The translations under genes were made by a program, and so were the position numbers. A stretch of DNA of 64,000 bases from an uncultured virus (IMG/VR IMGVR_UViG_3300020049_012467) (taxonomy: Duplodnaviria > Heunggongvirae > Uroviricota > Caudoviricetes). How positions within the stretch are numbered: the stretch's first letter is position 1; each line of letters begins with the position of its first letter. The DNA is taken from the IMG/VR virus record IMGVR_UViG_3300020049_012467. The stretch is one strand, 5' to 3'. Under the pieces are notes generated by a model. The model searched no databases and had not been told where the DNA came from. It was given only the letters and a program-made list of their open reading frames with translations. Below, piece after piece: positions 1 to 64,000 of this stretch.

Positions 1-1023
1 GTCTTCGTTGAAGTACCAGCCACGCGCCGGGGTGCCCGACACGACGCGGTGATCAACCGGAACGGTTTCCACCGGGCCACGCTCAGTGTAGGCGCCGACG
101 TACTCAGGCGGGCCGAAGGCGAAAATTTCGCCCGAGCCGAGAACCTTGAGTTTCGGATCGCGGAATTGATCCGTCAGAACTTCGGTGCCGTACAGCGTGC
201 CGACCACGCCAGTCATGATGATGTCGTACTTCGACACCGGATCGAAGAAATTCGCGAACGTGGGCGAACCGATCATGTCTTCCATCACGTTCGCCGCCAT
301 GAGCAGCAGCGAAGGCGCTTGGCCCCAATGCGTGATCTGGCCGCGGATTTGCGCGACAGACTGCGGCGTGTAGGAACCGCTGATGTAGACGATATCGTTG
401 TCGACGTCGGCCAATTTTTTCGCCATGGCGATCAGGACGCGATCTTCCGTGACCATGAATTGCTTCAGAGTCTCGTAATATTTCTCGTCCAGAATGTCGG
501 CGGAGCCCTGATTGATCTCTTTGTTGGTGATCATCAGGCTGGCGTGAATATTCCACTCCGGCGGCATGATGTAACGGTCGCGAATGAACATCGGTTCGAT
601 GCTCGAAGCGCCCGTCGCCTGATAGGCTTCCGTATCGACGCGCTTGACGCGGTGACGCGGGAACGAACCTTGAGCGAGTTCGCCGCGAGCAAGAATGCGA
701 CGCATGAAGCCTTCGCGTTCAATGCTCGTGTTCAGCGTGGCCGAAACCATGCTGCCGATTTCGACCCAAGCGGGAGTCGTCACGTCGTTGTAGGCTGCGG
801 CGACTTCCTTGAACGACTCAATATTTGCTTCGTGACGTTCTTGGGCAGTCTCGCCAGCCGTGGAAATTTCCCGGCTCTGAACAGCGCGAGCGAGTTGTTG
901 CTGACGCTGCATGAGTTCGAGTTTCGATCCGGCGTTGAGTTCGCCGTTGTTCCCGATGAGGAACTCCGAACCTTTGCCTTCCGGGCGGAATTCGGTCGCG
1001 TGTTGCTTATTGGTGCGGAACAT
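1..1023 (-). CDS. Major capsid protein (3'-truncated by window edge; absent from ORF track)
   Basis: Manual translation from the ATG at 1023 (AGGAG RBS at 1034-1038) gives MFRTNKQHATEFRPEGKGSEFLIGNNGELNAGSKLELMQRQ...EREGFMRRILARGEL...DILDEKYYETLKQFMVTEDRVL. These motifs resemble RSL1-like jumbo phage capsid proteins from memory. The gene lies downstream of protease and scaffold genes. Confidence 0.8.
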   Translation of the reverse strand, partial: MFRTNKQHATEFRPEGKGSEFLIGNNGELNAGSKLELMQRQQQLARAVQSREISTAGETAQERHEANIESFKEVAAAYNDVTTPAWVEIGSMVSATLNTSIEREGFMRRILARGELAQGSFPRHRVKRVDTEAYQATGASSIEPMFIRDRYIMPPEWNIHASLMITNKEINQGSADILDEKYYETLKQFMVTEDRVLIAMAKKLADVDNDIVYISGSYTPQSVAQIRGQITHWGQAPSLLLMAANVMEDMIGSPTFANFFDPVSKYDIIMTGVVGTLYGTEVLTDQFRDPKLKVLGSGEIFAFGPPEYVGAYTERGPVETVPVDHRVVSGTPARGWYFNED

Positions 1024-1081
1024 AGTGTGGTTACTCCTGATTTCTTTGTGTGCTGGTCTGATTATTTCAAATCAGGCCGGA

Positions 1082-1807
1082 CTACGCCTGACCGACAGCG
1101 TCGAATTGGACGCCAAGCCACGGCGAGTCGACTCCCGGTGCAGCAACCGGTTTGCCCGCAACCTTGCCGCCGTTGACGGAAGCGAGGGTCAGAAGGCCGG
1201 AAGCAGTCGAGATGATCTGCGCGTTGTTGTTGTAGCCGCCCCAATTGTCAGCGGCGACGAACTGATCCGTGAAGACCACACCACGCTGGATGATGCCAAC
1301 CGAACGCGTGACCGAACCGGCTTCGCGAGTGGCGAGGTCGCCGCTCTTGTAATATTTCCGTTCGGCTTCCTCGATGGTGAGGGCGCGCTTGTAGGTCGCC
1401 TTCAGTGCAACGCCGGATTCGTCGGCGTGCAGGGTGATGACGTTGTTGGTGATGATGAACGCACCATCGCCAGCAGACGAAGCGTGGTAGGTGATCTGAG
1501 CGCCGGTATCGACACGCTCAAGACGCATGTCGGTGGACGGCGTGACCGGCGAGTAGTCGAGGGTCAGCGTCGTGCCAACAGCCGTCTTAATTTCCACCAC
1601 GACTTCTTTCGTCGGGTAGGACAGACGGGTCAGCGCAAAGCCGAGGAAAAGTTCGTACTGCGTGGCAGACGAAGGCTTGGCGACGAGTTCGCCATTTTCC
1701 CAAACACCCGCGAGGCCCTGACCTTCGACGAGTTCGTCGATGGTCGAGTGGAGCTTGAACTCCTTGACGTTGCGCGGATCGATTTTCGATTTTTCGATGT
1801 TCAGCAT
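1082..1807 (-). CDS. Virion structural protein (probable capsid decoration/cement protein)
   Basis: 241-aa ORF with AGGAG RBS. It sits between the scaffold and MCP genes and has the same leader (AGGAGTAACCA) as the MCP gene. Confidence 0.6.
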   Translation of the reverse strand: MLNIEKSKIDPRNVKEFKLHSTIDELVEGQGLAGVWENGELVAKPSSATQYELFLGFALTRLSYPTKEVVVEIKTAVGTTLTLDYSPVTPSTDMRLERVDTGAQITYHASSAGDGAFIITNNVITLHADESGVALKATYKRALTIEEAERKYYKSGDLATREAGSVTRSVGIIQRGVVFTDQFVAADNWGGYNNNAQIISTASGLLTLASVNGGKVAGKPVAAPGVDSPWLGVQFDAVGQA

Positions 1808-1874
1808 AGTATGGTTACTCCTGATGTATGCTGCTTTCCGTTACAGTCCGTATTTCAGAACCGCTCAGGAAAAA

Positions 1875-3554
1875 TTACTTGGTGACGTGGCGACCGAGGC
1901 GGGAGAGGCGGCGTTCGAGGCCGGGGAAGCGAACGCTGCCCGTCGAAGCCGTTTCTTTTTCAGCCGAGCGTTCAGAGATAACTCCGACGCGGCTCAGGCT
2001 AGAGGAAAAATCTCCGCCTTGGTTGGTGAAGTCGCGATCCTTCGCCATTTCGGCGTAGGTGTTGAGCTTGTCGTCGGAAGCCGACGCAAGTTCTTGGGTT
2101 TTGCCCATGATGGACTTCATCAGAGCTTCGCTGTGTTTGCGGAAAACGTTGTTGACGATATTTTCCGCATCCGGCAGACCAAGCTGCGCGAGTTCAGTGA
2201 CGAAACCAGCATGAAGCGGGTTGCGGCCGAACAGACCCTTGTTGAAGCCGGAGCATGCAACCTCGAACGCGTGGGTCATGCGGCCTTGGATGGCAGCCTT
2301 TTCCACGTTGATCTGAGATTTTTCTTCTTCGACGCGACGAGCGACTTCATTGGCGACAGCTTCCGACACCGGGATTTCGGTTTCGAGCAGCGTCAGGCCA
2401 AAGTTCTTGACGATTTCCGCGTTGAGGCCGTCCGAAGATTTTTCGATGGCGGCAACGAGAGCCGAACGATAGAGCGGCTGTTTGTCGAAGATTTTCGCGT
2501 TCGTCTCAGCGCACGCAGCTTTCGAAGCGTGGGCAATCGGCGTGTCGCTGGCGATGATGTAGTAGCGGTCACCAACCGGCACAACGTCAATGTTGGCGCT
2601 GGACAGATCGACGTGGTTCGCGGCGACTTCGGAGAAAATATCCTCCATGCCGCTTTCGCTGGCGAAGTTGCGGAACATGGATTCGACTTCTTCGTCTTCT
2701 TCCTCGTCCTCGGACTCGTCTTCATCTTCAGACTCGTCGTCCTCAGAATCATCCTCGTCTTCTTCGTCCTCGTCCTCGTCTTCCGACTCATCGTCTTCTT
2801 CATCTTCGACGACTTCGTCTTCTTCTTCGTCCTCGTCCTCAGAGTCGTCTTCGTCTTCTTCCGACTCGTCTTCGTCTTCATCGTCGCCGGACGCGTCGTT
2901 GAACAGTTCGTCAACGTCTTCGTCGGCAGCTTCTTCCGAATTTTCTTCGGTGTCGTCGTCCGAGGCTTCGATTTCTTCTTCCTCGTCTTCCTCGTCTTCG
3001 TCGCCAGCTTCTTCCGAATTTTCTTCGGCTTCTTCCGTGGCGTCTTCGTCAGAGGCTTCGACTTCTTCTTCCGATTCGTCGGTGTCAGCGTCTTCGTCCG
3101 AGGCTTCGATTTCTTCTTCCTCGTCTTCGTCCTCATCACCGGCGACTTCAAGATCAAGTTCTTCGTCGTCGGGGAGTTCAGCGGCGATAGTCATTTTTTC
3201 GCCGTTGATCGGATTGTAGATGACCTTGCCGTCGAGTTCACGAGCAAGGTCAACGTCGGCGCGGAACACGATTTCGTTGGCTTCGTCGCGAGCGATGACC
3301 ACAAGGTCTTCGAGATCGCTGGCGGAGAAGGTGTGTTCAGTTTTTTCGTTGGCGACGTCGACACGCTTCATCCCACGGCCCGTGATGGGCGAGAAGGGAT
3401 TATCAATGTCGTTGAGCATGATGGGCATGCCAGTGTCTTCGCACGCGAAAACACTTGTCCAGACACGACCATTCTTGTCGTTCTGGGCGATAATCGCCGG
3501 AACTTCTGCTTTCGAGAAAATCCCAGCGACTTCGGAAAATTTCCGTCTTTTCAT
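1875..3554 (-). CDS. Highly acidic protein, probable prohead scaffolding/core protein
   Basis: Long central D/E tract and a helical C-terminus, located upstream of the capsid genes. The likely start is MKRRK at 3554 (GGAG upstream); the ORF track starts at 3566. Confidence 0.6.
   Translation of the reverse strand: MKRRKFSEVAGIFSKAEVPAIIAQNDKNGRVWTSVFACEDTGMPIMLNDIDNPFSPITGRGMKRVDVANEKTEHTFSASDLEDLVVIARDEANEIVFRADVDLARELDGKVIYNPINGEKMTIAAELPDDEELDLEVAGDEDEDEEEEIEASDEDADTDESEEEVEASDEDATEEAEENSEEAGDEDEEDEEEEIEASDDDTEENSEEAADEDVDELFNDASGDDEDEDESEEDEDDSEDEDEEEDEVVEDEEDDESEDEDEDEEDEDDSEDDESEDEDESEDEEEDEEVESMFRNFASESGMEDIFSEVAANHVDLSSANIDVVPVGDRYYIIASDTPIAHASKAACAETNAKIFDKQPLYRSALVAAIEKSSDGLNAEIVKNFGLTLLETEIPVSEAVANEVARRVEEEKSQINVEKAAIQGRMTHAFEVACSGFNKGLFGRNPLHAGFVTELAQLGLPDAENIVNNVFRKHSEALMKSIMGKTQELASASDDKLNTYAEMAKDRDFTNQGGDFSSSLSRVGVISERSAEKETASTGSVRFPGLERRLSRLGRHVTK
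2690..3175 (-). repeat. Low-complexity GAA/GAC (Glu/Asp) tract with internal duplications
   Basis: Repeated EEEEIEASD and EENSEEA units; for example ttcttccgaattttcttcgg occurs at about 2931 and about 3009. Confidence 0.85.
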
Positions 3555-3619
3555 AAGAGGCTCCAAAGCACCGTCAGAGTTGGATAGTCAACGGCTGTGG
3601 AGAATTAGACGGAAAATAA

Positions 3620-3662
3620 AATACCGTGGTAAAATGCCCGGCTGGACAATTACCACGGTATT
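3620..3662. promoter_or_regulatory. 13-bp perfect inverted repeat in the intergenic region upstream of the scaffold/capsid operon
   Basis: AATACCGTGGTAA (3620-3632), a 17-nt spacer, then TTACCACGGTATT (3650-3662). Confidence 0.5.
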
Positions 3663-3688
3663 GAAATCATTACAGTTTTTCTGCTATT

Positions 3689-5596
3689 TTATTTTGGGGC
3701 CATATTTTTCGGGGCACGCATTCCGTTATCCAGAAACCACTGCTGGGTCACAGCGGGATCGATATACGACTTGACGGACGTAGACCACAACGGAGCGGTT
3801 GTTTTATTTCCGTCCGCATCAACCTTGGTCGACTTGTGCCCCAGCGCAATGGCAACCTTCTCGGCCACTTGGTAGCGGAAGAAGTCTGCGGCGTCGCGAA
3901 CAATGGCGTCGTAGTTGGTGACGTCCTTTGGAGCCTTCCATTTTTTCGCAGCGATAATCTGCTTGGCGAGCGTGGTGCCTTTGGCGTGGCGCATCTTGTG
4001 CGCGCCAAATCCATCGGGGAGCCCAAAGTTCTTTAGGAAGCGGTTGAAGTCTGTAGCGCTGACGTACTTGCCGCGTTTGACCAGCGGGTGCGCCCACAGA
4101 AAGTCGTTTGGTTTTTTTCCTGCGCTGAGCTTCTTGACGAACAGCAGCAGCTTCTTTGCGGCGGGTGAAGCAGTGGCCTTGATGGTGTGCTTCTGGCGAA
4201 CAGCTTTCTTGCCCGAGTACGAAACGACCATGACTTCGGCGTCCAGACGCGTGACGTGTCCAACGCGCCACGTCGAAAGGCCAAACGTATTTTTTGCCTT
4301 TTCGTTGCCCTTGCCGTCCTTCACGAGCGACTTGTTGTCCTTGCCGCCAATACGCGCCTGCGTCTCGTAGATTGTGACTGCCATAGCTGACAGGATTGTG
4401 TCGATGGTGATGCGTTGCGACGGCGACCACGCCAGCAGCGGTGCTTCCCATTTTTTCCTGAAGCCTTCAATGCCTTCGAGCGCCGACCGGATGGTGGTGA
4501 ACTTTTCGTCTCGGGCCTTCTGGTGATAGTCGTAGGTGTAAAAATACCCCTTCTTGTCCGTCTTTTCGTCGTACGCGGAAAAGACGTTGGCGTCGTCGGC
4601 CTTGGCGTCGTAGCTGCGGTTCATTTCGACTTCGCGGCCAAGCTTGGGCATTCCAAAGATGGGCTTGTCTGCGTCGGTGAACAGCTTGACGTTATTCTCG
4701 AAGATACCTGCGCGACCTTCGTAACCATCAGGGAAGTACGTAACGTCGACTCCGACTTCCTCCAGACGTTCGTTGATTTTTTCAATCGGAAGCGACTTGG
4801 CGCCAGACTTGCGCAGCACTGAGGTAACAGCGTCGCGCCACAGGTTGCGAAGTTCGACGTTGAGCTTCATATATTTTTCGTACAGCGCACGCTTGGGATG
4901 CGACAGCCCAAACTTGCGTTCCTCTTGGAACGTCAGCCTGTAGCGATCTTCAGCGACCTTCTCTCCCAGCAAGCGCTTTACGATGTGGCGAAGCTGATCC
5001 TTGAGCAGATCGAACGACACTGCATCCTTGATGGGCGGCGCAAACTCGGCAGTCAACTCGGGGATGCCAAGCTTCTCAATCATGCGGACGATATTTTTCC
5101 ACGATGACACAGACTTGTTGCGGTAGTAGACGCCGATGGCCGACAGGATTGCAATGTCGTCGTGCGAATACTGGATGGTCTGCTTGGCCGTCTTCTGAAG
5201 CCCGAGCAGCGCCTTGCCGATGAGGCGCATGTATCCAGCGACCGTGTCGTCAATTTTTCCAGCTTGCAACGCGATTGCCAGCTTCATCATTTCTTCCTGA
5301 TTGATCGGAAGTCCGACTGCAACGCGCATGTAGGTAATGCCGTCCACCCAGCGAGGAAGCAACTCCATGCGAATTTTTTCCGACAACGGCTTGTTGTCAT
5401 GTTCGCACTTGGCGATTGCCGCCAGAAAGGCAATGAAGCTGAGAATGGCTTCGCGGACCAGTGGGTCATGCTGCGGGTCCGCCCACGGCGAAACCTGAGC
5501 CACCTTTACGGGCGGTTCAGGCGGCTTTGCCTTCCGGACTTTGGGCGCAGCTTTCGCATTCCGCGAAGGGCGGTTTTTGGACATTCCCATTTTCAT
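3689..5596 (-). CDS. topIB: DNA topoisomerase IB (poxvirus/bacterial type) with long N-terminal extension
   Basis: TopIB catalytic motifs appear in order: QARIGG (Arg), TFGLSTWRVGHV, YSGKK (Lys), HKMRH (Arg), ALGH (His) and VKSYIDP (catalytic Tyr). Confidence 0.85.
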   Translation of the reverse strand: MKMGMSKNRPSRNAKAAPKVRKAKPPEPPVKVAQVSPWADPQHDPLVREAILSFIAFLAAIAKCEHDNKPLSEKIRMELLPRWVDGITYMRVAVGLPINQEEMMKLAIALQAGKIDDTVAGYMRLIGKALLGLQKTAKQTIQYSHDDIAILSAIGVYYRNKSVSSWKNIVRMIEKLGIPELTAEFAPPIKDAVSFDLLKDQLRHIVKRLLGEKVAEDRYRLTFQEERKFGLSHPKRALYEKYMKLNVELRNLWRDAVTSVLRKSGAKSLPIEKINERLEEVGVDVTYFPDGYEGRAGIFENNVKLFTDADKPIFGMPKLGREVEMNRSYDAKADDANVFSAYDEKTDKKGYFYTYDYHQKARDEKFTTIRSALEGIEGFRKKWEAPLLAWSPSQRITIDTILSAMAVTIYETQARIGGKDNKSLVKDGKGNEKAKNTFGLSTWRVGHVTRLDAEVMVVSYSGKKAVRQKHTIKATASPAAKKLLLFVKKLSAGKKPNDFLWAHPLVKRGKYVSATDFNRFLKNFGLPDGFGAHKMRHAKGTTLAKQIIAAKKWKAPKDVTNYDAIVRDAADFFRYQVAEKVAIALGHKSTKVDADGNKTTAPLWSTSVKSYIDPAVTQQWFLDNGMRAPKNMAPK

Positions 5597-5623
5597 GGTG
5601 TGTGTACCTGTTAGGAAAAAATT

Positions 5624-6745
5624 CTATTCGGGAGTTTCAGTTTCGTCCGTCATGTAGTCTGGAACGGCCCTGACGTACTGCGCAACCACATCACGTCCAG
5701 CCTCAAGCTTTCCGTCTTCGTGGATGAGCTTGATAAACACGCCAGTCATCAGCTTGAGGTTGTTGATGAGCTTGACAGAGTATCCAGTCTGCGAGTTGAA
5801 AAATTCAAACGCAGCATACGGCGCGTCGTATAGCGCAGCTTTCCAGCCGTCCGGAAGCACAGTGTTGACGTGCGTCACGGCTTCCTTGGCTTTCAGCAAG
5901 TCAGTCTGGCGAACAGCGAATAGACGCATGTCCTTTTCCAGCACCATAACCCAGAATTTTTTCTTTGCTGGCGTCTTCAGATCAACGTCCTGCCCGGTCG
6001 AGGTTTTCACCTTGCCGCCGACAGCCTGCGCGCCAGTCATGTCTTCGCTGGTCGAATCGTCCGAGCCGTCCGGATGCTCGTCGATAATGACCGTGAGGAA
6101 TTTTTTCGGAATCTTGAGAGTGTTTGCGAGCTTGCCCATCATTTCATCGAACGGGCCTTTGTGCCACGTGTGGAAGTCACGCAGCATCACTTGCACGTAC
6201 TGGTGACCAATCTCGTGGGCAATCGTGCAAAAAACATCGCGGATGGTGTGATAGGCCGACTGCTTGATGAGGATTGCGTAGAGCGTCGGGTTCCACTGCC
6301 CGCCAACGCGTTCTTCCTTGGTGTAGGCGAATGACGGCGTCTTGAGACGCGGACCGGTCGGATATCCGGATTGCGGCAGCAGATCGAACTTGCAGTAAAT
6401 CCACGACGCACGCACCAGCGTCAAATCCCACTTCACCGGAAGCTTGCGCGTAAAATATAGCGGCGGCAGCGGAGCTGCCTCGGACGATTTCAGCACAACG
6501 CCGTACTTCGCCATAAAATCCGACTCTGACTTGACGCGAACCGGCTTTTTTTCCTGCCAGTTGTCGTACTTGTAAACGTCGAACTTGATCACAGTTTCAA
6601 TGGTGTTGGACGTATCGGGAAAAATATCGACAGTGTCTTCGTTCTCGTCGTATCCGAAGATTACGCCGAACGTGACTATGCTAGTTTTCTTGTCGTAGAA
6701 ACAGACGCGGCAGCCGTTGAAAAATTCGAATGAACGGGTGAACAC
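5624..6745 (-). CDS. SprT-like zinc metalloprotease domain protein
   Basis: TIAHEIGHQY (HExxH) is followed by WHKGPF (third His ligand, HxxxF), the SprT/Wss1/Spartan pattern. GTG start with AGGAG RBS. Confidence 0.7.
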   Translation of the reverse strand: MFTRSFEFFNGCRVCFYDKKTSIVTFGVIFGYDENEDTVDIFPDTSNTIETVIKFDVYKYDNWQEKKPVRVKSESDFMAKYGVVLKSSEAAPLPPLYFTRKLPVKWDLTLVRASWIYCKFDLLPQSGYPTGPRLKTPSFAYTKEERVGGQWNPTLYAILIKQSAYHTIRDVFCTIAHEIGHQYVQVMLRDFHTWHKGPFDEMMGKLANTLKIPKKFLTVIIDEHPDGSDDSTSEDMTGAQAVGGKVKTSTGQDVDLKTPAKKKFWVMVLEKDMRLFAVRQTDLLKAKEAVTHVNTVLPDGWKAALYDAPYAAFEFFNSQTGYSVKLINNLKLMTGVFIKLIHEDGKLEAGRDVVAQYVRAVPDYMTDETETPE

Positions 6746-6754
6746 GGGACTCTC

Positions 6755-7531
6755 CTAGTTCCACATCTTGAAATAATTCGGATTGGTCGCCGTGTGGTAC
6801 GCCGGAGCAGCAACAGCCGACGTTTCAAATCCAACGGGTTCCAACGCTCTAAAGTACGCCAGATTGCGCCCGTTGTGAAGACTGTAGTTTGGTTTACCGC
6901 GCTGCACGTGCTCGCAACCGCCGCCTTTGACGGTTCTGGCGCAGATGGAACACTCGTAATCGCGCACCAGAGCGCCCATCGAGTAGGACGCCATTTCGCC
7001 AGAGAGAATCTTCTGCACCAGCGCAGCATCCTTGCGGCGATCAAAGCTGCACAGGTTCACAATGTGCCACAGGTCGCCTTCGAAATTTTTCAGCGGACGG
7101 ATGGCGGAATCGAAAATAATTCCCTTGGCCCGCGCAATCACAGTGTTGTCGTGTTCGTGGTAGGTCGGCTTGCCGCGCCACGTCTTGTAGGCAGGCATGC
7201 CGTACTCGTCATTCCACGACGACAGTTCCTTCAGCGGAAAGCCGACGCCGTTCTTGTTCGGCAGTTCGGTCGGCATGATCGAGATTGGAATCAGCACGTA
7301 GTCTTCGAGCTTGGGCGAAATCTGCAATTTTTCCGCCGCGAGTTCGAGCCAGTTCTTGTCAAAGTCAAGAACGCGGTTGCCGAACGTCTCGGCAATATTT
7401 GCCTGTTCGATGGAGCGTTTCGCTTTCGAGGAATCGCCTTTCAGCACATCGAACAGTTCGATTGGGTCTGACATGACCCATGCGTCGCCGTCGCGGGAGT
7501 ATTCCTTGAAGTGATCGGGGAAGTTGCTCAT
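6755..7531 (-). CDS. Prohead (capsid maturation) protease with Zn-finger insert
   Basis: GKPTYHEHDN (His), SYSMG (Ser), CSIC...CEH and FETSAVAAPAY match the HK97/herpes-type protease pattern. The gene lies between portal and scaffold. Confidence 0.75.
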   Translation of the reverse strand: MSNFPDHFKEYSRDGDAWVMSDPIELFDVLKGDSSKAKRSIEQANIAETFGNRVLDFDKNWLELAAEKLQISPKLEDYVLIPISIMPTELPNKNGVGFPLKELSSWNDEYGMPAYKTWRGKPTYHEHDNTVIARAKGIIFDSAIRPLKNFEGDLWHIVNLCSFDRRKDAALVQKILSGEMASYSMGALVRDYECSICARTVKGGGCEHVQRGKPNYSLHNGRNLAYFRALEPVGFETSAVAAPAYHTATNPNYFKMWN

Positions 7532-7555
7532 TGGTTGATCCTCGAATGCGGGCGC

Positions 7556-8491
7556 TCAGGCGCCACGGTTGTTTTCCCATGAAATATTTTCGGCAGGTCC
7601 GATGGCCGCTGACCACGCCTTGACGAACTCGGCGTCCACAGAGCCAAGATCGATGGTGCAGTGATACTTGTTCACTTGCACGGACGGGCGGTCCTTTGTC
7701 TTGCGCTGCAAGACTGGAAACGCGGCGATAATCCCGAACGCCATGTCGATGCGAATGGGGTCGGTTGAATTTTTCATCACGGCGACCGGAAGCTTCAGCA
7801 ACCCGCGCGAGTATTGCGCCTTCAACCAGTTGAAGTCCTGCGCCTGCTTGTTCAGAATGCGCTCGTACGACGAAAACTCGTTGAGCGGCGCCGGAAGGCT
7901 GTAGATATATTTTCCGTCCTTGGTCTGGTTGATCCAGCTTCCGCCGGGGTCCATGTTCGCCATAATGACGCGCGCACGGCTTTCCCAATCCACAACCTTC
8001 ATTGCGGCCAGCACCAGCGCGCGGAAGTACATTGCTTCAATCATCGAGCGATGCTTGTTCAGGGATTCGCGGTCAGGCATGCCAAACCCGGTCACGATAT
8101 TTTCCATGAACAGGTCAAAGTCCGGCATGACGTTCATGATCTGTGAAGTCGGACGCTTTGCGTTGGAGATAATCATGGCGACACGCGCCAGAGTCTCGAC
8201 CACAACGTCGGGCAACGTCTGCGGATAGTCAATCATGCGCGGATCGGCTTCCGTCTTGCGCAGGTTCAGCGTTTCCACTGCAACGCGTACAATGAGCGGG
8301 GTAGACAATTTTTTCGCAGCTTCGTTGTTGGCGTCAGCTATTGCGCGCGAAAGGGACTTGCGGGCAAACCTGCCGCGCTGGATCATGAAGTCAGCGCCTT
8401 CACGCAGGACTGCATTACGCGACAGCATCAAGCCGTTGCTCATAATGTCCTGTTTGTCGTGAAGCGTTGCGCCGTACCAGAAATATTTCAT
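7556..8491 (-). CDS. Hypothetical protein in head module
   Basis: 311-aa ORF translationally coupled to the portal gene by an ATGA overlap. Confidence 0.7.
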   Translation of the reverse strand: MKYFWYGATLHDKQDIMSNGLMLSRNAVLREGADFMIQRGRFARKSLSRAIADANNEAAKKLSTPLIVRVAVETLNLRKTEADPRMIDYPQTLPDVVVETLARVAMIISNAKRPTSQIMNVMPDFDLFMENIVTGFGMPDRESLNKHRSMIEAMYFRALVLAAMKVVDWESRARVIMANMDPGGSWINQTKDGKYIYSLPAPLNEFSSYERILNKQAQDFNWLKAQYSRGLLKLPVAVMKNSTDPIRIDMAFGIIAAFPVLQRKTKDRPSVQVNKYHCTIDLGSVDAEFVKAWSAAIGPAENISWENNRGA

Positions 8492-10419
8492 TTGCGCCCC
8501 ATTCGGCCATACGGAGAGTTCTTGATGCCGCTCTCGCGCCTCGCTTTGTCCAGCTTGTAGTTGTTCTCTGACGCCTTTGCCATGGCGGCTGCAAGACGCC
8601 TGTTCTGGCGTTCTTCAAGCTGGCGCTGATATTTTCTGCTGGCGACCATACGCGGCTTGCCGCCTTTGTCGAGTTCGCGAGCGCGGTACATTTCCTGCGC
8701 TTCTTCGGTGAACTCACGCTTGGGCGGCGTGTGAACCATGCGCGTGCCGTAGGACGAGAATTCGCCAGTGGCTCCACCGCCGCCGAAAGCGTCGTCGTCC
8801 TTCGGCAAAAATTTCTTGATCTTCTTGCTGTACTTGGAAAGCTCCTGACGCGTTTCCATGTCGTCGTCGACTTGCCCGATAATTTTATCGAGGTTCTGAC
8901 CACCAGCGGCCGCAATCGTGCGGATGGGAATTGGAATGCCCTTCTCCATCATGTTCTGCAACATGTCGAGGTAGGCTTGATCGCCGGTCGGCGCGAGTTG
9001 CTTGTGCCAGTCAACGGTCGGAATGTGGTACTCCGTAATGTCGCTGATTTGGGAAATATCCGGAGCGTTCGCAGCCATGGCGACGAATTCCTCGCCGCCG
9101 CCGCGCCGCTTGCGCACAGCAATGCGCGGGTCGTCGTAACCCTGATCCTTGCCGGTGACCTTGATATCGCGCGCCGACTTCTTGTAGCCGTTGGCGACTG
9201 CAATGGACGGGAACAATTTTTCGTAGAAGAACTCTCGTGTCGCCATGTCGCGGAAGGCGCGCAGTTGTTCGATGAACACCGACAGGTTGGCTTCGAGCGT
9301 GGAAAAATTTGCATCGCCAGACAGGAATGCATCCGACAGACCAAGGCCCTTGAGCTTGGCTTGCGCAAACTGGTCGTTGATATCCGTCCACTTCCAGAAA
9401 TCGTCGCCGCGAACAATCTCGTTGATGTTCACGTCCTGACGCGTCGCAATAATTGCGCCAATCGGGTCCATGTTGGCCGACTTGAGCAAGTTGGCATAGG
9501 CGTTGAGTTCTTCGTTCGACGGATCGTGATCCATGCCGTCGCCTGCCGTAATGTGCAGGATTGCGCGTTGGCGCTGGTAGACGCTTTCCGTCGTGCCGCG
9601 AATGAGGGCTTTTTCCATCAACCAGATTGGCAGCACGCGATAGAGATACGAAATCCCGACCGAATTCCACGAATGCGTTCTGCGGCTGATGTAGACTGTG
9701 CTGGCCTGTTCCAGCAATATTTCTTTCGCCTTGCCGCCAGAAGCGCCTTTGCCGCCTTTCGCCATGTTGGAGAAGATTGACGGCAGATCGCTGAGAATTT
9801 TCTTGGCGCGCGGGTCTTTCTCCGCCACGGCAATCAGCTTTTGCATGGCGTCGGAGAGTTGCAGGTTGAGCAACGGATCGGCGCCGTGGATTGGGACCTG
9901 AATGGTTTCGATGAATTTTCCATCGTGCGGCACGATTGCCTTGAACATGCCTGCGCTGTCGTCCCAATCGAGCGAAGACTGGTGCGCGCCGTCGGTGAGA
10001 TAGTCGATGCTCATTGCAGGGAAGAAGGAACGGAGCTTCAGGTTCTCGACGTTCCGAATGTAGTTCTGCAATATTTTCCTGTCGCTCACGCCGGACAGCG
10101 TGAAATCCGAAAACGGCAGGTTGGACATGAGATCGATCGCAGCGCCGGAAATCGTGTCCAGCAAGTACATGTCGCGGCACATGGTGATAATCTGCTTGCG
10201 GTTGTTGGTGTCAATCAACCCTTCAAGCACGCCAAGTTCGTAGTTGCCACGCAGAGACGTTGCGCCGCCGCCAGCGCGACCGTTGCCGCCACCCATGCCG
10301 CCGGGCGTCAGAGACGCAAGGGCGGAAAATACGCGGTTGTTCAGATCAGACCCGCGACTGCTGATCTGGCGCTTGCCGTCGACACTGACGACGCCGTACG
10401 AGCTATATCCGTCAATCAT
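8488..10419 (-). CDS. Portal protein
   Basis: 643-aa, largely helical protein immediately downstream of terL and upstream of the protease. Portal-like segments include GAAIDLMSNLPFSDF and LGLSDAFLSGDANFSTLEANL. Confidence 0.75.
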   Translation of the reverse strand: MIDGYSSYGVVSVDGKRQISSRGSDLNNRVFSALASLTPGGMGGGNGRAGGGATSLRGNYELGVLEGLIDTNNRKQIITMCRDMYLLDTISGAAIDLMSNLPFSDFTLSGVSDRKILQNYIRNVENLKLRSFFPAMSIDYLTDGAHQSSLDWDDSAGMFKAIVPHDGKFIETIQVPIHGADPLLNLQLSDAMQKLIAVAEKDPRAKKILSDLPSIFSNMAKGGKGASGGKAKEILLEQASTVYISRRTHSWNSVGISYLYRVLPIWLMEKALIRGTTESVYQRQRAILHITAGDGMDHDPSNEELNAYANLLKSANMDPIGAIIATRQDVNINEIVRGDDFWKWTDINDQFAQAKLKGLGLSDAFLSGDANFSTLEANLSVFIEQLRAFRDMATREFFYEKLFPSIAVANGYKKSARDIKVTGKDQGYDDPRIAVRKRRGGGEEFVAMAANAPDISQISDITEYHIPTVDWHKQLAPTGDQAYLDMLQNMMEKGIPIPIRTIAAAGGQNLDKIIGQVDDDMETRQELSKYSKKIKKFLPKDDDAFGGGGATGEFSSYGTRMVHTPPKREFTEEAQEMYRARELDKGGKPRMVASRKYQRQLEERQNRRLAAAMAKASENNYKLDKARRESGIKNSPYGRMGRK

Positions 10420-10434
10420 CGACTGAGCCTCTAA

Positions 10435-10704
10435 TTATTTCGCGAGTTTCTTGGGAAGACAGATGCGTTCTTCCGGCCTGCACCACGCGCGGATTTTCGG
10501 ACCATTGGCCGGGCCGACCAGAACTTCAATCATGGCGCGGCCCTTGGGCGAGATTGAAGTATCGACGCCAGCGGTTTCCGGGGTGCGATCCGGCGTCGAA
10601 TGATCCTGAAGATCGGACCACGGACTGACGCGTTTCGGTTGGGATTTTTTCTTCATCACGAATGCCTGTTTTGCAAAGGCCAAAAGACGCCAGCAGGCAT
10701 TCAC
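10435..10704 (-). CDS. Small hypothetical protein (start uncertain)
   Basis: ORF fills the gap between terL and portal. Confidence 0.4.
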   Translation of the reverse strand: MNACWRLLAFAKQAFVMKKKSQPKRVSPWSDLQDHSTPDRTPETAGVDTSISPKGRAMIEVLVGPANGPKIRAWCRPEERICLPKKLAK

Positions 10705-10755
10705 GCCTGCATGGTATTGTTTACTCTGTACGATTAGGTTTGCGGTCTACGAAAA

Positions 10756-13011
10756 TTACGAGCCGCCGCCTGTGACAATCACAATGCCGGGAGCCGATGT
10801 AGACGCCGAAGAAGTGCCACCGCCACCGCCTGTAACGACTGCCATGCCAAGACCCTTGTTCGGGCCATAATCAGGCGTGTTGTCACCCGAAAATAATTCC
10901 TTGAATTCGGGGTGCATCAGGCAGCGATGGCATAGTACAGTGGCGCGGAACAGGTCATCCGTTGCGTTCGGCCCCTTGTCCACGGACTTTGGCGATTCAA
11001 CCACTGTGACGTTCTGGAAGTAGAAGTGCGAGATTGGAGCGTCGGCAAATTTTTCACGATAATCGGTCGTGGAGTCGGCGCTCATAATGTCTTCGAGCTT
11101 CATTTCCGGCCTTGGCAGGATTATGCCGCCGTCGAAGATTGCATCGCGGTAGCTCACAAAGTCGGGCTTCTTGAGCGAATACTGTTCGACTTGGAATTCC
11201 TCTGGCGTATCGAGGTTCTCTGCGTCAGACAATATTTTCATCGACTGCCAGCGGTCAACCGCCAGCATGGCGACGCCGTAGCGCTCAATGAGCGGCTTGA
11301 TGATTTCGTCAAACACGTCGCTGAAGTTGATGGGGTGCTGATCGTACGGCATGACTTCAATCAGCGCTTCAATGATTGGAATGTCGGCTTCCGGATCGAC
11401 GCGCCCCATGGCGAGAGCAAAGCTGTTGTTGATCGATCCAGCATCGATGGCGAGGCAGCGGCCCGTTTCGTTGCGCCAATTTTTCTTGCTGATGTAGGCG
11501 CCAGTCATCATGCGCCCGGTGCGGGACTGTTGCTTGTCGCGCGTCACAATGACGGGATTTTTTGCACCGTACTTGAACAGCGCCTTGAATTTCGTAATGT
11601 CGTCGATGAACGGAGAGAACGACATTGGAGGCTGCGCCGCGTAGTCTCGCAGGAAGGTTGAGCGGTTGTCTTTCTCGGCCTGCACCAGATCGGGGTGATC
11701 GCGCGAGACTTCCGGGTTCATTTCCCACGTCGCGTACGTGAACGAGTAGATTGTCTTGGAACCCTCGGCTTCCTTGACCAGTCGGCAAATGCGATCCTGC
11801 CACGACGATGGCGAAGAAATATTCAGCGACATTGGAGCAGGCAGAATATCGTTGCCGCGCTTGCGGCGCTTGGTGACAGCGTTCTTCAGCGTGAACAGCG
11901 AGCGATCAAGCGCCGTGTAGACCTGATCGGCGTTGAGCTTGATATTTTTATCGTTGATGCCAAACCAGCCCAATTCGTCGATGGTCGTGCCGAAACGCGT
12001 ATAACCACGAAGCGTGCGGCCATCGGCGGCGGATGCGCTGATCATGAGGTTCTTGTGGCGATAGCTCAGGAACGTGTCCATGTACTTGAACAGTTCTTCG
12101 CCATTTTTTTGTCCGTAGTGATCGAGCATCTTGTGGTAGTTCTGAAACCACGAACTCAATTCGATCAGCGATGAGAAGGGCGTCCACAAGTTGTCGAACG
12201 CCTGCTTGAACGTCGGCGCGACAAACGTCGCCGTCAGGACTTGGTTGGGCAGAAGGCCGTAGTCGACAGGCGGCATGGATAATTTCAACTGACGGTGCGT
12301 GCCGTAGGTGGAAATCATCGAGGCCAGAATGGACTTCGATCCACGCTGACCGGCCAGACCAGCGAGCGTGAAATAATCATACAGTTCTTCGGTCGCAATC
12401 AGTTCGGATTTGCGAACGCCGCAGGATGGGCAAACGCCCTTGTGCAGCAGTTGCGCTTTCGAACGGAAGTGCTTGAGCGGAGAGTCGACCGGAACGTCCA
12501 TAATCCATTCGGCGTCGGAACACCGGGGGCACCACTCGCTCAGAAAGCCAATGCCAATTTCAATCTGCTTGGCGAACGGCGTCATGTCCTTGTTGCCGCA
12601 AAAGGACTTGGACCGCATGAAGTGATAGAAATTATTCGACAGCGGGAAATCAGAGTCGTCAATCTGCTTGGACGAATAATCCATCTGCTTGACGACGCCG
12701 TTGCGCAGTTCGCGCTTCATCATTTCGCGCAGATCGCGCTGCGTCTCTGGCGCGTCTTCGGCGGACCATTCGCGGCGCTTTGGTTCGTGCTCTGCCTTGG
12801 GCGGATTGATGGTCGCGGCTTCAGCAACGCGCCGGTCCGTTTCGTCCATGATTGCGTCAATGGACGTAAACTTGGAGCATAGGTGCTTGAGGCTCTTGTC
12901 TGGGTCGCGGCAGACGAAATAATTCTTGCAGCCCGTGCAGTTTTCCGCAAAGGACGCCTTGAGCGGCTTGCCGAGTTTGACGATCTGGCGCTTGTTTGAG
13001 AGACGTACCAT
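10756..13011 (-). CDS. terL: Terminase large subunit
   Basis: Walker A GQRGSKS, LRG motif plus Walker B TIDELGWF, coupling motif ISSP, RNase H-like nuclease IDAG...DRWQS...DDL, and CxxC pairs in the N-terminal region. Confidence 0.9.
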   Translation of the reverse strand: MVRLSNKRQIVKLGKPLKASFAENCTGCKNYFVCRDPDKSLKHLCSKFTSIDAIMDETDRRVAEAATINPPKAEHEPKRREWSAEDAPETQRDLREMMKRELRNGVVKQMDYSSKQIDDSDFPLSNNFYHFMRSKSFCGNKDMTPFAKQIEIGIGFLSEWCPRCSDAEWIMDVPVDSPLKHFRSKAQLLHKGVCPSCGVRKSELIATEELYDYFTLAGLAGQRGSKSILASMISTYGTHRQLKLSMPPVDYGLLPNQVLTATFVAPTFKQAFDNLWTPFSSLIELSSWFQNYHKMLDHYGQKNGEELFKYMDTFLSYRHKNLMISASAADGRTLRGYTRFGTTIDELGWFGINDKNIKLNADQVYTALDRSLFTLKNAVTKRRKRGNDILPAPMSLNISSPSSWQDRICRLVKEAEGSKTIYSFTYATWEMNPEVSRDHPDLVQAEKDNRSTFLRDYAAQPPMSFSPFIDDITKFKALFKYGAKNPVIVTRDKQQSRTGRMMTGAYISKKNWRNETGRCLAIDAGSINNSFALAMGRVDPEADIPIIEALIEVMPYDQHPINFSDVFDEIIKPLIERYGVAMLAVDRWQSMKILSDAENLDTPEEFQVEQYSLKKPDFVSYRDAIFDGGIILPRPEMKLEDIMSADSTTDYREKFADAPISHFYFQNVTVVESPKSVDKGPNATDDLFRATVLCHRCLMHPEFKELFSGDNTPDYGPNKGLGMAVVTGGGGGTSSASTSAPGIVIVTGGGS

Positions 13012-13029
13012 CTATTTTACCATAGTGGG

Positions 13030-13650
13030 TTAGGACGACTCTGGATTAGCGCCGGGCTTTGCAGGTCGCGGCTTGGGCGTGGAGATTGAACGCTTGACCG
13101 GCTTCTGCGCCGTAATCTTGCGCGGTTGCTGCACGCGCGGCACTGGCCCCTGCTTCACGTTTTCAGCGAAACCATCCAGCGCACGTTCAAGCGCACGTTC
13201 GGCTGATATTTTCTCATAGCCAAATTCCTTGGCGATGAACATTGCCAGCGTCAGCTTGCGTGCATCCGGCGACAGATCGTTGTGCGACAGGACGAAATCG
13301 AAGAAGGCGATACGGGATGCACGCTTGGAGAAATCGACCACGGCGGAAATATCCACGCCAGCGCGGTCCATCTTCATGTTCTGCCGCAGGGCGCGGTTGG
13401 TCAGTTCAAATCCTTCGACTACGCCGTACGAGCGCGCGAGGAATGCCAGCACGGCGCCAAGCGAGCGTTTCGAGTTGCGTGTCCATTCCGAGAAGAACGG
13501 CTCAGTGTCGTAGTCAGCAAGGGCATCGCGGAAATATTTGTCGCGCTTTGCCTTCTCCCTTTCCATGACCGACTTGATTGTCTTGGCCTTGGGCCTGCTG
13601 GTCGCGGCGACAGACGCCATCTTGCCAAGCGGACGTTTTTTCTTCTTCAC
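13030..13650 (-). CDS. Hypothetical basic protein
   Basis: 206-aa ORF overlapping the dnaB stop codon (GTGA). Confidence 0.65.
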   Translation of the reverse strand: MKKKKRPLGKMASVAATSRPKAKTIKSVMEREKAKRDKYFRDALADYDTEPFFSEWTRNSKRSLGAVLAFLARSYGVVEGFELTNRALRQNMKMDRAGVDISAVVDFSKRASRIAFFDFVLSHNDLSPDARKLTLAMFIAKEFGYEKISAERALERALDGFAENVKQGPVPRVQQPRKITAQKPVKRSISTPKPRPAKPGANPESS

Positions 13651-15038
13651 GCGGCATACCTCCTGCCGGTCGGGCCTTTGTACGCCCCTGATCCGCTCTT
13701 GAGCTTGCGGTAGTCAGACAGCGAAGACCGCTGGCCCACAACGTTTGTCTGCGAACGTTTGTACTCGCGAATCTGATCCTCGGTCGGGTCTTCAAAGCGA
13801 GACATTGCAAAATTTTCCCGCAGGAAGAAATCATACATGGGCTGGTTGCGGCTCTTTTGCTGCACAATCTTGACCATGTGCGTCTCTTTCTCGCGCTCTC
13901 CAAACGTCCACGTCCACATCAACCCGGCGTGTTCCTTGATTGCCTTGGCGTAGCGGATTTTTTCTTCTTCGGAAAGCTGCGCCAGCAGCACGACGGCGCA
14001 GTTGTTGGCCTGCGCAAACACTTTCGCTTGCCGACCCGCTTGTCCAAGCGCCTTCCACTGTTCTTCGCTGTCAGCGTCTTCCAGCAGCGTCATGTAGTCG
14101 ATAAAAATTGTGTCGTAGGAGAACGGCTCTGACTGATCGAGAACGTCGCGCATGGAAACGCCGCCGCGCGGAACTGCCTCAGACGTGAAGCCGCCGTTTT
14201 CAATGATGCGCGTGGCGTACTCGTCATAGGCGGCGACAATCTTGCGCTTCTCTGATTTTTTCAGCTTCTCTGGAAACTGAAACCGCTCCATTGGAATGTC
14301 GGTGATGCGCGCCAGCAGACGGTTTTCCATTTCCTCGTGGTTCATTTCCAGCGACCAGTAGCATGACCGGGCGCCGTTGAGCGCCTGATTGACGCGGATG
14401 GTATCAGCCAGCGTCGTCTTGCCGCCGCCAGTTGTACCAGCGAGAGAAATAAATGCAGTCTTGATGAAGCCGCGTGACCGTTCGTCGAAAGCGCGCAGCC
14501 CGGTCGGCACAAAGTTGTGACCGCCACGCTTCATCAGATCGCGCAAAACGTCCTTGCCGGTTCGCTTCAATTTTTTCCCATCGCCAATGTGCCTGAACGT
14601 TTCCTCGTCAGACACCTTGCGGGATTTCTGCGCGGCCTTTGCGAGAATGTCGGACAGGTCGTCGGCAGAAACGGAGTCCTCGCTGATTGCTTCCGCAATG
14701 GACTTTGCAGCTTCGGCGGCGAAGCGAATGCGTGTGTACTCGCCAAGCCGGTCTGCAACCTGCTTCATCGTCTTTATTTTCTTGATGGGTGCAGACTTGA
14801 CCTTGGCGGCGCGCTCGCGCACAGGCTCTGAGATTGCCGGGTCAGTGATAATGTCGCGCCATGTGGGCGCAACGCCCTTTGTCTTCATCAGGTAAGTGGC
14901 GCGGTCGAATATTTCCTGAGACGCCGTGAAGTGGAACAGGCTTGATCCGCCAGCCTTGCGGAGAAGCGACATTCGCTTGGGGCTGGAAACGGCGCTCTTG
15001 ACGGCGCGCATTTCCAGATCGTGATCGAAGGTCTTCAA
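13647..15038 (-). CDS. dnaB: Replicative DNA helicase, DnaB/SF4 family
   Basis: H1 GTTGGGKTT, H1a YWSLEM, H2 IFIDYMTLL, H3 LLAQL and H4 KSRN. Confidence 0.9.
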   Translation of the reverse strand: MKTFDHDLEMRAVKSAVSSPKRMSLLRKAGGSSLFHFTASQEIFDRATYLMKTKGVAPTWRDIITDPAISEPVRERAAKVKSAPIKKIKTMKQVADRLGEYTRIRFAAEAAKSIAEAISEDSVSADDLSDILAKAAQKSRKVSDEETFRHIGDGKKLKRTGKDVLRDLMKRGGHNFVPTGLRAFDERSRGFIKTAFISLAGTTGGGKTTLADTIRVNQALNGARSCYWSLEMNHEEMENRLLARITDIPMERFQFPEKLKKSEKRKIVAAYDEYATRIIENGGFTSEAVPRGGVSMRDVLDQSEPFSYDTIFIDYMTLLEDADSEEQWKALGQAGRQAKVFAQANNCAVVLLAQLSEEEKIRYAKAIKEHAGLMWTWTFGEREKETHMVKIVQQKSRNQPMYDFFLRENFAMSRFEDPTEDQIREYKRSQTNVVGQRSSLSDYRKLKSGSGAYKGPTGRRYAA

Positions 15039-15153
15039 AGGGTACGCCCCTGACTATTTATTTTCTGGAACTGCCATGTTTGGCCTCAGAAAAGCTTTAC
15101 CCGACACGTCGCATTGGCAACATGCCGGGCATGGCTCGAATTAGGACAGGTTT

Positions 15154-15591
15154 TCAGTGCTTGGTGGTAGCCGGGGTAAGCACAGCGACAATCTCTGGCA
15201 TGGACTTGAAAAGAGCCATTGGCTGAGCATGGCGGTGCAGGTCGCGCAGGAATTTTTCCTGCAACTCTGTCTGGTCGGCGTAGTGGAAAGTGAACTCGGA
15301 TTTGCAAAACCCGACTTCGAGGCTGAGTTGCACCACGCGAACATACGTCGGCGCAGTGGTGGGGTTCGGAATGTAGCCGGGGCGCACAGTCAGAACGATG
15401 GTGTACGGATTTTTCTTTTCGAGGGCTGGCAGGTGATCGTCCAGATCGCCCTTGCATGTGATTGTAAAGTCGCGGCCTTCGTTGCCAAGCGTCAGGGCGG
15501 AAACCTCCGGCCAGTTGTTCTGCTTGAGCATTTGCAGGAGCGCGCCAGCGCTGGCAAAGTTTTCAGGAGTGAGCATGGTAGTCCCCTTCAA
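15154..15591 (-). CDS. Hypothetical protein
   Basis: 145-aa ORF in the co-directional gene run. Confidence 0.6.
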   Translation of the reverse strand: MKGTTMLTPENFASAGALLQMLKQNNWPEVSALTLGNEGRDFTITCKGDLDDHLPALEKKNPYTIVLTVRPGYIPNPTTAPTYVRVVQLSLEVGFCKSEFTFHYADQTELQEKFLRDLHRHAQPMALFKSMPEIVAVLTPATTKH

Positions 15592-16175
15592 AGAAAAAAT
15601 AGAACGCGGCCGTAATCAACATTGAGGCGGCGGTATCCAACGTCAACTGGCGATAATCCGGCGGCCAGAACGATTGTAGAGCGCGCATTCAAGTCTAGGT
15701 ACGCGCGAATTTTTTCAACTCGCGTGACTGAACTCTCGGCGTACATTGCGTCAACGATCAACAGATCGGGCTGGAAGATGTGCTCGTAATCGCCATCCAG
15801 AAATGAATCTCGAAAGCCATGTCCGCTGACGCGACGCCACACGATGCGGTTGGCCTTTTCAATATTTCCTGACGCAAGCTGAAATGCAGCGTATCCAGAC
15901 GCCGCTTGCCTCGCCGGAGCCGGGTGACGCTTGCCGGAATAGATTGCAATACCACCGAAGCCATTCTTCAGATCGTCGTAGTAAGTGTCTTTCTGCGATG
16001 ACGCTGGAATTTCTTCGCCAGAGTAGTCTTGCGGCATTTCCACGTCCACGAGTTGACCCATGACGACAGGCCGCTCGCGATAGTCCTTTGGCGGAAAAAA
16101 TACTGGCGGTATTCCGCACTCTTCCACCAACGCTTCGTAGGCGCGGTTGAGGGCCTTCGTCTTCACCGCCATCAT
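15588..16175 (-). CDS. Hypothetical protein, possible degenerate DnaC-like helicase loader
   Basis: Walker B-like PDLLIVD, ending in RSTIVL; no intact Walker A; close to dnaB. Confidence 0.4.
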   Translation of the reverse strand: MMAVKTKALNRAYEALVEECGIPPVFFPPKDYRERPVVMGQLVDVEMPQDYSGEEIPASSQKDTYYDDLKNGFGGIAIYSGKRHPAPARQAASGYAAFQLASGNIEKANRIVWRRVSGHGFRDSFLDGDYEHIFQPDLLIVDAMYAESSVTRVEKIRAYLDLNARSTIVLAAGLSPVDVGYRRLNVDYGRVLFFL

Positions 16176-16729
16176 CCAGCCCTTTGCTCGTCTTCGCGTT
16201 TCGGGAATATCGGTTTGCGCGCTTCTTTGAATAACGCCGCAAAACCTGAAGGAAAAAACTCCTGATTCATGTGGACGGCTTCGCGAGGATTGCGCGCAGC
16301 AAGACGGCGATGGAAGCAGTTCATGGCGTCATCCAGTCCGACAAAATATTGTTCGCTGCACGCGTTGAACTCCAGCGGATCGCCGTTTTCTCCGCCCGCG
16401 TCGTACTCGTTGTAGCACACCTGATACAGCAGCATGGGCGGACAAGCGTCAAACGTGAACAGTTCGCGAGTGACGCCCATGTAGTCGCTGCGATGATCCG
16501 CGTGCTCGCCGTGCGGCATCATGGATTTTTTCACGAGTGCATGTTTCTCGATGACGTCGTCTTCCATAGACAGAAGCAACGCCATCAGGTCGCCAGCGGC
16601 GCACACGTCTGTGCCACGTGGGCCAAACGACTGCTTCTCCACGCGCGCACGAATGTCGTTGATGCGTTGCAGCGGTCGCTCATACATGCCTTTGAGCGTG
16701 GCAATAATTTCCTTGCGACGAACAGTCAT
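16172..16729 (-). CDS. Hypothetical protein
   Basis: Start reassigned to the ATG at 16729 (AGGAG RBS), downstream of a terminator that the longer ORF-track call would overlap. Confidence 0.65.
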   Translation of the reverse strand: MTVRRKEIIATLKGMYERPLQRINDIRARVEKQSFGPRGTDVCAAGDLMALLLSMEDDVIEKHALVKKSMMPHGEHADHRSDYMGVTRELFTFDACPPMLLYQVCYNEYDAGGENGDPLEFNACSEQYFVGLDDAMNCFHRRLAARNPREAVHMNQEFFPSGFAALFKEARKPIFPKREDEQRAG

Positions 16730-16768
16730 GGAGGTTCTCCTATTGGTGCGAGTGTGTTTACCGCAACG

Positions 16769-16799
16769 AAAACCCCGCCGCAGCTTTCGCCGGGCGGGG
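16769..16799 (-). terminator. Rho-independent terminator ending the tail-fibre operon
   Basis: CCCCGCC...GGCGGGG stem followed by a T run on the minus strand. Confidence 0.65.
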
Positions 16800-16830
16800 C
16801 TCATTTTCAACAACGACGTCTTTTTGTCGT

Positions 16831-17067
16831 TTAGGCGTACTGCCGCGCGTAGCTTTCTGCAGCGCGCCCTACCACAAACTGAATGTAGGCTTCATCCGAG
16901 TCGATGTAGTCTGGATGGTCCTCAACCTCCTGAGCCGGGACATAATTTTCCTCACCTTCCACGCCTTGAGCGGGAGACAAGGACAAAGCCTGATTGTAGG
17001 CGTTGCGCGCGGCTGTGATGCCAGCAATATGGGCGGGGTTTGTGACGGTGACTGTAAAAGTTGCCAT
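16831..17067 (-). CDS. Small tail-fibre-associated protein
   Basis: 78-aa ORF downstream of the fibre gene with an AGGA RBS. Confidence 0.55.
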   Translation of the reverse strand: MATFTVTVTNPAHIAGITAARNAYNQALSLSPAQGVEGEENYVPAQEVEDHPDYIDSDEAYIQFVVGRAAESYARQYA

Positions 17068-17077
17068 GATTTATTTC

Positions 17078-17398
17078 CTATTCGGCGGCTTTTGTTTCGT
17101 CGACTTTTGGCTCAGCGTGTTTGGCGAAGACTTTCGCAATCTGTCCAACGATGAGCGGCGGCATCATCTTGGCGATTCGTTCCTTGATCTTTGTTTTTTC
17201 CTCGTTCTTGAAATCCGGCGTTGCTTCTTTGCAGCGATCAGCCAATTCGTGCAGGTCCAGTTTGGCGTCGAAGGACAGGTTTTCGTCGCCCGGCAGGCCG
17301 TTGAGAAGCGCCTTGCGGCAGAGACGCCCAACTGTTTCAGGCGGCACAAAGGGTTGATCGTCTTCGTTGAGGACTTGAACGGTCATGTCGATCTTCAT
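17078..17398 (-). CDS. Small tail-fibre-associated protein (possible chaperone)
   Basis: 106-aa ORF directly after the fibre gene with a GGAG RBS. Confidence 0.55.
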   Translation of the reverse strand: MKIDMTVQVLNEDDQPFVPPETVGRLCRKALLNGLPGDENLSFDAKLDLHELADRCKEATPDFKNEEKTKIKERIAKMMPPLIVGQIAKVFAKHAEPKVDETKAAE

Positions 17399-17449
17399 AG
17401 AAATATTCTCCCAGTAAAAATGTGATATCGTGTATTTACCACGTTCATT

Positions 17450-20400
17450 TTATGCGGCGACGGCCGCGACTTTGTAAGCCACACCGGCTCCGTCGTAGAG
17501 TATGACTGTGTGCGTCGGCGTAATCGTTTCAGCCGTCGCGTTGGCGTGCGCTTGCAGCTTGCCTTGCACAAAGGTGAAGTCGCTGTCATCCGCTAGGCGA
17601 ACATGAAGTGCAGCGGCGCTACGCTTGATTGCCGGGAAGCTCGACGTCGTGCCGCCAAACTGTAGGCGGGTGAAGTCGTTTACAGCCGCGTTGCTGAGTG
17701 TAATTATGCCGTCTGCAGGCGACGCCATATAAGCGCGGCTATTCCACCGAACAAAACTGCTTGAGCCCGCCGTAAGGGCGCCAGAAGCAAGAACGCTCCC
17801 AACGTCGGCGACGCCAGCCGCGTAAATATTTCTCGGCCTCGTCGCGCCAGACGCACCGATATCGTAGGTGTTGTCGGCAGAGGTAATCAGGTGGCCGTTG
17901 CCATCCATCTGCCAACGATCAGAACCGCCTGTGCGAAATAATATGACCGCACCGGTGCCGTTGGGGCCGACCCTCATGTGACGCGCCGCGCCGGTGCCTG
18001 CGGCTTCCGCACCGATCCAGAAGACGTTGGAGGACCACTGCGCAAAGCCGCGCTCGTAGTTCGACGCATCCGTGTACGTGTTGTAGATGCGTAGCGCATT
18101 TGCGTTCGTTGAGCGGCGCATAGCAAAGACGTCCGCCGCATCTCGATAGAGCAGCGTGTCGCCTGCGATGTTGAACCCACCGTATGCAGTGACCGACCAT
18201 GCCGTGAAGTCGGCGTAGTTGCTGTCATCAGCGAGACGAGCTTGCAACGCCGCAGCACTGCGCTTCAGCGCTGGGAAGCTTGATGTCGTGCCCCCGAACT
18301 GAAGGCGGGCGAAATCAGCAACTCCGCTATCAAAGCTGAGCGTCAAGACGCCTTGCGAAGGGGCAACCAACCGCGTGCGCCCCTGCAGTTCCAGCTGCAG
18401 CGAGTTGCCCGACCGCAAGACGTTGTCGTGCGATATGCTGAAGATGCCGCCACCCTTACCTTGGATGCCGACAGACGGATACAGATACCCGGTCCCAGCG
18501 GACTGCGCGGTGATGTAAGTGTCGCCGTTAGTGTTAACCGTAATAGCGCCGCGTGTGTAGTTCGAAGCGTCTGTGTACGTTCCGTATATGCGGAAAGCCT
18601 GAGCGTTGGTGCCGTTGCGTTGAGCGAAAATATGGGCCGCGTCGCGCACTAGGCTGGTATCCCCTCCCGTAAGCGTTCCGAGGGTGATACCGCTGGTAAA
18701 CCAACCGACACTGCCAGCAATAGCGCTCTGCGCGGTGACGATGCCTGTTTTATCCACCTTGAATTTGCTCGATCCGCCGACCTGCAAGTCCATCAACAAC
18801 GACGCAGAGGAACTGGTCGTGTCTGTGATGTTGATCAGCAGCGCGTTGAAAGCCGCAGCAACGTTGTTCCACGTCTGCGTAATATTGAAAGCCGGAGTGC
18901 TTGTTGTCAGGACGCCAGACGCAATGGTGATCGGAGCACGGAAAGTTCCGCCGCCCACGCCGATGAACGGACCTTCATCGGCCTCCATGCGCGTGCCGTG
19001 GAACTCGATTTCCGCAATACGTACGTCGTTCGAGCCATTCGGCGTGATGGTGAACTCGACGTCAGTAAGATAATTTCCGCTGATGGGAACGCGCCAGCCG
19101 ATGGTGGCCCCGATATAATCCTGTTTCGCTTCCGGCGTTACCGCAGTCCACACTCCGTCTTTATTTTTCCAACGTGCTGTAATGCTGGCCGGATAATAAC
19201 CGGGATAGAAGTGCAGCCAGAATTCGCCGGATGCGTAGACGAAGCCGTTGGAGTTTGTCAGTCCGTTTGTGAGCGTGTTGACGTTGATGACGACTGCAGC
19301 AGCCCCCGCCACCGCGAGGGTGTAGGATGAGTCGTACCCACCATTAAATATTACATTTGAGAGTGACGTGTTAACCGCGCCGTCTGTGGTCGTGTAAAGC
19401 TGGCTAGCGCGGCCGTGGAAGCGGTTTGTAAGCGGCGCAAGCAAAATACTCTTGTTGGCGTGAATGGTCGTGTTGACCAGAAACGGGTTGAACAACTGAA
19501 TGAGATCGTCACCCACGATGATGGGTTTTGTCTCAATACCAGCGACGCCAGCGGCCAGTCTGCGTAGCGTCGTGTCGTTCGCGTGACCAATATTATATTC
19601 CAGCGCCGTCATAGAGGCATAGGCGCTATCATCAGCAAGGCGAATATCAAGACCGGTGCCGTTGCGTTTGATCGCCGGGAAGCTCGACGTCGTGCCGCCA
19701 AGTTGAAGACGCGAGAAATCGGTGGCTGCGTTGTTAGTGAACAAAACTTGTCCGTCCACCGGTGAAGTAATTTTTAGTCTACTGCTGAATTGTATTGTGC
19801 CAGCGCCTGCCGCACGAAAATCAATAGAGTCTACATAACCGGAAATAAATACGTTACGCGGTCTGTTCGCCCCACTCGCCCCAATGTCGTAGGTGTTGTC
19901 GGTGATAGCGAAGAAGTGGCCAACAGAGGTAAGTTTGTACCCGGCACCCGCGCTGTTTTGTAGGTAGATCGCGCTGTCACTCACGAGTGCAAGGGCGCGA
20001 GCGACGCCCGTGCCAAGCCGTTGTGTCGCTATGGTCAGGACGTTGGTCGTTGTAGACCAGTCGAAAACGCCCCGCTCATAGTTCGAAGCATCCGTATAGG
20101 TATTGTATAGGCGGAGAGCCTGAGCGTTGACGCCGTTGCGTTGAGCGAAAATATTCGCGGCCTCACGCAGAAAGACGGCGTCTGCATTCGTCCCGAAATA
20201 AATGGTGCCAGTTTCCGCCCAGAAGTCAGACCCTTTGATCTGGCCGTCTTTTCTGACACGGGCTTTGGAAACACCGCCGACCTGCAAGTCCATCAGCAAC
20301 GACGCGAACGCACTGTTCGTGTCGGTAATATTTACGAGGAGGCTGGCGTACGTCGTGCCCACGCTGTTCCAAGTGCGCTGTACGAGGACGTCGTTGACAC

Positions 20401-23235
20401 TTGCCGAAAGGCCGTAAATTGACAAAGCCCCTGCGTGCAGCGGGGCGTAGTTCGAATAATCAGCCAGAGCGACTTGCAGCGCAGTTCCAAGGCGTTTCAG
20501 GGCCGGGTAAGAATTTGTTGTACCGCCAAACTGGATGCGGTCGAAGCTTGTGCCCGCCCCGTCTGTTAGCCGCAGAATGCCGTCCGCTGAAGCCTGAACG
20601 CCAACGTACGAACCGGTGCTGCCGACGAGAAAAGCCGCCGCCAACATCTGAGCGCCGACGGTTGCGTTTCCTGCTACATAAATATTTCGCGGCCTTGTCG
20701 CGCCGCTCGCGCCGATATCGTGGGTATTGTCCGTCGTGAACAGGAGGTCATCACCGAGCCGGACGTCCGATGTGTTGAGCGTGAGTTTGGTTGCGCCGCC
20801 AACGCTGATGAGCATAGAGCGAGCGGTGCCTGTGCCTGCCGCCTCAGTGCCAATCTCGAACAGGTTCGACGTCCAGCGGACGATGGCGCGTTCGTAGTTA
20901 GATGCGTTGGTCCACGTGTTGTAGACACGAAGCGCCTGAGCAGTCGTTGCATTGCGGAGTGCGAGAATATTTGCTGCGTCGCGACGCAAGATCGCATCCC
21001 CGGAAACCCCGAGGAACAGCCCGCTAACGTCCGAGTTGGCGAACACGTGCTCTGCTGCCGTTACTCGAAGGGCGGCAAGGTTTGCGTACCCGCTGTCGTC
21101 CGCGAGCCGGATATCAAGACCTGCGCCGTTGCGTTTTATCGCCGGGAACGCTGACGTCGTGCCGCCGAGTTGAAGACGCGAGAAATCGGTGGCTGCGTTG
21201 TTAGTGAACAAAACTTGTCCGTCCACCGGTGAAGTAATTTTTAGTCTACTGCTGAATTGTATTGTGCCAGCGCCTGCCGCACGAAAATCAATAGAGTCTA
21301 CATAACCGGAAATAAATACGTTACGCGGTCTGTTCGCCCCACTCGCCCCAATGTCGTAGGTGTTGTCGGTGATAGCGAAGAAGTGNNNNNNNNNNNNNNN
21401 NNNNNNNNNNNNNNNNNNNNNNNNNNNNNNNNNNNNNNNNNNNNNNNNNNNNNNNNNNNNNNNNNNNNNNNNNNNNNNNNNNNNNTGCCAGCGCCTGCCG
21501 CACGAAAATCAATAGAGTCTACATAACCGGAAATAAATACGTTACGCGGTCTGTTCTCCCCGCTCGCGCCGATATCGTGGGCGTTGTCAGTGACCGCGAG
21601 GAAGTGCCCTGATGGGTTGAACCGCCACACGTACGTCCCGGCGATGCCGAAATCGATGTTCGAGCTTGCACCCGAATTTAATTGAAGAGTCGTGCCCGAC
21701 CTGATACGCATCGAGCGAAGCGTGCCAGTACCAGCAGCAGTATTTTCGATCAGGTACTCAGACACACTGCCGGAAATATTTAGTCGCTCATAATTTGAGG
21801 CGTCTGTGTATGTGCCATACAGACGGAATGCCTGAGCGTTTGTGCTGTTGCGTTGAGCCAGCGTTCCGTCTGCATCCCAGACCAGCTTAATGACGGGCGA
21901 CCCACCGCCGGGTGTGTTGGAGTTGGTGATCTGGAAGCCACTGTCCCGGCAGGCATAAAAAACGTCCCCGTAGACGGCTGCCGCCATGAAACCAGTGAAC
22001 GCGGAGTCGTCGGCCAGTCGAGCTTGTAGCGCCGCCGCGCTGCGCTTCAGCGCCGGGAAGCTCGACGTCGTGCCGCCTAACATCAGTCGTCCAAACGACG
22101 TGCCCGGATTATCGTAGAAAATAATCAGTCCGTCGCCAGACGTCTTGATCGACGTGCCGTTGGCCCACTGATAGTAACCTGTTGAGCCGACCTGAATCCC
22201 GCTTGCGACGTAGATCGCACTAGGACGGCTAGCTCCGGGCGATCCTATGCTGTAGGTGTTGTCGGTAGAGGCTAGGAAGTGGCCGTCGGTGTTAATCTGC
22301 CACCGCTCGGTAGAATTTTCATCAGCAAATCGTATTGTCTCTGCGGCTAGGCGTAGGTTGCGGTTAATGCCGGTGCCGCCTCCCACAACATTCAGTTCAA
22401 AGGTGTTGGTGTTCCAGCGTATCTGCGCTCGCTCATAATTTGAGGCGTCCGTGTAGGTGTTGTAAATTCGGAGAGCCTGAGCGTTGGTGCCGTTGCGTTG
22501 TGCAATTATGCCTGCAGCTTCGCGACGAAGATATACGTCGGCAGAAGGCGACGCAGTCGTGCTCGACCATGTGAGAACGCCCGCCGACCCCATCTGAAAA
22601 CCAACAGAGTTTATCGAGGCAATGTTGACGTTGGCATCAAAGAGATTGATCTGCCCGCCTGCTAGCATCGATGCGGTGCCAACGTTGGCACCGCTGCCAA
22701 CGTTGATCGCCTGCGTAGCGATTCCAACGAAATTGGTGAACGCCGTCGTGCTGCCTGTACGAAGGACACCAGCTTTATCGACGCTGAACACGCTCGCGCC
22801 ATTGCGCTGCAAATCCATCAGCAGCGAGCTAGACAACGAAGCCGTGTCAGTGACGTTGACCTTGACGCCAGTGAAGGCGACCGCGACGTTGTTCCACGTC
22901 GAAGAAATATCTAGCGCGGGAACGTCTGTTCCCATGGTGCCTTGAATAAGCGACAGGGACTTGGCTGAAACGTGGTTGCCGATAAGAGATTCCAGCGAAC
23001 CAGTTTCGCCGGTGTCGCCTTTAATCCCTTGGATGCCTTGAATCCCTTGGATACCCTGAATTCCCTGAATCCCTTGGATACCCTGAATTCCCTGAATGCC
23101 CTGCGGTCCACGCGGGCCTTGCTCGTTAAATTTTACTTCGACGGGTTGATCAGACGGGAGAACGACATCAACTGTCGTGACCGAATTGCCCTCGATAACG
23201 ACAGTCGTCGGCTGACGCCAAAGAATTACGTCCAT
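17450..23235 (-). CDS. Long repetitive tail fibre / receptor-binding protein (about 1,854 aa after closing the assembly gap)
   Basis: N-terminal collagen-like (GIQ)n and recurring modules: SLLMDLQVGG, QRNGTNAQA-YTDASNYERG, DNTYDIGASGATRPRN and FGGTTSSFPAxKR-RLADDS. 21486-21556 duplicates 21265-21335; removing the 221-nt offset gives 5565 nt, which is in frame. Confidence 0.8.
19701..19918. repeat. Exact direct repeat, copy 1 (identical to 21168-21385)
   Basis: Base-by-base identity at an offset of 1467 nt (489 codons). Confidence 0.9.
21168..21385. repeat. Exact direct repeat, copy 2 (21336-21385 probably mis-extended by the assembler)
   Basis: Identical to 19701-19918 and abuts the N gap. 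Confidence 0.85.
21386..21485. other. 100-N scaffold gap, probably spurious
   Basis: The flanking contigs overlap: 21265-21335 equals 21486-21556. Confidence 0.9.
23000..23118 (-). repeat. Collagen-like Gly-X-Y 9-bp tandem repeat
   Basis: Encodes GPRGPQ(GIQ)n GIKGDTGETG. Confidence 0.9.
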
Positions 23236-23582
23236 TGCGTGACGCCTTTCTCAACGCGGAAAAGCGACTTCCACAAAAGCTTTGGCTCTGCGCCGGGAAA
23301 ATCGATAATGACGTCGTAGTCGTAGACGCCAACGGGTATGGCGGCGACGTCTGCTTGTGTAAGGTTGAGGGTTATTTCCCCTGCGGCGGCATCTACGACC
23401 GTAACAACAATCGTCTCAATGAGCGCGTCGGTTGTCTGGTCGCGAATTTGCGACTGGAACGTCGCGCCAGTCAGGTCATACGGAATGACAGCGCCTAAAT
23501 TATTTTTTGTTTTCAGATTGATCCTGAAGGCCAGACCTTCATTGTTACAGACGCGCAAAGTCAACTGTCTGACGCTCGACAT
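23226..23582 (-). CDS. Tail-fibre/baseplate adaptor (BppU-like Ig domain)
   Basis: YDLTGATFQSQIR...DAAAGEITLNLT...GVYDYDV pattern, directly upstream of the fibre gene. Confidence 0.65.
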   Translation of the reverse strand: MSSVRQLTLRVCNNEGLAFRINLKTKNNLGAVIPYDLTGATFQSQIRDQTTDALIETIVVTVVDAAAGEITLNLTQADVAAIPVGVYDYDVIIDFPGAEPKLLWKSLFRVEKGVTQWT

Positions 23583-23652
23583 TAAAACCTCGTCGGTTGA
23601 TTCCGACGAGATTAGGGAACTATGCGCGGGAAATTTTTGAAATCAAAACACG

Positions 23653-23689
23653 AAAAACCCCGCCACAGGGTTCAATCCGTGGCGGGGTT
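23653..23689 (-). terminator. Rho-independent terminator closing the accessory gene block
   Basis: AACCCCGCCAC/GTGGCGGGGTT stem plus a T run on the minus strand. Confidence 0.75.
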
Positions 23690-23727
23690 ATCTATCCGAG
23701 AGCAGTGGGCTTGACCGTGGAGTTAGA

Positions 23728-24228
23728 TCAGCCGTCGGACATGATCGAATTTAGCCGGTCGACTTCGCGCTCCTCCTCCAGACGTGAAATTGCGTGTTGG
23801 AAAAAATTCGCGACTTCTGCAGGCACTTTGTCTGTGATGACTTGCTTCTGGCGAATCATCACAGGTGTAAGCAACATGACTTCGCCGTTGGACTTGAAGC
23901 CAATGTACCCCAACGTCTCGCCAGTGATTGCGTCCTGCGCCTGAAACGCATAGCAGTCCATGCCGCGACGCGGTTGACGGACGGATTTTTTCTTTTCATC
24001 CGTCGCCACGACTGCTTTCTCGTACTGTGTTTTCTTTTCAGGCGCTTTCCTCTTGGCGGCATCGACCGCTTCACGATTGATGCGAGTATTTTTTTCACTC
24101 CACTCGTATTTCTTGATATCCCAGCAGGTACTCTGCTTGAGACAGCATTCACACGGGCCGACAGAGCATGTGTTTGACCCGCTATTATGGGTCATCACGT
24201 CGATGCACGGTTGACAAAAGAAAGCCAT
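23728..24228 (-). CDS. Hypothetical protein with Cys-rich N-terminus
   Basis: 166-aa ORF with CxxC motifs and a GAGG RBS. Confidence 0.65.
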   Translation of the reverse strand: MAFFCQPCIDVMTHNSGSNTCSVGPCECCLKQSTCWDIKKYEWSEKNTRINREAVDAAKRKAPEKKTQYEKAVVATDEKKKSVRQPRRGMDCYAFQAQDAITGETLGYIGFKSNGEVMLLTPVMIRQKQVITDKVPAEVANFFQHAISRLEEEREVDRLNSIMSDG

Positions 24229-24230
24229 GA

Positions 24231-24653
24231 TTATTTCCTCACCTTCATCCAGCCATTGTCCATGAGTTGCGTTGCGATTTCCGTAGCCTTCTCCCGCCAG
24301 ATTGCGAGCATGTCGTCTCGCGCTTCCGGGGTGAAGTTTTCAATCATCGCTTTCATCTTCGGACTCGACAAGAGCGGGATGATGACTTCGATGAGTTCTG
24401 CACGGTCAGTAAAATATTCCCCCGGCTGAAAGTAGGCCGGGATCGACATGTTGGCGTCGTACTGCGGTGGCAACAAACGAGCCGTAGTTTGAGCCGTCTT
24501 CGTCTTCTTCGCGTTGGCGCGCCCTTCCGGGCTCCAACGTGCGGCAGCGCCTTTCTTTGCTACCGCTGAGCGTTCTTCCGGTGTCATTGCCGCTGCACGC
24601 GCTTTGCCTCCATTCACGCCAAGGCGACGGGCTTCTTCGTTTTTGGTCGACAT
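24231..24653 (-). CDS. Hypothetical protein with GGKARAAAMTPEERS...AAARW motif
   Basis: Start MSTKN at 24653 is coupled to the upstream stop; KGG-like basic motif. Confidence 0.65.
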   Translation of the reverse strand: MSTKNEEARRLGVNGGKARAAAMTPEERSAVAKKGAAARWSPEGRANAKKTKTAQTTARLLPPQYDANMSIPAYFQPGEYFTDRAELIEVIIPLLSSPKMKAMIENFTPEARDDMLAIWREKATEIATQLMDNGWMKVRK

Positions 24654-24928
24654 TATTTCGCCTTCCGTTCGAGGTTGCGGAGATTGTACGCCAGTTGCTT
24701 CTCCCAAAAGTCCTTCGTGACAGTCGGAGCCTCAGAGGCCGGAACGTTGGTCGTAGTGACAAAAAATTCCAAGCTGTAGTCATTGTCCTCGTTGCTGCGG
24801 CGTGTAGCACGAACGCCCCAAAACAGATTACCCACGCGCTGCCAGTCTTCGCCGGTAAGCGATGCCTTGGCGCGCATGATGAAGCTGCGAGGATCAAACC
24901 CTATCGGGTATTTTTTCTTGGTAGGCAT
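24653..24928 (-). CDS. Hypothetical protein
   Basis: 91 aa with a GAAGGAACCACA leader. Confidence 0.65.
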   Translation of the reverse strand: MPTKKKYPIGFDPRSFIMRAKASLTGEDWQRVGNLFWGVRATRRSNEDNDYSLEFFVTTTNVPASEAPTVTKDFWEKQLAYNLRNLERKAK

Positions 24929-24952
24929 TGTGTGGTTCCTTCTTGTTCATGG

Positions 24953-24982
24953 AAAACCCGGCGGGAAATAAATCCCGCCGGG
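24953..24982 (-). terminator. Rho-independent terminator
   Basis: CCCGGCGGGA/TCCCGCCGGG stem plus TTTT on the minus strand. Confidence 0.7.
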
Positions 24983-24993
24983 CTCCAGCCGTT

Positions 24994-25278
24994 CTAGATG
25001 ATCTGCTTGGTTTCCTGCGTGCGCAGGTTGATCAGAACACGCGAGTAGTTGGCGAGGCCGCAGTCGATCATGAAGCTCGCCCGCTTGAAAAACGGATCAC
25101 GCTTCGCAATCTCGTCCGCGAATGCGGCGGCGACTGACGCCATGGTGTCCATGTAGTCGTCCATCTGCGCATCGGTCATCACCGGCTCGCCTTCCATGGG
25201 CGCTGCCATGTGAGGTTCGCGGATCAGAGCGGAAATAATTTCCGCGATGTGGTCTTTGTGCAGGGTGGCTTTCGTCAT
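24994..25278 (-). CDS. Hypothetical early protein
   Basis: 94 aa with a GAAGGAACCACA leader; first gene after a sigma70 promoter. Confidence 0.7.
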   Translation of the reverse strand: MTKATLHKDHIAEIISALIREPHMAAPMEGEPVMTDAQMDDYMDTMASVAAAFADEIAKRDPFFKRASFMIDCGLANYSRVLINLRTQETKQII

Positions 25279-25321
25279 GGTGTGGTTCCTTCATCCTGCG
25301 GGCCGCTTTGCCCGCACGAGC

Positions 25322-25350
25322 ATTATACCACACGGAATAGCGGACGGCAA
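25322..25350 (-). promoter_or_regulatory. Sigma70-type early promoter
   Basis: TTGCCG-17 nt-TATAAT with a TGTG extended -10 on the minus strand. Confidence 0.75.
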
Positions 25351-25368
25351 AGCGCCGTGTTTCTAGTC

Positions 25369-25698
25369 TTACCAGAACGGACGCAAATGCGCTTGGTGCG
25401 CCGGTGTAAACACGCCAAGCGACTGCACAAGAACATCGCCAAGGTCTTCGAACCGCGTGACCAGCGACATTGAAATCGAATTGGTCGAGTAATCGCCGGG
25501 CTCACGCTGCAACGACGAGCGAATGTGTTCAGCCAACTCGGAGCGCTGATCTTCCTGCGCAATGTCCCAATTTTTATTTGTGGTGTGGGTTGCACCAGAA
25601 CCGTGCGTCTGCACAGTCGTAACCCGCAACAGGACTTGCTGCCCGCCAAAGCGTTTCTGGTGATGCACCAGCTTTTCAAGATAGGAAATAATTTTCAT
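25369..25698 (-). CDS. Hypothetical protein
   Basis: 109-aa ORF in a tightly packed run. Confidence 0.6.
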   Translation of the reverse strand: MKIISYLEKLVHHQKRFGGQQVLLRVTTVQTHGSGATHTTNKNWDIAQEDQRSELAEHIRSSLQREPGDYSTNSISMSLVTRFEDLGDVLVQSLGVFTPAHQAHLRPFW

Positions 25699-25704
25699 GG
25701 TTCT

Positions 25705-26121
25705 CTACAGTGCAGCTATGAAGACTTGTTGATCGTACGACGGCAAGCGTATGCCGGGGAACGCTGTGCTGAATTCTCGTGAGGTTGCAGCAAACTCCAT
25801 TATTTCCTTCGCTGACACGACCGCCACCTTTAACTGACCCCTTCCCCAACTCCAATCGCTATGATGCGGATCACTGTAGGGGCTGTTATGCTCTTTCGCA
25901 TAATCGGAAGACTCCGAGACAAGTAGCGCGCCGACCAGCATCGCCTTCAGAGTTTCCATTATTTCATTTTGATCCGCTTCCGTCACCTTGTCCTGTTGGA
26001 GTGTAGGTAACAGGACGTGGCCGACCAGCGTGGGAGCGGTCATCAGCCGTTTGACGCAGAAAGTAGCCAGCCACTCAGGCGTTTTGTCTCCGCGCCTGAT
26101 GTAGAAAATATTCTCTTGCAT
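25705..26121 (-). CDS. Hypothetical protein
   Basis: Start reassigned to MQENIF at 26121, coupled to the upstream stop. Confidence 0.6.
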   Translation of the reverse strand: MQENIFYIRRGDKTPEWLATFCVKRLMTAPTLVGHVLLPTLQQDKVTEADQNEIMETLKAMLVGALLVSESSDYAKEHNSPYSDPHHSDWSWGRGQLKVAVVSAKEIMEFAATSREFSTAFPGIRLPSYDQQVFIAAL

Positions 26122-26468
26122 CACGTCGTCCTTTGCAGCGTGCAGAGTTGATGCGTAGCAATTGCGCGCCAGTGACCGCCAGTGTTGCTGAACAGCGAAG
26201 TAGTCATTGTCAGCGTGATGGGGCTGGCCTTGTCGTCTTCCAGCGCTGTGGAAATAAATTCCCCTGCGTTGATGCAACTCTCGTCGTCAGCGAGCGAGAA
26301 TTCCTCGCTGTAAGTCCATGATCCGGGCGCTCGTTGATACGTGCAGACGAGACGCGGGTGCGAATTTGGATATTTTACAAACTCTGTTCGCTTGATTGTC
26401 TCAATGAGCGCTGCGACGTCCTTGTTGACGCCCATGTCGGCTTCGCTTTGGTGAATGCATCCAGTCAT
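26121..26468 (-). CDS. Hypothetical protein
   Basis: ATG at 26468 with an AGGAG RBS. Confidence 0.6.
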   Translation of the reverse strand: MTGCIHQSEADMGVNKDVAALIETIKRTEFVKYPNSHPRLVCTYQRAPGSWTYSEEFSLADDESCINAGEFISTALEDDKASPITLTMTTSLFSNTGGHWRAIATHQLCTLQRTT

Positions 26469-26469
26469 G

Positions 26470-26877
26470 TCACTCTCCTGAAAACCAGCCAATGTCGTCA
26501 ATGACGGCGGAATGCTTCGGTCGTCCGCGCAACACTTGAGAAATATGACTTGCTACCTGCGCTGCTGTAGTGTCGCTCTTGCTGCCGCGAGCGCCGTCGA
26601 AAATATTCTGCAACGACATGTTGGTCAAACCAAACGCGTCGCCCGGCCACATTGTATCGTAGTATTGATCCACAAACCGATCGATTTTTTCTTCGAACGT
26701 CTCTTGCTTGAACTTCCAGCCCATTGCGCGTGCTGCTTCAATGTACTCGCGCGTTTCCGGCGGATAGATTTCCGCTTTGACTTCTTCGACGGGCAGGAAG
26801 GGGTTTTGTACGCCGTGCATCATTGGCACGTAAGCAACACACGCCAGCAGGCCAAGCTTCCACGACGAGACTTGCAT
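26470..26877 (-). CDS. Hypothetical protein with hydrophobic N-terminus
   Basis: 135-aa ORF abutting its neighbours. Confidence 0.6.
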   Translation of the reverse strand: MQVSSWKLGLLACVAYVPMMHGVQNPFLPVEEVKAEIYPPETREYIEAARAMGWKFKQETFEEKIDRFVDQYYDTMWPGDAFGLTNMSLQNIFDGARGSKSDTTAAQVASHISQVLRGRPKHSAVIDDIGWFSGE

Positions 26878-27186
26878 TTATTTCACCACTTTCAGGTGCG
26901 ATCCCTCTGGCCGCATCCACACGAGTTCTTCTGGCGCAAAGCCAAACATGTCGCAGTTGATCGTCCAGTCGTGGTAATTCTCGGCGCGATTTTTTTCAGC
27001 ATAGTAGTCAAGGTCGGGCTCGGTGGCCTTTGCGCAGTAAGACCATCTGTCCCGGCTAGAGTCGGAAAGGCACGGACGCCAGCGTATCGCAAACTGGATA
27101 GATTTTTCCTTGTTGGTGCGCGTGGCGTAGTTGCGCTCAAGAAACCTGTCCAGCGCTTCGCGCGATTTGAAGAGTTGCAGGTTCAT
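26878..27186 (-). CDS. Hypothetical protein
   Basis: 102-aa ORF with an ATGA overlap. Confidence 0.6.
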   Translation of the reverse strand: MNLQLFKSREALDRFLERNYATRTNKEKSIQFAIRWRPCLSDSSRDRWSYCAKATEPDLDYYAEKNRAENYHDWTINCDMFGFAPEELVWMRPEGSHLKVVK

Positions 27187-27497
27187 AGCTGACTCGTCCC
27201 ATTCAGCGCGCCAGATATTTCACGACGCTGCATATCCTTTCCGGCGGCAAACGCCCGCAGGATGAAGCGCTGCATTTCTTCCCATCCGTACGCAATGTTC
27301 TTCTTCGTCTCGTCGTCGGCTTCCTTGTAATAGACGGAATTCACATCGAGGTAGAACGGCAGCGAGCCAATCTCGTAATACTTGTCGTTGTCGTCCCGCA
27401 GCAGGTTGGGCACAACGATGAAAATTTTCCCGTTGCTGACTCGGACTTCCGGCTGCATCAGGAGCCGCAACGCGCTGGGGAGGGGACGTTCAGCCAT
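27183..27497 (-). CDS. Hypothetical protein
   Basis: 104-aa ORF in a coupled run. Confidence 0.6.
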   Translation of the reverse strand: MAERPLPSALRLLMQPEVRVSNGKIFIVVPNLLRDDNDKYYEIGSLPFYLDVNSVYYKEADDETKKNIAYGWEEMQRFILRAFAAGKDMQRREISGALNGTSQL

Positions 27498-27753
27498 TGG
27501 CGGCGCCTTTCGTGTGAGTTATTTCCCAATTACGCATGGTCAGGAACTCAGTCATTTCATCGACGCTGGAAAACCGGTATCCCTGCACAAGCGCCCAATC
27601 AACCGGACGGGCCGGGCCGTCAGCGTCTTGGTTGGTGTCCAGATAGATGCGCCACGTCGAACCGTGCGTTGGAAAAAATACAACGTGTTCGGTTCGACCT
27701 GAATGCTCGTGCTGAACTGTGAGACGGACTTCCTGTTGCATGACGTTCCTCAA
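27490..27753 (-). CDS. Hypothetical protein
   Basis: 87-aa ORF in a coupled run. Confidence 0.55.
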   Translation of the reverse strand: MRNVMQQEVRLTVQHEHSGRTEHVVFFPTHGSTWRIYLDTNQDADGPARPVDWALVQGYRFSSVDEMTEFLTMRNWEITHTKGAANG

Positions 27754-27956
27754 GCTGTTTTACGACGCATGTCGTAGCCAATCTCGTTGCCGCAGCCGGG
27801 TCGCCCGAAATGGTCGCCTTCGCCGTTGCACTTGAAGCCGCCTTCAATGGGGGTCATGCGGCCCATGGTGTTGCACTTCAGGCAATACGGACGCCAGCCC
27901 GGTTCTTCCTTCAGCTTGCGCGCAATCCACTCGTCAATTTTTTCTTCGCTCATCAC
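27750..27956 (-). CDS. Small Zn-ribbon-like protein
   Basis: CLKC...C...GCG in 68 aa. Confidence 0.55.
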   Translation of the reverse strand: MMSEEKIDEWIARKLKEEPGWRPYCLKCNTMGRMTPIEGGFKCNGEGDHFGRPGCGNEIGYDMRRKTA

Positions 27957-28363
27957 GCTTTCCCCTTGCGCGGCAGTTTCGTCGTGCTGATGGCGTCCAG
28001 CACATCCTCGATAATCCCAAAGTGCTTGCAGACTCTGTCCAGCACGGCAATCTGCACCGCCATTTTTTCCTTGTCGTCTTTCGACAACCCGGCGTCCGTC
28101 ATGACACCTTCGTTCAGCGACTCGATCAATTCGAGCAGGACTGTGACAGGATTCTCGCCGTCGTAGTTCTTCAAGTCGTTCTGCGCCACGCGCAGCGCTT
28201 CGAGTTCGGTTTTGGATTTCGCGAGAAACCCGTTGTACTTTGGCTGATCGAACAGGAAGGAAGCCGTACCCTCCCGCGACTTGATGAATTTCTCCAGAAT
28301 ATTTTCCAGACTGAACTTGGCTGCCAGTTCGGCGCGAAGCAGGATGCGTTGATCGGCGTTCAT
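27953..28363 (-). CDS. Hypothetical protein
   Basis: 136-aa helical ORF. Confidence 0.6.
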   Translation of the reverse strand: MNADQRILLRAELAAKFSLENILEKFIKSREGTASFLFDQPKYNGFLAKSKTELEALRVAQNDLKNYDGENPVTVLLELIESLNEGVMTDAGLSKDDKEKMAVQIAVLDRVCKHFGIIEDVLDAISTTKLPRKGKA

Positions 28364-28932
28364 TACATCGTTCCCCGGTAAGGCTTCCAGTGCGTCGGCT
28401 GTTTATGGAAAGCCCGCGTCTTCACCGCGCCATTTTCCACGTAGAAATTGACCCATTGGAGCTTGTCTTTCCGGTCTGGCAACTGCTTGGCGTAGGTGCA
28501 GTAGCTTTCGAAAATCGTGACGCCGCTGGGACTCTGGAATCCGGGAATTATTTTCTGCCCTTCTTCCGGCTGCACCTTATCGAGCGGCCTCCACTCGTCG
28601 GCAGCATAGGAGACTTTGGGGTCGGGGGCTGGCGTCTCAAGAAACGCCTCGACAGGCATTTTGGTGTTGCCTTTCTTGGCGTCATCGAACGGTGCGAGTT
28701 CAGGAAATTTTTCCGAGAAGAACTGCTCAGTGACGTGCGTCAGCTTTGCAAAGTCGGGAATGCTGACTTCGGGCCGATACTGCACGCAGATTTGGCCGTG
28801 GAGAGCGCGAACCACCAGAGCCCGCTGAACCGTTTTCTCCATGCACTCGTCTCTCGTCGTGCCGGTGGCGACCGGGGTAAATTTTTCTTCGATGCCGAAA
28901 CTGACGTATCCGATGAAATGTTGATTGGGCAT
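28363..28932 (-). CDS. Hypothetical protein with DUF551-like C-terminus
   Basis: EWRPLDKVQPEEGQ...PTHWKP pattern; GAAGGAACCACA leader. Confidence 0.6.
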   Translation of the reverse strand: MPNQHFIGYVSFGIEEKFTPVATGTTRDECMEKTVQRALVVRALHGQICVQYRPEVSIPDFAKLTHVTEQFFSEKFPELAPFDDAKKGNTKMPVEAFLETPAPDPKVSYAADEWRPLDKVQPEEGQKIIPGFQSPSGVTIFESYCTYAKQLPDRKDKLQWVNFYVENGAVKTRAFHKQPTHWKPYRGTM

Positions 28933-28944
28933 GATGTGGTTCCT

Positions 28945-29202
28945 TCAGCCGTACGCATAGAGTTGAGCGACGCCGTCTTTTTTCAGGTACACGCCGCGCA
29001 CCAGAGGACCAAAGCTGTCGCCGTCGAGCATGATCCACGATTGGACTTCGTAGCCGAGCTTGACGAGTTCCGGCGCTGCGACCTGCTGTTCCCACTTCCA
29101 GTATTCGCGCGAGTGCATGAACAGTGGGTGAGACAATATTTCTTCTGATAGCAGTTCCAGCAGGTCGAGTTCTTCTTGTTCGTTGTCTTCGGCGGCGCTC
29201 AT
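28945..29202 (-). CDS. Hypothetical early protein
   Basis: ATG at 29202 after GAAGGAACCAC, downstream of a promoter. Confidence 0.65.
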   Translation of the reverse strand: MSAAEDNEQEELDLLELLSEEILSHPLFMHSREYWKWEQQVAAPELVKLGYEVQSWIMLDGDSFGPLVRGVYLKKDGVAQLYAYG

Positions 29203-29228
29203 TGCGTGGTTCCTTCTGTTGATACGCC

Positions 29229-29257
29229 AGCCTACCACACTACGCGGGAAATGTCAC
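29229..29257 (-). promoter_or_regulatory. Sigma70-type early promoter
   Basis: GTGACA-17 nt-TAGGCT, with the same GTGTGG extended -10 as the 25322-25350 promoter. Confidence 0.6.
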
Positions 29258-29520
29258 GCCTGCCGCGATTCGTACTGATTTTCCGAGACTTGCAGCATTA
29301 CGCCGTCGTTTGTCTCGCCGCTCAGAATGCAGAATTCCGCAACGCGCGACCAGTCGACTTCCGATTGCAGCGCAATGTACGGTTTATTTTTTTCACGGTA
29401 CATCACTGCGACAGACGAGCCCACCTTCATTGGGCTGTGCAGTCCGCCGTTCCACTTGTAGTACACGCGAACCGGATCGCAAATCAGGTCAGTCTTGTCC
29501 GTCCCCACATCGATACGCAT
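29254..29520 (-). CDS. Hypothetical protein
   Basis: 88 aa with a GGAGG RBS. Confidence 0.6.
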   Translation of the reverse strand: MRIDVGTDKTDLICDPVRVYYKWNGGLHSPMKVGSSVAVMYREKNKPYIALQSEVDWSRVAEFCILSGETNDGVMLQVSENQYESRQA

Positions 29521-29552
29521 AAACGTCCTCCCTTTTGTGAAAATATTCTCGA

Positions 29553-29897
29553 CTAGAACTTTGCTGAATCGAACGTGACTACCGGGTCGTCTCCAGCTTC
29601 CATTACGGCGCGGAACGAGAAGGTCGGAAAGGTCATATGCAAGATGTACGAAACGCTGATCACCAGCTTGCCTTCAGCAACCACAGACGGCGGATTATTT
29701 CTTTCATCGCACGTGACCAGAAAGTTCCTGATGAGTCTTTGATCCCGCAGACGTTTGAAAATCTCGCGCACATCGGACGTGGCGCCGTACTCGACGAGCT
29801 TGCGATCCGTCAGGTCTAGGAAGATTGGCGCATACGCCTTCATGGCGGCGGCAATGTCCTGTTGCAGCTTGTCGTGGTCGAATTCGTGAGGTGACAT
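29553..29897 (-). CDS. Stand-alone tail-sheath C-terminal-domain-like protein
   Basis: FLVTCDERNNPPSVVAEGKLVISV matches the sheath C-terminal motif FxVxCDxxNNxPxxxxxGxL. Confidence 0.6.
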   Translation of the reverse strand: MSPHEFDHDKLQQDIAAAMKAYAPIFLDLTDRKLVEYGATSDVREIFKRLRDQRLIRNFLVTCDERNNPPSVVAEGKLVISVSYILHMTFPTFSFRAVMEAGDDPVVTFDSAKF

Positions 29898-30142
29898 TAT
29901 TTCGTCGCTTTCTTGAGGGCTTGCTTTGCGATCCACTTTTCCAGCTTGCGCCAGACCTTTTCGGAAATCTCGACTTCAACGCGCTTGCCGCGCTGGTTGA
30001 TGTAGATGGCGGTGCGGATGACGGGGTTCGGCTCAAAATCGCCGGGGCCGCGAGAAATAATTCCGCCTTCGACACCCTTTTGCTTGAGGCCGATGAACTG
30101 AGACTTTGAACTCGTAATCTTGTCGAACAGGGCGTCGGCCAT
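29897..30142 (-). CDS. Hypothetical protein
   Basis: 81-aa coupled ORF. Confidence 0.55.
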   Translation of the reverse strand: MADALFDKITSSKSQFIGLKQKGVEGGIISRGPGDFEPNPVIRTAIYINQRGKRVEVEISEKVWRKLEKWIAKQALKKATK

Positions 30143-30462
30143 CAGCTTTTCACCTTTCGTCTGTGCCAGCCATTCTTTTCAGGATGCAGGCGAATGGGTT
30201 CGTACTCATCCACAAAGCGCTTGAACGCGGCAATGAGCGTGTTCTTTGACTCGCCGCTGGCGTTGCGAAACCCCGTAAGGTTCTGCATGTGGTGCGGGCG
30301 CTGTATGAAAAATTTCACTTCGTCGTAGCGAAACAGTTGCATGTTGTCCATATCGGACACGTGTTTGAAGATTATGCCACCACTGACGTCGCATACATAA
30401 ACGCACCACTCGTCGTCGTTCAGCAGAAGATGGATGGTGGATAATTTTTTCCGATCCGGCAC
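30142..30462 (-). CDS. Hypothetical protein
   Basis: 106-aa coupled ORF. Confidence 0.55.
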   Translation of the reverse strand: MPDRKKLSTIHLLLNDDEWCVYVCDVSGGIIFKHVSDMDNMQLFRYDEVKFFIQRPHHMQNLTGFRNASGESKNTLIAAFKRFVDEYEPIRLHPEKNGWHRRKVKS

Positions 30463-30463
30463 G

Positions 30464-30814
30464 TCACTGGCCTAGCTTGTAGTTGGCGAGAACTGTTTCC
30501 GTAACGCCGAAGAAGTGTTCGCCACGCGGCGTCAGCGTGAGGTTGCCTTCAGCCTTCATCTGCACCAGCGCTTCGGCACAATTTGCAAACAAGCGAGCGT
30601 GGTCGATTTTTTCCTTGCACAAGGCAGGATCGACCAAGAGCGCGTAGCCGTGCAGAACCAGCGGTGGGTACTTGGCTTCGAATTCATTGGCGCCGGGCCT
30701 GCGATGGAAGACGTGATCGTAGTCGGGGCCAAGCTCACGGAAAATTTTCGCAATCTTCTCGTAGGTGTCATCCGACACTGGAATTGAAGCGTAGGTGTGT
30801 GTGGAGCGCGTCAT
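30464..30814 (-). CDS. Hypothetical protein
   Basis: 116-aa ORF. Confidence 0.6.
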   Translation of the reverse strand: MTRSTHTYASIPVSDDTYEKIAKIFRELGPDYDHVFHRRPGANEFEAKYPPLVLHGYALLVDPALCKEKIDHARLFANCAEALVQMKAEGNLTLTPRGEHFFGVTETVLANYKLGQ

Positions 30815-30925
30815 GGTTCATCCGTGAGATAGGCCGCAATGTGGCCTCTGATTGGCGTGTCGTCGTGGATCAGCTTTTCCAGCTTTGCGGCAGGGACGGA
30901 AAACTGCGTCTCCCACTCGCCGCCG

Positions 30926-31705
30926 CTACTGGTCTGAAACAGGATCACTCTGCTGCGCCTGATTATTTTCGCTATCAGGCGTTTCCTCGTCGGCTTCGGC
31001 TTCATCGCTGTGATCTTCGATGACGGTATCGAACTCGGTATCGAACGCATGTGTCTCAGCGTGCCGTTCATAGTCTTCTCCAAATCCCATCAGGTGAATG
31101 ACGTCACGCATGTTGCCGAGCGTGTAGTCGTCGAAATTTTTCTTGAACACCATCAGGTCGCGCATCACCATGAGCGAAACCTGATACATGTCCTGCCGCA
31201 TGTCGCGGTCGATTTCCTGCATTGTCTTGTGGCGCTTGCTCTCAAACACGTAGAGATTGTAGCAGTGCGTGAGCGTGAGACGCGAAACGATGGGGCCGCG
31301 ACCAACATCGGCGCGATATTTTGCTTTCGCCAGACGCTCAAGGTCGGCCTCGCTCCATCCAGTGCAGCCGTACGCATCGACAACGTAGCGCGCAATCTCG
31401 CTTTTCTGTTCTTCCGTCATGGGCGTTTTCGCCGCGTACATGTACGAAGACACGATTTCTTGGAGAGGGATTTCAGTGTTCATTGGCAACTCGCTTAATT
31501 TTTTCCAGAATTCCGGATTGTGGGGAACGTCTTCGTCCACCATGTAGGTGGGGTCAGACATGTTGGCGACTTCTTCAGAGGCGACAGACTCTTGCAGTGC
31601 CTTCCAGACCTTGCTTCGCGTCTCTTGCCATTGCGGGTTTTCGTCAATGACGCGGCGACGCAAGTGATCTTCAACTACGGCGCCGCTGAAAATTTTGTTG
31701 TCCAT
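30926..31705 (-). CDS. Hypothetical protein
   Basis: 259-aa ORF with an acidic tail. Confidence 0.65.
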   Translation of the reverse strand: MDNKIFSGAVVEDHLRRRVIDENPQWQETRSKVWKALQESVASEEVANMSDPTYMVDEDVPHNPEFWKKLSELPMNTEIPLQEIVSSYMYAAKTPMTEEQKSEIARYVVDAYGCTGWSEADLERLAKAKYRADVGRGPIVSRLTLTHCYNLYVFESKRHKTMQEIDRDMRQDMYQVSLMVMRDLMVFKKNFDDYTLGNMRDVIHLMGFGEDYERHAETHAFDTEFDTVIEDHSDEAEADEETPDSENNQAQQSDPVSDQ

Positions 31706-31730
31706 GACGTTTTCCCTTTCGGTTGTGTAT

Positions 31731-32081
31731 TTACCCCCGTGGGCTGCGTCGCGTCGACTCGTGCGTGCGGTTGATACGGGAGCGAATCTCGGACGATGAC
31801 AGCATGGAAACCGGGGTCACGTCTTCCATGATGACGGGATTGGTGACCACGGCTCCGGGCAAGTGCTCGTTGTTCCGATATTTTTTCAACTCGACGTGAA
31901 CGCGTTCGCATTCAGCCGCCAGTTGCGCGAGAACCTTGTTCTGTCCGTGGATGCGCTCGTCGGCCATGGACTCGACGTTGTGCGCGTGCAGGGCTAGGCC
32001 AATGCATTTCTCGATGAGTTCTTCGTGCGTCAACTTTTCGAAATATTTCTTCAAAGCGTTGCGGTTAGGTGAGTCTGGCAT
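31731..32081 (-). CDS. Hypothetical coiled-coil protein
   Basis: Start reassigned to MPDSPN at 32081 (GGAG RBS). Confidence 0.6.
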   Translation of the reverse strand: MPDSPNRNALKKYFEKLTHEELIEKCIGLALHAHNVESMADERIHGQNKVLAQLAAECERVHVELKKYRNNEHLPGAVVTNPVIMEDVTPVSMLSSSEIRSRINRTHESTRRSPRG

Positions 32082-32154
32082 GTCTGGCTCCAAAACGAAA
32101 ATAGCCCAGCAGCGTTTCCGCCACCGGGCTATTTTACCATACTCGCAGGACAGC

Positions 32155-32403
32155 CTATTTCTTGAGGCCAACCACGTCGCCAAACCAGTGGAAAGCCAAC
32201 GCTCCAATGCCGGTCGCGACGACAGCGATGAACGCAATTGCGAGAACCGCGTAGGTCAGTTCTCCAAAGCTGCGGTTGTCCAGCCACGTGCGCTCAGACG
32301 GATCAAAGCTTTCCACTTCGAATTCAGGCTCAGCCCTGACAGGTTCTTTCAGGTTGTCCCCAAAGACACGATGTGTCATTATTTCTTCTCTCCCAATAGG
32401 CAA
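32155..32403 (-). CDS. Small membrane protein
   Basis: Single hydrophobic segment YAVLAIAFIAVVATGIGALAF. Confidence 0.55.
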   Translation of the reverse strand: MPIGREEIMTHRVFGDNLKEPVRAEPEFEVESFDPSERTWLDNRSFGELTYAVLAIAFIAVVATGIGALAFHWFGDVVGLKK

Positions 32404-32492
32404 GTTGGTTACGTGCGAATCAGCACGCGTCGTTAGTATATACTCTACTGGTTAATGAAGGGTTAACGAGCGCAAATGCCCTGCAAACCGCG

Positions 32493-34115
32493 CTAGAAAC
32501 GTTTCTTGCCGCGCATAACACCCTTAGTGGGTTGCTTGCGTCCCATATCGTAAATTTTTCCGCGTATGTTTGGCGAGAGCAGATAGCGAATCGGTTTCTT
32601 GGCCTTGTTGCCGGGCAGGTATGGGTGGATGGCCCTGAACAGGATTGTCGCAAAGCATCCGCGCGAAGCGTTGAAATCATCAACGAATATTTTCACAACT
32701 GGCTGACGCTTGCCTTCCAGCGGCGTGCATGGCCGGTTCGCCAACTGGTAGAACATGTTCCAGTCAGACATTGGGTAGGTGAGATAGAGCAAGGTCGGGC
32801 GATACATGTCGATGCCCTGCTTGATCATCGAGTCCATGGCAATCAGAACTTTGGTTTGCTTTTTTTCCACGGCTCTGAGAATGTCGGGGGTCGATTTGCC
32901 CTTGTCCTTGCGGTCGTAGAGCATCTGCACGGCGTCATTGCCAAACTCGCGCCGCAGCGCTTCGTGGTAGATTGACATGTAGCGCTTCGTGCGAACCGGG
33001 ATGATTACGCACGTGTGGTTATTTTTTTCGATATCGCGCTTGAGGTTCTTGACGATGAGCTTGAGACGTTTCTTGTCCGTCTCCATACGCTTCATCATCT
33101 GGTGCCATTGAAATTTTCCCGGTGGCAGTGAAAAGCCGGTTTCCACAACGTCGATTTCCGGAACGAGCGCAGAGGACGTAGCCTTGGCGACAACCTTGCC
33201 GAGGATCATGCGGCCGATCAGGTGGCGATTGTCGCGGCGATCTGGCGTTGCCGACAGGCCAAGACGAAACGTCGAGTCGATGGAGTTGATGAACATTGCG
33301 TACGCGGTTGCAGAACCTTGGTGCGCTTCGTCGATGCAAACGAGGCCAAAATTTCCACGGATCAGCTTGCGCAGGCGCTTCTTGCCGAGCTTGGTGATAA
33401 ACTTCTGGTAGTTGACCAGCACCACAGAAGCCTTGGAAATTTTTTCTGCTGTCAGCTTCTCGGGCTGATCGCCAATGTTGAGCACAATGTCTTTCACGTC
33501 GAGGCCACGGCGCTCTGCAATGCGTTTGGCGTTTGTGTGTGCGTGGAAGGTGCGCTCGAACTGATCGAGTAGCGGTTTCTTGTGAGCGACAATGAGGGTC
33601 CGCATGCCGATGGCGCAGGAAATATATGTCGCCAGCATTGTCTTGCCGCTACGCGGGGGAGCTTCAATGAAGCCGCCACCAGCTTTCGCCCACTTGTTGA
33701 CGAGCCGAACCTGATTGTTGGTCGGCCGTCCTTGGAATTTTTCTTTTCCGGTGAAAAGCTTGCCGGTGAACTTGAGCTTGCGAGGCATTGGAGGCCGCGC
33801 GCGTCTGTCATCCGTCAGAACTTCGTCGTCGTAGTCTACGTTGAACAGCTTTTCAATGAGAGCGCGGTCGCCCCACGGCACAGACACGTATGCCTTGCCG
33901 TTGAAGCGCCGCACGTCCCACATGACAATTTTTTCCAGATACGCCGGGCAACCGTCGCAAAGGAAGTCGTGTCGGTTCTCAAGATTGTCGCACGAAGCGC
34001 ACTGCTGTTCCTTGTAGATGCGTTTCGTGAAGAACGCGTCAAGATCGACGTCGCGCGCTGCCTTTGCACGGATGTTCGCCGTGCGATCCAGAATCAGGAG
34101 AGGGTAGCGCGCCAT
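32493..34115 (-). CDS. SF2 DEAH-box helicase (UvsW/XPB-like) with N-terminal Zn finger
   Basis: APPRSGKT, CIDEAH, GLSATP and QGID motifs; CASC...CDGC at the N-terminus. Confidence 0.88.
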   Translation of the reverse strand: MARYPLLILDRTANIRAKAARDVDLDAFFTKRIYKEQQCASCDNLENRHDFLCDGCPAYLEKIVMWDVRRFNGKAYVSVPWGDRALIEKLFNVDYDDEVLTDDRRARPPMPRKLKFTGKLFTGKEKFQGRPTNNQVRLVNKWAKAGGGFIEAPPRSGKTMLATYISCAIGMRTLIVAHKKPLLDQFERTFHAHTNAKRIAERRGLDVKDIVLNIGDQPEKLTAEKISKASVVLVNYQKFITKLGKKRLRKLIRGNFGLVCIDEAHQGSATAYAMFINSIDSTFRLGLSATPDRRDNRHLIGRMILGKVVAKATSSALVPEIDVVETGFSLPPGKFQWHQMMKRMETDKKRLKLIVKNLKRDIEKNNHTCVIIPVRTKRYMSIYHEALRREFGNDAVQMLYDRKDKGKSTPDILRAVEKKQTKVLIAMDSMIKQGIDMYRPTLLYLTYPMSDWNMFYQLANRPCTPLEGKRQPVVKIFVDDFNASRGCFATILFRAIHPYLPGNKAKKPIRYLLSPNIRGKIYDMGRKQPTKGVMRGKKRF

Positions 34116-34118
34116 ACA

Positions 34119-34256
34119 TCAATCGTTCTTCTTGAATTTTTCTGCCAGCTTGGCTTTCCAGACCGGCCAGTTGTTGTTGACGTACCTCGCCGCAAACAGC
34201 AGAGCGAGGATTGTGACTACGACGACTGTGCCGCCAATCAGGGTTTCAGGTTTCAT
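34119..34256 (-). CDS. Very small membrane protein (not in ORF track)
   Basis: MKPETLIGGTVVVVTILALLFAARY... fills the gap, with an ATGA overlap. Confidence 0.45.
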   Translation of the reverse strand: MKPETLIGGTVVVVTILALLFAARYVNNNWPVWKAKLAEKFKKND

Positions 34257-34453
34257 TTTTTCTCTCTTGCGTTCTTCGCAGCGTCTTCACGTTCGCGCCG
34301 CCGCCTGCGCGCCTTCATCTTCATGGTAGGGATGACGTTGAGGAACAGGTAAGACAAGCCGTACAGGGCGGCGATAATGCTGCCCACCAACAGGAACGGA
34401 AAAAATTCGTATCCGAGCCAAGCGTTGAAGCCGTCTTGCGCTGTAATCCCCAT
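34253..34453 (-). CDS. Small membrane protein
   Basis: TM segment plus basic tail; AGGAGG RBS. Confidence 0.6.
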   Translation of the reverse strand: MGITAQDGFNAWLGYEFFPFLLVGSIIAALYGLSYLFLNVIPTMKMKARRRRREREDAAKNAREKK

Positions 34454-34462
34454 AAAGTCCTC

Positions 34463-34816
34463 CTACTGTCCGAGTGCAACCAGATTGCGAGCCATGGCGC
34501 GTGTCGTCAGGTTGCGAGCACCAACTTGGTTTAACGCATCGACAACGTACTTGCCGCCAAGGCGTTTCGATACGACGAACAGGTAGAAATTATTCAGTCT
34601 GTCGCTGCGGACCAGTTGCGCCGTGTCGACTTGAAGCGAGCCGTCCGCAGTCTCGATGAGGAATTTATCCACATCGCCAAGGTGTTTGACTACGTCGGTG
34701 ATTTCAATGATGGCCACAGTGAACGGTGCATTGCTGACGCCGCCGCCGACTGCAACTTCCTCTGTCGCTTGGTTGTCACTGACTTCCCGCCAGTCATTCC
34801 AGTTGAACGTCAGCAT
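34463..34816 (-). CDS. Hypothetical protein
   Basis: 117 aa. Its N-terminus FNWNDW resembles IHWNDW of the next gene, so they may be paralogues. Confidence 0.6.
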   Translation of the reverse strand: MLTFNWNDWREVSDNQATEEVAVGGGVSNAPFTVAIIEITDVVKHLGDVDKFLIETADGSLQVDTAQLVRSDRLNNFYLFVVSKRLGGKYVVDALNQVGARNLTTRAMARNLVALGQ

Positions 34817-35139
34817 TATTTCCTCGCAGGGATGATTTCAGGCGTTGTCACTGGAGGCGTCCAGTCTTCAGTGAACGCTTTGTTAAACTGGTTGGCAATG
34901 AATTTCCCACCGCCAGAACCCTTGGACACGAGATACACCGCGTACTCGTACAGCGGCGTCAGGGCACGGTCCAACTCAAAACACAACGCACCGTTCTCGA
35001 TGGAATATTTCTCAATGTCCACGAGAGCTTCCACTGGTGTCGTCAGTCGCACCACAGCGACGATGCGCGGAGTGTTTTCATCGTCACCTTTGAAGACGAC
35101 GTTCGACCAGTCGTTCCAGTGTATGATGTGTTGTTGCAT
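34816..35139 (-). CDS. Hypothetical protein
   Basis: 107-aa coupled ORF. Confidence 0.6.
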   Translation of the reverse strand: MQQHIIHWNDWSNVVFKGDDENTPRIVAVVRLTTPVEALVDIEKYSIENGALCFELDRALTPLYEYAVYLVSKGSGGGKFIANQFNKAFTEDWTPPVTTPEIIPARK

Positions 35140-35706
35140 TTATTTCTTTGCCTTCGCCTTGGCCGGTTTGCGCTTGGCGGCTTTCTTGGCCGGTTTCTTG
35201 GCAGCCTTTTTGACAGGCTTGCGTTTGCGCGCCAGCGGAATGGACTCTGCGGCGGGCGGAACAGAGGACGCATCATCAATGACGCCCATGGCAGGCAGAG
35301 CGTCACCGAGTTCGATGAAACGTGTCTTCGACATTTTTTTCTCCAGTTCTCTCATGAGAGTTGATGTAGTCTGCATGGTGTCGCCAACGCCGTTCGCTAG
35401 CAACGAGAGTGCTTCTCTTTGAGCGTTCATCATGGTGCCAATCTCTGTCAGCCCCATCGCGTAGGACGGCAGCACGTCGATTGCGGCGCACTTTGTGTTC
35501 AGCGTTTGCAGTCCAGTGTTAATCTTGCCCATCCACGCGAGCAGGACGTTGTACTCGACAGATATTTCCTCCCGCTGTCTGGCAACCTGCGCCGTCAGTC
35601 GACTCATTTGTCTCAGCAGCAGAATGAGGCCGACGCCGCCCGCAACAATGAGGATGGCGGCGCCAATGAGCGCAATAGCCATGAGAACGAGGAATTCGTG
35701 GTCCAT
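35140..35706 (-). CDS. Membrane-anchored coiled-coil protein with Lys/Ala-rich tail
   Basis: N-terminal TM segment; C-terminal KKAAKKPAKK. Confidence 0.65.
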   Translation of the reverse strand: MDHEFLVLMAIALIGAAILIVAGGVGLILLLRQMSRLTAQVARQREEISVEYNVLLAWMGKINTGLQTLNTKCAAIDVLPSYAMGLTEIGTMMNAQREALSLLANGVGDTMQTTSTLMRELEKKMSKTRFIELGDALPAMGVIDDASSVPPAAESIPLARKRKPVKKAAKKPAKKAAKRKPAKAKAKK

Positions 35707-35717
35707 GAAATAATCTC

Positions 35718-36263
35718 CTAGATATTGCGGCCTTTACCGGCGGTGAGTTGAAGAACGGACGTGGTGCGTGAAACGGCCCAACCAGCTTCATCCAGATCGC
35801 CAATCAGCATGTCGGCAATCTTGACAATCATCTGCAATTTTTTCATGAACATCACTTCGCGTTCGAACAGGGATTTGACGAACCCTTCGCGGTCGCCCTT
35901 GGTTTTCGAAGCGACAATGTGAGCTACCTCTGACGGGTAGGTGTGGAGAATGTAGCGGGTCAGCGCGCCAAGGTGATCCTCGATCAGCGCCGACACGTTA
36001 TATATTTCCATCTTCATTTCGACTACGCGCGACCGGATGGACTGGTTGCGCATGAGCATGTCCACCAGATCGCGCTGGGCATTCTCAATCAGCTTTGCAG
36101 CCGTGGCGCGGCGTTCGCGACGCGTCGTGTGCATCGAACGCATTTCTTCCTTGTAGGCGTCAGACTTGTCGTTCTTGCGCAGCTTGCGGATGCGGTCGCG
36201 AAATTTCTTGACGCGCGGGTCCTTCAGGATTTTCTGTTCTGCGCCGACAAACTTGACAGCCAT
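35718..36263 (-). CDS. Hypothetical helical protein
   Basis: 181-aa ORF in the replication block. Confidence 0.65.
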   Translation of the reverse strand: MAVKFVGAEQKILKDPRVKKFRDRIRKLRKNDKSDAYKEEMRSMHTTRRERRATAAKLIENAQRDLVDMLMRNQSIRSRVVEMKMEIYNVSALIEDHLGALTRYILHTYPSEVAHIVASKTKGDREGFVKSLFEREVMFMKKLQMIVKIADMLIGDLDEAGWAVSRTTSVLQLTAGKGRNI

Positions 36264-36266
36264 GGA

Positions 36267-36902
36267 TTATTTCTTTGTCTTTGCGGCGCGCGACAGTGCT
36301 TCGTATGCTTCCGCGCGCGTCGGACGCTTATGTTCTGCGCGAGGCGGCGGGGGCGGGGGCGGCAAAGGACGCGGACCATCCGGAGGCGGCGGATTGACGT
36401 TGGCCGACTCTTTCGGAACGGGCTTCGGCTCCGAGAATACGCCAGTGTCGGATTTTTTCACGTCTTCAACCGTCACTTCGCCAGTGACGTATTTGGGAAT
36501 GAAGATGGACTTGCCGAACTGGCCGTCGATAATCTGCCACTCGACCTTCTGGCTTTCCATCTGAAGCATGCCCGGCAGGTTCTTGACTGTGAACCATTTG
36601 CCAGAAGACTTTTCGCCCTTGCTCTTGCGCAGAGAAATATTTCCTCCACGCGAAGCCGATATGAGCATCTGGCCCTGCTTGGCGCCGGTGCCGAGGCGAA
36701 CAGTGATTGCGTTCACTTCTTCGGAAAGCCACGAGCGGTTTTCGGCGTCAACAAGCTGATCGAGAATGGAATTGCCAATGAAGGCGCGGAACACCATCGT
36801 CTTGCCGCGCGGAGCGGGGCGGGCCGACAGGAACAACCCAAGAGAGCGCTCGGTATTATTTTCTGGAACAAAGTCCTCGAAGTCGTTCTCGTCGAAAGTC
36901 AT
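36267..36902 (-). CDS. Hypothetical protein with Pro-rich tail
   Basis: 211-aa ORF. Confidence 0.65.
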   Translation of the reverse strand: MTFDENDFEDFVPENNTERSLGLFLSARPAPRGKTMVFRAFIGNSILDQLVDAENRSWLSEEVNAITVRLGTGAKQGQMLISASRGGNISLRKSKGEKSSGKWFTVKNLPGMLQMESQKVEWQIIDGQFGKSIFIPKYVTGEVTVEDVKKSDTGVFSEPKPVPKESANVNPPPPDGPRPLPPPPPPPRAEHKRPTRAEAYEALSRAAKTKK

Positions 36903-36967
36903 GTCTCAACCCTTCTCCGTAAATGGCTTTCCTCCAACCATTTACCAGATACAGATTGAGCGCAGCG

Positions 36968-37465
36968 TCAGCCGCCCATTTTGCCGGTTTTCTTCTTGCC
37001 GAACATGCCAAAGGATTTTTTCTTGCCCTTCGGATTTGCCTTGCGTTCCTTGGCTGCGGCTTTGGCCGCTTCCTTTCTGGCAGCGTGTTCAGCCGCCAGA
37101 GCTTCCGCCCGCTTCTTGAAGAACTTGTCGCCAATCTTCTTGAAATATTTCCCGTCAATGCCGCACTTCTTCTCGTCCACGCGCACGAGAGCGGCGACTT
37201 GGCCGAGGAACTTGTCGTGGTTGCAGGATGAACCGTTCTCAGGATCGCGTTTGGCGAAATCGTAGAACAGGCAATCGACGCAGCGCACGCGTGGCGTCAC
37301 TGGCGGCGGCATCTTTGGAGCCTTGCCGCGCGGAAGGTGCGCTGTGCTTTCGATGAGAGGTTTGGATTTTTTCTTCTCGGGAGAGGGCTTGCCTTTCGGT
37401 TTGCCCATCAATCCCGTTGGCGAGTCAGTCTTGTCGACGTTTAATTTTTTGAAGCCCATCTTCAT
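36968..37465 (-). CDS. Basic Cys-containing protein
   Basis: CVDC...C...C motif; Lys-rich. Confidence 0.6.
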   Translation of the reverse strand: MKMGFKKLNVDKTDSPTGLMGKPKGKPSPEKKKSKPLIESTAHLPRGKAPKMPPPVTPRVRCVDCLFYDFAKRDPENGSSCNHDKFLGQVAALVRVDEKKCGIDGKYFKKIGDKFFKKRAEALAAEHAARKEAAKAAAKERKANPKGKKKSFGMFGKKKTGKMGG

Positions 37466-37503
37466 GGCGAGTATCCCCTGTTGTCGCCATGAAGATAACT
37501 CAA

Positions 37504-37941
37504 CTAGCTCGCTTTGGCAACGTCGATCATTACGTTGCTGTCCGTCATGATGGCGGCGGCGCAGTTGTGTTCGTCTACGTACATGACGAAATTGACGCCC
37601 GTAAAAGACAATTTGGGCAGTTGATCGGATTTACCAATGGCGCGCTTTGGCGCAATCGACACGAGATTTGGATTGAGGTTGAGCTTCATGGCGCCGGAAA
37701 AACGAAACGCATGTCCAACGGGAATGGTTTCCGACTTCAACTCCAATATTTTCACAAACCCGGACTCATGCACAATGTCGCCCATGACGGGCGTATGCGA
37801 GTATGGCTTGCGATGGAGAATTGCGACCGGGGCGTCATCGTTGCGTGTGTTGAAGAACTGCCCCACGCGACTACTGTGCAGGATGAATTCGTTCAAGGAA
37901 ATGTTCACTCTATCCTCCAAGCGCGGTGCTGCGCTCCACAA
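37504..37941 (-). CDS. Hypothetical protein (possible degenerate dUTPase-like fold; start uncertain)
   Basis: The TIPVGH...SGAMKL...IAPKR spacing is only loosely dUTPase-like. Confidence 0.4.
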   Translation of the reverse strand: MWSAAPRLEDRVNISLNEFILHSSRVGQFFNTRNDDAPVAILHRKPYSHTPVMGDIVHESGFVKILELKSETIPVGHAFRFSGAMKLNLNPNLVSIAPKRAIGKSDQLPKLSFTGVNFVMYVDEHNCAAAIMTDSNVMIDVAKAS

Positions 37942-37968
37942 AGATTAGAGTGAAAATTTACCCGGTCC

Positions 37969-39114
37969 TCAATCCATCAGGATTGTAAAGCTGCGGTGCA
38001 AATAATCTTCCTGCTTTTGCTGCATGAACAGCACGTTTTCGGCAATCCACATGCGTATTTTACCAGAGTGGCGCGTCATGCAGTCGTACAGAAGCTTGGG
38101 ATCAACCGTGAGTTCGCTATTCCACGACTTGTCCGGTTTTTTTACTTCGCATTTGATGGACGCATCGGCGGACGAAGTGGCGGAAGCAAAGCTCAGGTTG
38201 ATTACGTCGCCTGCCAGCTTCATGGAAAACTGCGCAGAGTCATCCTCGCCGCCGCGCGTCATGATGGCGAGGGCTTCGCGCATTTCGTCGGCGTCAAACA
38301 AAATGCGCTTGTCGCCAGTAGTGCCCATCAGGTTTTTTATTTCCTCGGGCGATGGCGAAGCAGACGGATCGAACACTGGCATCCAGAACTTGCGCAGCGG
38401 CTTTGTCTTGGAGCGCATCTGCAAGCGGCCTTGATCCAGCACGCAAATGAATTCCTCATCCGAGTCCAGCATTGGCCGGAACGCTTCGGCGTTCGTCGTC
38501 AGCACAATATTTTCTTCTTCGGCGCCGGGCTTGTAGATGATTGAGCCGTGGTACTGGTCGTTCGCCATGAAGAACGCAGAGCCTTCGACCACGCCGTAGG
38601 TGGCCGCGACCGGCTTGTTGGTGAAGTGCGGCTTGAGCCCGGCAATCAGGCTGGCGTACTTGCCGAACCGGCCGACGCGAATTATTTGCTTCTCGCCGTC
38701 TTCGTTCTCGCGGTCCAGCATTGACGCCGGATGATCCAGCAGGCGCGTTGTCGAAGACTTTGCGCCCGACTCCATGCTGGCCTCGCCGCCAAGCACCAGC
38801 AGGCGAATCTTGTTCTTGCCAGACGCGCGCAGGAACGACAGCAACCAGTCTTCCGGAACGCAGATGGAAAATTTCCTGCCACGCTCAACAGTAAAGTTGT
38901 CGGACGCAACTTCAATCTCGGACGCCGCTCCGGTCGACTCTTGCTCGATGCGGATGAACGTGCGCTTCTTTCCCGCGACAAGGGACAGCACCATTGGGCC
39001 AGTCTTGGAGCCAAGGTATTTTTTCGCTTCCTGCACAGCCTTGGGGAACACATCAGTCGTGAACAGTACGGCGCTGTCGGCTTTGGCGTGATCGATTTTC
39101 ACGGCTAACCCCAA
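37969..39114 (-). CDS. DNA sliding clamp, beta-subunit (DnaN)-like
   Basis: 381 aa, the size of a beta clamp. MANDQYH resembles ATDxHR; also FDADEMREAL, and VDPKLLYDCM resembles FNPKYLLDAL. Close to the polymerase. Confidence 0.65.
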   Translation of the reverse strand: MGLAVKIDHAKADSAVLFTTDVFPKAVQEAKKYLGSKTGPMVLSLVAGKKRTFIRIEQESTGAASEIEVASDNFTVERGRKFSICVPEDWLLSFLRASGKNKIRLLVLGGEASMESGAKSSTTRLLDHPASMLDRENEDGEKQIIRVGRFGKYASLIAGLKPHFTNKPVAATYGVVEGSAFFMANDQYHGSIIYKPGAEEENIVLTTNAEAFRPMLDSDEEFICVLDQGRLQMRSKTKPLRKFWMPVFDPSASPSPEEIKNLMGTTGDKRILFDADEMREALAIMTRGGEDDSAQFSMKLAGDVINLSFASATSSADASIKCEVKKPDKSWNSELTVDPKLLYDCMTRHSGKIRMWIAENVLFMQQKQEDYLHRSFTILMD

Positions 39115-39297
39115 ATCAGAGTGCGGAAGAACATGATGCAGGCAATGACGCAGGAAAGCAGAAGGATGACGCCGTCATCCATTTCCTTGCCACGCGGATA
39201 GTACACTCGGCGCGTGCAGTAAAAAAATACAAACGACATGGCGAACGAGATAAGGACAACCAGCCATGCCCACAGCAGCCGATACACGAAATCCACG

Positions 39298-39723
39298 TCA
39301 GTCTTCCCCATACTTGGTTCGAACATGCAGCCAAGCCGGATCGTAGTCCGGACCGCTGACATTTAGCCCAATGGGGTCGCGCGGCTGCGATGGGTAGTTT
39401 TTGTTGGCGACGCTCATTTTTTGCACGCGGAAGTCGATGGGCAGTCCCGTCATGAAGCGAAGCAGTTCAGACGACGACGCGTTGAACCACTTGGAGAACG
39501 CTGCAATGTCTGTGTTGCCGCTCTTGCCGAACAGCGAGTCATATTTTGCGTCATCCATGATAATGACGATATCAATGTCGTTGAAGTTCGGGCGTTCCAG
39601 CACCGATCCGACAAAGTAGGCAGAGTGTTCGTTGAGCGCTTCCAGAAGCGGCGCCAACGCAATGGAGACGCGGCCAATGTGCGGCTGACGCAAATAATTG
39701 AAACGCTTCTTCTCGTCCGACAT
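39298..39723 (-). CDS. Minimal nucleotidyltransferase (Pol-beta superfamily)
   Basis: YFVGS...NDIDIV...PIDF gives the GS, DxD and third Asp residues. Confidence 0.75.
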   Translation of the reverse strand: MSDEKKRFNYLRQPHIGRVSIALAPLLEALNEHSAYFVGSVLERPNFNDIDIVIIMDDAKYDSLFGKSGNTDIAAFSKWFNASSSELLRFMTGLPIDFRVQKMSVANKNYPSQPRDPIGLNVSGPDYDPAWLHVRTKYGED

Positions 39724-39724
39724 G

Positions 39725-39910
39725 TCAGTCCTCCGTTCCCAGCAGTCTTGCAGTTTCCAGCGACACGTTTAGTTGCTGCACTGGCACGCCACTCTCTTTC
39801 AGGTTGTCGCGAAGAGAGTTCATGACGCTCGCCAAGATTTCCTGAATCTTGTCTCCGTCGCCCGGCCCAATGACAATCGTCAGGGTTCCAATTTTTTCCT
39901 TACTTGCCAT
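39725..39910 (-). CDS. Small hypothetical protein
   Basis: 61-aa ORF in a coupled run. Confidence 0.5.
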   Translation of the reverse strand: MASKEKIGTLTIVIGPGDGDKIQEILASVMNSLRDNLKESGVPVQQLNVSLETARLLGTED

Positions 39911-40115
39911 CGGCTTCTTCCTTGTTCAACGCATCAAGCTCTGCGCCAAAGACGCCGCCAGTGGCAGCGCCAAACACCGCAGACGCAATCGCAATCCCGA
40001 GCCACGGAACGGCTGACGGGTCCACGGCGCTAAGGATCAGCCCGGAACCTACGAACATTGCCGTTCCAAATACGACGGACATTGCTACGCGCGGCCTGCG
40101 CTTGAATATTTTCAT
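39900..40115 (-). CDS. Small two-TM membrane protein
   Basis: Two hydrophobic segments; ATGA overlap with the polymerase gene. Confidence 0.55.
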   Translation of the reverse strand: MKIFKRRPRVAMSVVFGTAMFVGSGLILSAVDPSAVPWLGIAIASAVFGAATGGVFGAELDALNKEEADGK

Positions 40116-43069
40116 ATCATGAGTTCCTTTACGATTGAGTGAGTGAGGTTCATGCGTGTTGACGGATACACATCAGCTTTCAGGTCGGCGCGCACTTCCG
40201 ACATGCGCAGCTTGGACATGATGGCGAGGTTGTGGTTGAATTTTTTCATTTCGTCTTTGGACACGTCGCGCTTCAGTTCGTCTTGCAGGTACTTTGTGGT
40301 CGACTCGACAATGCCGGGCAGCGTATCCCAGCGCTGATCCCATTTGCTCGTCGCCGCCAGCGAGCCGCCAATCTCGAATTCGCAGTCCAGATCGACCGCA
40401 AGCTTCCATCCGAATATTTCTTCACACACGCGGGCTACCTGCGTCGTCAGGGCGTGTTCGGTGAGATAGAGGTTGATGGGCAGGTGTCCGATGGAGCTTT
40501 CGTTTTCCAGAGAGTCGTGGACTGCGTTGTTCTGCGTCGAAATGAGCGGCAAGTCCTTGGAGTAGAAATATTTCCACTTCATGCGCTGGTATTCGCGACC
40601 GGCGATAAAGCCCATCTGCGATGACGGCCCTTGGATGAGCGAGTTCGGGCCGCGCCGATCCATCGAGCCTTCCACGCCGCGATCCGGCACAAGGTGGCCC
40701 CACAGGTGGCGATGGAAACCGAACGGACTTTCGATGATGAAATTTTTCCGGCCTTCCATCTTGGTGTCTTCAAGCCACTTGCCGCCGACCGGGAACATTG
40801 TGAACAGCTTGTCGATGAGTTCCTGCGCGTCTTCTTCCGTCTTGCCAAGATCGAGCGACAGAGAGAATGGACCCTTGCCGTAGATGACGCCGAAAATAAC
40901 CACCTTGATCGACTGGCGCAGCGGGTGTTCCTTGTCCACCCACTGATCGTAGAACAGCTTGACGTTCTGAATGTGAATGTCGCCGCGCTTCTTCAGCAGT
41001 TCGACGACCTTTTCGAATTTGTCGCTCTCGCGATCCGTGAGAATGAACTTGCGCTTGAGCTTTAGCGCTTCCTTGAAGCGACCGCCAAGCACATCGTCGC
41101 CAGACACGTTGGCCCAATTGCGGACTTCGTGCGCGCTGAAGTCGACCTTGATGTAAATATTTCCCGGCGATGGGACAAAGATGCGCTTGACCAGCTTTGC
41201 CAGCGGTCCGCGCGCCGGAATGTTCTGAAGGTTCGGGTCGGATGATCCAGAGCGCCCGGTGATGATTTGCAGGTAGTTGTAGAACGAGCGAAGCCGTTGA
41301 TCCAGCTTCATGTCGTCTTCAGTCAGCAACCGCTTCCAGAACGGAACGAGGAAGGACGACTTTGTGGTGTTGGATTTTTTCAGTTGTCCAAACCACTCCA
41401 CTTCCGGAACGTAGAGCGGCTTCTTCGGGTCGCCGTAGGTGGAAATAAACACCTTGCCGACTTGCGCCTTGCCAGACTTGCCGTGCGCCAGCGGTTCAAT
41501 GTTCATCACGTCGAAGAACAGCATTTGCTGCGTGTCAGGCTTGGTAATGTCGAATTCCCAAGGCTTACCGCCGAACAGCGCCTTCTTCGGTGCGCCGCGT
41601 TTGCGGATCAGCTTCTTGTTGGTCCGACGCGCGTACTTGGACGTCTTGAATTTTTCCTGAAGCTCGTTGATCGCCAGTTGCAGACCACCGCCCGGCCGCA
41701 GCGCTTCAATCAGGTGCTTGCGATCAGTCAGGTGACCCGTCATTTCCATTTCGGAAAATATGTGGTTCATGGCCGACAGGACGACAGTGATGCAGCGCTT
41801 GAACTTGGATAGCTTCCAGCCTTCGTGCTTGGCGCGAGCAAACTGCACGTCGCGAATGCGGAACAGCACGATTGCATCAATGGCGGCGTAACGAACGAAT
41901 TTTTCCAACTCCATCGTCGCCAGACCGTTGCGGGAGTTCTTGTCCACGCCAGCGTTCTTGTACGGGTTCCAGCCATAGCGCATGCAGATATGATCAAGCT
42001 TGTACGCCGACACCTGCAAGTGCTTCATGTTGTGGTCGGAGAGGAACTTCAAATTTTCCTCAAGCGTGTACTCGCCGCCGGATACGTCGTAGACTTCGTG
42101 TCCGTAGAAGCGAAGCTCCAACTGCACCTTGAGTTGCGTCAGGTCGAACTTGGCGTTCTGGAACAGATGGTATTCCGATTTGCCTTGTTCGAAATATTTC
42201 TTGAGGCGTGCCTTGATCTTGCGCAGCTTTGGCTTGTTCCACTTGGCCGACGCGTGTTCGAACGGCAGCACCCAAGCCTTCTTGCCGTTCACTGCAAACT
42301 GGATTGTCAGCAGCTTGTTGGCGACGCGCGCAAGGTTCTTTGTCTCTGTGTCGATGGCGACGTGCGGCGAAGCTTCAATCACGTCCATCATGCGATTGAA
42401 TTTTTTCATTGTGTCGACGACTTCAATGTCGAAGTCGGACCGGTCGAGCGTAAAGATGTTCTTGTTGCGGATGGCGTACTCGAAATGCCGCGCCAGAATG
42501 CCAGACAGCGAAGCCTGAGCCTGAAGCTTCTTGCCTTCTTCCTTCTTTTTTTCCTCTGGCACGTCAGGGCAGAAATCCCACACGCCCATGGTGTATAGGA
42601 ACTTGATCTTGGGGTTCTTCTTGTACTTGCTCAGTCGCCCGAAATTGCCCGACAGTTCGTCCTTGTCCAGCATGAAACGCGCCACGTCGTTGCCCATGGC
42701 GATGATTACGTCAGGCTTGAATTTTTTGATGAACTGCTCAACGCGTCCAGTGAAGTCGGCTTCACACGCCTTGCGGCGCGCGTCGTCCATGTCCATCACC
42801 TTGAACTCGTGGAAGTTGATGAACGCGCATTCGGCAAGCTTGCCGTCAGACTTTTCGTCGGCGTACATCAGAATATTTTTCAGCGCCTTGCCTGCGAGGG
42901 ACTGGCGGAACAGAACGCCGTCGCGAAGGTCTTCGGATGGAATGCGATCCACCACGACAAGCACGCGCGTACCTTCATCGCGCAGCGTATAGACTGGCAA
43001 GTCAAGCTCGAAGCGAGCGCGACTCTTGGCAATCTTTGATTTGAGGGGGACGCGGAAGTATTCGAGCAT
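40112..43069 (-). CDS. polA: Family A DNA polymerase with N-terminal UDG-like domain and 3'-5' exonuclease
   Basis: Exonuclease motifs DTET, QNAKFD and YAAID. Polymerase motifs TGRSGSSDPNLQNIP, A (DFSAHEVR), B (RQSIKVVIFGVIYG), NSLIQG and C (VHDS). The N-terminal AGKALKNIL and KPDVIIAMG are UDG family 4-like. Confidence 0.93.
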   Translation of the reverse strand: MLEYFRVPLKSKIAKSRARFELDLPVYTLRDEGTRVLVVVDRIPSEDLRDGVLFRQSLAGKALKNILMYADEKSDGKLAECAFINFHEFKVMDMDDARRKACEADFTGRVEQFIKKFKPDVIIAMGNDVARFMLDKDELSGNFGRLSKYKKNPKIKFLYTMGVWDFCPDVPEEKKKEEGKKLQAQASLSGILARHFEYAIRNKNIFTLDRSDFDIEVVDTMKKFNRMMDVIEASPHVAIDTETKNLARVANKLLTIQFAVNGKKAWVLPFEHASAKWNKPKLRKIKARLKKYFEQGKSEYHLFQNAKFDLTQLKVQLELRFYGHEVYDVSGGEYTLEENLKFLSDHNMKHLQVSAYKLDHICMRYGWNPYKNAGVDKNSRNGLATMELEKFVRYAAIDAIVLFRIRDVQFARAKHEGWKLSKFKRCITVVLSAMNHIFSEMEMTGHLTDRKHLIEALRPGGGLQLAINELQEKFKTSKYARRTNKKLIRKRGAPKKALFGGKPWEFDITKPDTQQMLFFDVMNIEPLAHGKSGKAQVGKVFISTYGDPKKPLYVPEVEWFGQLKKSNTTKSSFLVPFWKRLLTEDDMKLDQRLRSFYNYLQIITGRSGSSDPNLQNIPARGPLAKLVKRIFVPSPGNIYIKVDFSAHEVRNWANVSGDDVLGGRFKEALKLKRKFILTDRESDKFEKVVELLKKRGDIHIQNVKLFYDQWVDKEHPLRQSIKVVIFGVIYGKGPFSLSLDLGKTEEDAQELIDKLFTMFPVGGKWLEDTKMEGRKNFIIESPFGFHRHLWGHLVPDRGVEGSMDRRGPNSLIQGPSSQMGFIAGREYQRMKWKYFYSKDLPLISTQNNAVHDSLENESSIGHLPINLYLTEHALTTQVARVCEEIFGWKLAVDLDCEFEIGGSLAATSKWDQRWDTLPGIVESTTKYLQDELKRDVSKDEMKKFNHNLAIMSKLRMSEVRADLKADVYPSTRMNLTHSIVKELMI

Positions 43070-43098
43070 GATACGTGTTTACCGGGCTCGCGGATACG

Positions 43099-43125
43099 AA
43101 AAACCGAGGGCGTGCCTGCCCTCGG
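43099..43125 (-). terminator. Rho-independent terminator
   Basis: CCGAGGGC/GCCCTCGG stem plus T5 on the minus strand. Confidence 0.7.
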
Positions 43126-43185
43126 CTTATCGCTCTTGTCTCATTGCGCACTGAGAGCAAGAATTTTTCTTTGTGTCTGTCGAAG

Positions 43186-43626
43186 TTAGACCGGCGGGTC
43201 TTCCGGCGGCGGCGCGGGCGGCGACGGCGGAGGTTCTTCAGAAGGCGGGGCCGGGGGCGACGGCGGCGGTTCTTCCGCAGGCGGCGTCACGACTGGTTCT
43301 TCACCGCCACCATTATTTTCTTCGGCTGGCGGGTCTTCTTGGAGTTCGGCGTCAACCATTTCGTCCTGAATGGCTTCCAGATCAGGCGCCACATAGTGTT
43401 CGAGAAGGCCAATGAGCCAATCCGGCGACATGAAGTTCGGCTGGATCAGCGAGTCGTTATCGTGACCTTCACGCTGGCAGAGCGCCTGAAACGCGTGCGT
43501 GGTCGGGGTGTCCAAGACGCCCATGTCGAAAGCTTCCACGTCGAGCAATTCGCGCTCAACGAGATAGAACTGCAATTTTTCGATGAACGCAACGTTGCGA
43601 TCAACGGGCTGGTTTTCGTTTGGCAT
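43186..43626 (-). CDS. Acidic protein with Pro-rich repeat tail
   Basis: EEPPPSPPAPP occurs twice; AGGAG RBS. Confidence 0.65.
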   Translation of the reverse strand: MPNENQPVDRNVAFIEKLQFYLVERELLDVEAFDMGVLDTPTTHAFQALCQREGHDNDSLIQPNFMSPDWLIGLLEHYVAPDLEAIQDEMVDAELQEDPPAEENNGGGEEPVVTPPAEEPPPSPPAPPSEEPPPSPPAPPPEDPPV

Positions 43627-43635
43627 TGTAGTCTC

Positions 43636-46600
43636 CTATCGCTTACTGCTCATGCGGCCAGTCTTGACGGACTTGACTGCTTTTGTGATTTTTTTCGATG
43701 TTGCCGACTTGCCTCCCATCTTGCCGGTAGGCTTGGACTTGGCGGAAGGTTTGGATTTGCCAGCGAGTTTGCTGGACGGCTTGGTCTTTCCAGCGCCTTT
43801 GGCGGGCGGTTTGGAAAGCTTGCCGACAGGCGGCAATTTTTTCTTCTTCTCTGCCGTCTTGACGACGCCGAGACGTTTCACTTCTTCCATCACGTCGTCA
43901 AAATCGTTCACGTCATAGTTGCGGTGATCCGCAATGACGCTGAGTTCCTGTTTGGCGATGGAAACACCAGAGACAAACTTGACAGCCCACGTGTCGGTGA
44001 GTTGCGGCGGTTTGACGGACGCACGTTTTTTCTTGATGCCGGAATACATCTTGACGAGTTCCTGCAACAGCGTCGGATGGTGTGAGTCGACGTCGAAGCA
44101 GAGATAGGCCGCACCGCCGAACGTGGCGAGCCACGGACGCACGGAGCGTTCTTCGCCCTTCTGATTTTTCGGCAAGTCCTTGTGCGAAATCTGGTAGAAG
44201 TTCTGGAACGCACGCATCGAGTTGGCAGCGCTGTCATCGACAATGAGCGTCTTTGACTTGGTACGCATCTGTTCGACGGTTTCGCGAATGTAGTCGAGAC
44301 GTTCCTTCTTGATGGAATATTTCTCCACCAAGCGGCCGTCTTTGCCAATCCAGTCTTCCAGCACCAGAAAGTTGGTGATGTGGATGCGGATGAAGTCAGG
44401 AACACGCGTCCAGCCACGTTTGCCGAAGTCGGAGAGGAAATAATCGCGCTGCGATCGATCCTTGGTTCCGTCCACATAAACGAGTGCGCGCGAGCCGTTG
44501 AGAACGAGCGGATAGATTGTCACGTCGCGCGGCTCGGACGGATCGTCCGGTTCTTCGTTGCGATCTTCCAGAACGTTCTCGTCGGTGTCCTCGTCTTCTT
44601 CCTGTTCGACGATGGGCTTGACCGGCTTGCCTTTGCGGATTGGAATATTTGAGTTCAGGTCGTACTTGGTCAGGTCCTTGAGCGGGATCAGCATGCCATC
44701 AGAGTCGATGGTCGGAGCGCCAGCGTCACCGAGGATGGTCAGCAGGCGTTCAAATTTTCTCATGTGCTCCGGGTCTTTGGGAACGAACGCGGCGCCTTTC
44801 GGAACAGCGACCATGCCGAGGCCCGGAATATCAACGCGCACCTTGTCGACAAACAGCGTGCGAACGCGGCCCGGCCCGTAAGCCGTCCACACTGGCGTAC
44901 CAGTGTCGACTTCGATGAGAGTTTTTTCCGAATTCAGACCTTCGCCACCTTCCTCGTCATCCTCGTTGCCGCTTTCGCGGTCGGATTGAGTGATGGATTG
45001 CAGACCCAGCCCAAGCGGATCGTAAATTTGCTGGCCGGTGACATACGGAGAGAAGGCGCGACGTGTGCCGGGCAGATCAGCGGAATGCTGAACCTTGATC
45101 ATGGCGAGACGTTTGACGTCTTCGTCCGTGATTTCGCGGTCCGGATATTTTTCCTGCAACTTGCGTTTGAGGGAGGCGCGAACCTTGCGGAACTGGTCCT
45201 GCTCCCACGCGATGTATGCTTTATACACGTCGAAATAAACCTGCAATTTGTCAGAGGTAAGTTCTGAGATAGCTTCCGGCGACATTTTGAAACCGCCGTC
45301 AGGCAGCGCCAGATTGCCACCCTCGCCAAAGCGGTGCGCCATTTCGCGACGCCATGCAGGGTCTTTAGCGTAGTCAAGCTGAGCCTTCGTGACAATTTTT
45401 GTCACCATGCGCGCAAACTTGGCGTAATCGACCGACGCCGTGTCTGCGTTGCTGGAAACACCCGCGACGATATCGATGTTGATAAATTCGCGGTCATCGC
45501 CTTTCGGACTCGGACGCGCAACACGAGCGCGAGCCTGTTCCATGCGGCCCGGCGACCAGATGGACTGAACTTCAATCAGGCGCGAAGCGATTTGCAGGTT
45601 GTGACCTTCCTGCATGCTCGCTTGGTCGGCCACCATGATTTTTATCTTGGGGTTGTTCTTGAATTCCTCAAGCGCCTGTTCCGACGACAGCAATTTTTCC
45701 CCGCGGTCTTTCGCAGTGGGCGACGGCGTGTAGCGAACAGCCATTGCACGGAACTGCGGAGACAGGTGTTTCATGATGTGTCGCGACAACGGCTTGTTGT
45801 ACGACAGGATCAGCACCTTGTTGCGCGGCGACTCGTCTTTCTTGATGCTCGAATACGGCGTGCCGTTGAAGTGCGCGTCGAGGATCTTGTTGATAATTTT
45901 TACTTTCGGAGACACAAGGTCTTCCGGCGCCGGTTTCGGCACAAGGTTGGGGAACGACTCCAACGCCTCCATGCCTTCGCCAAGTCCTGCGGCGTTCTTG
46001 GAGTCGTCTTCGTCGGGAGCGCCCATGAAAATTTCAAGGCGATAGAGAGTCGACTCCATCAGCGCTTCGACTTTGGCTTCGAAAGCCTCGTCTTCTTCGC
46101 CGTCTTCAGAGGGCTTGCCGCCGCGCTTCTTCAGCATTTCCTCTTTCTGCTTCTGGAACTCTGCCGACTGCATTTCCAGAAGCTTCTTGTAGAAGTCTTC
46201 CTGCCTCGGCGTCATTGGAGCAGGGTGAATATTTTCCTTGATGTACGGCATGATGAACGCCCATTCCTTGCGGCGCTGGGTCGTTCGTGCGTACTGGTCG
46301 TCGATCAGGTCAAAGATTTCGTTGGCGGTCGCGTCTCCATTCTTCAGCTTGAGGCCGTTCATGAAGCGCTTCTTGAAATAATCGTCATCGCCCAGCGAAC
46401 CAGTCGTGGACGTGATGCCGACAAGATCGCGCGCCTTGTCAGTGACGAGCGTGCCGCTCATCCAGCGGCGAATTTTTGCCGTGGCGAGAATGTTGTTGAC
46501 GGCTTGCGTGACACCAGACGTGACTTCCTTGATGTAGTGCGCTTCGTCCACTGCGACGTAATCGAAATCGCAGAGGCCAAGCATGTCGGCCATCGGGAAT

Positions 46601-49266
46601 GTCTGCAACGGGCGGAACACTGTCGCCTTGCGGCCGCTGCTGGACTTGTCGTAAAATTTCGGTCCAGTGTAGTTGCCGTACACAAGCTCGTTGCGCGAAC
46701 GAATTGCCCCGCCTTCGAAGTTGCGGAACATGGCGAGTTCGTTCTTCGACCAGTCGGCTTTCTTGACGAAGTTGAAGCCAGTGATAAAAATTGTGTTGAT
46801 CGGGTAGCTTTTCACCCACTTGACGAATGCGACTGCATCAAAGTCGCCGCCCATCGAGTTGACGAAGTTTGCGTGAGCCTCAATCGTCGCCGTCGTGATA
46901 CAGACAGCGTTGATCTTGCCTTGCGACTGGCGTTCAATCTCGGACGAAAATTCCTTGACCAGATTGTCCTTGGTAATGATCAGCGGACGCTTGGCGAGTT
47001 TCTCCAGCAGCGCAATCAGAATGTCCGCGATGGAAATAATCGTCTTGCCGCCACCGGCGCCAACGTCGATCAGCGCGCGGGTAGGCTTGTTGATCGAAAG
47101 CCCGCCGACCACCTTGAGTTGGTGCGGCATGAGGAATTCGAGGCCGGGCATGTTGGGCAGCGTCGGCACAAAGCTGTCCCAAGTCTCATCGGGAATGTCA
47201 GTCAGCTTGTTGCGCTTGCGCTGGTCAAAGTGTTCGGCACTGATGGTTTCGAAATTTTCCGCGTATTTGGTCAGAAGGAATGCACCGAAGCGCGCATAGC
47301 GCACGTCGTTGTTGATGGCAATCTTGTGGTCTTTGTTCTCAAGCACTTCGCGCAGACGACGCACGCAGCCCTTGACCACATCGATCATGAAATAAATCGA
47401 CGGGTTGTCTTTCTTCAGGATGCCTTCGAAACCGTCTTCCGGAGTCGGCCCAAACAGTTCGCCGTAGGTGAGACGCGAAACCGTCGCACGCTGCACGAGC
47501 AGCTTGAACATGTCCACGGCGCTACCGGCGCTCGAATACGCCGTACCATATTTTGCCGTGACTTCCTTCAGCACTTCCGAATAGACGACGTTGCCCGGAT
47601 CGAGCATGGAAGCGTATTCGAACAGGAACTTGCGGGCGAACGGCTGGTTCTGGTCGTCGCCAGCTTCACTCAGCTTGCGGTCGAGTTCGCGGAAAATATA
47701 CGACGACGTCATGGGCGAGCAACCGGAAATGTCGATGATCGACAGGTTGCCCGATGCGTCGCAGTACGAGAACTTGTTGTTCTTCCAGTCGGTGTAGACA
47801 GGATAGTTGGCGAGGCCGACTGCAACCGGTTGCAAAATTTCACCAGTCGCTTTGTCGTAGCGCGCCTTCATCTTCGACATGTATTCGTCGGTATTGTCGG
47901 TGCGCGGCAGCCACAGCACGCCAGCGCTCTTGGTGACAGCAAAGCCGTCCTCATTGGTGCGCGCCGGATACGGCTTGCCTTCCTTGAATATTTTCTCGAA
48001 CTCGCGGACTTCGTTGCGCACAAGGTTCATGCCCGACACTTTGGTCGGAACTTTCGAGCCTTTGGTGAGCGACGTGGCAAAGCCGACGCTCATGTTGTGC
48101 TTGTCGACAAACATGGGAGGGTTGAATTCCGACAGCGTCTTTGCGCACGTCGCCCACATTGCGTACTTCATCGGATAGCGAATGTAGAGATCGACCTTGG
48201 GCGAGAACGTGATGGGCGGAAAATTTCCCGGATGAAACGTCGCCAGTTCTTCGAGCGTGAGCGTACCGGCCTTGAGCTTTGCGCCAAGGGTTTCGTCGGC
48301 CAGCAGTTGCGTAATGATCTGCGGAGCGATTGCAACGATGAACGAGTCTTCGTCGATGTGGATTTGGAATTCCAGCATCTTGCGGTAGGCTTCGCTCGGC
48401 ATATTTTCGTCGGTCATTTCGACGCCGACGCCCGAAGCCTCGAAAATGGCCTTGGTGAACGACTCGGTGCCGCCGCGTCCAGACGACGACGTTGCAAAGT
48501 CAGCGAAGGAAAGGACCGACGTGGAAATCGGTTTGGTGTTCAGGACAATGGTGCGCGAGCCGATTTCCGACTCGATCATCTTGACGAAGCGCGGGAACTT
48601 GAAGGACGACGCAACGTTCTTGTCGTTGCCGTCATTGTCCTTGGATTTTTTCATGCTCTTGAACAGAGCGCCAAGCTGCTTGTCGACGTTTTCCAGATCG
48701 GCCTTGTACTTCACCAGCGCTTCACGCTTCACCTTTTCGGTTTCAGCAGCGTCGCGGTTATACGAATAGCCAATGGAACGAAGCGGGTTGAACGAGAACT
48801 CGTACTTGGGCGTTTCGAGTTTCACGAGAACCGAACTGGCCTCGATTTTTTCTTTCTCGGTCTTCCACTCGCCCTTCTCAGGCTTGCGGGTGCGAATCTT
48901 GATCTTGCGGCTTTCCTCGTCGAACGCCGCCAGCATTTCCTTCGTCGGATCGTTCATCAACGTGAAATTATGCAGACGGTTCTGCATGTAGTCCTTCAGA
49001 TCGGTGCCGACGATAAAGTCGTCAATCCAAGCGAGGATTGTGTTGACGCCGACGAACACGTCTTTCAGGTCTTGGTAGTCGTAGTAGAAACGACGCAGTT
49101 CAACGTCCTCGTTGACTTTGCGGGGAGCACCAGACTTTTTGTTTTTTCCGTTGGGGCGGTTGTTGGCGCGGACCTTTGCGGCCACGTCCTCGAACTTTGC
49201 CCTGACCAGATGCTTGCGAACAGCCTCGGCGCGGAGCCGGAATTTTTTCTTGAAACGCGTTTTCAT
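43636..49266 (-). CDS. Very large SNF2-family ATPase/helicase (1,876 aa), possibly virion-associated
   Basis: Q motif LMPHQ, Walker A GAGGGKT, DEAH, MSGT, motif V EGHNLQ and motif VI QARARVAR. Confidence 0.85.
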   Translation of the reverse strand: MKTRFKKKFRLRAEAVRKHLVRAKFEDVAAKVRANNRPNGKNKKSGAPRKVNEDVELRRFYYDYQDLKDVFVGVNTILAWIDDFIVGTDLKDYMQNRLHNFTLMNDPTKEMLAAFDEESRKIKIRTRKPEKGEWKTEKEKIEASSVLVKLETPKYEFSFNPLRSIGYSYNRDAAETEKVKREALVKYKADLENVDKQLGALFKSMKKSKDNDGNDKNVASSFKFPRFVKMIESEIGSRTIVLNTKPISTSVLSFADFATSSSGRGGTESFTKAIFEASGVGVEMTDENMPSEAYRKMLEFQIHIDEDSFIVAIAPQIITQLLADETLGAKLKAGTLTLEELATFHPGNFPPITFSPKVDLYIRYPMKYAMWATCAKTLSEFNPPMFVDKHNMSVGFATSLTKGSKVPTKVSGMNLVRNEVREFEKIFKEGKPYPARTNEDGFAVTKSAGVLWLPRTDNTDEYMSKMKARYDKATGEILQPVAVGLANYPVYTDWKNNKFSYCDASGNLSIIDISGCSPMTSSYIFRELDRKLSEAGDDQNQPFARKFLFEYASMLDPGNVVYSEVLKEVTAKYGTAYSSAGSAVDMFKLLVQRATVSRLTYGELFGPTPEDGFEGILKKDNPSIYFMIDVVKGCVRRLREVLENKDHKIAINNDVRYARFGAFLLTKYAENFETISAEHFDQRKRNKLTDIPDETWDSFVPTLPNMPGLEFLMPHQLKVVGGLSINKPTRALIDVGAGGGKTIISIADILIALLEKLAKRPLIITKDNLVKEFSSEIERQSQGKINAVCITTATIEAHANFVNSMGGDFDAVAFVKWVKSYPINTIFITGFNFVKKADWSKNELAMFRNFEGGAIRSRNELVYGNYTGPKFYDKSSSGRKATVFRPLQTFPMADMLGLCDFDYVAVDEAHYIKEVTSGVTQAVNNILATAKIRRWMSGTLVTDKARDLVGITSTTGSLGDDDYFKKRFMNGLKLKNGDATANEIFDLIDDQYARTTQRRKEWAFIMPYIKENIHPAPMTPRQEDFYKKLLEMQSAEFQKQKEEMLKKRGGKPSEDGEEDEAFEAKVEALMESTLYRLEIFMGAPDEDDSKNAAGLGEGMEALESFPNLVPKPAPEDLVSPKVKIINKILDAHFNGTPYSSIKKDESPRNKVLILSYNKPLSRHIMKHLSPQFRAMAVRYTPSPTAKDRGEKLLSSEQALEEFKNNPKIKIMVADQASMQEGHNLQIASRLIEVQSIWSPGRMEQARARVARPSPKGDDREFINIDIVAGVSSNADTASVDYAKFARMVTKIVTKAQLDYAKDPAWRREMAHRFGEGGNLALPDGGFKMSPEAISELTSDKLQVYFDVYKAYIAWEQDQFRKVRASLKRKLQEKYPDREITDEDVKRLAMIKVQHSADLPGTRRAFSPYVTGQQIYDPLGLGLQSITQSDRESGNEDDEEGGEGLNSEKTLIEVDTGTPVWTAYGPGRVRTLFVDKVRVDIPGLGMVAVPKGAAFVPKDPEHMRKFERLLTILGDAGAPTIDSDGMLIPLKDLTKYDLNSNIPIRKGKPVKPIVEQEEDEDTDENVLEDRNEEPDDPSEPRDVTIYPLVLNGSRALVYVDGTKDRSQRDYFLSDFGKRGWTRVPDFIRIHITNFLVLEDWIGKDGRLVEKYSIKKERLDYIRETVEQMRTKSKTLIVDDSAANSMRAFQNFYQISHKDLPKNQKGEERSVRPWLATFGGAAYLCFDVDSHHPTLLQELVKMYSGIKKKRASVKPPQLTDTWAVKFVSGVSIAKQELSVIADHRNYDVNDFDDVMEEVKRLGVVKTAEKKKKLPPVGKLSKPPAKGAGKTKPSSKLAGKSKPSAKSKPTGKMGGKSATSKKITKAVKSVKTGRMSSKR

Positions 49267-49278
49267 TATTGGCTCCGG

Positions 49279-49719
49279 TTATTCCTGATCGTCTGACGTG
49301 AGCGTGACTGCGAGCATCGTCTGCTTGTCACGCTTGGCGAGAACCTTCCAGATTGAAGGCATCATGTCCTGAAGGTGTGGGCGGCATTTTTCCAGAAGCT
49401 TCTCGGCAATCTGGCATTTGCCCTCGGTGGAAACTTCCTGCGCCTTGAACCACTCGATGTGGCAAGTCTCGCGCATTTCCACGGCCGACGGAAAGTCGGT
49501 GACCATCTGCTCAATGCTGGAAATAATGGCGCCAAGGTTGGCCTTGTCCAGCGCCTTGAATGCAGCGTCAGCCATTCCGGCCAGCGTTTCCTCGCGCATC
49601 CGATAGACGGCGAGCATCTGCCGCACGTACGGGTCCTGAATTTTTTCTGCATTGGCGAGGACGACAGTCTTTTCGTCGCCAAGCGAAAGCTGTAACAGGT
49701 CAAGAAGCGCTTCACGCAT
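49279..49719 (-). CDS. Hypothetical helical protein
   Basis: 146-aa ORF with a GGAG RBS. Confidence 0.6.
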   Translation of the reverse strand: MREALLDLLQLSLGDEKTVVLANAEKIQDPYVRQMLAVYRMREETLAGMADAAFKALDKANLGAIISSIEQMVTDFPSAVEMRETCHIEWFKAQEVSTEGKCQIAEKLLEKCRPHLQDMMPSIWKVLAKRDKQTMLAVTLTSDDQE

Positions 49720-50464
49720 TGCGGAACTCCATAAGTCCGGTTTTTTTCGTGTCTGATCGCGCCACGAAACCGAGCGATGAAAGGAAATCGGGAGACATGT
49801 GCCCTATGGCAATGTCTTTAACGGGAAAGAGCGACGACGCGTGTTCGATCATTCGCGCAGTCGAACCGTCGCCGCGCGCAATTTTCTTGACGTTGCAATT
49901 CACCAGACGGCTGCTGGCCCCAATCCAGTCGATAGAGGCTGCAACCATGCCGTGTTTGCGCATTTCCAGACGCACAACGCCCGGCTTGGGATGAACAACG
50001 CTGAACTCTGAAGCGGCTTCCTTGGCCGGGAATTTTTTGTCTTCGTCCAGCCGCTTCATCATGCGCTTGTGAACAAACGTCAAAAACACCGACAGCGACT
50101 TGTGACGCGGCAACGGCATCTGCTTGATGGTGGCCCACTTGTACTTGTCGCTCTCGGCGTTGAGCTTGGGAATTATTTCGCTGTCCACCTTGAGCAGGTA
50201 GAACGTCATGCGATGCGTCTCGGTATCGTCCTTGTCGAAACGGAAACGGCTGATGGGCGTGAGAGCTTCTTTCTTCACGCGAACGCCAGCTTCCTCTTTC
50301 AGTTCGCGGACAATTGCCTTGATACGCTTCTCGCCTTTGTCCACGCCGCCGCCAAACATGTTCCACTCGCCGGGGCGATTGACCTTCGGGCCACGCCGCG
50401 CGATCAGGAAGCGCTCGGTCTTGGGGCAGAAAATAATAGCCCAAACGCTTTGAGACTTAGACAT
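49712..50464 (-). CDS. NUDIX hydrolase with possible C-terminal GNAT-like domain
   Basis: Nudix box GGVDKGEKRIKAIVRELKEEAGV; C-terminal ARGDGSTARMIEHA...DFLSSLGF; start at MSKSQ (50464). Confidence 0.85.
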   Translation of the reverse strand: MSKSQSVWAIIFCPKTERFLIARRGPKVNRPGEWNMFGGGVDKGEKRIKAIVRELKEEAGVRVKKEALTPISRFRFDKDDTETHRMTFYLLKVDSEIIPKLNAESDKYKWATIKQMPLPRHKSLSVFLTFVHKRMMKRLDEDKKFPAKEAASEFSVVHPKPGVVRLEMRKHGMVAASIDWIGASSRLVNCNVKKIARGDGSTARMIEHASSLFPVKDIAIGHMSPDFLSSLGFVARSDTKKTGLMEFRNA

Positions 50465-51026
50465 TCGCTCGTCTCCGGTTCGCAGCCGCAATTGCAGCGC
50501 GCACGTCAATCTTGAAAAATTGATGGTTCACGGCGTTGATGGTTTCAATCGTGTCGGAAACCTGCGCCGGGTACATGATGGAGTTAGGCTCGAAAATGGT
50601 TTCAACCGGCCTCAGTCCATCAAATTTGTGGAGGTTAAGCTGGAAGCGTATTTTACCAATGTCGGCAAACCGCTTCTCGAAAATCTTTGCCGTGTCGATT
50701 ACCGACAGGATGCGCTTGTTGGAAATGAAATCCGGGGCGAAATCGAATATCGCCGTGCGCTTGGTATTTTTCTGTTCGTGGATACGCAAGCCACCGTAGG
50801 TCTGCGAGTATCCAACGCGGAACCAGCCGAGATAGTAGGCCAGTTGATGCAGGTCGGAAAAATTCTCTGCATGGTTGGCGAGATTGAGCCTTGCACGCAG
50901 CGGATAATCAGGATCGCCGCCGAAACGCAAAGGATAGAACACGCCAAGCGGGGAAACCCATCCGCCGTGGAACGTGATCTTGAAGCCTTGCGGTACGTGG
51001 AGAAGACTGAGCGGTGCGAGAAACAA
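50457..51026 (-). CDS. Hypothetical protein
   Basis: 189-aa ORF with GGWVSPLG and GWFRV motifs. Confidence 0.6.
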   Translation of the reverse strand: MFLAPLSLLHVPQGFKITFHGGWVSPLGVFYPLRFGGDPDYPLRARLNLANHAENFSDLHQLAYYLGWFRVGYSQTYGGLRIHEQKNTKRTAIFDFAPDFISNKRILSVIDTAKIFEKRFADIGKIRFQLNLHKFDGLRPVETIFEPNSIMYPAQVSDTIETINAVNHQFFKIDVRAAIAAANRRRANV

Positions 51027-51047
51027 AATCTGACCCTATTATTTCAA

Positions 51048-51080
51048 CGGCCCCGAAGTCGAAGTGTGACTTCGGGGCCG
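51048..51080. terminator. 13-bp stem-loop, probable terminator
   Basis: CGGCCCCGAAGTC/GACTTCGGGGCCG, downstream of 51105..51500. Confidence 0.6.
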
Positions 51081-51104
51081 CGAAGGTGTCGCGGGTAGAA
51101 AAAA

Positions 51105-51500
51105 CTACTGCTTGACGATGCTGTTCTGTTGCAGCGCCGTCGAGAGAGCGGCGATGGCGCCGAAAGCGCGACGCAGTTCGACCGACTGAGCGTTCACAAC
51201 GCCAACCAGCGTTGCAATGGCGTTTGCAGCCGTGGCAACGTCCGTGATGGCCGCGATGGTCGCCGCTTTATTTGCGAGCGCAACCGGCGTGCCGGTCGTG
51301 TTGACGATCGTCGGCGCGTTGGTCAGCGAGGCGAACGCGGCAGGTGTGTTGAGCGTGATCGTTGCCTTTGAGGCCGCGACGGCTGCGACAACTTTGTCGG
51401 ACGGGGTGTCCACTTCTGCCGATTGCCCGACTGCGAGAACGGTTTCGCCAATGTCGAGAAACCCGGTCGAAGTGTTTTTGACGGTGAAGAGTTTGGCCAT
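51105..51500 (-). CDS. Ala/Thr-rich probable virion protein
   Basis: 131 aa with a strong AGGAG RBS, followed by a hairpin. Confidence 0.65.
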   Translation of the reverse strand: MAKLFTVKNTSTGFLDIGETVLAVGQSAEVDTPSDKVVAAVAASKATITLNTPAAFASLTNAPTIVNTTGTPVALANKAATIAAITDVATAANAIATLVGVVNAQSVELRRAFGAIAALSTALQQNSIVKQ

Positions 51501-51853
51501 TTTTTAGTCTCCTGTTTTCTACCTTGGGATTGTCCCTTGGCGTAATTTTTCCTGCCTAGTGAAGCTTGCTGGCGCGCCATGTGGGGGTGTTCCAAGGCGT
51601 GACAGGAATTGCACAGCGTAATTAGGTTTCTTAGACTGTCTGCGCCCCCGCGCGAACGGTGTATTTTGTGGTGCGCGTGCATATTGCGCTTTTCCCACCG
51701 GGTGCGAGCTTTGAAGCCGCATTTCTGGCAGGTGTAGTTGTCGCGCCGTTTGCACGCCTTCTGTAGCTGCGCCCATTTCTCAGACAGATAAAATTCTGCG
51801 TCGTTGATGTGGTTGCGAGATTGGAAGTTGATGAGCCCCGGCTTTATTTTCAT
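51323..51853 (-). CDS. HNH endonuclease
   Basis: RRDNYTCQKCG...HAHHKIHRSRGGADSLRNLITLCNSCHALEH. Confidence 0.88.
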   Translation of the reverse strand: MKIKPGLINFQSRNHINDAEFYLSEKWAQLQKACKRRDNYTCQKCGFKARTRWEKRNMHAHHKIHRSRGGADSLRNLITLCNSCHALEHPHMARQQASLGRKNYAKGQSQGRKQETKKWPNSSPSKTLRPGFSTLAKPFSQSGNRQKWTPRPTKLSQPSRPQRQRSRSTHLPRSPR

Positions 51854-51864
51854 GCAGCCTCGTG

Positions 51865-52503
51865 TCAGGCGTTCTTGAGGATTTCGTCGCGGATCATTTG
51901 CGCCACTTCCTGCGCCAGTTCAGCCATGGCGTCGGCCGCACGCTCCGTCCGCTTCTTGATCTTGCCAGATTTTTTTCCAGCGTACTCGTCAGCGGCGGCG
52001 TTGATGCCAATGAAACTCTGGCTCATCTGAAAGACAAGTCGACGAAGGCCAGTCATCACGGCCACATCGACAATCTCAGCGAGACGCTGCTCGCTGGTCT
52101 GCATCAGATTTATTTCCTTCATCATCGACTGAGCTTGCGCAATCAGGTTGTTGAGAAGGTAGCCGTTGTTCGGCGTCGGATGCTCGCTATAGTTGCGTTC
52201 GGCGTCCTTGACCGCTTCGAGGATTGCGCCAAACAGAACCTTTGACATGGTCAGCGCAGATTTTTCCGACAAGCCTTCGTCGGAATGCACAAGGGCGCGC
52301 ATTTCCTTGATCTGCTTGCGGAAGTAGAGCGCCTTCTTGTTTATGTCTTTCGGAGCCGTCGAATTTTTCGTGAACTTGACCGCAGGCTTGGATTTCGCCT
52401 TTGCCTTGGACACGGCTGGTGCAGCCCGGCGCGTCTTCACCGGAATGGTTTTCAAGGGACGTTTATGCACGCCGTCTGACAGCGTGACAATCCCCATCTT
52501 CAT
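51865..52503 (-). CDS. Hypothetical helical protein
   Basis: 212-aa ORF with a basic N-terminus. Confidence 0.65.
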   Translation of the reverse strand: MKMGIVTLSDGVHKRPLKTIPVKTRRAAPAVSKAKAKSKPAVKFTKNSTAPKDINKKALYFRKQIKEMRALVHSDEGLSEKSALTMSKVLFGAILEAVKDAERNYSEHPTPNNGYLLNNLIAQAQSMMKEINLMQTSEQRLAEIVDVAVMTGLRRLVFQMSQSFIGINAAADEYAGKKSGKIKKRTERAADAMAELAQEVAQMIRDEILKNA

Positions 52504-54425
52504 TCGCCGTCTTCCTCATGCTCGGCGCCGTACGGTTGCGGAGCCGATGATTTTTTCTGTTTAGCTGCAACCTTGCCAGCGGCGGCAAGCTTCTTCAGCG
52601 GACCGGGATTGCTGGCCCAATACATGCGCTTGCCGAAGTCCGACATGAATTCGTTGCGGCGATCACTGACTTGCTCTGCGGCGCGCATGAACATTGCAGC
52701 GACAGCCGCAACCGGCGTCGGTCCAGTCGCGGACGCATCGAGAAGGAAATTATCGTCCTTCACCGTCTTTGTCATTGGCAGCGACATTGCCGCTTCGTAG
52801 TCGTCGGCGGTGCGCGTCACAATGAAGCGAACGTCAGGATGCTTTGGCAGGAAGAACGAAACGCTCACGGACGAATATTCCGTTTCGTCCGCCTGAAAGC
52901 CCCAGCGCGTTGCGCCCATGGCCTTCTTGAGTTCGTTGAGGCCCTTGAAGACTTCGCCCGAAACGCCGGGCTTGAGCTTCTTCAGCTTCTTCTTCGTCTT
53001 GTCGAATTTTTTCTTGGTGTCCAACACCAGTTCGTTCTTGAGTTCGTCTTCCGTCATTGGGCGCTTGGCGACTTCGACGGAAGCCTTGACCTTGGTCTTC
53101 GGACGCTTGCGGGCGAGAGTAACCGCAGTCTTGATCTTCTTGGTCACGCTGTCAGCGAATTTTTTCGTCATCTTAGAGACGTGGCTGGGTTTCCCGATGC
53201 TTCCAATCAGGTTCAGGTTGTCTCCGCCGTACAGACCAACAACTTTGAAGTGGTAGGACGCCGCCGCCATGCTTCCAAGTTTTTGATGAGAGATTTCGCA
53301 CATGACGAAATTCTCACCAACCTTCTTGGTCATGAAAAATTTCTGCTCTCCAGCACGACGTGTGCCGCGATCCTTCTTCTCGGTGCGGCCCTTCATGTTG
53401 TACCCTGCTTCGTACTCAGGGTTTGATTTCGTGAAGCCCTTTGACGCCAGCAGCTTTCTGAAATCGGAAACTTTGACCAAGGACTCGCGGTTCTTGCCTT
53501 TCACCTTGGACGCCGGGCCAATGCCCATGATGCGCAGAGCTTCTTCAGTGAATTTTTCTTCCGAGGCGACAGCAGGTTCCGTACGGCGTTCGCGCAGCGA
53601 CATCATGTTGCGCTGTTCAATCTCAATCTTCTCGACGTCCTTGCGACCAAAGTCGGAGTTCTTGATTTTTTTCAGCATGCCAGTACCGACCGGCAGGATG
53701 ACAATCAGTCCGCCCTTGTCGCCGTCACGCGTCTGCATCTTACCTTTCAGGTCAGAGCCGAGCAGGTTGCGAATTGCTTTCGGAATGCCGTCCACACGCT
53801 TCTTGAATTCAGGCGTGTACTCGGGAATGAACAGGCGCAGCATGAAGCCCGAGGTAGTCTTGTCGAGTTCGGCAGGCGTAATATTTTTCAGCCTGAGACG
53901 CCAGCCAAGAATCTTGGCAAGCTTCCACTGACCGGCGCGCATCGACTTGCGAACGGTATCCGGATCAGGTTTGCCCTTGGCGGTTTCGACGGAAGCTTTT
54001 TCACCAGTGCGTTTCGAATACGCATTCGCTTCCACTTTGGCGATACTGATCGCTTTGGTGAGACGCGACTTTGCTTTCTCCAAGGCTTCAGTCGTGCGTG
54101 GTACAGAAAATTTCCAAGAACCAGCGCCCGGTTGAATCTCTATTGTGTAAGAAGGATTGTCGAGAACTTTGCCGCCCTTTGTCTTGAAACGCAAAACGAC
54201 GGAAACGTGCGACGCTCCAAAGTGCGCAGAATAAACGCGTGCGCTGTTGTGCAACACTTTCAGTTTTGTGGAATGACGCACCTTTGCGCTGACTTCCTTG
54301 AAGCCCATCGACTTCATCATCCGCACAAACTTTGCAGTCGTGTCGAGCTTCTGGATCGTCTTGCGCTTGACCTTCTTGGCCCCAAACGCTTCTTCAGTGA
54401 AATTTTCTTTGGTCATTGGGTCCAC
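52500..54425 (-). CDS. Lys-rich multi-segment protein (possible processed internal virion protein)
   Basis: 641 aa with repeated FTEEA and ASVE(T/V)AK motifs. Confidence 0.65.
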   Translation of the reverse strand: MDPMTKENFTEEAFGAKKVKRKTIQKLDTTAKFVRMMKSMGFKEVSAKVRHSTKLKVLHNSARVYSAHFGASHVSVVLRFKTKGGKVLDNPSYTIEIQPGAGSWKFSVPRTTEALEKAKSRLTKAISIAKVEANAYSKRTGEKASVETAKGKPDPDTVRKSMRAGQWKLAKILGWRLRLKNITPAELDKTTSGFMLRLFIPEYTPEFKKRVDGIPKAIRNLLGSDLKGKMQTRDGDKGGLIVILPVGTGMLKKIKNSDFGRKDVEKIEIEQRNMMSLRERRTEPAVASEEKFTEEALRIMGIGPASKVKGKNRESLVKVSDFRKLLASKGFTKSNPEYEAGYNMKGRTEKKDRGTRRAGEQKFFMTKKVGENFVMCEISHQKLGSMAAASYHFKVVGLYGGDNLNLIGSIGKPSHVSKMTKKFADSVTKKIKTAVTLARKRPKTKVKASVEVAKRPMTEDELKNELVLDTKKKFDKTKKKLKKLKPGVSGEVFKGLNELKKAMGATRWGFQADETEYSSVSVSFFLPKHPDVRFIVTRTADDYEAAMSLPMTKTVKDDNFLLDASATGPTPVAAVAAMFMRAAEQVSDRRNEFMSDFGKRMYWASNPGPLKKLAAAGKVAAKQKKSSAPQPYGAEHEEDGE

Positions 54426-54943
54426 CGGTTTAGATTGGTCGGGTCCGTGAAGGAGCCGAAGAAGACTGGCACGTGTTCAAACTTGAACGGCGCACGCCCG
54501 AGGAAATATGCAGTACCGAACGTGTCACCAACCACCAGCCAACGCTCGCCAAGCTTCACAAGGCCGATTGCGTGGTTCACTTCATCGCCGTTCTTCTGGC
54601 GATTTTTTCCATTCTGGTCATTGTCGGCAAACACGACGCCGAGAAACAGGTGCGAGAGCGGAACGCCGTTGCGATACGCCAGAGACATTGACGTCATTGC
54701 CAGCGCGTCGCAGTCATCGGTAATGAACATGGAGCGGCCGACAATGCCGCCGGTGACCTTGCCCTGAGCCCAAGGATTCTTTGCGAGCGCCTGATCGAAC
54801 GGCAGCGTGAAAAAATCCGAGTAGTCATTCCATTTGTCGATGGGAGGATCGGCCTTGTAGCGCCACGTACCCTGAACCTGACGGTCGGCGCGGCGCGCAA
54901 TGCTTTCAAGACGGTCCAGATCAGTCTTGGTCAGTTCTGACAT
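54413..54943 (-). CDS. Transglutaminase-like cysteine protease (BTLCP/LapG-like)
   Basis: DDCDALA (Cys), NHAIGLV (His) and LVVGD (Asp) in catalytic-triad order. Confidence 0.7.
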   Translation of the reverse strand: MSELTKTDLDRLESIARRADRQVQGTWRYKADPPIDKWNDYSDFFTLPFDQALAKNPWAQGKVTGGIVGRSMFITDDCDALAMTSMSLAYRNGVPLSHLFLGVVFADNDQNGKNRQKNGDEVNHAIGLVKLGERWLVVGDTFGTAYFLGRAPFKFEHVPVFFGSFTDPTNLNRWTQ

Positions 54944-55134
54944 TGCGGATCAGCCCCGTTGTTGAGACAGTAGCAGGCTGGCGAGTCAGGTTGTTCCTCG
55001 CACATTGCAGTCCACTGCTGGAGATTTTTCACATACGGCTTTGAAGGTTCAGGCGGCGAGATTGGAGCGCTGGCGGGCGGAGGAACACAAGATGCGAGCG
55101 CCAGCGTCCCGGCGATACAAATAATTCTCAGCAT
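54931..55134 (-). CDS. Small Pro-rich lipoprotein
   Basis: Signal peptide with lipobox LASC followed by a Pro-rich segment. Confidence 0.6.
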   Translation of the reverse strand: MLRIICIAGTLALASCVPPPASAPISPPEPSKPYVKNLQQWTAMCEEQPDSPACYCLNNGADPQCQN

Positions 55135-55163
55135 TGCGTTCCTCCAATCCCGCCTCGTGTGCG

Positions 55164-55712
55164 CTATTTCTTGGTCTTGCCTTCAGCCATCCGTTCCATC
55201 TGGCGGTCGCGACGGCGGCGATCAATCGCCTTCAACTGAGCTTCGGACATGCTGTTGTAGCCGTCCTCGTCTTCTTCGGCATTATTTCCGTCGTCTTCGA
55301 TGGGGTTTCCATCTTCGTCGACTTCGCCCTCGCCTTCCTCGTCTTCTTCATCTTCCGGATCGAGGTTGACGGGATCGTTGGAATGCTGGCGGTGTTCCGT
55401 CATCAGCGCGTCCATGTCGTGCATGAACGTCGTAAAGCCGCCTGCATCAGTGGCGGAGACGTAGCCCATGTAGAGTTGTTGAATCAGCTTCATGGCGCGA
55501 CCGTCAGCAAACACGCTCAGCGTGCGAACCTGACGACCGCTGATTTTTTCAATCGCTTCTTTCGTCTCTTTCTTGGTCTTCTTCGGCTTTGCCGCAGGCT
55601 TTCCGCCTGCGGCTTGCTCGATGGAGACGCCTTCTTCACCGGAAAATTCCGAGTGTGCAAGGCGGGAGGCCAGATGGATGCGGTCACGCACCTTATCGAT
55701 GGACAGTGTCAT
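55164..55712 (-). CDS. Hypothetical protein with acidic tract
   Basis: 182 aa with an AGGAG RBS. Confidence 0.65.
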   Translation of the reverse strand: MTLSIDKVRDRIHLASRLAHSEFSGEEGVSIEQAAGGKPAAKPKKTKKETKEAIEKISGRQVRTLSVFADGRAMKLIQQLYMGYVSATDAGGFTTFMHDMDALMTEHRQHSNDPVNLDPEDEEDEEGEGEVDEDGNPIEDDGNNAEEDEDGYNSMSEAQLKAIDRRRRDRQMERMAEGKTKK

Positions 55713-55745
55713 TTGTGTTCTCCTGTTGGACCGCTTCGTTCTGGA

Positions 55746-56552
55746 TTATTTGCCGTGCTTGCGCAGAGCTTCTTCCCAACGGACGAAGAACGTCGTGTCA
55801 GCGAACAGCTTCTTGTAGTAGTCGAGAACCTTGTTCGTTGCAGCGGCGGCGACCACAGTGTCCACATCAGCGAAAATTTTCTGATCCGGCAGCGGCGCCG
55901 AGGCGACGATGAGGTTCGGATCGAGTTCAATCGCCGCGTCTTCCATGCGGTTGGCGAGAACGACGCCCTTGTTCGTCAGCACAGGGAAGCCGAATTCCAT
56001 GCGGCCTTTGGCGGGCGAGTAGTACATGACGTAGTGAGCGTTGCGAGCGCGCGGCGAAGCCGACGCGAATTCCGCCGAAGGAAAATAACGTTTGCGCGAA
56101 GCGAGAACCGCCGACAGGTCTTCGTCCGTGTTCATCACGAGACGCTTGGTGTCGCCGTCGCCCACGACAGTCCAAATTTGGTTGTCGTCATCGAGGAAGG
56201 TCGAAGATGCGAGCACCTTCATTTTTTTGTGTTCTTCCTCGTAGGGGAGCGTCTGCTGGTTCATCAGCGCGATTGCCGTGTAGTAGTTGCGGCCGCGCGC
56301 GGAAGCGCACTTGGTGATGGACTCGGGCACAAGGCGGACGCGGCGGTTGTTGCGTTCCGAGAAGGACGCAGTGATTTCCTCACGCGTGTACTCGGTAATA
56401 TTTGTCGCAAGAACGACGCGAGCGGCCTGCGGGCCGTCGGCGCGGATGAGTTCGAACGACGCAATCTCCACCGGGCAGAGACGGTTGCCGTTGTTTTCGG
56501 CGCGAGCGTCAGCCATATTGGACAACACTTTCGAGAAGCCGGGCTTGTTCAT
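55746..56552 (-). CDS. Probable virion structural protein
   Basis: Start MNKPG at 56552 after GGAG; lies in the structural neighbourhood. Confidence 0.6.
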   Translation of the reverse strand: MNKPGFSKVLSNMADARAENNGNRLCPVEIASFELIRADGPQAARVVLATNITEYTREEITASFSERNNRRVRLVPESITKCASARGRNYYTAIALMNQQTLPYEEEHKKMKVLASSTFLDDDNQIWTVVGDGDTKRLVMNTDEDLSAVLASRKRYFPSAEFASASPRARNAHYVMYYSPAKGRMEFGFPVLTNKGVVLANRMEDAAIELDPNLIVASAPLPDQKIFADVDTVVAAAATNKVLDYYKKLFADTTFFVRWEEALRKHGK

Positions 56553-58761
56553 GGAAATTATCTCCAAATGGGTTGTAGGCTACGGCGGCGATTGAGAGGT
56601 TGACGATCTGGGCGCGCCGTTTGCCAGAAGCCAACACAACTTGGTTGTTCTTTTCGGACACTCGCATGTTGCGATGGTAGCCATCGATCATGGTCGAGTA
56701 TTTTTTCTCGTCCGGGTTCACCGCGAGACGACAAATCAGCAATACGTTAGGGTATTTCTTGACCGTGAAGTAGATATCAGCCACGTCTCCGGGCAAATGC
56801 GCGTCGCGATGCGAGTGCTTGATTTCCTTGATCTGGATCGTCCCGCTCTTGGCGTACTTGTTGACGAACCAGTCGTAGAAATAATACGTCGAGTCCTGAA
56901 TGACAATGTCAGACCCGCCGCCATCCTCGCCAACGTTGTGCGGATGCGTGCGGACCGTAAAGTCTTCCGACTTGGCCTTGCCGTTGATCCACGCGTTGTC
57001 ACGCTCGGGAGAATGGACACCGCCGCGCGACAGGACAGAGCCGCCTTTGGCGTACAGGTCCTTGATGAAAATTTTCATCGCGGCCGTAGTGTCGCTGTCG
57101 TTCTCGGTCACGTCGTACAGATCGGTGGAAGCCTTCTTGAGCTTCTCCATCATTATTTTCTTCAACGGCTGCGTCTGTCCCGGCGCAACGTAGTCGTCGG
57201 GAAGAAGCTGCGGATCAGAGTTGACCGACATGCCGTGAATTCTCGCGCCGTGCGGCTTGGAGCCGGAAATCACAGGCGGCGGGCCAATACTGATCTTCTT
57301 GGGCGGGTTCTTCAGCGCATTGATGCGACGATCCGTCTTGGCCTTCTGAGCGTCGATCAGCGCAAACAATTTTTTCTCAGTCATGTGACCGCCGTCAATC
57401 GCAGCCTGCACTGCCTTCAGCGCAAACGTGCCGGGGCCGGGCTGCGGAAGGTCTTTGCCGAGAACGTTCTTGAGGACGTGCATAATGTCCTGCCAGTCGT
57501 ACTGCGCAACGCGAGCCTTGAGATTGCCGTCAAGCTTGGACGCAAACGCGTCGTTGACCTGTGTCTCGATGCGCGAGAAACCAACGGCGTCCAGTTTGGT
57601 CGACAAATATTTCAGCGCAGCCAGCTTGTTCTTCGGCTTGGAGCGGCCAAAGTCTGCCTTGAAGGTCGAGACAATCTTCTTCAGCGACCATTCCTTGCCT
57701 TCGAACAACTCCTGATATTTCTTCAGCAGTTGAGACGGTGTGTCGGTCGGCAGCGGCGCAGCCTTGGGGACTTTGCGCTTGGCGGCGACCGGCGAAACGA
57801 CAGCAGGCTTGGACGCAGCCTTGTTGCGTTGCTCAGCGGGAGTGCCAGCGTCTTTCTTGTACGATTTTTTCTCTTTGCCTTGCAGATCGGGGGCCTTGCC
57901 CTTGCGCTTGGTCGAGTTCTTCTGGAGTTCTTCGTGAACGCGCGCCGGGATGGCGTACTCAATCATCTTCTCTTTGAGTTCAGTGACGAAATATTTTACG
58001 TCGTCACCCTTCTTGAGCATGCGCAGGCCAATGACAGAGCCCTTCTTGAGCGCCAGCTTTGCACGGCCACGCACTTTCGGGTTTGCCTTGCCCTTCATCA
58101 CGCGCCAGTCGTACTGCGCAGACGGCGCAAGGTAGGCGAGCGTCGTGAACAGGCTTTCGCCACCACGCCATGAATTTTTTCTATCAACGGCGTACATGCG
58201 CTTGTTCGCCATGACGTGCGACGCCGTTTCGGGCGAGACACGTGCTTCGACCAGTTTCGTGTCGATGTGAAACTTGATCGAGGTTTTTCCGGTAGCTGAC
58301 GCGACAACCTGCACAGCGCGATTTTTCAGTGACACGCCCATGATGGAAATGTCCTGCGCCACTCTGTAAACGGCGCCAACGTCGCCAAACGTCTCGGCGG
58401 GACCGTGAATGTGGTTGTCGCGCGCCATGAAAAATTGGTCGCCAGACTTTTCCATGTAGTACGCCGGTTGCGACACGCCAGCGAGAACGAGATAGATCAT
58501 GCCCGGCGGCGGGACCATGCGTTCCGGACGCTCAATGGTGGCGAGAACGGCGTTGAAGCAATTGGGATGGAAAATTTTCTCATCCAGCAGTTTGAAGCCG
58601 CACTTGTGATGCACCATGATACGCGTCGGAGTTGTCTCCGCCACGCATGCAGTGAGCATGTCCTTGCGCCAGATGTTTGGAGCAATCGACTGGAAGCCGA
58701 TATTTTCCATTACGGCGGCGAACGCTTTGTTCTGTTCGGTGGTGAGCTTCATTGGTGTCAT
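56509..58761 (-). CDS. Large basic hypothetical protein
   Basis: 750-aa ORF with genome-typical codon usage. Confidence 0.65.
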   Translation of the reverse strand: MTPMKLTTEQNKAFAAVMENIGFQSIAPNIWRKDMLTACVAETTPTRIMVHHKCGFKLLDEKIFHPNCFNAVLATIERPERMVPPPGMIYLVLAGVSQPAYYMEKSGDQFFMARDNHIHGPAETFGDVGAVYRVAQDISIMGVSLKNRAVQVVASATGKTSIKFHIDTKLVEARVSPETASHVMANKRMYAVDRKNSWRGGESLFTTLAYLAPSAQYDWRVMKGKANPKVRGRAKLALKKGSVIGLRMLKKGDDVKYFVTELKEKMIEYAIPARVHEELQKNSTKRKGKAPDLQGKEKKSYKKDAGTPAEQRNKAASKPAVVSPVAAKRKVPKAAPLPTDTPSQLLKKYQELFEGKEWSLKKIVSTFKADFGRSKPKNKLAALKYLSTKLDAVGFSRIETQVNDAFASKLDGNLKARVAQYDWQDIMHVLKNVLGKDLPQPGPGTFALKAVQAAIDGGHMTEKKLFALIDAQKAKTDRRINALKNPPKKISIGPPPVISGSKPHGARIHGMSVNSDPQLLPDDYVAPGQTQPLKKIMMEKLKKASTDLYDVTENDSDTTAAMKIFIKDLYAKGGSVLSRGGVHSPERDNAWINGKAKSEDFTVRTHPHNVGEDGGGSDIVIQDSTYYFYDWFVNKYAKSGTIQIKEIKHSHRDAHLPGDVADIYFTVKKYPNVLLICRLAVNPDEKKYSTMIDGYHRNMRVSEKNNQVVLASGKRRAQIVNLSIAAVAYNPFGDNFHEQARLLESVVQYG

Positions 58762-58767
58762 TCCGCC

Positions 58768-59907
58768 TTATGCGCCACGTGTCGCTGCAAACAGTCTTGC
58801 TCGCAGATACATACCGCTATCCAGAAGGGCCGGGTAGTTGGTAGACGGCCCGATGTTGATAGACAGGACGCCGCCGCTGGCGCGGACAATGCCCTTCTTG
58901 AACTTGCGAATTTTTTCTTCCAGATCGGTGTTGATCTGATCTATCATTCCCTGAATGTACTGCGTGCGATCCGAATCAAGCTGCGTTGACTGGCCGCTGA
59001 AGTTGAACGCCGACATACCTTCAGCAAGATACTGCGCCCGCAATATTTCAACGCACGTCAGATCGATCAGGTGCGTGTTGCCCTTGATTGAACTGATTGT
59101 GTTCAGGTCCCAGCTTGTAACGGTGGCCGGAAGCGAGTTGATGCGGTCGAGCGCGTACAGAAGGTGAGCGATAATTTCCCAATCGTGGATGCGCAGAGCC
59201 GGGTTGAGGTTCCACGTCTGCCCTTTGTCAATCTTGCGGCGCACGTCGGAAATGAACTTGAGGACGATTGGCGTAATGACGTAGAGTTCGTGGACTTCGC
59301 GCTCTTGCTCGCCATCGTCGAATTCGACTTCCCAATGCAACTGACGCACCACGACGCCGGGATTGGAAAATTTTTCCGACAGGTCGATATCGTACTTGTA
59401 GATGCGGACACCGCCGACGGTGCGATCCAGATCAACACTGTCGTCGTGGATTGTAGTCTCCGAATTCGCAATCGGGTCGACAATGGAAATCACAACGTTG
59501 GCGACTTCCTTTTCCGCCTTGAAATAATCAGTCGTCTCATCGTCCTTCTGAAGCACGACGATTGGCTGAATTGGCGCTTCGTTCTCATCGAGGCCATCAG
59601 AGACGCGGAATTTTTCTCTGGCAGTGTTCCGATTGTCGTCGGCGTCCTTGCCCTTCCAGCGAATGACATAGAAGGAATCCGGATCATCGGTCGCAGGAGC
59701 GCCGTCAGGCATGACAAACGTCGCAACCCAGCGTTCGGACGCGTTCTGGTCCTGCACTCCGGTTCCGTTGACAATCAGGTCGCCTTCGTGGTCGACGACT
59801 TCGTATGTCGGAGCCGCCGCGAAATCTACGGGCTCGCCATCGTCATCGAAAAAATCAATGTCGAACGTGACTTCTTCGCCAACTACGACAACACGAACCT
59901 CAGACAT
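58768..59907 (-). CDS. Virion structural protein (probable neck/head-tail adaptor with Ig-like N-terminus)
   Basis: Beta-rich N-terminal half and a helical C-terminal half with AFNFSGQSTQLDSDRTQ. Confidence 0.55.
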   Translation of the reverse strand: MSEVRVVVVGEEVTFDIDFFDDDGEPVDFAAAPTYEVVDHEGDLIVNGTGVQDQNASERWVATFVMPDGAPATDDPDSFYVIRWKGKDADDNRNTAREKFRVSDGLDENEAPIQPIVVLQKDDETTDYFKAEKEVANVVISIVDPIANSETTIHDDSVDLDRTVGGVRIYKYDIDLSEKFSNPGVVVRQLHWEVEFDDGEQEREVHELYVITPIVLKFISDVRRKIDKGQTWNLNPALRIHDWEIIAHLLYALDRINSLPATVTSWDLNTISSIKGNTHLIDLTCVEILRAQYLAEGMSAFNFSGQSTQLDSDRTQYIQGMIDQINTDLEEKIRKFKKGIVRASGGVLSINIGPSTNYPALLDSGMYLRARLFAATRGA

Positions 59908-60604
59908 TATTTTCTCCCGGCATAATGTCGAGCATGGTCAGACGCGACAGCACAAGGCGTGAAGCCTCGGCGGCAGACTTGACCTGTTCGCCCTTGTGGT
60001 AAGCGAGAGAGAAGAACGGAGACGAGCGGACTTCAACACCGGAAGCCGTTTCGAACAGGTACGTGTAAAAATTGGGATAGACGTACCCGGACTGATCGCG
60101 CATGTCGGAATAAGACAGCAGCGCAGCCGTCACAGTGCCGCCGTTCGTGTCAGGCAGCATCATCAGATTTATTTTCGATTGCTTGTAGGTGCCGACCAGC
60201 GCGTTATCGACGCGAACCTTGACTTGGTTTGACAGAGCGCGAAAGCGCTTCGATGTTTGACCAGCCATGACGCGGGCTGCGGTGAGAAACTTGATCTTGG
60301 CCTTTTCATGCTTGAGCGCCAATTGCTCAATCGTCTTTGTCGTCGCGTCGCAAATGTTCTGTTCCGGCGTTCCCATCATCCAGTTGGACATGTTGGGAAT
60401 TACGGCGTCGAGCGTGGCGACAACAGAAATAATTCTCGGGAACTTGCGTGCGACGATTTCCTGCCGCTTGGGGAGCGGAGCCGTTGCGTTGGCCCTGCAT
60501 TCCTCGATCATCATGCGGGATTTGGTCAGAATGCGCGACGCCGCTTGCAGATCGCGAGCGATTTCTTCCTTGTTCTCGTATTTACGGACTCGGAGCTTGC
60601 GCAT
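59900..60604 (-). CDS. Hypothetical protein
   Basis: 234-aa ORF. Confidence 0.65.
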   Translation of the reverse strand: MRKLRVRKYENKEEIARDLQAASRILTKSRMMIEECRANATAPLPKRQEIVARKFPRIISVVATLDAVIPNMSNWMMGTPEQNICDATTKTIEQLALKHEKAKIKFLTAARVMAGQTSKRFRALSNQVKVRVDNALVGTYKQSKINLMMLPDTNGGTVTAALLSYSDMRDQSGYVYPNFYTYLFETASGVEVRSSPFFSLAYHKGEQVKSAAEASRLVLSRLTMLDIMPGENNV

Positions 60605-60634
60605 CTTGTTGGAAATTATCCTTCGTGTAGGCCG

Positions 60635-60665
60635 AAAGGGCGGCGGAAAGGAATCCCGCCGCCCT
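60635..60665 (-). terminator. Stem-loop terminator after the histone-like gene
   Basis: AGGGCGGCGG/CCGCCGCCCT stem. Confidence 0.6.
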
Positions 60666-60699
60666 CGTAGGCATTATTTAGCTTCTGCGAGGCAGAAGA

Positions 60700-61221
60700 C
60701 TACACAGCAGCGCGTTTGCGGCCTTTGGACGGACGAGCCGCCGCCATTTTGCCGCCAGCCATGGCGTTCATTTTGCGACGCGTGATGGCGCCTTTGGACT
60801 TGGCCGCGCCGGACGAAGATTTTTTGTCCATGCGCTTGAACGGCTTGCCAGCGTTCTTCGCAGAGACGGTGGCTTTCCACAGCACCTTGCCGGATTTGCG
60901 GTTCTTGACACCAATCTTCAGACCCGAACGAACGCCACGACCGTCGTTCATTTCGACGCGAATGCGCGAGTACATGCGGCGCATCGCAGCGTATTTCGGG
61001 TGCTTCTTGCCTTGCGACAGAATTTTGTAAACGGCGTAGAACTTGCCGCTCACGCCCTTGAAGCCGGGGCGACCCGGACCCTTCTGGCCGGTCGGGGATT
61101 TTTTCGCCTTGGCAGTTTTCGCAGCCGGGGCAGCTTTCTTGGCTTTGCGGCCAGCAGGTTTCTTGCTTGCCTTGGCCTTCGCGGCCATCGTGCCTGCAAT
61201 CTCGCGGAATTTCATCTTCAC
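60700..61221 (-). CDS. Histone H1-like Lys/Ala/Arg-rich DNA-binding protein
   Basis: Extremely basic 173-aa protein (AAKAKASKKPAGRKAKKAAPAAK); AGGAG RBS. Confidence 0.7.
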   Translation of the reverse strand: MKMKFREIAGTMAAKAKASKKPAGRKAKKAAPAAKTAKAKKSPTGQKGPGRPGFKGVSGKFYAVYKILSQGKKHPKYAAMRRMYSRIRVEMNDGRGVRSGLKIGVKNRKSGKVLWKATVSAKNAGKPFKRMDKKSSSGAAKSKGAITRRKMNAMAGGKMAAARPSKGRKRAAV

Positions 61222-61388
61222 TTCTCCTGTTTGTTGACTGATTGGATTTCGATCAGCCTTGAGCGAATTCCATAACCGCTCTTGGGCTGCTTGGTGCAGT
61301 GTGTGCGGTTCAATATTTCGTTAGTATGAAAAAACTAGGCTATACCCATGCACGTAAAATTTCTCCAGACAGGGGGATAACCCCTGCG

Positions 61389-62786
61389 TCAGCCTTGCGT
61401 TCCAAGCCCCTTGTAATTCTTCAGGATGACGTTGCGGTGGCGGTAGAGATTTAGAAGCGCAACTGGTTCAAATAATTGGAGTTTTTGGGCGGACGTCTCA
61501 ATGCTAAAAATTTGCCCGCGCGACGTGCGTTGAGGGGTGACTGAGATAATCCGCCAAGCCCGCTTATATTTCCCATCAATGACAATGGAGCCGAACTCCA
61601 TGTTGCCAATCGTGGCAGGCCATTCAATATTTGTCTGCGTGGTCGCTTCCATCAACTCCCACGTTTCGGCGCTCTCAATGTTGGGCATCTGTCCAATCGG
61701 GCGCGTGGTGTATTCCAGCACAATCTCGACGTGCGTAAAAATTGTCGAGTATTCCTGCGGCATGTTGGGATCGACAGTGACGCGGATTTTGGTAGCGCGG
61801 TTGTCCATGCTGCGGCGTGCGTTGAATGCGTGAGCCGTCAGCGGAACCCAAGTGCTCAGCCCCGGCCACTGCACTTCCGTCTTGAGCCCGACTGCAAGCT
61901 GAAGATTGTTGAAGATGCGGACAATGAGGCACTTCTTGAAATATTTCGGGAAGTCCATCACAAACACAGCGGGGGCTGCGTTGGTGAAACCGGAGAACAC
62001 GTTAGGCCGCGCGCCGGGATCAATGGAGAAGCCGCCAATGTCAGTGATGTTGGTTGCGTCCAGCGCGTAGCGGCGTCCGTTCTGCAACTGGTATCCCTCA
62101 GTCCAGCCCGTCGAGAAGCAAATGCCGCACGGCGTATTTTTTCCGCCGAGAAGCATTGCTGCGGCAGAGCGGTTGAGACGCGCGGCTTCATCGGGAGACT
62201 GCATCGCGGCAAAGCTGGCGAGGTATTCGTCGACTTCCTCGCTGCCAAATTCATTGGGGGAGTCAAATTCCCCATCGGCGTCCACGTATGCGTCTTCAAG
62301 CGATCCACCGTCATCCGTGAAGCGGTAGACCTTTTCCCCGTATCCTGCATCCTCTTTCGCAGCGCGTTGATCGTCGCGCAGGGAAATAATTCCAAATCTG
62401 GTCGACTCGTCTTCCGCCAGATCATCCACGCTTGGCGGATCAGTGTCGGCGTTGTCCTGAATTGTGGACACTGACGTATCGCGCTGATTTTCACCATGGC
62501 AGGTGCAGAACATTCCGGCGTTCTGTTTGCGCCACAGCAAAAATTCCACGCCATCCACAGCCAGCGCATTTGCGTGGCGGTCATTTGCGCGATCCACCAA
62601 TTCATTGATGGCGTGCTTTGCGCCCTTGGTCAGAGAGCGGTTGTTGGCAGGCGTGGATTTGCGGCCGGAAATAGAACGACGCGAACCAAATCTGGTCTTC
62701 ATTTCAGCGTCCTGATTTATTTTCGCGAGCGTCCGCGAAAGATGGTAAAATATACGCTGTCCTAAATTAGTGGGTATGGTTTCCAC
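61389..62786 (-). CDS. Probable virion head-completion protein (start may be MKTRF at 62703)
   Basis: CTC...CGICFSTGWTEGY Zn-like motif and C-terminal WRIISVT, both resembling head-closure proteins. Confidence 0.5.
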   Translation of the reverse strand: METIPTNLGQRIFYHLSRTLAKINQDAEMKTRFGSRRSISGRKSTPANNRSLTKGAKHAINELVDRANDRHANALAVDGVEFLLWRKQNAGMFCTCHGENQRDTSVSTIQDNADTDPPSVDDLAEDESTRFGIISLRDDQRAAKEDAGYGEKVYRFTDDGGSLEDAYVDADGEFDSPNEFGSEEVDEYLASFAAMQSPDEAARLNRSAAAMLLGGKNTPCGICFSTGWTEGYQLQNGRRYALDATNITDIGGFSIDPGARPNVFSGFTNAAPAVFVMDFPKYFKKCLIVRIFNNLQLAVGLKTEVQWPGLSTWVPLTAHAFNARRSMDNRATKIRVTVDPNMPQEYSTIFTHVEIVLEYTTRPIGQMPNIESAETWELMEATTQTNIEWPATIGNMEFGSIVIDGKYKRAWRIISVTPQRTSRGQIFSIETSAQKLQLFEPVALLNLYRHRNVILKNYKGLGTQG

Positions 62787-62795
62787 GGAGATTGA

Positions 62796-63449
62796 ATGCC
62801 AAGCATGTCCCCGAATGCGCTGACAGTCATGGGAATTGACGTAGGCACCGTCAATTCAGCATTTGGCGTCAGCCGCTACAACCCCGACCACAAATCATGG
62901 AAGCTGATTGACGCTGGCATGATTGAGGCGACAATCAACAACCTCAAGTACGACGCTGAAGTGAAGAAGAAAAAAAAGCGCGGCAAGGCGGGGGCTGACG
63001 GAGAGTTTGACACAATCAAGCTCACGTCGTTCCGCAAGCAATTGAAGGCGCTGCTCGCTTGGCTGGACGCCATGCACGAAAAATTCGGCTTTACGGCCAT
63101 CACCATTGAGCGCTTCCAATCGCGCGGCGGCGTGTTCGGCGCCAGCATGGCGGAAATCTGCGCAGTGATTGTGGGGGTGGTAGCTTCGTGGGCTGCGCAA
63201 CACCGCGTGAAAATCATGCTGGTGACTGCGGCGGACTGGAAGAACCGCTTCACACAGGCGCAGAAGATCAAGGACATGAAGGAGTTCTATAAAAAATTCC
63301 GCGCCAAGACGTGCCCGCCTCACATGCTGGACGCCAGCCTGCTTGGAATGTACGGCGGATCGAAAATGTTCAAGCAGGAGCCATTTTCGCCATTCAGGAA
63401 TTTCCACATCGACTGGATGCGGGCGCTGTACGCCAAGCATGGTAAATAA
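62796..63449 (+). CDS. RuvC-like Holliday junction resolvase
   Basis: MGIDVGTVN (Asp), TIERFQ (Glu), ADWK and HMLDA (Asp). Confidence 0.8.
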   Translation: MPSMSPNALTVMGIDVGTVNSAFGVSRYNPDHKSWKLIDAGMIEATINNLKYDAEVKKKKKRGKAGADGEFDTIKLTSFRKQLKALLAWLDAMHEKFGFTAITIERFQSRGGVFGASMAEICAVIVGVVASWAAQHRVKIMLVTAADWKNRFTQAQKIKDMKEFYKKFRAKTCPPHMLDASLLGMYGGSKMFKQEPFSPFRNFHIDWMRALYAKHGK

Positions 63450-63455
63450 TTCCGC

Positions 63456-63908
63456 ATGAAAGTGCAGCGATGCTTCTATTCGAGGATTGAATTTCTGCCG
63501 CGCTGTCCAGTCAGCGAATGCCCTGCATTTGTGCCGGGGTCCAAGACGGGGTGCGCCTATCTGGAAATTCCAGAGGACAAGACGAAAATGTCGAAAGGCG
63601 ACATGAGCCGGTTGTTCGGCGTGTCGCCCGCTACTGCAAACAAGAAATATTCCATCGGCCGTGAAGAAGTTCGGGACATGGCCCGGCTGGTGATGGAATT
63701 CACGTCCAACTCGATACCGGAGACAAACACCTTCAAACTCGAAGGCGCTTTCTTCAGGAAATTTTCAATTCCGGTAAATAGGGCTTCGCTGCGCATCGCC
63801 GCTCGCAACCGCGAAATTCGCCTGATCCTCAAGCGACGAATGAGCAAGACACAGTACATGGCAATTTTCAGGAAAGGAAAGCCACATGAACAACGCAACA
63901 AAGGTTGA
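63456..63908 (+). CDS. Cys-rich protein with possible HTH
   Basis: CPVSEC...C, then MSKGDMSRLFGVSPATA. Confidence 0.55.
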   Translation: MKVQRCFYSRIEFLPRCPVSECPAFVPGSKTGCAYLEIPEDKTKMSKGDMSRLFGVSPATANKKYSIGREEVRDMARLVMEFTSNSIPETNTFKLEGAFFRKFSIPVNRASLRIAARNREIRLILKRRMSKTQYMAIFRKGKPHEQRNKG

Positions 63909-64000
63909 CGCGGCAGCGCCCACCATCGACGCCAAGCGCCTCGACCGTCTGAGAAAAAATCTGATCGACCCGGCCAAGATTGAACTGCGTGATCTGCAAC
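63886..64000 (+). CDS. Hypothetical protein, truncated by window end
   Basis: MNNATKVDAAAPTIDAKRLDRLRKNLIDP..., with an AAGGA RBS. Confidence 0.55.
   Translation, partial: MNNATKVDAAAPTIDAKRLDRLRKNLIDPAKIELRDLQ

What the first reader, a model, noticed from the sequence alone, without database searches (positions are those of the whole stretch)
1..64000. Window-wide AT palindrome GAAAWWTTTC written into coding sequence by synonymous codon choice
Seen: in GC-rich DNA, the perfect palindrome GAAATATTTC starts at 8480, 32040, 36634, 37142, 40565, 42191 and 61938, and GAAAATTTTC starts at 27420, 30740 and 57067. Near-matches (for example 121, 863, 3535, 7581, 13531, 21773) recur every few hundred bases or less. 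They lie inside genes, where peptides such as KYF and KIF use AAA/TAT/ATT although the genes otherwise appear to favour AAG/TAC/ATC. A specific AT-rich 10-mer is expected well under once in 64 kb of this composition (rough estimate). Inference: this is a selected, dispersed DNA signal. It could be a binding site for a phage genome-organising or protecting protein (the H1-like protein, TopIB and the SNF2 ATPase are candidates in this window), a site for a host nucleoid/silencer protein, or a DNA-bending signal. It may be the cis half of an undescribed phage chromatin-like system.
Basis: partly seen in the sequence, partly recalled or inferred. Interest (0 to 1): 0.8.

Follow-up and report, generated by a model that had tools for sequence, protein, structure and literature searches.

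The report
Evenly spaced AT palindromes inside phage genes
A large GC-rich wastewater phage writes a short symmetric A/T motif (roughly GAA-AT-rich-TTC) into its genes about every 180 bases by choice of synonymous codons, an evenly spaced DNA signal of a kind not described for phages and most likely an array of landing sites for a DNA-organising protein.

Summary
GAAAWWTTTC occurs 18 times, against 0.7 (dinucleotide shuffle) or 1.6 (synonymous-codon shuffle) expected. This 10-mer is one form of a wider signal. A/T runs of exactly 7-9 bp, of the type G-AA...TT-C, number 360 in 64 kb. They occur in every gene and in all three codon phases.

The run-length distribution has two peaks, with few runs of 4-6 bp and many of 7-8 bp. 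The motif is the same on both strands. AA..TT runs are 6x enriched, while TT..AA, AA..AA and TT..TT runs are not. G..C flanks are enriched and C..G flanks are not.

The sites are evenly spaced: mean gap 178 bp, CV 0.50, few gaps under 100 bp and few over 360 bp. There is no strict period and no 10.5-bp phasing. A codon-pair model trained on the window itself does not reproduce the counts or the spacing. A further 23.7 kb of the same phage repeats all of these features. PaBG, phiRSL1, Motura, RHph_N46 and 68 related loci lack them.

My best reading is a selected array of double-stranded-DNA sites for an architectural protein. The partner was not identified. TopIB and SNF2 are also present in relatives without islands. 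The orphan basic protein with an AT-hook-like core remains a candidate.

The parts
1..64000 (.). Array of 360 short A/T islands: runs of 7 or more A/T, mostly 7-9 bp, consensus G-AA(A)-www-T(T)-C. Mean gap 178 bp. Present in every gene.
   Evidence: Run-length counts for lengths 1-11 are 7976, 5031, 1462, 543, 184, 75, 157, 140, 38, 16, 8. Of the 360 islands, 150 are AA..TT, 180 have one half (AA start or TT end), and 30 have neither.
8480..8489 (.). Perfect palindrome GAAATATTTC. It overlaps the ATGA start/stop junction of genes 7556-8491 and 8488-10419 (peptide MKYF).
27420..27429 (.). Perfect palindrome GAAAATTTTC inside ORF 27183-27497
30740..30749 (.). Perfect palindrome GAAAATTTTC inside ORF 30464-30814
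32040..32049 (.). Perfect palindrome GAAATATTTC inside ORF 31731-32237
36634..36643 (.). Perfect palindrome GAAATATTTC inside ORF 36267-36902
37142..37151 (.). Perfect palindrome GAAATATTTC inside ORF 36968-37465
40565..40574 (.). Perfect palindrome GAAATATTTC inside the DNA polymerase A gene
42191..42200 (.). Perfect palindrome GAAATATTTC inside the DNA polymerase A gene
55872..55881 (.).
57067..57076 (.). Perfect palindrome GAAAATTTTC inside ORF 56509-58761
58570..58579 (.).
61938..61947 (.). Perfect palindrome GAAATATTTC inside ORF 61389-62786
60700..61221 (-). Candidate partner protein (inferred only). Orphan 173-aa protein, 30% K+R, with a Lys/Ala-rich N-terminus, the segment SPTGQKGPGRPGFKG (GRP, an AT-hook-like core) and the C-terminal segment RPSKGRKRA.
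   Evidence: The only homologue is one 40%-identical protein. The basic tails and the GRP core are conserved in it and the middle of the protein is not. No Pfam family. The Atlas model has pLDDT 0.49.
3689..5596 (-). Type IB topoisomerase.
   Evidence: PF01028, E 1.5e-9; homologues in PaBG, phiRSL1, Motura and RHph_N46. The sampled stretches of those phages lack islands.
43636..49266 (-). 1876-aa SNF2-family ATPase.
   Evidence: PF00176; homologues in 53 phage records of the wider group.
17450..23235 (-). Tail-fibre-like region. Islands are present (26 in the two ORFs) but mostly of an atypical form: 9-bp runs that start with T, such as TAAAAATTA and TATTTATTT. Only 4 are AA..TT. The region includes internal repeats and the run of N at 21386-21485.

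Best explanation
The window is part of a jumbo phage found in wastewater and sludge, a distant relative of Pseudomonas phage PaBG. Its genome carries a selected array of double-stranded-DNA sites. Each site is a short A-tract/T-tract junction of 7-9 A/T pairs bounded by G and C, and it reads the same on both strands (5'-G AA www TT C-3'). There is about one site per 178 bp, placed wherever the protein sequence allows it (K, N, I, F, Y and E codons) by choosing AT-rich synonymous codons.

I propose that the sites are high-affinity landing or nucleation sites for a phage-encoded basic architectural protein. Such a protein would read the narrow minor groove of an AnTn tract and coat, compact or mark the otherwise GC-rich phage chromosome. 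The even spacing would arise in two ways. Each bound complex would occupy roughly 100 bp, which gives the short-range exclusion. Selection would fill any gap longer than about 350 bp so that coverage is continuous.

Shown: the existence of the signal, its symmetry, its length limit, its even spacing, its placement by synonymous codons, and its restriction to this lineage.
Inferred: that a protein reads it, which protein, and what the coating does. The best candidate in the window is the orphan AT-hook-like protein at 60700-61221.
For: 1. Selection at the DNA level.
- GAAAWWTTTC: 18 against 1.56 under the codon-shuffle null. G-W8-C: 69 against 10.9.
- GAA-W4-TTC: 45 against 3.7, z 21.7.
- The most enriched 8-mers under that null are dominated by this family.
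- A codon-pair model trained on the window itself gives 7.8 +- 2.7 GAA-W4-TTC sites.

2. Length-specific signal.
- Run-length counts fall to 75 at 6 bp, rise to 157 at 7 bp and 140 at 8 bp, then drop to 38 at 9 bp.
- PaBG, at the same G+C content, decays steadily: 158, 37, 16, 4, 1 for lengths 5-9.

3. Same motif on both strands, as expected for duplex recognition.
- S-AA..TT-S: 129 against 21.2. S-TT..AA-S: 0 against 7.0. AA..AA: 12 against 16.5. TT..TT: 4 against 4.5.
- G-W8-C is 6.3x enriched and C-W8-G is 0.8x.
- Dipeptides KF, KI, KY, KN and NI are encoded entirely in A/T in 23-49% of cases. The reversed dipeptides are not: FK 0 of 55, IK 4 of 55, YK 2 of 31, FN 1 of 33.
- A->T polarity points to a rigid, narrow-groove A-tract. 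A site selected only for easy melting or as a flexible TpA hinge would not show this polarity.

4. All three codon phases are used. Only 18 of 360 islands lie near start codons. There is no flanking hairpin.

5. Even spacing.
- CV 0.50. There are 4 gaps under 20 bp, where about 38 are expected for random placement (my arithmetic from the mean gap). Almost no gaps exceed 360 bp.
- A random choice among the 1370 codon-compatible potential sites gives CV 1.08 +- 0.06, minimum 0.90 in 2000 draws, against 0.70 observed for coding-only sites.

6. Replication outside the window. In a further 23.7 kb of the same phage (record G001) there are 135 islands with gap 176 and CV 0.46, and GAA-W4-TTC is 16 against 2.1.

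7. Restricted to this lineage. None of 68 related loci of 4 kb or more has two peaks in its run lengths. PaBG, phiRSL1, Motura and RHph_N46 have 0-1 GAAW4TTC sites.

8. Weak sign of purifying selection. None of 86 substitutions between the window and G001 falls in an island; 3.6 are expected.

9. A protein restricted to this lineage with a conserved GRP core and Lys/Ala-rich tails is encoded in the window.

10. The sequence is natural. Fragments with no differences from the window were found in metagenome contigs of four studies.
Against: - No binding partner was identified or tested. The candidate protein is only a compositional and motif-level guess, and its GRP core (PGRPG) is not the canonical RGRP.
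- An AT-hook is not a symmetric dimer, so the G..C symmetry is not specifically explained by it.
- Only about 88 kb of a genome of perhaps 250 kb was seen, so the real partner may lie elsewhere or belong to the host.
- There is no 10.5-bp phasing, no long-range period and no periodic signal between islands. Nothing therefore points to wrapping or to a defined higher-order fibre.
- Because the motif is palindromic, an RNA-level reading cannot be excluded from gene orientation. Only two genes lie on the other strand.
- The closest relatives (TerL 84% and 74% identical) could not be fetched as DNA. Conservation of site positions across real divergence is therefore untested.
- The host genome is unknown and could not be checked for the same habit.
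Confidence: 0.45

Rival explanations
1. Self-marking sites for a scanning enzyme. The dense palindromic motif would label phage DNA as 'self' so that a translocating nuclease or helicase spares or handles it differently from host DNA. The enzyme could be phage-encoded and degrade host DNA, or be a host RecBCD-like enzyme, in the manner of Chi. Alternatively a packaging or repair machine would recognise its own DNA, in the manner of uptake signal sequences.
For: The motif is strongly over-represented in this genome and absent from relatives of the same G+C content. Even spacing with a hard upper limit on gaps is what a scanner with a finite search length would select. A palindrome would work from either direction. 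Dispersed uptake sequences are a known precedent for a self-marking motif embedded in genes (PMC1939737, title and start of abstract seen in the listing).
Against: The known marks of this kind (Chi, USS/DUS, KOPS; recalled) are asymmetric, oriented, mostly G-rich and 10-30 times sparser. No nuclease or recognition gene was linked to the motif here. Depletion of sites closer than 100 bp is not needed for a simple mark.
Confidence: 0.15
2. An RNA-level signal. Almost all genes are on one strand, so the islands would appear in the mRNAs as AU-rich, unstructured patches about every 180 nt. They could serve as RNase E-type cleavage sites, as entry points for S1 or the ribosome, or as breaks in GC-rich RNA structure.
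For: All genes but two lie on one strand. The excess of A in the centre of the islands follows the coding strand, and it flips in the two + strand genes. AU-rich single-stranded segments are the known substrates of RNase E (recalled).
Against: The motif has the same form on both strands in its flanks and its polarity: G..C is enriched but C..G is not, and AA..TT is enriched but AA..AA and TT..TT are not. An RNA signal has no reason to be symmetric in this way. Pure A or U runs would be equally unstructured, yet they are not enriched. The central A excess is explained by the abundance of lysine codons. No data on expression were obtained.
Confidence: 0.12
3. Protein-independent DNA mechanics. 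The islands would act as regularly placed curvature or stiffness elements, or as sinks for unwinding and supercoiling, that ease packaging, ejection, replication or transcription of a GC-rich 250-kb molecule, without a dedicated reader protein.
For: AnTn junctions are intrinsically curved and have unusual groove geometry (recalled; Hagerman-type A4T4 against T4A4 behaviour). The spacing of about 178 bp is close to the persistence length of DNA. The tolerance of length (7-9 bp) and of central sequence fits a physical property better than a base-specific code.
Against: There is no helical phasing between sites, so curvature cannot add up. Relatives of the same G+C content and genome size do without the islands. 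For melting or hinge functions TpA-centred T->A runs would serve at least as well, yet they are not enriched (0 against 7.0). The strong G and C preference at the borders suggests contacts beyond a bulk property.
Confidence: 0.12
4. True chromatin-like packaging. The islands would be linker or dyad signals that position nucleosome-like particles, with the SNF2 ATPase, TopIB and the H1-like protein as the protein side of the system.
For: The spacing of about 150-200 bp with short-range exclusion resembles a nucleosome repeat. Poly(dA:dT) tracts exclude nucleosomes in eukaryotes (recalled). DNA-encoded nucleosome arrays inside coding regions are known in Tetrahymena (PMC4617968, title and start of abstract seen in the listing). 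H1-like proteins have been noted in other jumbo phages (PMC12619734, passages read).
Against: There is no 10-bp WW/SS periodicity between islands and no strict period. No histone-fold gene was detected in 88 kb. SNF2 and TopIB are shared with relatives that lack islands. The 'H1-like' protein matches no H1 or Hc1 family.
Confidence: 0.1
5. A neutral by-product. The pattern would come from context-dependent mutation or from a generic codon-pair bias inherited from the host, with no function.
For: The host genome could not be examined. AT-rich context can raise local mutation towards A/T (general knowledge).
Against: A codon-pair model trained on the window itself fails on counts and on spacing. 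Any model with memory of 6 nt or less gives run lengths that decline steadily beyond its memory, not a dip at 6 and a peak at 7-8 (reasoning). Even spacing among 1370 potential sites, the A->T polarity and the G..C borders are not mutational signatures that I know of. None of 86 strain substitutions hits an island.
Confidence: 0.04

Closest known systems
DNA uptake signal sequences (USS/DUS) of Pasteurellaceae and Neisseriaceae, and Chi sites
   Same: Each is a short motif that is hugely over-represented in one genome, sits largely inside genes and is tolerated through codon choice. USS are reported to be unusually evenly spaced (recalled, Karlin and colleagues; see also PMC1939737, title and start of abstract seen in the listing).
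   Different: Those motifs are asymmetric, occur in cellular genomes, appear about once per 1-5 kb and have a known reader (the uptake machinery, or RecBCD). Here the motif is palindromic and A/T-only, occurs once per 178 bp in a phage, and has no known reader.
Poly(dA:dT) nucleosome-excluding tracts and DNA-guided nucleosome arrays in Tetrahymena coding regions (PMC4617968, title and start of abstract seen in the listing)
   Same: The signal is short A/T-rich sequence written into coding DNA at a spacing of about 150-200 bp, which organises a chromosome-coating protein.
   Different: That system is eukaryotic and based on histones. Here no histone-fold gene was seen, there is no 10-bp periodicity between sites, and the islands are sharp 7-9-bp spikes rather than broad swings in G+C content.
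AT-hook (HMGA-type) minor-groove sites, for example the PRDII core GGGAAATTCC (recalled)
   Same: A G/C-bounded A->T tract with a narrow minor groove. A protein in the window carries a conserved GRP core within Lys-rich tails.
   Different: HMGA sites are regulatory and sparse. The phage protein has PGRPG rather than the canonical RGRP, and it is untested.
Nucleation sites of H-NS/MvaT/Lsr2-type silencers, including element-encoded ones (CgpS of prophage CGP3).
   Same: AT-rich patches in GC-rich mobile DNA serve as loading sites for a coating protein.
   Different: Those proteins prefer flexible, TpA-rich DNA over A-tracts (recalled, Gordon et al. 2011). Here T->A runs are not enriched, the spacing is about 8 times denser, and no H-NS, MvaT or Lsr2 family was found in 88 kb.
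Phage phi29 protein p6 nucleoprotein complex (recalled)
   Same: A phage-encoded architectural protein covers the whole phage genome and reads DNA shape rather than a strict sequence.
   Different: p6 binds every 24 bp on an AT-rich genome without discrete codon-embedded sites. No homologue was detected here.
XmnI-type recognition sequence GAANNNNTTC (recalled) and the yeast RRPE element GAAAATTTTC (PMC6411004 and PMC8421047, seen only as rows in the listing)
   Same: Identical half-sites (GAA/TTC). RRPE is letter for letter one of the palindromes found here.
   Different: Restriction sites are avoided rather than enriched, and their centre is free. Here only A/T centres are enriched (45 against 3.7) while centres containing G or C are not (31 against 42.1). 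RRPE is a eukaryotic promoter element.

Membership tests
Restriction/modification site of the GAANNNNTTC type | Half-sites GAA/TTC matter and the four central bases are free | tested here: not met
   GAA-W4-TTC: 45 against 3.7. The same frame with any G or C in the centre: 31 against 42.1. Spacers of 3 and 5 A/T are also enriched (28 against 6.5; 8 against 1.3).
Restriction/modification site of the GAANNNNTTC type | A cognate methyltransferase or endonuclease gene is present | tested here: inconclusive
   Pfam and PHROGs scans of the window's proteins and of the 24 proteins of the G001 extension found no methyltransferase. The only nuclease families found were an HNH endonuclease and a RuvC-like resolvase. 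Most of the genome was not seen.
Nucleosome-positioning sequence code | Regular spacing of about 150-200 bp | tested here: met
   mean gap 178 bp, mode 140-160 bp, CV 0.50.
Nucleosome-positioning sequence code | 10-11-bp periodic WW/SS pattern in the wrapped DNA, and a strict repeat | tested here: not met
   power at 9.5-12.5 bp is 0.94-1.06 of the median; no dominant period and no 10.5-bp phasing.
Nucleosome-positioning sequence code | A histone-fold or other wrapping protein is encoded | tested here: inconclusive
   None was found in the 88 kb scanned. The rest of the genome was not available.
H-NS/MvaT/Lsr2-type silencer nucleation sites | Preference for flexible, TpA-rich A/T DNA over A-tracts (recalled) | tested here: not met
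   A->T runs are enriched 6x. T->A runs: 0 against 7.0. FK dipeptides encoded entirely in A/T: 0 of 55.
H-NS/MvaT/Lsr2-type silencer nucleation sites | A silencer-family gene is present in the element | tested here: inconclusive
   No such Pfam family at E <= 0.001 in any scanned protein. The genome is incomplete.
AT-hook minor-groove sites | At least 5-6 contiguous A/T pairs of the AAATT type bounded by G/C | tested here: met
   logo G(80%)-AA-www-TT-C(70-74%).
AT-hook minor-groove sites | A protein with a GRP core flanked by basic residues that binds these sites | not testable with these tools
   The protein at 60700-61221 has KGPGRPGFKG, conserved in its single homologue. Binding was not tested. 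The core is not the canonical RGRP.
Chi/USS-like self-marking motif | Over-represented in its own genome relative to relatives | tested here: met
Chi/USS-like self-marking motif | Asymmetric motif with an orientation bias | tested here: not met
   the motif is the same on both strands.
Promoters (sigma-70 or T4-late type) | Located upstream of gene starts, asymmetric | tested here: not met
   18 of 360 islands lie within -20..+12 of a start codon. The motif is palindromic.
Intrinsic terminators or hairpin repeats | Flanking inverted repeat | tested here: not met
   beyond the first G..C pair, flank complementarity equals the shuffled control (z between -0.9 and 1.4).
Programmed frameshift slippery sites | Fixed reading-frame register | tested here: not met
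   all three phases are used (W8: 71/27/13; W7: 37/65/36).

The most novel reading that the evidence does not exclude
This jumbo phage lineage has evolved a genome-wide positioning code of its own. By extrapolation, about 1,400 evenly spaced palindromic A-tract sites per genome, all written through synonymous codons, would nucleate or anchor a lineage-specific basic AT-hook-like protein into a continuous protein-DNA fibre. That would be a phage 'chromatin' with a defined DNA code, built independently of histones and of H-NS-type silencers. It would serve to compact, protect or mark the phage chromosome during infection or in the capsid.
Probability: 0.3. Interest if true: 0.9.

Novelty: categorically new. 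Interest (0 to 1): 0.85.

Why it matters
If the islands are read by a protein, this would be the first phage genome shown to carry a dense, evenly spaced site code overlaid on nearly all of its genes. It would be an unusually clean natural example of selection on DNA shape overriding codon preference. About 5% of codons are involved, and AAA use is 97% inside the sites against 26% outside.

It would make several questions directly testable:
- how large phage chromosomes are organised and protected;
- how much 'second code' a coding sequence can carry;
- how such a code arises in one lineage while sister lineages of the same G+C content lack it.

In practice, the two-peaked distribution of A/T run lengths is a simple screen that could find further cases in metagenomes.

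Tried and rejected
- Hairpin or terminator reading: flanks are not complementary beyond G..C.
- Promoter or translation-initiation reading: only 18 of 360 islands are near starts. SD-like words precede 18% of internal islands against 12% of random positions.
- Strict periodicity or helical phasing: none. Periodic signal between islands: none.
- Amino-acid-level adaptation in TerL: island residues are no more and no less conserved than the rest (for example 92% against 85% in the closest homologue, 48% against 51% in the next). The islands use pre-existing K/N/I/F/Y positions.
- Closer relatives: megablast of 24 kb against the phage collection gave no match. The single-protein TerL scan of IMG/VR returned only the same phage. 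Profile scans returned 30 and 44 loci at 29-48% identity (apart from G001 itself at 100%), none with the trait. TerL homologues at 84% and 74% identity exist only in a collection whose DNA I could not fetch.
- The window's own assembly is not held, so the rest of the genome and the host could not be examined.
- Sequencing runs: no RNA holder is listed. The four runs laid gave short, nearly identical low-depth contigs. The 29 variant positions listed are too few to measure constraint, and none lies in an island (my comparison).
- The 'H1-like' protein: no Pfam family even at E <= 10 except a chance-level DUF. No match in phage records. The Atlas gave no usable hit. A structure prediction was not run because the protein looks disordered and has one homologue.
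- Other GRP-bearing or basic proteins (26470-26877, 36968-37465) were looked at. The first looks secreted. The second is a basic Cys-containing protein of unknown role.
- Six literature searches and passages of two jumbo-phage papers turned up no description of such an array in phages. The library lacks most subscription journals.
- A collection-wide pattern scan for other carriers was not run. Chance pairs in AT-rich genomes would swamp it.

Full report
**What the window is.** The 64-kb window is 55% G+C. It is densely coding, and nearly all genes are on the - strand, with G+C at codon positions of about 0.55/0.40/0.70. Pfam and PHROGs identify:
- major head protein (1-1023), head protease, portal and large terminase (10756-13011);
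- DnaB-like helicase, family A DNA polymerase (40112-43069), a 1876-aa SNF2-family ATPase (43636-49266) and a type IB topoisomerase (3689-5596);
- NUDIX and HNH proteins, a RuvC-like resolvase, and tail-fibre-like proteins.

TerL is 33-37% identical to TerL of jumbo phages such as Rhizobium RHph_N46, Pseudomonas PaBG and Erwinia phages. PaBG shows the same local gene order. The window's own assembly is not held. An IMG/VR record, G001 (38.5 kb), is the same phage. It is 99% identical over window 1-14930 and runs 23.7 kb further into tail genes. Fragments with no differences from the window were found at low depth in contigs of digester, activated-sludge and bioreactor metagenomes from four studies. 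The sequence is therefore natural and not an assembly artefact.

**Checking the observation.** GAAAWWTTTC occurs 18 times. Dinucleotide shuffles give 0.72. Codon choice is indeed the vehicle. Inside the islands AAA, AAT and TAT make up 97%, 95% and 82% of Lys, Asn and Tyr codons, against 26%, 19% and 22% outside.

**What the signal really is.** The 10-mer is one member of a family.
- *Length.* A/T runs of lengths 1 to 11 number 7976, 5031, 1462, 543, 184, 75, 157, 140, 38, 16 and 8. There is a dip at 4-6 bp and a second peak at 7-8 bp. Against the codon-shuffle null, runs of 5 and 6 bp are halved, while S-W8-S is 111 against 33.6 and G-W8-C is 69 against 10.9.
- *Symmetry.* The logo is G (80%), AA(A), three or four mixed A/T, T(T), C (70-74%). 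Runs that start AA and end TT number 129 against 21.2 expected. Runs that start TT and end AA number 0 against 7.0. AA..AA (12 against 16.5) and TT..TT (4 against 4.5) are not enriched. G..C flanks are 6.3x enriched and C..G flanks 0.8x. GAA-W4-TTC is 45 against 3.7, while the same frame with a G or C in the centre is 31 against 42.1.
- *Polarity at constant amino-acid content.* KF, KI, KY, KN and NI dipeptides are encoded entirely in A/T in 23-49% of cases. FK (0 of 55), IK (4 of 55), YK (2 of 31) and FN (1 of 33) are at or below background.
- *Tally.* Of the 360 islands, 150 are AA..TT, 180 have one of the two halves and 30 have neither. Every gene carries islands.
- *Other motifs.* An unbiased 8-mer scan under the codon-shuffle null finds mostly members of this family at the top.

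**Where the sites are.**
- All three codon phases are used.
- Only 18 of 360 sites lie near start codons.
- The flanks form no hairpins.
- Spacing is markedly even: mean 178 bp, median 170, CV 0.50. There are 4 gaps under 20 bp, where random placement would give about 38. Almost no gaps exceed 360 bp.
- The proteins allow 1370 potential sites, one per 41 bp of coding DNA, and 300 are realised. Drawing the same number at random from the potential sites gives CV 1.08 +- 0.06, never below 0.90 in 2000 draws, against 0.70 for these coding-only sites.
- There is no strict long-range period and no 10.5-bp phasing.
- There is no periodic composition between islands. They are sharp spikes on a flat background.

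**Controls.**
- A codon-pair model trained on the window itself, and therefore biased in favour of reproducing it, gives 7.8 +- 2.7 GAA-W4-TTC sites, no dip at 5-6 bp, and spacing CV 0.99 +- 0.07.
- PaBG has the same G+C content, yet its run lengths decay steadily and it has one GAAW4TTC in 50 kb.
- phiRSL1, Motura and RHph_N46 have none in 13 kb each.
- None of 68 related loci of 4 kb or more has more 7-8-bp runs than 5-6-bp runs.
- The 23.7 kb of the same phage outside the window repeats every feature: 135 islands, gap 176, CV 0.46, GAA-W4-TTC 16 against 2.1, and no T->A runs.
- None of 86 substitutions between the window and G001 falls in an island, where 3.6 are expected, P about 0.03. This is a weak hint of constraint.

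**Interpretation.** The motif has the same form on both strands in its flanks and in its polarity, it has a sharp length optimum, and it tolerates variation in central sequence and in spacer. This points to recognition of duplex DNA, probably by shape (the narrow minor groove of an AnTn junction) plus contacts at the G/C borders.
- A pure melting or hinge function would favour TpA-centred T->A runs, which are not enriched.
- An RNA signal has no reason to be symmetric.
- The short-range exclusion, together with the ceiling on gap length, suggests bound complexes with a footprint of roughly 100 bp and selection for continuous coverage.

I therefore favour an array of nucleation or anchoring sites for a basic architectural protein (confidence 0.45).

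**Candidate partners.** TopIB and SNF2 are core genes of relatives without islands. That weakens them as the lineage-specific partner. The 173-aa protein at 60700-61221 is 30% Lys+Arg, is predicted to be disordered, matches no family and has a single 40% homologue. In that homologue only the Lys/Ala-rich N-terminus, the segment SPTGQKGPGRP and the C-terminal RPSKGRKRA are conserved. The protein is restricted to this lineage, as the islands are, and its GRP core resembles an AT-hook. This is circumstantial evidence only.

**Rivals.**
- A self-marking motif for a scanning enzyme (0.15).
- An RNA-level AU-rich element (0.12).
- Protein-independent mechanics (0.12).
- Nucleosome-like chromatin (0.10).
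- A neutral by-product (0.04).

**Comparison with what is known.** The nearest concepts are uptake signal sequences and Chi, DNA-encoded nucleosome arrays in Tetrahymena coding regions (PMC4617968, listing and start of abstract only), AT-hook sites, and nucleation sites of H-NS/Lsr2-type silencers. Each fails at least one defining feature tested here (see the membership table).

An earlier, unchecked note of this scan (e1-5347206) reports evenly spaced AT patches every ~1.5 kb at synonymous positions in GC-rich N4-like phages that encode H-NS. It suggests the general phenomenon may recur. The present case is about eight times denser, is of the A-tract type rather than TpA-rich, and shows no H-NS gene in the 88 kb seen.

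Six literature searches found no description of such an array in a phage. Neither did passages of the PaBG paper (PMC7412058) or of a jumbo-phage paper that notes H1-like proteins (PMC12619734). The library lacks most subscription journals.

**Limits.** Only about 88 kb of the genome was seen. The host is unknown. The closest relatives' DNA could not be fetched. Nothing was tested at the bench. The claim that a protein reads the sites is inference.

Noticed in passing
window 14822-16584: Contigs of three metagenome runs (X3, X4, X8) join 14822 to 16584 with 16 other letters in between. Some strains therefore lack about 1.76 kb that here holds the small ORFs 15086-15457 and 15588-16175 and part of 16172-16813.
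   Followed up: no
window 2669-3335 (inside ORF 1875-3566, PHROG 'ATPase'): An acidic, low-complexity repeat region (GTCGTC/ATC-type, on the + strand). It is hypervariable. The window and G001 differ here by many indels, metagenome contigs show multiple joints, and summed depth is inflated.
   Followed up: partly
window 19768-19851, 21235-21318 and 21531-21539; N run 21386-21485: The tail-fibre-like genes contain repeated segments that carry the same pair of atypical islands (TAAAAATTA and TATTTATTT), a collagen-like repeat, and a 100-N gap. The assembly here may be collapsed.
   Followed up: no
window 45334-49296 (+) and many other + strand ORFs: Very long antisense ORFs, up to 1320 aa. They are shadows of GC3-rich genes on the - strand, with no family hits among those scanned. 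They are not genes.
   Followed up: partly
TerL homologues: Many relatives of the terminase carry intein/homing-endonuclease insertions (lengths 1000-1300 aa, PF14528/PF14890). The window's TerL has none.
   Followed up: no
window 36968-37465 (-): A 165-aa protein, 26% Lys+Arg, with Lys-rich tails and a central cluster of four Cys (possible zinc site). It is another possible DNA-binding protein of unknown family.
   Followed up: no
window 51105-51853 (-): The HNH endonuclease ORF (51323-51853) overlaps ORF 51105-51500. The A/T runs in this stretch are all non-canonical (none is G-AA..TT-C). This may mark a more recently acquired mobile gene.
   Followed up: no
L036 (IMG/VR contig, TerL 48% identical, G+C 0.47): This is the nearest relative whose DNA was available. 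It has a slightly heavy tail of 7-10-bp A/T runs (30, 13, 11, 9) but no second peak. It is unclear whether this is a weak or ancestral form of the trait.
   Followed up: no
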